Shown here: positions 1 through 29,786 of the stretch, one piece after another
Numbering within the stretch: position 1 is the first letter of the stretch
How the letters are laid out: every line of letters begins with the position of its first letter
Origin: Octopus sinensis
Lineage: Eukaryota
Direction of reading: 5' to 3'
Assembly: GCF_006345805.1 (NCBI RefSeq)
Contig: NW_021832897.1
Coordinates: forward strand, 1-29,786
DNA length: 29,786 nt
The notes under the pieces: generated by a model
What the model was told of the DNA's origin: nothing
Seen by the model: the letters and a program-made list of their open reading frames with translations, nothing else
Database searches by the model: none
Position numbers and translations under genes: made by a program

Positions 1-81
1 ATATAGATATATATATATATATATATATAGCTATATATATATGCACACCCATATATATATAAGTACATTATGTGTGTATGT

Positions 82-369
82 AAATTGTGTACGGTCATAG
101 AGGTTAGTTGCCCTGTAGCGTAAACATCTCTTCCAAGATCTGCGAAGAGGAGACTAACAATGAACAATTACTTCGAAACCTGCAGATCTCCCGTCCATAT
201 TATAAATATTTATTCATACCAATACTCATTAGTGCACTTGGTTGTATTAGAAAATGCCTAAGCAACAATCTGAAGAATTCAGGCAAAAGAAAAGAACTTG
301 TTAACACGAACCTTACACGTACAATCTGTTCGTGGAACGGTAAAAATATGCAAGGCTTTCTTAAAGTTT
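82..369 (+). mobile_element. Degenerate C-terminal fragment of an R4/Dong-type (restriction-like endonuclease, RLE) non-LTR retrotransposon ORF
   Basis: Across two frameshifts it reads KLCTVIEVSCPV / VNISSKICEEETNNEQLLRNLQISRPYYKYLFIPILISALG...NLKNSG / RTLHVQSVRGTVKICKAFLKF. This aligns by eye with the fragments at 3492 and 20886 and with the RLE C-terminus pattern (E..CP...K...Y..L...P++IGALG...Q....GT+KI). Confidence 0.8.
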
Positions 370-482
370 GTTTTTGTTATCCAAATTCAAATGAACAAGC
401 TTTTGTTTCTTTGATAGAAACTAGCTCCCTCCTTTAAGAAAGAACGCTAGTAAATATAAAGAAGAGACATTCCATACAAATA

Positions 483-864
483 GAAAGAACCTCCCAGTAC
501 GAGTGCCCCATAGTACGAGTAATTTGCTATGCGTGCTGAGATTCGTGCAAATTTGAATTGAAGTACGAGGGGAAATCCGCAGTACGAGTACACAAATCGT
601 CCCATCTTTTAGGTAATTCAGTTAATAAAACGAGTTGACATTTTTCTTTTGCATTCTCTTTTTTATAATTGTCATTTTACTTGTAACAACACCTTTTCTG
701 TTTTAAAACCCATAAAAATTTATTTTTGAGTGGTTTCGTGGGGCTGGAACGGATTAATTATATTTTAGTTAATTTCAATGGGGAAAATTGATTTGTAAAA
801 CGAGTAAATCGTAAGACGAACTCGGTCATGGAACGAATTAAACTTGTACTGCGAGGTATCGCTG
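483..864. mobile_element. Tigger/pogo-like MITE (Tc1/mariner superfamily)
   Basis: Imperfect TIRs (ACCTCCCAGTACGAGT on the left; reverse complement of ACTTGTACTGCGAGGTATCGCTG on the right), TA at 481-482 and 865-866, internal AGTACGAG repeats, no ORF. Confidence 0.7.
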
Positions 865-974
865 TATATGCATACACTCACACACACTCAATCATATATA
901 CTTCCATACATATATATACATACTCTCTCATACACACACACACACTCTTCTCATACACACACACACACTCTTAT

Positions 975-1260
975 GTTGGAGCGAGGTCATTCAACCCTAT
1001 TATCTCTGGCCGAAATCAGATCGCCATGTTGATTCGCTAGCTTCTGCACGCATGTTTTTTTTCTCTCCTTCTTTCTGTGTTTTTTTATCGGTGTACTTTC
1101 TGTTGAAGAGCGTAGGCTCGAAACGTTAAAGACTTGTTTTTATTTATTTCCTGAGCGCCATACTAATACAATTGTTTGTTTGTATTCCACCTGCCTTCGT
1201 CTTTTGTTTATTTCCGTAAACCTGCCTTCGTCTTTTGTCTATTTTCATAAAGCTTACCGT
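975..1260 (+). mobile_element. Penelope-like element terminus (pLTR-like) with a hammerhead motif, ending in (TA)n
   Basis: Hammerhead motif at 1096-1131. The downstream TTTCCTGAGCGCC..TAATA..TTCCAC block is shared with the copy at 27600-27843. A 31-bp tandem duplication lies at 1189-1250. Confidence 0.65.
1096..1131 (+). ncRNA. Minimal type I hammerhead ribozyme motif (variant core)
   Basis: CUUU-CUGUUGA-A-GAGC(GUAG)GCUC-GAAA-C-GUU-AAAG: stem I CUUU/AAAG, 4-bp stem II, palindromic ACGU stem III. Core A6 is replaced by U. Confidence 0.6.
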
Positions 1261-1296
1261 TATATATATATTATATATATATATATATATATAATA

Positions 1297-1510
1297 TAGT
1301 TAATCAAACATGAAAACACGAAGAGAAAACACAACAACGCGAGAGTGGCGTGGAACAAATATAGTATTATTGGACGTTCAGGAAGGAAGGGAAGAAGGAG
1401 GGTTTTATGTTTCGAGCGGAGCTCTTCGTCAGAAACATAGGAAAAGCAAAGATCCAGAGAAGGGAAGACGGAGGAAAAAAAATTGCCAACGGTACACACG
1501 CGGTCACATT
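1297..1510 (-). mobile_element. Penelope-like element terminus with a hammerhead motif
   Basis: The reverse complement aligns with 27620-27843 (GGATCTTT..TATGTTTC.GACGAAGAGCTCCGCTCGAAAC..TTCCTGA.CG..AATAATACT..TTGTTCCACG..GATTAA) and ends in the (TA)n at 1261-1296. Confidence 0.7.
1402..1436 (-). ncRNA. Minimal type I hammerhead ribozyme motif
   Basis: GUUU-CUGACGA-A-GAGC(UCC)GCUC-GAAA-C-AUA-AAAC: intact CUGANGA/GAAA/UH core and stem I GUUU/AAAC. Stem III reads ACAU, probably CpG decay of ACGU. Confidence 0.7.
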
Positions 1511-1512
1511 TT

Positions 1513-1633
1513 ACACATACATACATTCATGCATACATACATATATACTTATATGCATACACACATGCATGAACACATACATACATACATACATACATAC
1601 ATACATACATACATACTTACATGCATACATACA
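1513..1633. repeat. (TACA)n microsatellite, imperfect
   Basis: Direct reading. Confidence 0.95.
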
Positions 1634-1681
1634 TGATGATGATTGCCTCATTTTGTCAGATGACAACCGTCTCACATTCAA

Positions 1682-2297
1682 CTTTTACTCTTACTCTTTT
1701 ACTCTTTTACTTGTTTCAGTCATTTGACTGCGGCCATGCTGGAGCACCGCCTTTAGTCGAGCAAATCGACCCCCAGGGACTTATTCTTTGTAAGCCCAGT
1801 ACTTATTCTATCGGTCTCTTTTGCCGAACCGCTAAGTTACGGGGACGTAAACACACCAGCATCGGTTGTCAAGCAATGCTAGGGGAACAAACACACACAC
1901 ACAAACACACACATACACATATATACATATATATGACAGGCTTCTTTCAGTTTCCGTCTACCAAATCCACTCACAAGGTATTGGTCGGCCCGGGGCTATA
2001 GCAGAAGACACTTGCCCAAGATGCCACGCAGTGGGACTGAACCCGGAACCTATTTCTTTATTACCCACAAGGGGTTAAACACAGAGGGGACAACAAGGAC
2101 AGACATAGGTATTAAGTCGATTACATCGACCCCAGTGCTTAACTGGTACTTAATTTATCGACCCCGAAAGGATGAAAGGCAAAGTCGACCTCGGCGGAAT
2201 TTGAACTCACAACGTAACGCAGACGAAATACCGCTAAGCATTTCGCCCGGCGTGTGGTTGGTTAGCAAGCTACTTACCACACAGCCACTCCTGCGCC
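1682..2297 (-). mobile_element. SINE family A (tRNA-derived head, CORE-like segment, internal TA/TG microsatellite, (AAAGAGT)n tail), interrupted by a SINE-B unit
   Basis: Head GGCGCAGGAGTGGCTGTGTGG (A box) ... GGTTCAGTCCC (B box), then CTTGGGCAAGTGTCTT. Near-identical to the copies at 25690-26467 and 26627-28099. Confidence 0.9.
2051..2251 (-). mobile_element. SINE-B (B2 tail) unit inserted between the A and B boxes of SINE A
   Basis: The SINE A consensus GGAACCATGTGGTTGG is split as GGAACC|...|TGTGGTTGG. The insert matches the B units elsewhere in the window. Confidence 0.9.
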
Positions 2298-2596
2298 TCA
2301 TTGTTCTGATTTAGTTTCATCCTTGCATGTGCGCGGATATGACTTTTCGTCGTACATCCATTGCCATAGAACTTTATAACCTCAAGAAATGAAATGAATA
2401 GTGAGGCTTTTGTACGTCACTGGATTTAAATGATAAAAACTTCTACAATACTTTTACCATTCTCTCGGTAGTCATTGTCAGTTCCTGTGCTAAGCATTAC
2501 AAAATGACTGATACTGTTTTGACTGAAATTTTTATGTCAGAGTATCTTTCTCCCAAAAGAGTTACTTTCGCTATGGCTTTGTCAATAATAACGGGA

Positions 2597-3169
2597 GCTG
2601 GCAGAAACGTTAGCACGCCGGGCAAAAATGCTTAGCGGTATTTCGTCTGCCGTTACGTTCTGAGTTCAAATTCCGCCGAGGTCGACTTTGCCTTTCATCC
2701 TTTTGGGGGTCGATAAATTAAGTACCAGTTGCACAATGGGGTAGATCTAATCGACTCGTCCCCTCCCTGTTGTGTTATATCCAATGTAAGATGAGCTGGC
2801 AGAAACGTTAGCACGCCGGGCGAAATGCTTAGCGGTATTTCGTCTGAGTTCAAGTTCCGCCGAGGTCGACTTTGCCTTTCATCCTTTCGAGGTGGATGAA
2901 TTAAGTGCCAGTTGCCCACTGGGGTCGATATAATCGACTTAATCCGTTTGTCTGTCCTTGTTTGCCCTCTCTGTGTTTAGCCCCTTGTAGGTAGTAAAAA
3001 AATAGGTATTTCGTCTGTCTTTACGTTCTCAGTTCAAATGCCGTCGGGATCGACTTTGCCTTTCATCCTTTCAGGATCGATAAATTAAGTACCAGTTGCG
3101 TATTGGAGTCGATCTAATCGACTGGCCTCTTCCCCCAAAATTTAGAACCTTGTGCGTAGAGTAGGAAAG
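2597..3169 (+). mobile_element. SINE-B composite (3 units) bracketed by one 13-bp TSD
   Basis: A box TGGCAGAAACG, B box GAGTTCAAATTCC. AATAATAACGGGA occurs at 2584-2596 and 3170-3182. Confidence 0.9.
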
Positions 3170-3334
3170 AATAATAACGGGAATCTTTTAAACCCATAAA
3201 TGGAATCCTAACAGGTACTACAGTTCCAGGAACAAACAGACCTGAGAGTAGTGGTAATTAAGGGTTGACACCACGCTCCCCACAACTCCAAAGCACTCGT
3301 GCCGGTGCCCCACTACCAGATGCAATTTAATGCA

Positions 3335-3491
3335 ACATACGTACATACATACATTTATACATTACATACATTTATACATTACATACATGCATACATACAT
3401 ACATACATACATACATTTATACATTACATACATGCATACATACATACATACATACATACATACATACATACATACATACATACATACATAC
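3335..3491. repeat. (TACA)n microsatellite
   Basis: Direct reading. Confidence 0.95.
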
Positions 3492-3881
3492 AGAAATCTG
3501 CTGTTATTCTATCCAGATTACAAGTTCAGTTTTATACCTGTAATTATTGGGGCCTAAATACCAATCTTGAGAAATTAGGTTTCTTAAAATCAGAAATTCT
3601 CAGACTACTGATGCAATCCATCGCTGGAACCGTAAAAATCTGTAAAACTTTCAAGAAGTTTATCATTTAAATATATATTAGCATGTCTAGATATGTAATT
3701 ATATGCATGAGAATACATACATAAAACATACATACATACACACATACATACATATATACATACATGCATACAAAAATACCCTATTGTTGATGTTGAAATT
3801 CCAATGAAAGAGCCTTGGATTTTGGTTAGAAACCGGTTCTTTCTCTGTTGGCAAGAAATCTTCAAATAAACTGAATATTGA
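3492..3881 (+). mobile_element. 5'-truncated R4/Dong-type LINE 3' end (ORF C-terminus plus 3' UTR) embedded in (TACA)n
   Basis: RNLLLFYPDYKFSFIPVIIGA / LNTNLEKLGFLKSEILRLLMQSIAGTVKICKTFKKFII* (stop at 3668-3670), then ~210 nt of non-coding sequence with AATAAA. TACA arrays lie on both sides. Confidence 0.8.
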
Positions 3882-4032
3882 CATACATACATACATACAT
3901 ACATACATAGACACACACATAAATACATACATACATACATGCATACATACATACATACATACATACATACATACATACATACATACATACATACATACAT
4001 ACATACATACATACATACATACATACATACAT
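3881..4032. repeat. (TACA)n microsatellite
   Basis: Direct reading. Confidence 0.95.
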
Positions 4033-4057
4033 GTAGTGACCAGCTGTTACATATACC

Positions 4058-4112
4058 TTGCTACTCCAATATGTAAGAGTGATAGTAAAATTATGCAAGA
4101 CTTTCCAAAAGG
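4058..4112 (+). mobile_element. Very short remnant of the same R4/Dong-type ORF end
   Basis: LLLQYVRVIVKLCKTFQK resembles LMQSIAGTVKICKTFKK and VQSVRGTVKICKAFLK in the other copies. Confidence 0.5.
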
Positions 4113-4183
4113 TCACTGTTTTTATTCAAATTTCAGCGATAAAGTTTCGTTTCCGAATTAGAAAGCAGTTGCTTCTGCGCGTG

Positions 4184-4345
4184 AATAAGTTAAATAATAA
4201 AAAAAAAACGGGACACACGCATACACATATACATACATAACATGGATACGTAGCATTTATACATATATAACATATACACACAATATTAATACATGCATAC
4301 CAACTCATAGTCATACATACATGCATACACACATACATACATACA

Positions 4346-4376
<31 letters not shown>

Positions 4377-4385
4377 GTACATACA

Positions 4386-4416
<31 letters not shown>

Positions 4417-4842
4417 GTACATACACCCGCATATTCATACATATGCATAGACATATAAAGAATTATACATACATGCATACTTTAACACGTAGATTTACAT
4501 ACAGGTGCATATTTAAGTATAGCCATATATACGTACACACAAATATATACGCAAGCACATGCATCCGTATACACATATACATGCGATTATACACACATAA
4601 ATACCAATACACATTTGTAGTATGTATGCTAGTTACTGCGTGTACATATATATTTATATACATACATGTAGTGGGCAGCTACGTACATTATTTGCAGATA
4701 TATATTAAGTCACACGCACACTATATGGATATACTTAAATATGCACCTGTATGTAAATCTACGTGTTAAAGTATGCATGTATGTATAATTCTTTATATGT
4801 CTATGCATATGTATGAATATACGTGTGTATGTACGTATGTAC

Positions 4843-4873
<31 letters not shown>

Positions 4874-5080
4874 TGCATGTATGTATGTATGTATGTATGT
4901 ATGCATGTATGTATGTATGTATGCATGTATGTACAATGTATGTATGTATGTATGTATGTATGCATGTATGTACAATGTATGTATGTATGTATGTATGCAT
5001 GTATGTATGTATGCATGTATGTACATATGTATGTATGTATGTATGCATGCATGTATGTATGTATGTATGTATGTATGTAC

Positions 5081-5111
<31 letters not shown>

Positions 5112-5317
5112 TGTATGTATGCATGTATGACTATGAGTTGGTATGCATGTATTAATATTGTGTGTATATGTTATATATGTATAAATGCTACGTATGTATG
5201 TTATGTATGTATGTATGTATGTATGTATGTATGTATGTATGTATGTATGTATGTATGTTATGTATGTATATATGTATGCGTGTGTCCCGTTTTTTTTTTT
5301 TTATTATTTAACTTATT
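4184..5317. repeat. Long inverted repeat (fold-back): arms 4184-4529 and 4722-5317, 192-bp spacer
   Basis: Non-microsatellite blocks are mirrored, e.g. AATAAGTTAAATAATAA..ACGGGACACACGC, CCAACTCATAGTCATA and TTTAACACGTAGATTTACATACAGGTGCATATTTAAG. The arms differ mainly in TACA/TATG tract length. Confidence 0.92.
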
Positions 5318-5533
5318 TGGGGTTTGCTGTGGGTTAAAGGAATGAACCAGGCTATTTATCATTCGAATATAACAACTACTACAAACGTTTCTGATTAAGG
5401 CAACAAAAACACAAATTAGCAATTAGTGTGATTAAACCTGATTGTAAAATAATGAACATTATTTTTAATTTTTGGGGGGTTTTTTTTTGCTTTTTTTGTT
5501 TTGTTTTTTTCTTGATTTCTTTATTTAACATTT

Positions 5534-5866
5534 TCACCAGTTCGAACTGAATGACTGTTCTAGTATCGAAACAAAATGGAGACAGAACTCTGAACAATAA
5601 CAACAACGACGACAACAACGACGACGATGGCAATGACTTGTTACATCCAGGGTTGTATTTAATGAAACCTGTTCTGAAATGCCATGGCTAGTGTTTGTGG
5701 CGCCATCTTCCGACCTGTTCTCGTACAGCTGTGTGTCGTCTGCCAGAAACGTTTGCGTGATAAATAATGTTGTTTCTTCGACTTGTAAGTTTTTCAGTTG
5801 AGTATAATAACAACTTCTTGACTCTGTTTGAAAGTACCTTTTAACATTGCTGCCTTTTATATCTTT
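5534..5866 (-). CDS. Candidate terminal coding exon, product unknown
   Basis: Non-repetitive open frame (KDIKGSNVKR...LYENRSEDG...HCHRRRCCRRCCYCSEF...SSNW*) after a long polypyrimidine tract and an AG at 5868-5867. AATAAA follows just after the stop. No recognisable domain. Confidence 0.25.
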   Translation of the reverse strand, partial: KDIKGSNVKRYFQTESRSCYYTQLKNLQVEETTLFITQTFLADDTQLYENRSEDGATNTSHGISEQVSLNTTLDVTSHCHRRRCCRRCCYCSEFCLHFVSILEQSFSSNW

Positions 5867-6113
5867 CTTTATTTGAAAAAGAAAAGAGTAAAATAAAAGA
5901 AAAGAAGAAGAAAGAGAAAGGAAGAAACTCAAAGAAGATTAGCTCAAGAATTGTATATTGTAAATAAATGAATCTATTCGAGCAAAGATCGTTATGCGGT
6001 ACGAAAGAAAAATTTAGTTGAAACAACTAAATATGAACCATCATTGCATTCACCCTTCTTGTTCTAATTTGTGTAGATAATGACGGAGGTAGTAGAGGGC
6101 GGGGGTGCTTTAT

Positions 6114-6114
<1 letters not shown>

Positions 6115-6162
<48 letters not shown>

Positions 6163-6177
6163 AAATAGTAGTAGAAA

Positions 6178-6222
<45 letters not shown>

Positions 6223-6237
6223 AAATAGTAGTAGAAA

Positions 6238-6276
<39 letters not shown>

Positions 6277-6360
6277 AAATAGTAGTAGAAATAGTAGTAG
6301 TAATAGTAGTAGTAGTAGTAGTAGTAGTAGAAGAAGAAGAAGAAGAGAAGAAGAAGAAGA

Positions 6361-6416
<56 letters not shown>

Positions 6417-6420
6417 AAAT
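6115..6420. repeat. (AGT)n/(AGA)n compound trinucleotide microsatellite with AGAAAT interruptions
   Basis: Direct reading. Confidence 0.95.
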
Positions 6421-6714
6421 AGTGGGTATGTGATTCAGGAGTAGTGGTATGTTGGTGAACTAAACTTTGCTACACAGAAAGTCTTTTGGGTTCCATCAAA
6501 GTTGTTTCTGGTTTTTTTTTTAATCAGTCAGAGATAGAGGCGAGACAGTTTTTATGACCTTTTCAATGGTCCCTTCCAGACTAACGAAACCGGTACGGTG
6601 GAAGCGCATCCTAAACCTATTCCGCATGAAATATATGGAGAGAGATTTGGTCTGAATGTCTGCAACAAGTAAGCCTCTGCTAAAGATGCTCAAGAACCGA
6701 GTTAAGGTGTTTAA

Positions 6715-6930
6715 CCCTTTAGTGTTTAAACCGGCCATATCAGGCCAAAACTGTCTTCTTGTTTTATGCTCAAACCAACCAGCTCTGACCTCTCACACCT
6801 ACCCTACAAAGTCATTAAAAATAAACAGCGACATCATAATCTCAGAGTTACAAGATGCCGTACAATTAATTTAAAACAATGTAATTAAACAGGCTTTACA
6901 TTTGACAGATTAATCTGAATGCTAAAGGAG
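6715..6930. mobile_element. piggyBac-like MITE
   Basis: TTAA|CCCTTTAG...CTAAAGGAG|TTAA, with the TTAA TSD at 6711-6714 and 6931-6934. Confidence 0.7.
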
Positions 6931-7387
6931 TTAAACAGGCAGTGTATTGGTTTTAACAGTAGCACTGTTCCAGATATACGTGTAGTGCCCCCACTTTGGG
7001 CTTTAAGAGCTTTGTAGAGAGTCAGCAAATGAACAGAGCCGCGCTATTTTCGAGCTGCAAATAGGAAGCGTGGTCTTTATGATGCAGATTTAGCAATGTG
7101 ATATATGTGAACTTGTCATGTGAGATCACTGAGATTGTATGATCTAGCATTTCCAATTAATAAGAGGTGGGGTATTATTCGTTATTTATGAATAGAGAGA
7201 TTGAAATACTTGACTGTGTATTCCATGTGCGTAGTTATTGCAATGCATGTTATCATTTCGCTATTGAAGCATGTTTCCGAGGTCTTTGCTAACGTCATGA
7301 AATGTCTAGGCTGTGTGTGGTTGATGCCTGCGTACGGATGTTTCTGTAGGGTGTAAAGTATATATCTTCAGAGGAGTGCATAATACT

Positions 7388-8040
7388 GATTTTAAATGTT
7401 GGCACAAGGCCAGCAATATCGGCGGAGGGGTAAAGTCAATTACATCGAGTCCAGTGATCAACTGGTATTTATTTTATCGACCCCGGAAGGATGAAAGGCA
7501 AAGTCGACCTCAGTGGAATTTGGACTTAGAACGTAAATACGGACGAAATGCCGCCAAGCATTTCGCCCGGGGTGCTAACGATTCTTATTTCTTTATTGCC
7601 CACAAGGGGCTAAACATCGAGGGGACAAACAAGAACAGACAAAGGGATTAAGTCGATTACATCGACCCAGTACGTAACTGGTACTTAATTTATCGACCCC
7701 GAAAGGATGAAAGACAAAGTCGACCTCGGCAGAATTTGAACCCAGAACATAACCTTTTCTACTCTAGCCACAAGGCCCGAAATATTTTGAGGAAGGGGCC
7801 CGTCGATTAGATCGACCCCAGTATGCAACTGGTACTTAATTTATCGACCCCGAAAGGATGAAAGGCAAAGTCGATCTCGGCGGAATTTGAACCCAGAAAT
7901 AGGCAGACGAAATACTTATTTCCATTTCATTACTACCTACAAGGGGCTAAACACAGAGGGGACAAACAAGGACAGACAAATGGATTAAGTCGATTTTATC
8001 GACCCTAGTGTGTAACTGGTACTTATTTAATCGACCCCGA
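7388..8040 (-). mobile_element. SINE-B tandem array (4 units, 5' head missing)
   Basis: Repeated ATCGACCCCGAAAGGATGAAAGGCAAAGTCGACCTC cores, with junctions at ~7585, ~7751 and ~7916. Confidence 0.9.
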
Positions 8041-8060
8041 TTAAATCGGACAGATCGTAG

Positions 8061-8374
8061 ATTTTTTTATGCGCCCTTTTCAAGCCTAGCCAGGCTGATG
8101 GGCCCGGTTTCCCGGTTTCTGAGGCATAAGTGTTCCCCCCAGCTGGACGGGACGCCAGTCACTTGCAGCGTTACTCAAGAAACAGTAAGAGAGAGAGTGA
8201 GAGAAAGCTGGAGCGAAAGAGTAAACAGGGGTCGCCACCACTCCCTGCCGGAGCCTCGTGGAGCTTTAGGTGTTGTCGCTCAATAAACACACACAACGCC
8301 CGGTCTGGAATCGAAACCGCGATCCTCCGACCGTGAGTCCGCTGCCCTAACTACTGGGTCATTGCGCCTCCACA
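8061..8374 (-). mobile_element. SINE family C (tRNA-derived), full length
   Basis: Head GGAGGCGCAATGACCCAGTAGTTAGGGC...GGTTTCGATTCC and an A-rich tail. 12-bp TSD GACAG(A/G)TCGTAG at 8049-8060 and 8375-8386. Related to 21350-21651. Confidence 0.88.
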
Positions 8375-8889
8375 GACAGGTCGTAGTAGTAGTAACGTCA
8401 AAATGTCTCCAGAAGTATACAACACTAGACTTAATATGAGTTAAGTGTCAATAAACTTATCATCTCCTACCTTAAACTTTGTCTTATTAATCAATAACAT
8501 CCACCTGTTTAGCAATATTTACTTACGAGACAGCTTCTATAAAGTCGTTCGTCCTAATAGAAACAGTAGCCGAACTTCCCTCAAATTGCAGTCTACCACC
8601 GCAAAATAGAACACCGTAGATAATATTGTTCAAGGTATACTTTACCTGAAAGTGTGACAAATATACGCGAAATATTTTAAATATTCATTGACAAACTGCC
8701 AGTGTAGAGTAAAAGCTAAGCTACTGTTCAGTCAAGCTTCCTGACACAGTTTCGATTCCTGGTACAAGTAGATTAATATCACGTTCTAAGGAAAAGCTGC
8801 ATAATATCACTAATGTTCTTAGGAAAAACACAGCTGTCACAACGTTACGTTATCAACGCAATTTCATTTCTAGATTTAAACAAATATAT

Positions 8890-9300
8890 TTCTCTTACAT
8901 TCTAGGCACAAGGTCGAAATTTGGGGGAGGGGACGAGTCGATTAGAACTGGTACTTAATTTATCGATCCCGAAAGGATGAAAGGCAAAGTCGACCTCGGC
9001 GGAATTTGAACTCAGAATGTATAGACAGACGAAATACCGCTAAGCATTTCGACCGTGCTAACGTTTCTTATTTCTTTATTGCCCACAAGGGGCTAAACAT
9101 AGAGGAGACAAACAAGGACAGACAAAGGGATTAAGTCGATTACATCGACCCCAGTGCGTAACTGGTACTTAATTTATCAACCCCGAAAGGTTGAAAGGCA
9201 AAGTCGAACTCGGCGGAATTTGAACTCAGAACGTAACGGCAGACGAAATACCGCAAAGTATTTCACCCGGCGTGCTAACGTTTCTGCCAGCTCGCCACCT
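8890..9300 (-). mobile_element. SINE-B dimer
   Basis: Head GGTGGCGAGCTGGCAGAAACG at ~9299, internal junction at 9067/9068. Confidence 0.9.
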
Positions 9301-9499
9301 TTCATCTTACATTGGATATAATACAACTGGTTGTGTTGCATCCTTCAGTGCAGGTGTATGTCATCAGGTAAAAAAGATACCTCGCTCAATATCTTTGGTT
9401 TCGCTTGGTTCGCTTATACGGCATGTTGTTATTGACAGGAGATGGATACAGTTTCCGGGTTATAACCGGTTAATGGATCTACCTATGGTTATTATATCA

Positions 9500-9740
9500 T
9501 ATGTATATGTATATATATATGTGAGTGTGTGTGTGGTGTGTGTGTGTGTGTGTCTGTGTGTGTGTTTGATTTCCCGCCGCCGCAGCTGGATAACTGATGC
9601 TGGTTTGTTCGACAAAAATGGATTTATAGAATAAGTACCAGGCTTTTAAAGAAATAAATCTTGGGTCGATTTGTTCGATTAAAGCCCTACAAGACCGGCT
9701 CCATCATGGTCGTAGTCCAAAGACTTTAACAAATAAAAGA
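9500..9740 (+). mobile_element. Old, degenerate 3' half of SINE A
   Basis: TG tract, then GATGCTGGT..ATAGAATAAGTAC..GGGTCGATTTG.TCGA.TAAA..GCTCCA.CATGG.CG.AGTC, matching 27865-28075. Confidence 0.7.
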
Positions 9741-9741
9741 C

Positions 9742-9772
<31 letters not shown>

Positions 9773-9789
9773 TGTATGTATGTATGTAT

Positions 9790-10155
9790 GCGCGGGGACA
9801 TAGAAATAATTGGACTGAATACCCGATCGTGCGATTAAACCATTGGGAGTGAAGGACTCCTTGCCTTTGTTAGGGCTTCCTTCTAGGAGAAGGTAACTGG
9901 GATAACTCCGACAAAAAAGCTGCGGCTCAGTGGTTACCGATGATGTTGACTTGTTCATCTTTTCGGATTATGGCTGCTGTTGCTTAGTGAGTGGGACTGA
10001 CTCAGTGCACAGCCTTTCCTCACTTTAAAAAAAAACTTCTTGCACAGGCATTGCACGATAACAACATTGATTAAGCTTCGTGCAATGGCCATACTCGATA
10101 ACGAGGGGCAGCCACCATGTATGTATGTATGTATGTTATTTATGTATGTATGTAT
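9790..10155 (+). mobile_element. Short non-autonomous RTE-related retroposon with (ATGT)n tail
   Basis: Ends in CCATACTCGATAACGAGGGGCAGCC (CTCG/CGAG stem-loop at 10094-10105) followed by a tandem tail, which is typical RTE 3'-end architecture. CTAGGAGAAGG at 9883-9893 resembles an RTE 5' UTR motif (recalled, not searched). Confidence 0.5.
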
Positions 10156-10346
10156 GGCGGCAAAGAGCAAAATGTCATGTGACATTCATTTAGCCCTGTC
10201 CTTTTCGTTATCAGTTCAAACCATACCGCAATTGGCTTTGCTTTACCTAAGCCAGAATTCATTATAAACAGAGATGAGGCAATAGATTGGCGAAAGGATT
10301 AGGGTGTTGGACTGAATCTCCTGCAGTATTATTAAAACTCCTTAAT

Positions 10347-10756
10347 AAGGAGACGAGCTGGCAGAATCGTTAGCCCACCGGGCGAAATGCTTAGCAGTAT
10401 TTCGTCTGCCGCTACGTTCTGAGTTCAAATGCCGCCGAGGTCGACTTCACCTTTCATCCTTTCGGAGTCGATAAATTAAGTACCAGTTGCGTACTGGGGT
10501 CGATCTAATCGACTGGCCCCCTCCCCCAAAATTTCCGGCCTTGTGCCTTGAGTAGAAAAGAATCGATAGCACGCCGGGCGAAATGCTTAGCAGCATTTCA
10601 CCCGTCTTTATGTTCTGAGTTCAAATTCCGCTGAGGTTGACTTTGCCTTTCATTCTTTCAGGGTCGATAAATTAAGTACCAGTGAAACATTGGAGTCGAT
10701 GTAATCGACTAGTCCCCTTCCCCAGATTTGCAGGTCTTATGCCTTTAATAGAAAGG
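10347..10756 (+). mobile_element. SINE-B dimer with one degenerate 19-bp TSD
   Basis: ATTATTAAAACTCCTTAAT (10328-10346) versus ATTATTAAAGCTCTTTTAT (10757-10775), 16/19 identical. Internal junction at ~10560. Confidence 0.88.
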
Positions 10757-11292
10757 ATTATTAAAGCTCTTTTATGTTTTACGTTCAAATCCCATCCTAG
10801 TTGTCTTTGAATGTGACAGTATCAAGAAAATAAAGTACTGCACGGCTAATGTGGGCTGAACCAATCCTCTCAAACTTCGTAGACTTTGTGTCTATATTAA
10901 AAATATTATACAATACGGGAAATAAACGAAAGAGTAAGCGTGTGTAATAGTTTTAATGTATTCCGACATCGCATATAATAACGTGAAAATAAATGACCTT
11001 GTGATATTGTATTAATAGAAGCGGATCAAAACGATCTCTTTGCAGTCAAAACCGAAAGTTTCAACCAGAAAGCACGCTTGCTAAATGAGTTTAACTTAAT
11101 TAAATTAGCAATTCGTATGCTTTAAAGAGATTAAATATCGTAAGAAAGTTTTTAGATCTTTTAAACACTACAACAATCCTGATAATTCGATACTGTGACA
11201 TCACTAATGAAATAACAAAGCTCGCCCGGGTTTGAGTAGTTTGAGTTTCTACATTATTTCAGATGACATCACGGGTTTTGCCTTATCGCTGA

Positions 11293-11305
11293 TCTATCTA
11301 TCTAC

Positions 11306-11402
<97 letters not shown>

Positions 11403-11409
11403 GATCTAT

Positions 11410-11469
<60 letters not shown>

Positions 11470-11494
11470 TTATCTATTTATCTATCTATCTATC
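11293..11494. repeat. (TATC)n / GATA microsatellite
   Basis: Direct reading. (CT)n at ~11597-11628 and (CTA)n at ~11750-11811 follow. Confidence 0.95.
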
Positions 11495-11591
11495 AATTTA
11501 TCGAGTTATCTTCCCAAAGCTAATTATCAAGCTCACTATCTTTTTTACTATCTACATTGTCTACTTCTCTCTCACCTTCTTCCTTCTCTCT

Positions 11592-11631
<40 letters not shown>

Positions 11632-11766
11632 CATACACACATACACACATGAATGTAAGTATGCATGTGTATATGTCTATGCACGTATATCAAGTACGTA
11701 AATACATCAAGCTATTAACTTTCCTGCAATCGAATTCTATATCTACCTATACTACTGCTACTACTG

Positions 11767-11811
<45 letters not shown>

Positions 11812-12250
11812 AGTACATACACATGTGCTTTCTCTTATCTCAGTCACATTTAACAGACATAAAAACATTTTCTTCACATTTCGATTCCGTTCTGGTCGTT
11901 TGCCATGTTTTGAAACGATTGTACAAAAACCAACATTTACCGTGTTCCAGCCAGTAATTAACGAGGATCAGTAATTAACGTAGCAGCCCAAATCCCTTGA
12001 ATCCCCTAAATGACACCCTACCAGCTAGAATAAAAGAACACGTGGGAAAATATAGTCCTAGATGCACTATATCTGAAAAAAGACAAAATGGAACAACATT
12101 AACAAGAAACACTACTACTACTACTACTATTCTACTACTACTACTGCTGCTGCTGCTGCTACCACTTCTACCTGGCACCTGTCATAGCTGGGTGGTAGAT
12201 TTAATCCATCATCCCGGTTAACACCACTTAACGTTTATATAATTGAGCGG

Positions 12251-12470
12251 TTCGTTACCAACCCGGCTGAAACCAGCTCTGGCTCTGAGTACAAATGTCT
12301 TATTTTCATGAGTTTTGTACTAAAATCTTCCACCAAACCTTAGTCACAATTTATGTTCCTAACACTAGCTGAATGATAACTAAGTTAATTTACTAAATTC
12401 TTTGTTATATTTAAAGTAAATGAAAGAAACACAGAGCATCCCAAAATAAATACAGTAACGAAAGGATCAA
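12251..12470. mobile_element. Probable piggyBac-like MITE with a damaged left end
   Basis: Residual TIR TTCGTTAC (12251-12258) / GTAACGAA. The right end GTAACGAAAGGATCAA resembles ...AAAGGG|TTAA. Confidence 0.5.
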
Positions 12471-13450
12471 ATGCCGTTAGCGATGTCCACTCTTACAAAC
12501 ATTCGAATCGGGTCGCTAGTTTGCGGATAACTTTACTCTCTTTCTCTCTCACCAGTCTTGAAGGCCCTGTAAAATTCTCATGGGTGTCGCCCTTTTCTCA
12601 TTTTGTCTACGCCCTGAAAATAATAGGGGTTTGAACGAGAGATCTGATGCTTGCGAAGTAAACCTCTTAAACCGTTCACCTACGTCTTTCTCCTCTCTTA
12701 CCGCCAAAATGCTTATACCACGTGTTCAAACAGCCTGGTATTTACAAAAGTCAAGTTTGACTTGCAAAATTATTTCAACAAGCTACGTCAACGCGTCAAA
12801 CATGTTGGCAGACAGGTATTTTCTGAATTCATACCTGATTAATCACCAATTACATACCTGCCTATTGATCTTTCCTGTCCTTACTCGCGACTCTACATAT
12901 TCACAATTCTAATGTTCCGATTGACCTCTTAGAAACTGCGTCAGCGACTTTCTTAAAACTAGTAGTATACGCATTTTCAATGAAATGTCAAAAATATCCC
13001 ATCTTATGATCCAAATATAGATTTTTTCTTGATTCTTTTTCTTTTTTTAAATGTCGAACATTTCAAAAGTGAACTAGAAAACGTAGAGTTCACCTTTTTC
13101 TTCAGATGTAAATGTTAAACTCGATTATTTTACATTATTTGTTCGGTGTAATTTTCTTTCGTGGCGCTGAAGTGAGAAAATGTTGATCAAGTCTTTAGTA
13201 AAAACTGATCAAACGTCAAGTTATACAACTTATATTTCTTTTATGACAATTTACGACAATGACACAGCAACAAATTAGGCCATAAACCGTAAGTTCAATA
13301 AAACTCTTGCTAAACACACAGGTCATAAACAAACGTTAAGTTCAATAATTACAACTTTAAAATTCGAGGTCAATTTCTATTTGCTGTTTTGAATAGGCTG
13401 ATGGCTAGTGGTGATAGCATGTTGCAGATCGCCGTTAATATTCTGTGTAG

Positions 13451-14252
13451 AGAAAGGCGGCGAGCTGGCAGAATCGTTAGCATGCCGGGCGAAATGCTTC
13501 GCAGTATTTCGTCTGCCACTACGTTCTGAGTTCAAATTCCGCTGAGGTCGACTTTGCCTTTCATCCTTTCGGAGTCGATTAAATAAGTACCAGTTACGCA
13601 CTGGCGTCGATACAATCGACTTAATCCGTTTGACTATCCTTGTTTGTCCTCTCTGTGTTTAACCCCTTGTGGGTAGTAAAGAAATATGTATTTCGTCTGC
13701 CGCTACGTTCTGAGTTCAAATTCCGCTGCTGTCGACTTTGCCTTTCATCCTTTCGAGGTCGATAAATTAAGTACCAGATGAATACTGAGATCGATGTAAT
13801 CGACTTAATCCCTTTGGCTGTCCTTGTTTGTACCCTCTGTGTTTAGCCCCTTGTGGGTAGTAAAGAAATAGGTATTTCGTCTGCCGCTACGTTCTGAGTT
13901 CAAATTCCGCCGAGATTGACTTTGCCTTTCATCCTTTCGGGGTCGATAAATTAAGTACCAGTTTTGCAGTGAAGTCGATGTAATCGACTTAATCCGTTTG
14001 TCTGTCCTTGTTTGTCCTCTCTATGTTTAGCCCTTTGTGTTGTGGGCAATAAAGAAATATGAAACGTAAGCATGCCGGGCAAAATGCTTGGCGGCATCTC
14101 GTCAATCCCTATATTCTGAGTTCAAATTCTGCCGTGGTCGAATTTACTTTTTATCCTTTCAGAATAAAATAGTACCATTTGAGCGCTGGAGTCAATGCAA
14201 TCGAATTACTCCCTCCCCTGAAATTGCTGGCATTGTGTCAAAATATGAAACC
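13451..14252 (+). mobile_element. SINE-B tandem array (4 units) with one 14-bp TSD
   Basis: AATATTCTGT(G/A)TAG at 13437-13450 and 14253-14266. Three B2 units precede a much more diverged terminal unit at 14061-14252. Confidence 0.92.
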
Positions 14253-14609
14253 AATATTCTGTATAGCCTGTTATGACAGTTGTCGCCATTAGTGTAGCGA
14301 TGTGGCGGTGTGATGGTGTATAACAGTGTGGGTGTGGCGTATGGTTGGGTTTGTGCGGTGCATGGTAGTGTCGCTGAGATGTATAGGTGTTAGCGTAGTG
14401 TATGCAGCTGTAAGTATGACGCAGAGTAATATTAATTTGATATATGACATAGTAGGGGGCATGGTACCTTTGATGTGGTGTATGATAGTGTTGGCGTGGT
14501 GAGCGTAAACCCTTTAACATCGTGTTAATTTAGAAATAATTTAAAGATATAGTTGGGAACGAAAAGAGAAGCATTAAATATAATATCTTGCAAGATCTAA
14601 ATAGTGATG

Positions 14610-14860
14610 TTAACATCCTTTAATCTTCCACACCAAAGATCTGCGCTTGGAAAGTCTTGCTTCTTTCTTGTTGGCAGACCAGCATCAGTTGTGGCTATAG
14701 AGACCCATGTCTGAGTGACAGCCACGACTGCAGTGACTACGCTTGGAAGAGTTCTCTGCCAGCTTTCTTCTGTTGCTGTTTATCAGCCGATTTTTTATTT
14801 TTCATCGGCGAGCATCAGCCCCGCCTCTCAACTTCCTAAACCCTTGCCTAATTCCAATAA
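14610..14860 (-). mobile_element. Degenerate RTE-clade LINE 3' end
   Basis: The minus strand at 14732-14682 reads CSRGCHSDMGLYSHN*C, matching the RTE C-terminal C..C.S.+GL.SH motif, followed by a short 3' UTR. Confidence 0.7.
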
Positions 14861-14899
14861 TGTTATGTATAAAGGCCATATATTCAAATGACTGGTTTT

Positions 14900-16410
14900 C
14901 AAAGAGCCAAAATAGCTTTATAACTTGTCATGTTTAATAATTATGACCATGCAAATATTAATCGATGTCGACTGAATTTTAGATATTTATTCAGCACATC
15001 TGCAGCTGCACACTTCAAGTTTGCATTTTTTTATACTTGTAAAGTGAATGCTTTTTTTCTGTAGCATTTTATATCAAGACTGCAGACATTCTTTGCAGAA
15101 GTAATCCAAACTAGAATAAACTTGTTGTTTCTTGTCTTTCTCAATCCATTCTTGAATGCAGAGGACGCATATATGGATCATGGACTCATACCCATCATGG
15201 AATCATTAGCTGTTATCCAACTGCTAGCTTGAAATACGCTCCTTTTGATATTTCTTTACAAGTCATCGCTTTTCGGGAATATTCTTTCCATATATGATAG
15301 AACAACTTCATTCGCAGCATATCAATATTGACATCATAATGCAAATTTCAGATCTCAGACAAAACCTCAGACAGACCTCAGACAAACCCCAGACAGACCT
15401 CAGACAAACCTCAGACAGACCTCAGACAAAACCTCAGACAGACCTCAGACAAAACCTTAGACAGACCTCAGACAAACCTCAGACAGACCTCAGACTAAAC
15501 CTCAAACAAACATCAGACAAACCTCAGACAGACCTCAGACAAACCTCAGACAGACCTCAGACAATCCTGAGACAGACCTCAGACAAAACTTCAGACAGGC
15601 CTCAGACAAACCTCAGACAGACCTCAGACAAAACCTCAGACAGACCTCAGACAAACCTCAGACAGACCTCAGACAAACCACATGACAATTCCGTTTAATT
15701 ATGATTAAATATAATATCTAGTGATGGCGGCATTTGTTAATTCTTTGATGAGTGGTAGAATATTGTCCTTCGTCTTGATACAGCATCGTTTGTCCCTTAA
15801 ACTTGAAGGCTGATATGTCTGGATCAGTGAAAACATAATGTCTGGATTAGTGGAAGAGAGCCATTGATTTGCAAGATCAATCCTGAATTTGAGGCAATGT
15901 TATCTAAGATCATTTTGGCTGCTTTTTCAGTTTTGAATGAAATTTGATTTCAGTTTTTTAGTTTGTAGTGATGATGTGGTAGAAAATATTCCGATGTATT
16001 GCTTCAACATCAGTATCTCGTACATATACCATCCCAAGAGATGGATATTTGAAGGTATTAAGATTTACCACAAAATGAATAACAACTTCGTCCAGATTAC
16101 ATTGTTCCATTGGAGTACCATTTCTTGAATTGGGTTTCGTATAAGCAACCTCAATTTCTAACATTATCTTTTTCTTTTTGTTTTTCTTTTTGAAAGTCCC
16201 GAAAGCATCTTTTTGTTACCTGCAGTTGCCAAATAATTATCCTAGTTTCCTGAGACCTTGGTTTTACCAGACACATACTATTGTATACTAGTCCTTCGTT
16301 GCTCATTTGTACCACCTTAGAATGTCGATGTATGGCATTGATTCCAAACAATGTCTTGCCGTTCTTTTCAAATCATACCCAAATCCATACGTAAAACCGT
16401 CCATGAAATA
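14900..16410 (-). mobile_element. Highly decayed L1/Tx1-like ORF2 C-terminal remnant, split by a minisatellite
   Basis: Scattered minus-strand peptides W*NQGLRKLG*LF, FRDFQKE, AYFKLAVG, ITANDSMMGMS and CVLC...ETTSLF occur in the order expected for the L1/Tx1 zf-RVT region. Many stops and frameshifts. Confidence 0.35.
15348..15679. repeat. 11-12-bp minisatellite (CCTCAGACAGA / CCTCAGACAAA[A]), ~30 units
   Basis: Direct reading. The two variants largely alternate. Confidence 0.95.
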
Positions 16411-16420
16411 TTCATCACGT

Positions 16421-16488
<68 letters not shown>

Positions 16489-16612
16489 GGTGGTGGTGGT
16501 GGTGGTGGTGGTGGCGGCAGCAGCAGCAGCAGCGGCAGCAGCGGCAGCAGCGGCAGCAGCGGCAGCAGCGGCAGCAGCGGCAGCAGCGAAAGCAGCAGCG
16601 AAAGCAGCAGCG

Positions 16613-16693
<81 letters not shown>
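16421..16693. repeat. Compound trinucleotide repeat (GTA)n(GTG)n(GCA/GCG)n(GTA)n
   Basis: Direct reading. Confidence 0.95.
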
Positions 16694-16953
16694 AACGAGT
16701 CAGTAAGTGACCGCTTGAATAGCAAATACTTCTCTTCCAAATGGGGTACGAACAAACCGAAAGAATAAATGTAGTATGGGATGTAGTCCGAAAAACTGAC
16801 GCGTCACAGCAGGACCAAAAGTTTGCTCCAGCAGAGCTGACCTGGGCCTAAAGAACAGCAGCTACTACTACTACTACTACTACTACTATTAATGATGAAG
16901 ATTTATTTTCAATCTTAATGTACTTCTGGGTCTACAGCATAATGTTATATTAT

Positions 16954-18807
16954 TTTCTACTATAAGCACAAGGTCCAAAATTTTGGGGGTGGAGGCCACT
17001 CGATAATATCGATCCCAGTATGCAAATGGTATTTAATTAAATCAACCCCGAAAAGATGAAAGGCAAAGTCGACCTCGGCGGCATTTGAACTCAGAAGGTA
17101 AAGACAGACAAAATACCAATTTCTTTACTTCCTACAAGGGGCTAAACATAGAGAGGACAAACAAGGACAGACAAACGGATTAAGTCGATTATATCGACCC
17201 CAGTGCGTAAATGGTACTTAATTTATCGGTTAAACATTTTCGGTATGCAAATTAGTGACTCCCTGCATAGAAAAACTGCTGCATTTGTTGAGTATATATA
17301 GAGTTTATTGAGCGGTTATAAATTTTCGGTATGCAAATTAGGGACTCCCGCATAGAATAAATGCTGCCTTTGTTGAGTATCTATAGAGTTTATAGACGGA
17401 TTAAAAAATGTTGTTATGCAAATTAGGGACTCCTTCATAGAATAACTGCTGCGTTTGTTGAGTATATATAGATTTTATAGAGGGGTTAAACATTTTCGGT
17501 ATGCAAATTAGAGACTCCATCGTAGAATCACTGCTGCATTTGTTGAGTATATATAGAGTTTATAGAGGGGTTAAACATTTTTCGCATGCAAATTAGGGAC
17601 TCATTCATAGAATAACTGCTGCATTTGTTGAGTTTATAGAGGGGTTAAAAATGTTGGTATGCAAATTAGGGACTCCTTCCTAGAAAAACTGCTGTATTTG
17701 TTGAGTATATATCGAGTTAATAGAGCGGTTACACATTTTCTGTATGCAAATTAGTGACTCCCTGCATAGAATAAACGCTGTATTTGTTGAGTATATACAG
17801 AGTTTATAGAGCGTTTAAACATTTTTGGTATTCAAATTATGGACTCCTTCATAGAATAACTGCTGCATTTGTTGAGTATTTAAACAGTTTATAAAGTGTT
17901 AAACATTTTCAGTACGCATCCCGAAAGGATAAAAGCCAAAGTCGACCTCGGCGGAATTTGAACTCTGAACGTGACGGCAGACGAAATACCGCTAAGCATT
18001 TCGCCCGGCGTGCTAACGTTTCTTATTTCTTTGTTGCCCACAAGGGGTTAAATATAGGGGGGACAAACAAGAACAGACAAAGGGATTAAGTCGATTATAT
18101 CGACCCCAGTGCTTAACTGGTACTTAATTTATCGACCCCGAAATGATAAAAGGCAATGTCGACCTCAGCGGAATTTGAACTCAGGACGTAAAAACAGACG
18201 AAATACCTATTTCTTTACTACCCACAAAGGGCTTGACACAGAGAAGACAAACAAGGACAGACAAACGGATTAAGTTGATTATATCGACCCCAGTGCGTAA
18301 CTGGTACTTATTTAATCGACCTTGAAAGGATGAAAGGCAAAGTCGACCTCGGCGGAATTTGAACTCAAAACGTAAAAACAGACGAAATACCTATTTCTTT
18401 ATTACCCACAAGGGACTAAAGACAGAGGGACAAACAAGGACTAACAAACGGATTAAGTTGATTATATCGATCCTTGTGCATAACTGGTACTTATTTAATC
18501 GACCCCGAAAGGATGAAAGGCAAAGTCGACCTCGGCGGAATTTGAACTCAGAACGTAAAAACAGACGAAATACCTATTTCTTTATTACCCACAAGGGACT
18601 AAAGGCAGGGGGGACAAACAAGGACTGACAAACGGATTAAGTCGATTATATCGACCCTTGTGCATAACTAGTACTTATTTAATCGACCCTGAAAGGATGA
18701 AAGGCAAAGTCGACCTCGGCGGAATTTGAACTCAGAACGTAGCGGCAGACGAAATACCGCTAACCATTTCGCCCGGCGTGCTAACGTTTCTGCCAGCTCG
18801 CCGCCTT
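16954..18807 (-). mobile_element. SINE-B tandem array (6 units) with one 18-bp TSD, containing a satellite insertion
   Basis: AGCAT(A/G)ATGTTATATTAT at 16936-16953 and 18808-18825. Junctions at ~17117, 18023, 18207, 18391 and 18574. Confidence 0.92.
17229..17917. repeat. ~85-bp tandem repeat (8 units plus a partial ninth), each full unit with an octamer motif
   Basis: ATGCAAAT at 17245, 17331, 17416, 17501, 17586, 17659 and 17744, and ATTCAAAT at 17830. Periods are 86, 85, 85, 85, 73, 85 and 86. Confidence 0.95.
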
Positions 18808-19179
18808 AGCATGATGTTATATTATCGCGTGATCTCGTTTAATACGTAAGTTTGTATCCACGTGTGATTTCAGACATACTTTAATAGGTAGTTTTATTTC
18901 TCTCTTTGTTACATTTATACGTAGTTTGTGTTCTTGTGTGATCTCGTTATACCGTTGGAACGGAGTTTATGTTCACGTGTAATCTCGTTAATGTATTTTA
19001 TACGGTTTAATTGCAGTCAATTTACAACTGAAGACGTGTACCAGGCTCAGCGATGTGCGGGAGCTCTATCACGCACAGAGCTGGCGCCTGCTCTGTTTAC
19101 ACCACGGAAGTAGAATTTAAAAGATCAATAACACCTCCACTGTTTTTTTTTTCTTGTGCCCTGAAACAGCAGATGTCAT

Positions 19180-19217
<38 letters not shown>

Positions 19218-19619
19218 ACACACACACGCTACACATACATGCGAATACACACACATACTCACACGCAAGTATTCACTCACGCACATACAGAGAAACATAA
19301 ATATATACAAATATAAACAGACGAAATATAAAACGACATATGTAAAAACATACACACATGCATGTACACACGCACACGGACACACGGACACACTCGTACA
19401 CACATTCACACGAATACACAGTCCTCGAGTCGTCACATACGCACCCACTTTATGTATGTGGCACAAATTATCCGTTTAAATAGCCGATCGGCGATGTATA
19501 GGTTTGCGTGCGTATGTGGTGGTGGTGGTGGTGGGGTGTTTTATCTAATAATAGGGACCAGTTTGATTTCGGTCACATATGATGATGATGTGGAGGAGTA
19601 GGAGAAGGTGACAATGATG

Positions 19620-19722
19620 ATGGTGATAATGATTATAGAAATAATGTTAATAATAATAATAATTATTATTATTGATATTATTATTACAGTTGTTATCACC
19701 ATCGTTGTTATTATTATTATTA

Positions 19723-19761
<39 letters not shown>

Positions 19762-19772
19762 CATTATTATTA

Positions 19773-19822
<50 letters not shown>

Positions 19823-19890
19823 TTATTATTATTTTATTATTATCATTATAATTATTATTATTATTTTATTATTATTATTATTATTTTATT

Positions 19891-19941
<51 letters not shown>

Positions 19942-19963
19942 GTTGTTGTTATTATTATTATTA

Positions 19964-19997
<34 letters not shown>

Positions 19998-20004
19998 GAT
20001 ATTA
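19620..20004. repeat. Long (TTA)n microsatellite
   Basis: Direct reading. Confidence 0.95.
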
Positions 20005-20270
20005 TGCAAAGTGAGAGACAAGGTAGAATATGATTATGAGGCTGTTGATGTCTCTATGGCAACTGCCTTTCATGTTTTAATTAGCAGGTTGTTCCTGTAG
20101 CAAGCATCATGGAAGAGATTCTAAAAATGAAATAGAGTGAAGAGGTATCAATAACAACAACAACAACAACAACAACCGCAACAACAACAACACTAGCAGC
20201 AGCAGCATAGTGAGAAGACATTTGCAACAACACTCGACAATGCAGCACAATGCTGGTCGTGTCGGTCTGC

Positions 20271-20450
20271 AAGAAGTAGCAACCAAATTTCCTTTAAATC
20301 TTACCCTACCGTGTTAAAAACGGAAGGGCACATTAGAAAGTGTGATCTTAGATATACAGTGTCTGGAAAAATAACGGCTGGACGTTACTGAAACTATTTT
20401 GACCTTAACTCGGCTGGATTAGAACTGATCTAAGTGTTAATTAACAAAAA
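20271..20450 (+). mobile_element. Old interspersed repeat (probable retroposon 3' end); related pieces at ~8558-8740, ~11981-12110 and ~16760-16870
   Basis: Shared degenerate blocks AGTAGC.C.AA.T.CC.T.AAAT..CACCCTACC, ..TAGTCCTAGAT.CACT.T.TCTGAAAAA and GCTGACCT..G..TAA. Confidence 0.5.
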
Positions 20451-20599
20451 CACTTGTTCCAAAGTTGATGGTCTTAATGTCACAGCACAGGGATTATGGT
20501 GCCGGTACCATCAACAATAATAGTATAGATGTATATACATACATGCATACATACATACATACATACATACATACATACATACATACATACATACATACA

Positions 20600-20629
<30 letters not shown>

Positions 20630-20630
<1 letters not shown>

Positions 20631-20883
20631 TGGGTTGGTGCATAATTATTGCGGCTTTTTTTCAACAAATTTTTTTTCAACAAAAATAACATGTAACAAA
20701 AACATCTTTAAATGATTATTCCGGAGCATATTCACCATCTACTTCAATTACTGCTTCCTATTTGCTTGGCAGACAGTCAGACCGTCAATTTAAAGATGCT
20801 TTTGTTAAATATTGTTATTGTTTTTGTTGAATAAACATTTGTTGGGGGAGAAAAAAAGCCGCAATAATTATACACCAAACCAA
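20630..20883 (-). mobile_element. Internally deleted mariner element (MITE-like)
   Basis: TIRs TTGGGTTGGTGCATAATTATTGCGGCTTTTT / AAAAAGCCGCAATAATTATACACCAAACCAA with a TA TSD at 20628-29 and 20884-85. The minus strand at 20772-20716 encodes LPSK*EAVIEVDGEYAPE*, the mariner transposase C-terminus. Confidence 0.9.
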
Positions 20884-20885
20884 TA

Positions 20886-21265
20886 CAAAAAAAAATATTG
20901 GTGGAATTTTAAAATTAAAACAGCCACAAAGTTAAAGCACAACCGGCCAGATATTATTGTTGTGTGGGGCCTTAAGGAAAAGATATGTTCTGTTGTGGAA
21001 ATCAGCTGTCCCCTGGACACGAAAGTAGTTAGAAAAATACTAGAGAATGAGGACATCTTTGAACAATTGATAAGTTTGCAAATCAAGTACCCAAGATACA
21101 TTTTCAGCATCATACTTGGAGCAACAGGATATATACCGACCCGTCTGGAGCAAAGTATGACTGAACTTGGGACCTTGGGTAGAGAATGTAGATCCTTAAT
21201 TCATATGCTACAAATGATCTAGGATTATAAAACTCTGTAAGGTGTTCTTAAAATTTAAAGGATGA
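20886..21265 (+). mobile_element. R4/Dong-type LINE fragment covering the restriction-like endonuclease domain
   Basis: YWWNFKIKTATKLKHNRPDIIVVW...CSVVEISCPLD...KYPRY..IILGATG... then, frameshifted, IIKLCKVFLKFKG*. Contains the RPD...E catalytic motif of PD-(D/E)xK RLE domains. Confidence 0.88.
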
Positions 21266-21349
21266 TAGTTAAAACAAGACCCTTTCCTTCACAACCCTAC
21301 TAGTAAGTAGATGGTCGGTCAAAATTTACTCTCAGTTAAAAGGAGAAAG

Positions 21350-21651
21350 TGGAGGCACATGGCCAAGTGGTTAGAGCAGCGAAGTCGCGGTTGGGGGATC
21401 GCGGGTTTGAATCTCAGACCGGGCGATGTGTGTATGTTCCTGAGCGAAACACCAAAGCTCCACGCGGCTCCCGCAGAAGGTAATGGCGAACTTCTGCTGA
21501 CTCTTTCGCCATATCTTTCTCTCACTCTTTCCTCCTGCATCTTGCAGCTCACCTGCGACGGACCGGCATCCCGTCCAGGTGGGGAACTTATACGCCAAGG
21601 AAACCGGGAAACCGGCACTATGAGCCCGGCATGGTTTGAGAAGGAACAAAC
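21350..21651 (+). mobile_element. SINE family C, full length
   Basis: A box TGGCCAAGTGG, B-box-like GGTTTGAATCT. Perfect 13-bp TSD TAAAAGGAGAAAG at 21337-21349 and 21652-21664. Confidence 0.9.
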
Positions 21652-21788
21652 TAAAAGGAGAAAGAGAAGAACATCCATCCATCCATCCATCTATCCAGCC
21701 AGCCAGCCAACCAGCCAGCTAGCCAGCCAGCCATCCATCCATCCGTCCAGTCAGCCAGCTATGTATGCATGCATGCATACATATATAC

Positions 21789-22171
21789 CAGGCACGTTCC
21801 GTCAGTAATTACGCAGGGTAGGCAGTTGATGACCTTTATGTCGTAAAACACATGAAAATAAGCGAAACAGGCGCGCGACTGAGTTGTATGCAGATTTATT
21901 TCTGCCTTTATAGCAAGTAAAGAAAACGTTGTTGCAGGAATCTATTATGCGTAGCTTAAACACTGAGATTGAAAAGCAGGGGTGAATTATGCCTACCTAA
22001 TCTATAAATAAATTTTTAAATTTTGCATTTTATACCAGGTAATCAGAGTAACCATTATAATTTTATTGAATTAAGTGCATATTTTGCCATAAAAGGAAAA
22101 TATTTCTGTCAATCTATTTTATCCAAGCTAGGCATTGCTTACCTTGCCTACCTAGACAGCACGTCCCCCTG
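21789..22171. mobile_element. hAT-like non-autonomous DNA element
   Basis: Ends are CAGGCACGTTCCGTC and the reverse complement CAGGGGGACGTGCTGTC, with subterminal GGTAGGCA on both sides. The 8-bp flanks ATATATAC / ATACATAC are within a microsatellite, so they are weak TSD evidence. Confidence 0.6.
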
Positions 22172-22218
22172 ATACATACATACATACATACATACATACA
22201 TACATACATACATACATA

Positions 22219-22411
22219 CGTAAGGGTATAAAGGACGCACTTTTTCCAAAAAAAAATGTGTTTAAGAAAATCACCCTCGGCCTGATATACGAAGCCGGGC
22301 TTCTCATAAGCTAATTATGTCGCTGACGCTCACTTCTTTTTGCGCATGCGCTGCTGCTGATATTGGGGTGCGTCTAATATATCCGCGCGTCTTTTATGAA
22401 ATCAAATACGG
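22219..22411. mobile_element. Tc1/mariner (Tc2/pogo-like) MITE, left end eroded
   Basis: Right end GCGTCTTTTATGAAATCAAATACGG|TA. The left ATAAAGGACGCAC is its partial inverted counterpart. Confidence 0.55.
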
Positions 22412-23002
22412 TACTAACTAGATGTAACACAATTCAAATGTAAACCTGTAACTCACCTGTCATTAAACAAGAGTTATAATCTGATAAAGATGATTTAAAA
22501 TATGTATTTATTCCAGATTAAGAGGATATATATTTAAGCATTAACAAAATATGGTATTTAATGCAAGAAATATCACTAAATATAGATTGATTTCATCAAC
22601 ATACAAATATAAGAACATATTTTATTTTCATACCTTAAAACGTAATATTATTCCACCAGATTATATTAATCTATAACTTTACCAATAATCTATCTAACAT
22701 TCTGGATAAAAAATATGATTAATTGCTTTTCTTAACTTGAGTGAAACAAAGAATTTTTTTTTTTCAAAAATATTAATGAAAATGGGGAAAACATTCTCTG
22801 TAAAATAACCATATTCATCAAAAATTCCGAAGAAATATAAAAAAAAAGATCAACCAGTTTTGATTCCTTTAAAGACAAAGAGAACCTACGATAAATTAAT
22901 GCATGGCACTCTAATTAAAAATAAATTTCCATCGCAAAATTCCTTTGTAATTAGTCGCTAGATTTCACGCTCGTCGTAATACACGATTACATTTTAAATA
23001 AT

Positions 23003-23165
23003 TCTTTCTAATTTTTGACACTGGGCCAGCAACTTTGAGGAGAAGGAAAGTCGGTTACATCGCCGCCAGTACTCAGCTGGTATCATCTGGTATACAGTTT
23101 GTCGCTTACATCCACAACTTGACTCGTACTTTATTTTATCGACTCTGAAAACTCAAAGCCGACCT
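23003..23165 (-). mobile_element. Old degenerate SINE-B fragment
   Basis: GTCGGTTACATCG..CCAGTACTCAGCTGGTA..TTTATCGACTCTGAAA matches the SINE-B body. Confidence 0.6.
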
Positions 23166-24029
23166 CTAAACTGTTCTCGTATCTTCCATTATATTTTTAA
23201 TCTTTACAACAGATTTGTCTAATTCATTTGATAGAATTATGGAAATGCCAGATTTTGTTGGTTGATTTCAATCTATATTCTCGATCTGGCATTCGTAACA
23301 ATCATAAAAATAAGTTTTGTATTTTGTATTGTTATTAATGTTTGCAATAAAATAGGCAAACGAAAATGAATGACAATTTAATCATTCTATAACGCAATTA
23401 ATTTTCGTGACCCTAAATTATCAATCTTTAATATGATAAAATATATTTAATGAATTAATTATTTACAGCAAAAAATAAACGTAAAATTCTAAGATTTAAA
23501 ATGGCCAACCCATTTTAAGTAATAACGATGATATACGATTAAAATCCTCACGAAATTTATCACTGTTTAATATATTAATACTTCATATTATATCATAGTA
23601 TTATTAAAACGCAAATTATTGTAGCTGGAGATGGGGAGATGGCAGCACTCCCTATCTTCAAACCACTGGAAAATTTCGTACTCAGATACGAACAACTATA
23701 TTAGATTGCCTAAGATCTACTCCTTAAAACAATTACTTTTCATTAAGCGGGTATTTCCTTTTATTAAAGAAGAATATTATTATGATATTTTTTGCTTCGT
23801 GTTTAGATTTTTTAAATTATCATTTTAAAGTTTTGAGGCGGGGTGGAGGGTTACTGTTCTTCCAGTGGAGGTTAGCAAATTGCTAAAGCATGAAAGTATT
23901 ATATTTGGTAATCTCCGAAGGGAAGAACAATTAAACTCCATTAAAATAATATTTCTTTCATTCATTTAGCCACTAGAGGATATCATTTCAATTAATAATA
24001 ATGAAATAAAAAGAGGATAAACAAATAGT

Positions 24030-24805
24030 AATTTTAAGCTTTGACACAAAGTCAGCAATTTGGGGGGGGGGAGCATGGGACAGTAGATTATATCGGCCCA
24101 GGTATTTGGTTGGAACTTTATTTCGTCAACCCTGTATGAATGGTGAAGTTCACCTTGACGAGGTGTCAAAGCATTTTTTTTCCCCGACATCAACGATTCT
24201 ACCCGCTCGCCGCCTTAATAATCATTTCTACTCAAGGCACAAGGCCTGAAATTTGGAGAAGCGGGGGCTAGTCGATTACATCAACCCTAGTATTCCACTG
24301 GTACTTAACTTATCTACCCCGCGAGGATGAAAGGCAAAGTCGACCTCAGCAGTATTTGAACTCAGAACGTAGCGGTAGACGAAATACCTATTTCTTTACT
24401 ACCCACAAGGGGCTAAACACAGAGATGATAAACAAGCACAGACAAACGGATTAAGTCGATTATATCGACCCCAGTGCATAACTGGTACTTATTTAATCGA
24501 CCCCGAAAGGATGAAAGGCAAAGTCGACCTCGGCGGAATTTGAACTCAGAACGTAACGGCAAACGAAATACCTATTTCTTTACTACTCACAAGGGACTAA
24601 ACACAGAGGAGACAAACAAGGACAGACAGATGGATTAAGTCGTTTATATCGACCCCAGTGCATAACTGGTACTTATTTAATCGACCCCGAAAGGATGAAA
24701 GGCAAAGTCGACCTCGGCGGAATTTGAACTCAGAACGTAACGGCAGACGAAATACCGCAAAGCATTTCGCCCGGCGTGCTAACGTTTTTGCCAGCTCGCC
24801 GCCTT
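24030..24805 (-). mobile_element. SINE-B cluster: old copy (24030-24215) abutting a 3-unit array (24222-24805)
   Basis: Heads GGCGGCGAGC at ~24214 and ~24803, junctions at 24388 and 24572. Confidence 0.9.
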
Positions 24806-24849
24806 AATAATTATAAACAAATAAATAACAAATAGCTCAGTTATACAGA

Positions 24850-25680
24850 TGGCTTAAAGTCCGACACCAGTAAGAATATCAGCTTGAAATTACATCATAA
24901 GTTTTACAATAGGTGACTCAGAGCAATGATGAATAATAGAATCTTAAGATTCTGCTAAAGAAATACCATCGGAAAAAGAATTTTTATTATTATTGACTGG
25001 TAATAGTTTATCTGATACAGAATTATTTGAATCAAGAAAATAAGTACATGTAAAAAAAAAAATAATAAATATATTGTGGGAAATAGATAATTATTTATTT
25101 GACAATGATAAATATGAATGATCTAGGTATCAGGTCGTATAGATATTATGAGGAACAAGAAAGCAGAAGAATTAGCGAAAAAAAAATCGTTAAATGCACG
25201 AAGAAATAGTAAAGATTGCATTTCAAATTTATCTGCAAGTAAAATCTTTCAGTAAAAAACATAATTTGTGAAGAGTGGAAAAAATACTAAGAAGAAACAG
25301 TAAATAAACTATCAAACATTAATCCGCCATTATCTCTTCCAGAGTCACCGTCTTCGTAGAGTGTATCCGTTACTGAACAATACAAATAAAGATTTTATTG
25401 GTTACGTACAACTCGCATTCTTACAAATTATATTCCATCACGAACTGGTTGTATGGAACCACCTTTATATGTACATGGAGACTATTCAGAAACTTTCTGG
25501 CATTATATATAATTCAATGCGAAAATTATCAGATTGAGAGATGATAAATTATTCAATTTTCGAAAAGGTTACCGATGTTTTAAAGATACGATTCATTTAC
25601 AAGAATCTACCAACCTTTTTAATACGATGTTTGAATTCAGAGAGGCAAATACCAAAATATCAAAACCGTTTCAATGATTT
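24850..25680 (+). mobile_element. Decayed RNase H-containing LINE (I/Nimb-like) fragment
   Basis: *VSGRIDIMRNKKAEELAK at 25124-25180 resembles WVPGH..I.GNE.AD.LAK. It is preceded by LLLTGNSLS (TDS-like) and followed by NKLSNINP at 25303-25326 (NKL..IKP-like). Confidence 0.6.
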
Positions 25681-25689
25681 TTGCTATGC

Positions 25690-26467
<778 letters not shown>

Positions 26468-26791
26468 AATTGTTTATAATTTTCATATTTTCGAGTTATT
26501 ATAGGAATTAATGTTTACTTTCTCATCCTCTAATTATCAACTTCCGTCGGGTAACTTTTTCAATAATAACTCCGTCATTATTGACGACTCGGGTATTCCA
26601 GTTACATCATAAAAATCAACATGATTGGCGCAGGAGTGGCTGTGTGGTAAGTAGCTTGCTAACCAACCACATGGTTCCGGGTTCAGTCCCACTGCGTGGC
26701 ACCTTGGGCAAGTGTCTTCTGCTATAGCCCCGGGCCGACCAATACCTTGTGAGTGGATTTGGTAGACGGAAACTGAAAGAAGCCTGTCGTA

Positions 26792-26841
<50 letters not shown>

Positions 26842-26845
<4 letters not shown>

Positions 26846-27843
26846 CACACACACTCGCAGGCGCGCGCACACACGCGCTTGCGCCGGTTCGCGCACGCAT
26901 ACGCGCATGCATGCACCTCGCTCTTGGACCCGACGAGACCTCCCGCTCGTTTCTGGGGCCGTCGCCTGTCGTTGGGTTCTCCCACGCCCGTCTCCGCGGG
27001 ACCACTCTTCCATCTTCCCCTCAGCTGGAGTCCTTTTTCCTTATAACCCCCCCCTTTTTTTGTTACACACGCGCGCACACATACATACACCCACTCACAC
27101 ACACACATTTGCTTAAATATATACATTACTCTTACACACACTTCAAATCTACTCGCCATACATACAACTACGACACTGGACACACACACACTACTACTCA
27201 ACACACACGCTGGCACGTTACATACGCCCCCACCCCTCCCCTCCCTCCCTTCCTCCTTTCTTCATTTTTTTTTTTTTTACTACTGACCACTGTCTGTTAT
27301 GCCTACTACTGTTCGCCCTACCTCACACGCCTACACACAGACGCACACACTAACATATACATATTTTTTTTTTTTTTACTACTGACCACTGTCTGTTATG
27401 CCTACTACTGTTCGCCCTACCTCACACGCCTACACACAGACGCACACACTAACATATACATATATTTTTTGTTTTTTTTATCTCGCCTCACACACATATA
27501 CACACACGCACACGCACACACTCACACATACACACACATCTGTTGCGTTACCAACCCTGTCTCCACTCTTTTGGCTTTAAAAACCTACTTTGCTCTTGTT
27601 ATCGTAAAATTCCGCCTTTCACCATGTGTACTTCGTAAACACCAGTCGTTTTTTTTTTTCTCCCTCTTGTTGCCCACCTTGGGATCTTTCTTTCCTCTCT
27701 CTTCCTTCTTTATGTTTCCGACGAAGAGCTCCGCTCGAAACGTCATACCTTCCTGCTTCCATCTTTCCTGAGCGCCTATTAATAATAATACTGTAATTGT
27801 TCCACGTGTTGTTGTTTTTTCTGTTTTCCCGTTTGGATTAAAA
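26842..27843 (+). mobile_element. Non-autonomous Penelope-like element (CpG-rich 5' part, CA-rich middle with a ~100-bp tandem duplication, hammerhead-bearing 3' end)
   Basis: Bounded by (TA)n on both sides inside SINE A. Duplication at ~27264-27470. The 3' part is homologous to 1297-1510. Confidence 0.65.
27714..27748 (+). ncRNA. Minimal type I hammerhead ribozyme motif (U4C variant)
   Basis: GUUU-CCGACGA-A-GAGC(UCC)GCUC-GAAA-C-GUC-AUAC, with palindromic ACGU stem III and a GUC cleavage triplet. Confidence 0.62.
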
Positions 27844-27844
27844 T

Positions 27845-27877
<33 letters not shown>

Positions 27878-28633
27878 TTGTGTGTCTGTGTTTGTTCCCC
27901 TAGCATTGCTTGACAACCGATGCTGGTGTGTTTACGTCCCCGTCACTTAGCGGTTCGGCAAAAGAGACCGATAGAATAAGTACTGGGCTTCCAAAGAATA
28001 AGTCCTGGGGGTCGATTTGCTCGACTAAAAGGCGGTGCTCCAGCATGGCCGCAGTCAGATGACTGAAACAAGTAAAAGAGTAAAAGAGTAAAAGAGTAAT
28101 GATATTACATATATGATATCCATAAAACCATCAGTCAACAGACAAACGTTTGTTATATCATAGTAAATCCTTACCCCTTGCCCGCTGGTCGCTTGATAAT
28201 GTCCGCTGCTTCCATTTTGTTGCAAAATATAATCTTATCTATTTGGGAGCTATCAATCACTCTTCACCTCTTCATTTCTTTCTTTTTGTCTACATGCCTA
28301 TCTTTCCCCCACCCCCTCTCTTTCTGTTGGTCTGTCTGTCAGTCTGTGTGTATGCGTGTGTATGTGTGTGTGTGTGTGTTTGTGTGGCTTCCATTTCTTT
28401 TCACTTTATTTCTCCACAATACCGTACGTTTCAATTGCCACACTCTCTTCCACCCTCTCTCTCTTCACTCCCCCTCTTTCATTCTCTCTCTCTCTCTCTT
28501 TCTCTTCTCAACTCCGTTTCTTTTTCTCACTCTCTTAATCTGCCTCACGTGGATCCCTTTTTTTTCCTATTCTATCAACCTTTCTTTCGCCCGCTTCTGA
28601 GCAGCCACACGTACACACACTAAGATACGCATG

Positions 28634-28893
28634 CACACACACACACACACACATTCTGCATATGCATACACGCACACAATCACATACACACACACACACA
28701 CACATTCTGCATATGCATACACGCACACAATCACATACACACACACACACACATTCTGCATATGCATACACGCACACAATCACACACACTCACACTCATA
28801 TATTCTGCATATACATACACGCTCACGATCACACACATACATACACACACACACTTATACATTCTGCACACACACACGCACACACACACACAC

Positions 28894-28926
<33 letters not shown>
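28634..28926. repeat. ~50-bp minisatellite built on (CA)n (unit includes ATTCTGCATATGCATACACGCACACAATCAC)
   Basis: Three close copies and two decayed copies. Confidence 0.9.
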
Positions 28927-28929
<3 letters not shown>

Positions 28930-29058
28930 ATGTTTGTAGCAAAAGATGAGCATTTTAGATTGAAGGAATCCATTTAGAGCTGAACACATGTTGCTGGATA
29001 TGTCATCACGGGAACGATTGTTTTAAAGTGATGAGATAAATCTCTAGGAAAAGACCAC

Positions 29059-29786
29059 GACGATGACGATGACGGTGGTGGTGGTGGTGGTGGTTTGGGG
29101 AGGCGATGATGATGATGATGATAAGGAAGAGGATGTGCAAGAGGAGGATATAGAAGGAAAAGTAGGAGGGGAAACAAAGAAGAAGAGGAAGAAGGAGGAG
29201 TGAAGAAGAAGAAGAAGAAGAAGAAGAGGAGGAGGAGGAGGAGGGGGAGGAGGGGACGAGGAGGGGGAGGAGAAGAAGATGATGAAGATGAAGAGCAAGA
29301 AGAAGAGCAAGAAGAAGAAGAGTAGGAGGAGAAGAAGAAGAAGAAGAAGAAGAAAAAGAGGAAGAAGAAGAAGAAGAAGAGTAGGAGGAGGAGGGGAGAA
29401 GAAATAAGTAGGTGACAGCACCAGCAGCATCGGCAGCAGCAGCAGCAATAACAGTAAAACAGAAACCTTGATAGCAGCCCCCCCCCCACAACATCACCAC
29501 CAACAACAACAGCAGCAGCAGCAGCAGCAAAAGCAATAAAAACAACAACATTAGTTGCAGCAACATTTCTCAGATGGTCGATTCGAAACCAATTTATCAA
29601 TCAAAACTGGCATTGTGCTCATTTCGAGTTTTCAAAAAAAAGCCACCTACTCTTTCTACTTCTCTCATTCTCTCTTTTCTCTCTCTCTCTCTCTCTCTCC
29701 TCATTTAACTCCCTCATTCTCTCTTTTCTTTCTTTCTTTCGTTCGTTCTTTCTTTCTTTCGTTCGTTCTTTCTTTCTTACCCTCTC
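29059..29786. repeat. Mixed trinucleotide low-complexity region (GAT/GGT/GAA/GGA/CAG/AAC) followed by a CT/TTTC pyrimidine tract
   Basis: Direct reading. Confidence 0.9.

Follow-up and report, generated by a model that had tools for sequence, protein, structure and literature searches.

B2 SINE tails in Octopus sinensis recurrently join two positions in the head of their own family

Introduction

In a 29,786-nucleotide stretch of the Octopus sinensis genome (contig NW_021832897.1, positions 1 to 29,786; here called the window), a tail type of the SINE-B family, B2, runs time after time into the head of a further SINE. An earlier note on this DNA proposed that B2 homes into the Pol III promoters of other SINEs. 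Here, we ask whether such junctions exceed chance, which heads receive them, and what might guide the element there.

The B2 family

The B2 unit is a 231-bp short interspersed non-coding repeat that is present, as befits a SINE, in far more than 100 copies, namely about 200,000 in the O. sinensis genome. A sample of 120 stretches of 10 kb (1.2 Mb) held 100 B2 tails and 69 B2 loci, and exact matches to the tail followed by GGTAT number 68,914 genome-wide. Truncated and inverted copies are present and, together with target site duplications (TSDs), bear the marks of target-primed reverse transcription. A- and B-box-like motifs are recognisable by eye in the head; ARAGORN and Rfam scans returned no match, and comparison with 20 tRNAs gave weak local alignment only. 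For the head of SINE-A, a second family, tRNA-Lys was the best match. Folded as RNA, a B2 copy is no more stable than shuffled sequences (z -0.35). Presumably, the families here correspond to the octopus SINEs OR1, OR2 (CORE), and OK; the likeness consists of a tRNA-like head, a shared core, and alternative tails. These tRNA-derived SINEs go back to Ohshima and Okada (1994), as related in PMC4758252, and we found no description in the literature of arrays or homing for them.

Junctions and clusters in the window

All 15 B2 tails reported by the earlier note were found within a few bases of their places, and SINE head follows in 15 of 15. Ten of these junctions fall at position 48 of own-family heads (GGTATTTCG) and four at position 15 (AGAA(A/T)CG), while the remaining one lies in the head of SINE-A. 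There, a minus-strand B2 at 2050..2254 (junction 2051; consensus 26-232, allele T at tail position 219, site GGTTCC, without a TSD) separates SINE-A halves at 1935-2050 and 2253-2296, and this event is the sole exact match of its kind genome-wide. The window itself is SINE-rich and atypical of the genome.

Single TSDs had been claimed to bracket four clusters, and those of 13, 14, and 18 bp were recovered. The 13-bp repeat (2584-2596 and 3170-3182) encloses the plus-strand cluster 2584..3182, which consists of a head and core (2595-2756), a B2 unit (2793-3004), a position-48 junction, and a B1 remainder (3005-3173). The 14-bp repeat (13437/14253, one mismatch) flanks the plus-strand array 13437..14266, where B2 units at 13456-13686, 13688-13870, and 13871-14059 (alleles T, T, and C; junctions 48, 48, and 15) precede the remainder of an old B3 host at 14061-14258. 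The 18-bp repeat (16936/18808, one mismatch) surrounds the minus-strand array 16936..18825, made up of B2 units at 18574-18805, 18391-18574, 18207-18391, and 18024-18207, another unit that an 85-bp minisatellite interrupts (17920-18023 and 17119-17228), and a B1 remainder (16954-17117). The claimed 19-bp TSD was not recovered; the nearest candidate is a 16-bp repeat with two mismatches (about 10354-10760) at the plus-strand cluster 10325..10769, a B1-B1 dimer devoid of B2 in which a B1 tail joins head position 15.

Three further clusters lie on the minus strand. That at 7380..8040, around which a search found no TSD, comprises a truncated B2 (7924-8040), a position-48 junction, a B1 unit (7750-7915), a second B2 (7586-7753, allele C), a position-15 junction, and a B3 remainder (7380-7585). 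A full B2 (9069-9299, allele C) joins a B1 remainder (8903-9068) at position 15 in the cluster 8893..9313, flanked by a 9-bp repeat (8893/9305). Two B2 units (24572-24803 and 24388-24572), both with position-48 junctions, and a B1 remainder (24219-24388) form the cluster 24219..24803, which sits immediately upstream of an older SINE-B copy; a repeat at 24211/24800 overlaps SINE head sequence in part.

As the earlier note had observed, the terminal unit of the array at 13456-14258 is the more decayed one, its core being 19% diverged against 7, 10, and 7% in the three B2 units, and it carries a third, older tail type (B3). The terminal cores at 7380 and 8903 are just 9% and 4% diverged. No close twin of the B3 unit at 14061-14258 appeared among the genome hits scored (best 84%). 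With contigs from four runs set against 12230-15300, the left flank of a relative about 6% diverged enters SINE head; none of the listed contigs bridged the array, nor did any show an orthologous site occupied by just the host copy.

B2 landing sites across the genome

Beyond the window, the claim that B2 is never joined to unique DNA fails, as 55 of the 100 sampled tails adjoin non-head DNA and 43 of the 69 B2 loci are without a head junction. The earlier note would have counted it against homing if most tails genome-wide abutted unique DNA with their own TSDs, and by tail count this is narrowly the case. Unlike target-specific non-LTR elements of the R2 and Tx1-Mar/SINEU-3 type, B2 does not direct the bulk of its copies to a single site within one repeat. 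Of the remaining tails, 37 lie at position 48 and 8 at position 15 of own-family heads. Heads amount to about 1% of the sampled DNA yet receive these 45 tails at two positions, exact to the base. Position-48 junctions number 39,661 genome-wide by exact match, against none for reversed control patterns. Junctions in heads are thus far beyond chance.

SINE-A, the other abundant SINE, has 40 exact junctions at its GGTA site and 1 at a second site against those 39,661, and no tail among the sampled 100 lies in SINE-A, though this family is partly younger. Targeting is nearly restricted to the B2 family itself, rather than reaching other SINEs, as had been proposed, or Pol III genes and SINE heads regardless of sequence (matches to the tail followed by GGTTCGA, counted without their contexts, were 15). 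Our best reading is that B2 is self-homing and not a parasite of Pol III promoters.

Moreover, B2 proved to be an ordinary SINE where it stands alone. Conventional TSDs, which the earlier note had denied it, accompany 30 of 47 full-length stand-alone copies (TSD score of at least 9; null 1%), are 7-23 bp long, and in unique DNA follow the tail without a gap, their initial bases being GGTA(T), AGAA, or TATA. All 47 copies have their own head, so the suggested borrowing of an upstream A box is unnecessary. Around old-ended arrays, TSDs show no clear excess of decay over those of B2 monomers (mismatches 13/230 and 26/546, with detection biased by score); a 29:1 mismatch asymmetry in the first five TSD bases was disregarded, since the classes were defined from the right-hand TSD copy.

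Tail alleles and target motifs

Tail position 219 predicts the target motif, T going with GGTAT and C with AGAA, which are the motifs at head positions 48 and 15, respectively. In heads, allele T was found 163 times at position 48 and 6 times at position 15, and allele C 8 and 47 times (p=3e-33). The same coupling is observed in non-head DNA, with 45 GGTAT-like and 4 AGAA-like sites for T and 4 and 22 for C (p=3e-11). These tallies pool sampled with pattern-selected loci; restricted to the sample, the coupling looks the same. In addition, GGT starts the sequence after 14 of the 55 non-head tails against a background of 1.1% (p=1e-15), and tails per site climb as the match with the head lengthens (0.0017 at 3 nt, 0.45 at 9 nt); the longest matches in this series are the head junctions themselves.

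Order of insertion and 5' ends

Another proposal, that younger B2 copies are added to older residents, stood up well: of 49 pairs made up of an upstream B2 and a B1 or B3 terminal unit, the B2 is the younger in 42 (6% against 14% diverged). Rare bases shared between upstream B2 and old terminal units are at background level past position 65, indicating that the core does not, as a rule, carry copied host sequence; long hidden TSDs were discarded as a general feature on the same ground.

Nested insertions with a visible 14-bp TSD at position 48 were found at three loci (L146, L149, and L282), and at a fourth (L186) host-private bases stand on either side of the inserted unit. Head-to-tail joins with apparent duplications of 44-93 bp at five loci (L066, L275, L296, L311, and L005) were left uncounted, being ambiguous with internal deletions. 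Insertions into SINE-A, which offers no head homology, show a visible TSD from GGTA in 8 of 12 cases and keep the full head in 10 of 12, in contrast to 2 clean cases among 105 own-family insertions. The single head at the 5' end of an array is for the most part B2-like or a chimera. Because of such chimeric heads, repeat libraries and age estimates made for this genome will mis-split the families. Host-type T19 occurs in 17 of 39 heads of old-ended arrays against 11 of 71 pure-B2 heads (p=0.002), and in 24 of these 39 arrays the first 14 head bases are young and B2-like, which requires near-complete replacement of the host head; a template-switch model yields them also. Past the junction, the first 15 bases of host units are unusually near B2 (1/100 vs 20/130; 4/167 vs 17/116), a conservation that may be in part a bias of alignment start and that, in older hosts at position 15, falls short of significance (p=0.15).

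A read-through model and its alternatives

Taken together, B2 appears to be a SINE subfamily of tRNA type. Its tails join two fixed positions in its own family's head, probably through pairing of read-through RNA with the nicked target. B2 RNA would read a few bases beyond the tail, with an allele-specific extension expected beyond AAAGAAATA, and this extension would pair with the target during target-primed reverse transcription; the fixed spots of the junctions are then likely due to such pairing with the landing site. Source copies located in heads would yield RNA terminating in head sequence, whose longest genomic matches should be same-family heads, and homing would thereby reinforce itself. 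At the 5' end, cDNA may anneal to the homologous resident head and leave a seamless junction, a hidden TSD, and a chimeric head. As every insertion would recreate the target site, 184-bp arrays could grow. For R2, read-through annealing is reported to raise R2Ol insertion (PMC6530143), and "Anneal" 5' junctions to be seamless (PMC11331408). Weighing against the model are the TATA target class, which both alleles have in common and for which head sequence does not account, the young starts of many array heads, and the TSDs around old-ended arrays, as well as the failure to find a partner LINE or a host-only orthologue in the searches made. We regard as evenly balanced the further idea that target preference is inherited from the site of the parent copy, the read-through 3' flank serving as a short guide RNA. 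Copies that landed in their own family's head would then have founded lineages that home there and regenerate the site, building about 100,000 junctions without a site-specific endonuclease.

One alternative, which we consider unlikely, is that one or more partner LINEs, Tx1- or R4-like, choose the target through an endonuclease that cuts GGTAT- or AGAA-type sites. A different LINE variant would then have moved each tail allele, with homology joining the 5' end as in the model above. The base-exact junctions would suit it, as would the SINEU/Tx1-Mar precedent (PMC4494074) and the recent activity of Tx1, Dong-R4, Hero, and R2 LINEs reported for Octopus vulgaris (PMC13282606). Against this, two enzymes would each have to happen to fit the SINE's own head, the T and C alleles are of equal age (6.8% and 7.3%), and both share the TATA target class. 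Nor did a partner emerge from a search far from exhaustive: in 50 RT loci (an RVT_1 search supplied 30, every one on an unplaced contig, and chromosomal RT regions a further 20), no LINE ended in a B1, B2, or B3 tail, though 15 bases of the B2 tail end come after one RTE-like copy. The tail end without SINE upstream has 336 pattern matches, and among the 100 listed, with 61 loci inspected, there was no B2-tailed LINE and no recurrent upstream sequence save one local satellite. Somewhat less credible still is that microhomology guides the insertion of stand-alone copies but that most head junctions form with no new round of priming, an existing array (DNA or cDNA) serving as donor for ectopic gene conversion or repair synthesis in a homologous monomer. 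Seamless 5' junctions, chimeric heads, and B2-like bases directly past the junction are what it would produce, yet the B2-like sequence fades some 15-30 bases past the junction rather than spreading over positions 48-165, nested and truncated insertions with TSDs occupy the same sites, and arrays share no donor units.

Arrays might also be made in a single event, the reverse transcriptase starting on one SINE RNA and, at position 48 or 15, jumping to the 3' end of a B2 RNA. The one outer TSD per array, its lack of clearly greater age, and the usually B2-like 5' head fit this reading, and template jumps are known for R2 (PMC3414825). We think it quite improbable, as the decay of terminal B1 and B3 units comes close to that of stand-alone copies (13% against 16%) and twins were found for none of 72, old host-type heads occur in at least a third of arrays, nested TSDs carry host-private bases, and about a dozen headless, 5'-truncated arrays include none with an adjacent TSD score above 7. 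Local tandem duplication into SINE-derived satellites, from a few composite masters retroposed whole, has the slimmest prospects, save for a minority. Local expansion is plain at three loci (L069, L111, and L245). Of 72 neighbour pairs, 7 lie within 2% of each other, and at least two rare bases are shared in 14 of 76, where random pairing gives about 1%. The earlier note would have given up homing if inner and terminal units were equally old and neighbours each other's closest relatives; 12 of the 72 pairs are nearest relatives and 60 are not, and later local duplication is the source of about one in six pairs. With close pairs removed, neighbours agree in subfamily bases hardly more than at random (58% against 56%), 1,824 array pairs are without in-register similarity, and terminal units comprise three tail types. 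Neither the fixed monomer order of a composite (dimeric) SINE family derived from few masters nor the homogenised units of a satellite is seen, and whole-multimer retroposition and local duplication account for just a minority.

Comparison with known systems

Target preference of non-LTR elements is usually attributed to the endonuclease. In B2, two alleles set apart by a single tail base differ in the motif that they prefer, suggesting that the RNA end acts as guide. Its tens of thousands of events make B2 a natural system in which such guidance can be tested. If the read-through model is true, dispersed SINEs would have a retrotransposition path into tandem arrays, and insertion into their own kind would be a low-cost landing site. 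We found no description of SINE self-homing of this kind in the literature, with Repbase, Dfam, the octopus SINE paper of 1994, and the octopus genome paper of 2015 outside the search.

Ty1, Ty3, and the Dictyostelium TRE elements are tethered by Pol III factors and target Pol III genes generally. As with B2, their insertion is linked to tRNA-type promoters, but B2 spares the equally abundant SINE-A heads. Squamate SINE-derived satellites resemble B2 arrays in their head-to-tail partial units and distinct leading and trailing unit, and are ascribed mainly to unequal recombination and homogenisation (PMC10702118), whereas B2 arrays are short (2-6 units) and dispersed, and their neighbours mostly differ in source and age. 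In crocodilians, SINEU-3 with Tx1-Mar shares with B2 a strong preference for another repeat and tandem copies built by sequential insertion, and related SINEU families show partial preferences of 13-90% (PMC4494074). However, the SINEU-3 target is a DNA transposon instead of the own family, TSDs are visible between its tandem copies, and its preference is ascribed to the partner endonuclease, with no allele-coupled motif described (PMC4494074). Closest to the B2 model in mechanism are R2 (R2Ol and PRINT templates), where 3' read-through annealing raises insertion (PMC6530143, PMC11331408) and 5' homology leads to seamless junctions (PMC11331408), and the R2/R1 SIDEs, which are likewise non-autonomous derivatives (PMC6530143, PMC11331408, PMC3414825). 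R2 is strictly specific for 28S rDNA by way of its endonuclease (PMC6530143, PMC11331408, PMC3414825), while B2 inserts widely in unique DNA as well and targets its own head.

B2 junctions in the window

The window, which spans contig G000:C9368 of the 2.72 Gb genome entirely, contains two main SINE families, SINE-A and the putatively tRNA-type SINE-B. In SINE-B, consensus positions 1-165 (head and core) are common to three tail types, of which B2 terminates in AAAGAAATA at consensus position 231, while B1 and the older B3 mostly continue into (ATT)n. All 15 B2 tails reported in the earlier note, each joined to SINE head sequence, were recovered; ten junctions lie at position 48 of the SINE-B head, four at position 15, and one within SINE-A. 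Of four clusters described as bracketed by a single target-site duplication (TSD), three (13, 14, and 18 bp) were confirmed, though the 19-bp case was not recovered as described. At 13456-14258, the terminal unit, at the 3′ end of the array, is more decayed than the inner units (core divergence of 19% versus 7-10%), as had been noted.

An 85-bp minisatellite (17227-17918, eight copies), not SINE-derived by alignment, splits one unit of the large array with no obvious sequence replaced. Elsewhere, about 25 bp of 5′ flank (2770-2792, plus strand; 9305-9330, minus strand) is common to two B2 copies that lie 6.5 kb apart in opposite orientation with different tail alleles, possibly a local templated copy or 5′ capture. 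Inspection by eye also revealed a long inverted duplication (4220-4500 and 4700-5280) around (ACAT)n/(TATG)n microsatellites.

Genome-wide junctions and B2 in unique DNA

A sample of the genome was drawn from contigs C1-C30: 120 segments of 10 kb each, placed at round coordinates, with small chromosomes contributing more than their share. Here, 100 of the 109 B2 tail matches extend to the 3′ end, and these complete tails adjoin position 48 (37), position 15 (8), or other DNA (55), and never SINE-A; a junction is present at 26 of 69 B2 loci. Extrapolation gives roughly 200,000 B2 tails and 100,000 junctions, and exact genome-wide matches number 39,661 for the tail plus GGTATTTCG and 68,914 for the tail plus GGTAT. 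The phenomenon is therefore real and genome-wide, whereas the claim that B2 tails never meet unique DNA holds for the window only.

With sampled and pattern-selected loci pooled, a TSD score of at least 9 (null 1%) was obtained for 30 of 47 full-length B2 monomers, 10 of 20 B2-ended arrays, and 15 of 35 B1/B3-ended arrays. The first TSD base directly follows the B2 tail, and the usual start (GGTA(T), AGAA, or TATA) occurs on both sides of the insertion, so the motif was already in the target. Among the non-head tails, 14 of 55 have a GGT start, against a background of 1.1%. In unique DNA, B2 is an ordinary SINE. Copies with 5′ inversions, consistent with the expectation from twin priming, were noticed at three loci (L093, L156, and L164).

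Order of events and array origin

The younger age of B2 units is also seen beyond the 13456-14258 array: among 49 pairs of an upstream B2 and a B1/B3 terminal unit, 42 have the lower divergence in the B2 (6% versus 14%), and B2-B2 neighbours show no age difference. Terminal-unit decay (13%) nearly equals that of stand-alone B1/B3 copies (16%). No twin was found for any of 72 terminal units in the loci compared, nor any in-register likeness between arrays, and of 5,735 candidate genomic matches to the window B3 unit, 40 were scored and none exceeded 84%. Local duplication would make neighbours close relatives; nearest-relative status applies to 12 of 72 neighbouring B2 pairs, 7 of the 72 differ by at most 2%, and once 19 close pairs are removed, subfamily bases match only at the random level. 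Such duplication is thus genuine but makes a minor contribution. Four loci give direct evidence that B2 inserted into a resident copy: L146 and L149 (an old head as far as position 61, followed by a full-length B2, with a 14-bp TSD), L282 (a truncated B2 whose 14-bp TSD includes a base private to the host), and L186 (the unit is flanked on both sides by host-private bases at 45-55).

Two further loci have tandem structure. At L069:1100-2272, a six-unit B2 array has TTAGGG repeats at two junctions and a duplicated two-unit block. At L245 (G000:C1:13006845-13008144), a 53-bp satellite of at least 25 units, comprising the last 31 B2 tail bases and about 22 flank bases, is a truncated B2 insertion plus its TSD, amplified in tandem.

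Tail alleles, target choice, and chimeric heads

Base 219 of B2 is T or C, the two alleles being of equal age. At head junctions, T lies at position 48 in 163 of 169 cases and C at position 15 in 47 of 55; non-head targets are 45 GGTAT-like and 4 AGAA-like for T, and 4 and 22 for C. About 26 of the 171 terminal tails in this tally are units of satellite L245, which contribute nothing to the four non-head counts. The sample alone gives 34 at position 48, 2 at 15, 17 GG, and 5 AG for T, and 0, 4, 1, and 8 for C. RNA retaining its parent's 3′ flank would be a simple explanation of this coupling, which one endonuclease does not explain. The B1 tail (ending AAAGAAT) is also joined to position 15 in a few cases (2 of 67 sampled, and window 10559), so that the effect goes with the sequence match and not with a protein partner peculiar to B2.

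As for LINEs, the last 15 B2 tail bases directly follow the (AG)n end of an RTE-like LINE at L228:4605-4619, possibly by a template jump between SINE and LINE RNA. The best RVT_1 matches are young, almost identical LINE copies confined to unplaced contigs (C12597, C8702, C12603, and others), unlike the RTE- and CR1-like chromosomal families; the source of these contigs may be another organism or an unassembled compartment.

Within SINE-A, the junction seen at 2051 recurs nowhere else in the genome. The GGTAAGTAGC site of SINE-A occurs 103 times in the sample, versus 58 for GGTATTTCG, and has 40 B2 junctions genome-wide; the younger age of many SINE-A copies relative to B2 weakens this thousand-fold gap but cannot remove it. 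Rather than the hyperparasite of SINE promoters proposed earlier, we find self-homing by an otherwise conventional SINE.

At junctions within the family the TSD is mostly hidden: of 105 full-length units that adjoin a head of their own family, just 2 show a cleanly nested head. At SINE-A targets, which are without head homology, a TSD from GGTA is visible in 8 of 12 insertions and the full head is kept in 10 of 12. The host-type base T19 is found in the heads of 17 of 39 old-ended arrays versus 11 of 71 pure-B2 heads, indicating that the former are chimeric. Their first 14 bases are B2-like in 24 of 39, the main point in favour of a rival template-switch model. What was observed is the statistics of the junctions, the coupling of allele to target, and the relative ages of the units; beyond this, we regard RNA read-through, priming, and 5′ annealing as a fairly probable course. 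For R2, two reports describe such seamless junctions from cDNA annealing to homologous upstream target (PMC11331408) and, for R2Ol, insertion raised by 3′ read-through pairing (PMC6530143).

Comparison with known systems

The literature searched held no description of B2-type self-homing, though Repbase, Dfam, or supplements could contain an earlier note; passages of two octopus repeat papers (PMC13282606 and PMC12988792) make no mention of it. The closest known systems are R2 and its SIDEs, SINEU-3, inserted in Mariner-N4_AMi (PMC4494074), and the squamate SINE satellites (PMC10702118).

Follow-up and report, generated by a model that had tools for sequence, protein, structure and literature searches.

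In a 29,786-nt window of the Octopus sinensis genome (contig NW_021832897.1, the whole stretch analysed here), units of a short interspersed element (SINE), B2, carry one of two tail types, and the tail type goes with the position at which the unit joins the head of another SINE. Our preferred reading, to which we assign a probability of roughly 0.45, is that B2 propagates by head-nesting retroposition and that its landing site is inherited through RNA spanning the junction between the tail and the next head. The target specificity of non-LTR retrotransposons is usually credited to the endonuclease, and two near-identical tail lineages with sites 34 nt apart in a very abundant SINE offer a natural setting in which to ask whether 3' RNA homology is enough by itself to choose a site and maintain it. 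The question bears on the design of 3' homology in retrotransposon-based gene insertion as well as on octopus repeat annotation.

Tail types, landing sites and family structure

A fuzzy scan of both strands located 15 B2 tails between 2051 and 24595. All four tails with the GGGCAA motif (C-type) join at head position 16, which we call site 1. The other 11 (T-type) include 10, the decayed tails at 7923 and 17118 among them, that join at site 2, 34 nt deeper in the head, where the sequence after the tail reads [G/T/A]GTATTT; the last joins GGTTCCGGG of a SINE A copy (2050). These counts bear out the initial annotation, which had described the same split, and the pattern reaches past the interval 7585-18574 that it covered. 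Tail type and site are associated (Fisher p = 7e-4 over the 15 tails; p = 0.005 with each array counted once per tail type), but these values overstate the case since the tail contrast has a single origin.

The C and T tails form genuine haplotypes, with A at column 35 in 4/4 C tails against G in 10/11 T tails and, at column 59, C in 4/4 against T in 10/11; consistent differences are confined to 2 of the 66 tail columns. Two FastTree trees of B2 units each group the four C units, all at site 1, as a single clade (local support 0.85 in one and 0.90 in the other), nested within T diversity. What had initially been called perfect coupling thus holds in the sense that every C tail sits at site 1, but, the C units being a single clade, it amounts to one evolutionary switch rather than 15 observations. 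Part of it may, from the sequences, have been copied within composite elements: three tails with a GTAGG variant cluster together (support 0.81), and B1, the related unit with another tail, lies downstream of 3/3 (4/120, by post hoc hand arithmetic).

A stronger fact, absent from the initial annotation, is that a SINE head adjoins 15/15 B2 tails, and that the point at which the tail stops is fixed. Unique DNA adjoins 0/15, as against 6/9 of the complete B1-type tails aligned. In this window B2 has the profile of a target-specific SINE, with every copy in a head and 14/15 at two positions.

Indirect evidence comes from a public contig set, where the tail end is absent among the six loose ends listed and the listing gives 2425 contigs for the head start. 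In two raw-read runs, 15 and 208 reads of 12.9 million each matched 17915-18400; in two contig runs, the diagnostic positions 18036 and 18220 are not among the 40 listed, and we draw no conclusion from their absence. A further run (X12), available as contigs and only presumed to be RNA, contains the element. None of the first 7 matches among spurious antisense proteins spans a tail junction; further searches of this kind gave 0 and 1 match. This one match, the diverged predicted protein P0008 (E 0.034), counts against the site-1 rule, as its C-type tail peptide lies off site 1, 26 residues from a full head. A pattern scan found 0 loci in metagenome contigs, prokaryote genomes and viral contigs, collections without octopus DNA.

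SINE family B, which comprises these units, belongs to octopus. Within 30 kb, 24 body cores occur on both strands, and copies align as modules of head, body and tail. The family's only reading frames are antisense chance frames, present within predicted proteins of O. bimaculoides. B2 has the head and body common to B1 but a separate 66-nt tail ending in AAAGAAATA; a simple-repeat end, poly(A) and a microsatellite tail are all absent from it, and a T4 run is absent from the window consensus and from 10/15 B2 units. A transcript without such signals would be expected to continue into the neighbouring head. A B-box-like word in the head has 1 mismatch and an A-box-like word, one of 4 such matches, has 2, both relative to the box consensus sequences. 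ARAGORN called 0 tRNA genes and Rfam gave no tRNA match at the gathering threshold or at E <= 10; the reading as a ribozyme or retrozyme was rejected, as the window gave no Rfam match.

A hairpin with a CUUGU loop is kept across the tails of B1, old-type B1 and B2 with swapped pairs: 85% of cells are paired and both sides have changed in 3/4 pairs, a count based on 16 chosen tails that leaves out the 6/15 B2 and 2/9 B1 tails with altered motifs. Site 2 forms the loop of a long hairpin in the head centroid fold, and the stability of the head fold is not above that of shuffled sequences (z -0.79). Tail and junction folds likewise do not exceed shuffles in stability (z -1.1 to +1.4), and no RNA structure was found to connect a diagnostic base with the sequence at the landing site. 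Family B may correspond to the octopus OK family. The octopus OK, OR1 and OR2 families, octopus SINEs as is family B, are tRNA-derived (Ohshima and Okada, 1994, as cited in PMC4824008, PMC4758252 and PMC9223172).

Array organization and divergence

Array II (2595-3172, forward strand) runs from a partial B1 through a 26-nt extension and a B2 with a T-type tail (B2T; tail end 3004) to a B1 joined at site 2, and is enclosed by a direct repeat (2584-2594 and 3170-3180; shuffle p = 0.0005). Array III (7385-8036, reverse) comprises a truncated B2T, a B1 joined at site 2, a B2 with a C-type tail (B2C; tail end 7586) and an old-type B1 joined at site 1; its 5' end is lost, and no flanking repeat was found for it. 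In array IV (8890-9300, reverse) a B2C with a full head (tail end 9069) joins a B1 at site 1, and the flanking repeat, at about 9305-9313 and 8893-8901, has p = 0.03. Array V (10348-10760, forward) is without B2: a B1 tail is joined to a second B1 at site 1 via an AGAAT overlap, between repeats at 10325-10346 and 10754-10775 (p = 0.0005). Two B2T units and a B2C (tail end 14059) precede a strongly diverged old-type B1, joined at site 1, in array VI (13456-14256, forward; repeat at 13437-13450 and 14253-14266, 13/14 match, p = 0.001). Array VII (16950-18806, reverse) consists of three B2T units, a B2C (tail end 18024), a further B2T that is joined at site 1 and interrupted by an 85-bp satellite (17227-17918), and a B1 joined at site 2, within a repeat at 18808-18825 and 16936-16953 (17/18 match, p = 0.0005). 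Array VIII (24218-24804, reverse) has two B2T units, site 2, a B1 and then a decayed older head, and its flanking repeat is weak (9/10 match, p = 0.12).

At the four junctions of C tails with site 1, the tail ends given above are followed by AGAATCG of an old-type B1 (7572-7608, reverse), AGAAACG of a B1 (9055-9091, reverse), TGAAACG of an old-type B1 (14037-14073, forward) and AGAAACG of a B2T unit (18010-18046, reverse).

The flanking repeats are target site duplications, the scars of retroposition; over the seven arrays tested, four reach p <= 0.001, one 0.03, and two are not significant. They enclose whole arrays, which is what serial nesting of B2 units within an earlier B1 insertion would produce, and they are duplications of the terminal B1 rather than of B2. 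The last unit is non-B2 in all 7 B2-containing arrays, and has a B1-type tail in all but one. B1 duplications measure about 10-20 nt. Hidden duplications inside heads are suggested in array VII and contradicted or uninformative in the other arrays.

Array I (2051-2254, reverse) is a single T-type B2 within the head of a SINE A copy (1685-2297, reverse); in its 5' part this copy matches a second SINE A, at 26627, over 155/156 positions. The B2 is 5'-truncated inside its own head; the insertion lost 1-2 nt of target and made no duplication, with 2-3 nt of microhomology at the 5' join and the GGT match at the 3' join. Since the insert spans from within the B head to the exact tail end, with no B1, the B2 tail can serve as a 3' end alone. 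The landing sequence has only these 3 nt, GGT, in common with site 2, the expected read-through. With 621 occurrences of GGT over the two strands of the window, a 3-nt pairing cannot explain the landing in a head; another influence, for example a preference of the nuclease or factors of Pol III, would have to be involved. This B2 differs from the window consensus at 11/207 positions and its host from the sister copy at 1/156 (p = 0.016), or 6/207 with private sites only (p = 0.25), and an insert more diverged than its host fits template switching equally well. Integration of a circular monomer was rejected for array I because the insert starts upstream of site 2.

C units and their targets differ in divergence. 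The two C units on old-type B1 agree at 147/164 upstream positions and at 105/146 downstream (Fisher p = 7e-5), or at 86/98 against 105/146 with the body only (p = 0.004); the units are 88-92% alike and their old B1 targets only 72%. The four C tails are 88-95% alike and sit on four different units that are 72-91% alike. Old-type alleles common to both old B1 targets appear 31 and 36 nt past the junction and private target changes from +9 and +15, so the transition into the target lies only a short way beyond the tail; these targets differ from the window consensus at 22/151 and 36/146 positions. Over the 10 T junctions, tail and downstream similarity are unlinked (Mantel r 0.01, p = 0.45, at low power). 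A true dimeric SINE, whose halves would be equally diverged and co-vary, was rejected on the 147/164 against 105/146 contrast and the Mantel result. The same contrast disposes, for the C lineage, of two co-inherited dimeric masters, the case that the initial annotation had named as its own refutation.

Likeness within arrays was no higher than between them for most pairs: 12/15 within-array B2 pairs are 0.852-0.880 alike, against 0.885 +/- 0.023 in 90 between-array pairs, so most arrays are not local duplications, and the reading as a SINE-derived satellite or local tandem duplication was rejected. Three neighbouring pairs exceed the average (0.913, 0.940 and 0.946) and, with the GTAGG tails before B1, indicate that duplication or composite copying contributes. 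At 14 junctions the downstream sequence is more diverged from the window consensus in 8, less in 4 and tied in 2; as an age measure this raw divergence is confounded by B1 diagnostic sites, and we do not rely on it.

Proposed inheritance of landing sites and its alternatives

Under head-nesting retroposition, B1 would insert first and make the duplication, and B2 units would then enter the B1 head one by one. Pol III would start at the sole intact head and, for want of T4, the transcript would run through the tail into the next head. The reverse transcriptase of a partner LINE would bind the CUUGU-loop hairpin and start at the tail end, with the read-through pairing to target DNA cut at the matching head position for target-primed reverse transcription. 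Homology between the cDNA and the head already present at the target would account for the seamless 5' join. Whole arrays would also be recopied via the terminal B1 tail, passing their junctions on unchanged.

The initial annotation had likewise invoked a target inherited through read-through. The failure of dimeric masters and the missing T4 speak for it; the single switch, the SINE A landing, with only GGT shared, and the subfamily-specific hot spot of SINEU-3, ascribed to different partner LINEs (PMC4494074), speak against it. It had cited R2-type elements as precedent, and homology does aid their integration, but 3' homology is not required by R2Bm, whose protein recognises the site (PMC10499050), so the precedent is one for aiding integration and not for choosing the site. 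A bolder version, that target specificity resides in RNA and not in protein, with the read-through selecting the next site, each insertion recreating the read-through and one chance landing founding the sub-lineage, we regard as doubtful. If true, a new heritable target could arise without any change in the partner LINE, and B2 would be a natural retroposon whose site specificity is self-propagating and RNA-guided.

We consider it somewhat unlikely that composite copying explains the coupling. A handful of junctions would have arisen once, after which whole arrays would be transcribed from the first head and retroposed via the terminal B1 tail, and recombination and tandem duplication would reshuffle units, leaving the B2 tail mostly a passenger and the coupling a matter of descent. 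The B1-type tails that terminate all B2 arrays but one, the repeats around whole arrays, the single C clade, the clustered GTAGG tails (0.81) ahead of B1 and the three neighbour pairs 0.91-0.95 alike agree with this, as do the TSD-(SINE)n-TSD arrays with one full head described in blood clam (PMC11481361). However, C targets are far more diverged than C tails, old sequence lies within about 30 nt of the junction in 2/2 old-type targets, the SINE A insertion is without B1, the Mantel r is 0.01, and 12/15 within-array pairs are no closer than between-array pairs. The little homology needed for the SINE A landing would suit two target-specific subfamilies of partner LINE, with endonucleases cutting site 1 and site 2 and RNA homology only tidying the junction; site recognition by the R2Bm protein (PMC10499050) and the ascription of one-hot-spot use by SINEU-3 to different Tx1-Mar families (PMC4494074) point the same way. 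This is unlikely, given that C and T differ at 2/66 columns with C inside T diversity, which would leave little room for two partners, that the SINE A site resembles site 2 in 3 nt only, and that no LINE with a B2 tail was found in the window. RTE-like and endonuclease-like LINE fragments do lie in the window, but they lack a CTTGT hairpin of 3 or more pairs and were discounted as the partner for that reason.

Each array could also be a single chimeric insertion, produced when the reverse transcriptase stalls in the structured head of B1 or SINE A RNA and jumps via a few matching bases to the 3' end of B2 RNA. The single flanking repeat per array, the insert in SINE A that looks older than its host, the position of site 2 at a hairpin loop in the centroid fold and the low-level template jumping of R2Bm in vitro (PMC10499050) are all compatible with such switching, yet it seems improbable: it needs RNA from strongly decayed old-type B1 (22/151 and 36/146 differences) and, in SINE A, a return jump that lands no more than 1-2 nt from where the enzyme left, and the head fold does not exceed shuffled sequences in stability. 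Chance or an assembly artefact is very improbable. C copies number only 4, in one clade, but the array-level p is 0.005, units differ by 5-15% and so are not collapsed or duplicated reads, and two public contig sets show coverage at both junction bins. Should the rivals be right, B2 neatly adds one more example to the SINE nesting known from SINEU-3 and the clam.

Comparison with known systems

The literature searched, with most subscription papers and Repbase Reports outside its coverage, gave no account of the octopus pattern. In crocodilians, SINEU-3 and SINEU-1/2, with Tx1-Mar LINEs, prefer sites inside another repeat, as B2 does (Kojima, 2015; PMC4494074). Of the two hot spots in Mariner-N4_AMi, only one is ever used by SINEU-3, a parallel to B2 in the subfamily-specific use of two hot spots in one host repeat, and its tandem copies are attributed to sequential insertion (PMC4494074). 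Its host is a Mariner DNA transposon and its tandem copies sandwich a visible duplication, whereas the host of B2 is its own family's head and the 5' join is seamless; the partner LINE family of SINEU-3 was identified by shared targets, and its use of the sites is a preference (90% or less; PMC4494074), as against 15/15 nested B2 units.

R2Bm, R1Bm and SART1Bm resemble B2 in having a fixed 3' junction; upstream homology gives them precise 5' joins, and R1 tandem arrays form via repeated insertion at a regenerated site (PMC10499050, PMC7265360, PMC2718515). Short 3' pairing improves accurate initiation by SART1Bm and R1Bm (PMC7265360), and R2Bm is stated to begin reverse transcription without any need for 3' homology, which nonetheless makes it more precise and assists it at foreign nicks (PMC10499050). 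These elements are autonomous and their endonuclease sets the site, whereas B2 is non-coding and its two sites go with tail haplotypes that differ by 2 nt.

Like the octopus arrays, those of the blood clam S. broughtonii, another mollusc, lie inside one duplication and combine a single complete head with inner units truncated at the 5' end and a terminal tail that is complete; for the clam's tandem arrays, unequal recombination involving the target duplications is discussed (PMC11481361). The clam's inner units are truncated copies of one family, whereas those of octopus have a complete tail of another kind than the terminal unit has, and most resemble one another no more than unrelated copies do. 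Jerboa Dip/B1 multimers and Alu are multi-unit SINEs, as the octopus arrays are, but consist of full-length units or true dimers (PMC10702118), whereas the octopus junction falls at a fixed head position.

Tail type and landing site of B2 units

All 15 B2 tails of the window were recovered, and they define a real SINE lineage within family B that is here always nested in the heads of its relatives, at lineage-specific sites. The initial annotation had coupled tail subtype to landing site, and this pattern is borne out. The GGGCAA-type tails (C tails) are followed in 4/4 cases by site 1, at position 16 of the family B head, while for 10/11 of the other tails (T tails) the next sequence is site 2, 34 nt deeper into the head, and for the remaining one it is the head of another SINE, SINE A (Fisher p 7e-4; 0.005 when counted per array of abutting units). 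The C and T types are genuine haplotypes, distinguished by two near-fixed columns of the tail. The C units group in a single clade that lies within the T units (support 0.85 and 0.90), and the coupling therefore amounts to one evolutionary switch. More robust is the nesting of all B2 tails: none of the 15 ends in unique DNA. Among complete B1-type tails, six of nine do, and the other three end in or at B heads. A diverged predicted protein, in which a C-type tail peptide lies 26 residues from a full head (n=1), is a possible exception to the coupling.

At 13687 and 14060, both in array VI, T replaces G or A as the first junction base, and GAAAT is repeated at the array III junction (7917-7922). 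Such first-base noise may reflect untemplated or restarted synthesis.

Both junction bins are covered in a public contig set, with summed depths, which are not copy numbers, of 2.9 million for site 1 and 18.7 million for site 2. TTA repeats commonly precede full heads in this set, and none of the six loose ends listed is the tail end. A weakly matching public run has loose ends (48 and 12 reads) at two points within 18187-18288, behind 18261 and behind 18273, that repeat the tail/site-2 junction and suggest a short satellite made of tail plus junction.

Array structure and independence of the junctions

The B units form eight arrays, of which seven contain B2, and the last unit of each of these (7/7) is B1-type or SINE A. 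Between the B2 units of an array there is never a second complete head. Whole arrays are enclosed by direct repeats of ~10-20 nt, with p <= 0.001 for arrays II, V, VI and VII, p 0.03 for array IV and no significance for arrays VIII and III; an array's own flanking-repeat score is the row maximum in 5/7. Array I consists of a T-type unit inside SINE A that begins within its own head and runs to the precise end of its tail. At this insertion 1-2 nt of the target are missing, there is no duplication, and GGT is shared at the 3' join.

The initial annotation had allowed that the coupling might go back to two dimeric masters with co-inherited downstream units. This is contradicted by the C units, which are alike while their targets are far less so: C tails are 88-95% identical and the four units downstream of them 72-91%. 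The two C units that landed on old-type B1 agree at 147/164 positions upstream vs 105/146 downstream (p 7e-5; body only, p 0.004), and past the junction private changes set in by +9 and +15 and alleles of the old type by +31 and +36. At T junctions, the similarity of the tails is not correlated with that of the downstream units (r 0.01, p 0.45). Twelve of the 15 within-array B2 pairs are no closer than between-array pairs (n=90). At least several junctions therefore arose independently, on targets already present. Three close neighbour pairs (0.91-0.95) and the GTAGG tails, which precede B1 in 3/3 cases, nevertheless indicate that duplication and composite copying contribute.

A 26-nt non-SINE stretch lies directly upstream of two B heads (2768-2793, + strand; 9303-9328, - strand), 6.5 kb apart and in opposite orientation, and part of the 9303 copy is the array's flanking repeat; it may be a 5' transduction, a templated copy made locally or a host repeat present at both places. 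A T5 run recurs 14-18 nt past site 2 in three successive array VII units (18190-18194, 18374-18378 and 18557-18561, - strand), two of which are only 86% alike. The run would serve as a Pol III stop giving short read-through, and may be a hidden target duplication. An 85-bp satellite of 8.3 copies (17227-17918) interrupts the body of one B2 unit.

Proposed sequential nesting and its precedents

The sequence is best fitted by sequential nesting through target-primed reverse transcription. We infer read-through, nicking, pairing and the order of events: the tail end would be the start point of reverse transcription, read-through RNA would pair with the target at the nick, and head homology would give seamless 5' joins, while recopying of whole arrays via the B1 tail would spread junctions already made. 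At the SINE A landing only 3 nt match site 2, and as this word occurs 621 times in the window an extra bias toward heads would be needed. The insert in SINE A looks older than its host (11/207 vs 1/156 differences, p 0.016; p 0.25 for private sites only), as would be expected from a large number of decayed source loci or from template switching. A self-perpetuating, RNA-selected choice of target is possible, though less likely than not.

Site-specific retrotransposons provide partial support. With short 3' pairing, accurate initiation by SART1Bm rose to 76%, from 36%, and target sequence downstream is described as necessary for R1Bm (PMC7265360); R2Bm can do without 3' homology, which sharpens its precision and helps at Cas9 nicks (PMC10499050). 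Upstream homology leads to precise 5' joins, and R1 tandem arrays arise by repeated insertion (PMC2718515). The parts of these papers covered describe site choice by homology for none of SART1Bm, R1Bm and R2Bm. The closest precedent for B2 nesting is SINEU-3 of crocodilians: of two hot spots in Mariner-N4_AMi it occupies only one, and its tandem copies arise through successive insertions, hot-spot use being attributed to different Tx1-Mar partners (PMC4494074). B2 would work like SINEU-3 or R1. Blood-clam TSD-(SINE)n-TSD arrays have the same architecture but involve one truncated family (PMC11481361), and multimeric SINEs are known in general (PMC10702118). Octopus SINEs are named, and nothing more, in the portions covered of PMC4824008, PMC4758252 and PMC9223172, and no published account of the B2 pattern was found in the literature covered, outside which lie Repbase and Ohshima and Okada 1994.

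Family B and neighbouring repeats

The window is animal DNA, rich in repeats, in which no tRNA genes or Rfam families were called. Antisense frames of the element match predicted proteins, seven in all, and five of these carry the name Octopus bimaculoides; family B is on this ground an octopus repeat, and may correspond to the OK family of Ohshima and Okada 1994. It has a single head and body (24 cores), combined with three kinds of tail: B1, B2 and an older form of B1. A CUUGU-loop hairpin is common to all three, its loop 13-15 nt short of where B2 ends, and its pairs are swapped between tail families, the swaps representing one or two events (counted in 16 selected tails, 9/15 B2 and 7/9 B1-type). 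A T4 run is absent from the consensus and from 10/15 B2 units. Two heavily decayed old-type units (24030-24212 and 23010-23160, - strand) were left out of alignments.

A third SINE-like family has two copies (8075-8373 and 21349-21644), the former located at the missing 5' end of array III. An open frame at 20809-21222 (+ strand) has no Pfam match and contains a PDIVV...VVEISCP stretch that resembles the restriction-like endonuclease of R4/Dong-type LINEs. A decayed LINE fragment (14520-16420, - strand), interrupted at 15349-15688 by an 11-bp tandem repeat, has a C-terminal Cys/His motif, presumably as in RTE elements. A long inverted duplication (4184-5317) surrounds a TATG/CATA microsatellite, and the middle AT tract of a young SINE A copy (26627-28099, + strand) is broken by ~1 kb of different sequence, part of which recurs at 1273-1439.

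Follow-up and report, generated by a model that had tools for sequence, protein, structure and literature searches.

The closest counterpart of the locus studied here has been described in the Drosophila simulans clade, in which the Rsp-like satellite was inserted into another repeat, the 1.688 clusters, through microhomology (Sproul et al. 2020, PMC7403614). In both cases a rarer satellite lies as a short array inside a far commoner, unrelated repeat without the hallmarks of a transposon, and in both the junctions have microhomology and little or no host sequence was lost. According to the cited sections of that paper, the Rsp-like microhomology is direct and 4-7 bp long and its junction types recur at many loci, whereas the block described below represents one locus, has direct microhomology of 1-2 bp and a longer match that is inverted, and is hosted by a SINE multimer. 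The same sections propose re-integration of satellite circles (eccDNA), on which satellites are abundant, for Rsp-like, and give as its signature that the first and last partial monomers sum to one monomer (PMC7403614).

Snap-back SD-MMEJ (Khodaverdian et al. 2017, PMC5728401) is a further point of comparison, since this type of repair leaves inverted repeats at the junctions. The likeness would consist in a repair junction that lies within a new inverted repeat; the difference is that the events in the cited part of that paper are small indels at engineered Drosophila breaks, whereas here the inserted piece is foreign and 689 bp long and the palindrome, in the letters of today, is partial. 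The satellite "library", as presented in the cited part of PMC12692304, is similar in having short, heterogeneous, low-copy arrays scattered outside long blocks; in the material compared here, neither a long home array nor a carrier Helitron came to light. For the O. vulgaris assembly, the section cited reports 11.6% SINEs with a burst at a Jukes-Cantor distance of 0.065, and 3.12% satellites in 80 families (PMC13282606). In the literature searched, we found neither a description of the monomer reported here nor any satellite of this genome described at the monomer level; the O. vulgaris repeat library, which lay outside the search, may already name the family.

In the present study, we analyzed a window of 29,786 bp from Octopus sinensis (contig NW_021832897.1, positions 1 to 29,786). 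The original prediction, made from the letters of this window, was that an octamer-rich satellite block had been inserted into a SINE. We regard the block as a case of ordinary satellite spread. It is an 8.2-unit piece of a dispersed 85-bp tandem family, likely from a mixed array elsewhere, and end joining guided by microhomology likely placed it in a double-strand break. It would be a well-preserved example of a low-copy satellite seeding a new short array, and it could serve as a presence/absence marker.

Materials and comparisons

For comparison with other sequence data, 24 public runs were listed, 20 of which had part of the window, and the best four (X1-X4) were compared, all as contigs. 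The best runs contain 0.63 and 0.56 of the sampled words of the window. X1, X2, and X3 come from two studies under three organism labels; the assembly itself may derive from one of these runs. Divergence and conservation figures are taken from the final realignment of the units, unless the first, rougher alignment is named. Promoter boxes were assigned by the A and B box consensus.

The satellite block

The predicted 85-bp satellite at 17229-17917 is real. TRF gave a period of 85 with 8.3 copies over 17227-17918 (score 881), and this head-to-tail arrangement of 85-bp monomers is that of a satellite. After realignment, the inserted fragment (17229..17917, plus strand, 689 bp, 34% GC) consists of eight units of 74-86 bp, which start at 17229, 17315, 17400, 17485, 17570, 17644, 17728, and 17814, and a partial ninth unit of 20 bp (17898-17917). 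The units are 80-92% alike in pairwise comparison, with a mean of 85.6%, and 57 of 687 letters (8.3%) deviate from the unit majority. Monomer columns 1-16 and 64-85 are the most variable, and unit 5 carries a 12-bp deletion. When the block was compared with the rest of the 29,786-bp window by BLAST, just two hits of 21-26 bp were obtained (E 0.72).

Variants shared between distant units had been taken as a hint of higher-order structure. The variants themselves are present: the 13-mer common to units 1 and 7 was located at 17254 and 17753, and AAAAATGTTG, common to units 3 and 6, at 17404 and 17647. As AAAATGTT in the latter variant and the majority AACATTTT are reverse complements of each other, the variant may be a single micro-inversion, not several changes. 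The data do not establish a higher-order structure. Of three periods put to the permutation test, period 3 gave p = 0.05 and periods 2 and 4 gave p = 1.0, and the matches that a trimer predicts fail: unit 4 does not have the variant of units 1 and 7, and the partial ninth unit does not have that of units 3 and 6.

Scans with the monomer pattern yielded no match in metagenome contigs (stricter pattern), in viral contigs (two scans), or in prokaryote genomes. A looser pattern gave six metagenome loci (best E 0.039), which we rejected as chance matches because each was single and isolated, with no tandem structure.

The host SINE multimer

The host is a tRNA-SINE multimer (16950..18807, minus strand), in which the head has an A box at 18795 and a B box at 18733, six cores follow at spacings of 183-217 bp, a run of five Ts (T5) lies at 18561, and the tail is near 16950. 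These boxes and the high copy number are those of a tRNA-derived SINE; the summed contig depth on SINE cores is of the order of 10^7, compared with about 40-70 for single loci. On one side of the block lies the downstream part of the multimer, delimited by core matches and ending at the interrupted core (17040..17228, minus strand), and on the other the upstream half of the interrupted unit (17918..18023, minus strand), with a B box that starts at 17965, an A-box remnant without its 5' bases at 18023, and a T4 run at 17934. The host had been called a young SINE. It is instead a unit of a six-core multimer with about 5-7% divergence: the 22 intact cores, out of 24 core hits in the window, are off their majority at 85 of 1582 letters (5.4%), and the host core at 5 of 72, well above the 2% that the cited part of PMC13282606 sets as the limit for recently active elements.

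SINE multimers are found in the window at 2051-3155, 7426-8040, 8905-9305, 10347-10729, 13452-14214, 16950-18807, and 24236-24805. The element is nearly always multimeric, with one head, two to six internal units of ~184 or 214 bp that each have a B box, and a tail. The dominant SINE of the window presumably resembles an Octopus family, for which OR1/OR2 and MetaSINE are the candidate names in the literature. The multimers may form a genome-wide SINE-derived tandem family like the squamate sSat (Vassetzky et al. 2023, PMC10702118). Judging from the cited part of that paper, the likeness is that an internal SINE part is repeated in tandem between SINE ends, in ~184-bp units; the differences are that the multimers here have only 2-6 cores and that the 85-bp insert is unrelated to the host SINE. 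The SINE body (9125-9235 and 18085-18190, minus strand) is predicted to fold into three small consecutive hairpins, with a folding z of about -1.5, which is not significant, and the insertion point falls in the 3' arm of the first of them.

Insertion junctions

The SINE ends at 17228 and picks up in register at the next base, 17918, and the identical letters run uninterrupted at 8957-8978; removal of the block thus restores a SINE variant present elsewhere in the window, as had been predicted. The further statement that the block has no target-site duplication (TSD), terminal inverted repeat (TIR), or tail was confirmed by the list of inverted pairs and by comparison of the junction letters with the intact SINE variant. 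Of 49 inverted pairs, the 25 longest include no TIR at the block, the block has no simple-repeat or poly(A) tail, and there is no TSD beyond 2-3 bases that are already in the intact variant. The block has neither the TIR and TSD of a DNA transposon or MITE nor the TSD and simple-repeat or poly(A) tail of a retroposed insert.

The description of the insertion as clean is correct as regards the in-register resumption of the SINE, but it applies at the right side only if the host already carried T at 17919. This letter is C in 20 and T in 2 of the 22 intact cores, and the consensus of the contigs with a loose end at 17228 also has C. As T is the minority state, a small change at the junction is possible.

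Neither a junction-bridging contig (among the 32 contig pieces listed, 723,198 more lying outside the list) nor the direct joint of 17228 to 17918 (among 15 listed, 1,714 more lying outside the list) was found; support for the junctions thus comes from the assembly and from the in-register argument. Judged by all the internal evidence, the insertion is real.

At the left junction (17227..17229, plus strand), CG is common to the SINE end and to the family-majority letters before a unit start, as given by the variants 17483 G>C and 17568 G>C. This microhomology is 2 bp, and a length of at least 2 bp is reached in 2 of 170 options of phase and orientation. The right junction (17907..17926, plus strand) has one shared A and marks the midpoint of a near-palindrome that the unit end forms with the SINE flank (inverted pair I24). 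With the majority letters of the unit end, 9 of 10 positions pair with the observed SINE flank, which is the single best of the 170 options; the palindrome was tested after it had been noticed, and this figure requires that the two transitions by which the last 20 bp of the block differ from the majority are later mutations. The majority SINE flank gives 8 of 10 pairs, again more than any other of the 170 options. Nine pairs are reached at 0.08%, and eight at 1.0%, of all SINE positions. With the letters of today the junction has 7 of 10 pairs, matched by 10 of 170 options. The wider similarity between SINE and monomer has a score of 37, below the shuffle median of 41. The inverted match at the right junction appears to be a real but modest lead.

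The family in public contigs

The interior of the array was recovered in public contigs, without a difference at 17609-17811 in X1 and at 17586-17811 in X2 and with one difference at 17546-17797 in X3, and a contig of X2 matches the left flank (16904-17037) with no differences. Family relatives that are 85-90% alike cover every unit in all four runs compared (among the pieces listed), which indicates that the 85-bp family resides elsewhere in the genome too. In the 13 inner bins, contig depth adds up to 5-1,679 times the depth of a single-locus contig, or about 1,200-2,800 monomer equivalents, which is not a copy number; for X1 and X4, these sums draw on part of the data on the block. The depth per unit differs several-fold between runs, as is expected of arrays that expand and contract, and some units have an unevenly high depth, no more than a hint of a possible long homogeneous home array.

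Of the 40 variant rows listed (of 140 overall), 20 fall in the block; 16 of these restore the majority letter of the array, three have letters of other array units, and one has a third letter. Alleles common to other copies include T at column 53 (units 6 and 7) and C at column 84 (units 1, 6, and 7). Since letters confined here to a minority of the units occur in other copies, these alleles are family-wide and the family has subtypes; at least part of the diversity of the array therefore predates the insertion, and the shared alleles favour a mixed source for the copied piece. The prediction that a segment of an array was captured from elsewhere agrees with these data, as the family has many copies and letters in the minority here are the majority in other copies. 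The amount of divergence alone does not prove that the array arrived already diversified, because 8.3% in the array and 7 of 125 (5.6%) in the host halves do not differ significantly (Fisher p = 0.37). Record 31 of X4 (94% over 132 bp) was considered as an orthologous copy and was rejected, as it is indistinguishable from a consensus-like family member. The X4 flank at 16700-16848 has eight differences and one gap in 149 bp, despite carrying the organism label of X1.

The octamer and the regulatory reading

The octamer belongs to an 11-mer at unit columns 17-27 (17245..17840, plus strand), which is intact at 17245, 17331, 17416, 17501, 17586, 17659, and 17744 and changed at 17830. As originally stated, ATGCAAATTAG is intact in seven of the eight units; it has two changes in unit 8, where other family copies have the intact letters (17832 T>G and 17840 T>G). 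The octamers had been described as regularly spaced, and the actual spacings are 86, 85, 85, 85, 73, 85, and 86 bp. A second conserved box, TTTGTTGAGT, at unit columns 55-64 (17284..17877, plus strand), is present in all eight full units.

The conservation of individual columns does not single out the octamer. It has one change in 64 cells of the eight full units, and 9 of 85 windows of the same length are equally good; the permutation p is 0.064 if the octamer is named beforehand, 0.94 if it is picked as the best window, and 0.14 with the partial ninth unit, which has one further change. The box TTTGTTGAGT, which contains no octamer, is kept at least as well, with no changes (p = 0.005 named beforehand, 0.19 as the best window). 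In the first, rougher alignment, the octamer had 1 change in 64 cells against 61 in 603 elsewhere (Fisher p = 0.02), and on this basis a slight constraint on it is possible.

Ten octamers were observed in the window against 2.2 expected. Seven of them belong to repeated copies of a single monomer, and the remaining three are at the chance level. A shuffled monomer contains the octamer 0.6% of the time; given how many repeat families and known motifs there are, its presence in a monomer is unremarkable. The repetition of the octamer follows from that of the monomer. The motif is likely a part of the repeat unit and not a regulatory device, and the inserted block is likely inert.

The distal sequence element of snRNA genes is an octamer that lies ~200-250 bp upstream of a small RNA gene driven by a PSE. 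Octamers are used by type-3 snRNA promoters and not by the A/B-box type found in tRNA-SINEs. The octamers of the block have no such gene to serve: no snRNA or other Rfam family reached the gathering score in the whole window, and no tRNA gene was found in it with ARAGORN. The sole sub-threshold Rfam match in 15700-19200, isrG, was rejected, having 25.9 bits against a cut-off of 100 and lying on a microsatellite. In the SINE cluster, an A and a B box occur together in the head unit alone. This unit lies ~880 bp from the block and points towards it, but the T5 run at 18561, 640 bp before the block, and five more runs of T4-T5 come in between. The proposal of a POU-site cluster among Pol III promoters was therefore not upheld, with no snRNA gene, a single complete promoter, and T4-T5 runs ahead of the block. 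The regulatory reading fared no better, as the octamer is kept no better than TTTGTTGAGT and nothing beyond the presence of the motif speaks for it. The 24 listed runs include no RNA run containing window sequence.

Origin of the block

We propose that a double-strand break arose in the SINE core and that a satellite piece, obtained by copying or breakage of a mixed array at another site, would have been joined on the left side through the 2-bp microhomology. On the right side, the satellite end may have folded back (snap-back), so that a short inverted copy could anneal to the SINE flank; such a copy would supply the T at 17919 and so account for the minority state at this position. Point changes and the 12-bp slippage deletion in unit 5 would have followed later. 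Break repair and eccDNA had both been named as the means of delivery: the junctions fit break repair, and the end signature of eccDNA is absent, although a trimmed circle is possible as the donor within this explanation.

Among the alternatives, an unlikely one is that the repeat forms the array inside a non-autonomous Helitron/Helentron or another DNA transposon, the block being a truncated transposition product without its ends. Helitrons and Helentrons have a 5' TC, a 3' CTRR with a hairpin, and an AT target, or subterminal inverted repeats. Helitrons leave no TSD, and its absence here fits their behaviour. The two better-kept boxes in each monomer could be transposase sites, contigs stop near the unit start (records 11, 12, 14, 16, 17, 23, 28, and 31 among the pieces listed), and oyster Helitrons often carry short satellite arrays, according to the cited part of PMC12692304. 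A Helitron-borne origin of the family is conceivable, but the block itself is repeat throughout. No TC...CTRR is present on either strand, the ends being GT...GC on the plus and GC...AC on the minus strand; the target is G|A, not AT; there is no terminal hairpin or TIR; and the monomer folds worse than its shuffles (z +1.1 to +1.65 for the three monomer strands folded). The contig stops are expected from the high variability of columns 1-16 and 64-85, with which they coincide, and element ends inferred from these stops were rejected, as the unmatched letters may be more satellite. A piggyBac-like element was also rejected, since TTAA occurs within the monomer but the flanks have no TTAA duplication. 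A Pfam search of 28 chosen frames of at least 55 aa (low-complexity frames left out) gave one sub-threshold hit, and thus neither a transposase nor any gene close to the block.

Insertion of one or two monomers followed by expansion in place through unequal exchange, by which the diversity and the shared variants would be local, is improbable. The statistically similar divergence of array and host (p = 0.37) would agree with it, and the host, itself a tandem multimer, indicates a locus that duplicates readily. Yet adjacent units are no more alike than distant ones (0.855 at lag 1, 0.872 at lag 3, and 0.858 at lag 6), and the minority variants are found again in other family copies. We consider it very improbable that a satellite circle was cut once and re-integrated whole; this would likewise leave no TSD, but the block starts at column 1 and ends at column 20, so that its ends overlap by 20 bp instead of summing to one monomer. 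An assembly error at the junction is scarcely credible. It could be suspected from the lack of a bridging contig among the pieces listed and from the incomplete coverage of the sampled words by the best runs (0.63 and 0.56), but resumption of the SINE at the very next base is rare for a random mis-join, and the contigs of X1, X2, and X3 have the array interior (17546-17811) with 0-1 differences, that of X2 also having the left flank. Template switching of a reverse transcriptase, which would need two switches and an exact return, was given little weight.

Joining of a satellite fragment at a break could have a wider bearing. The break site of the SINE and the octamer region of the satellite, inverted, are alike in 18 of 24 columns. 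It is highly doubtful, but conceivable, that the break site steers repair as an inverted look-alike; every SINE core, of which there are hundreds of thousands, would then be a landing pad, and the pair of SINE and satellite would scatter POU-site clusters without an enzyme, with both boxes kept by protein binding. The spread of the satellite would be tied to regulatory rewiring if the same SINE position were hit in the same unit phase across the genome, or if the arrays were occupied by POU factors.

Surroundings of the block

The window is microsatellite-rich animal DNA. A compound trinucleotide run (GTA, GTG, GCA/GCG, and AGT) at 16421-16693, 540 bp left of the block, is the origin of the spurious isrG match. 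Further upstream, a minisatellite at 15349-15688 has periods of 11, 22, and 45 bp, of which the higher-order one is clear (45 bp x 7.3, 91% matches), and a lone octamer lies at 15339, 10 bp upstream of it. The sequence around this minisatellite (14520-16420) is non-repetitive and riddled with stops, and may be a decayed transposon; the frames tried gave no Pfam hit above the cut-off. On the opposite flank of the block, a frame of 137 aa at 20809-21222 (plus strand) has an RPD-like motif and no Pfam hit, and we take it to resemble the restriction-like endonuclease end of an R2-group LINE. A 99-bp tandem duplication with 98% matches and a T run at its start lies at 27264-27478.
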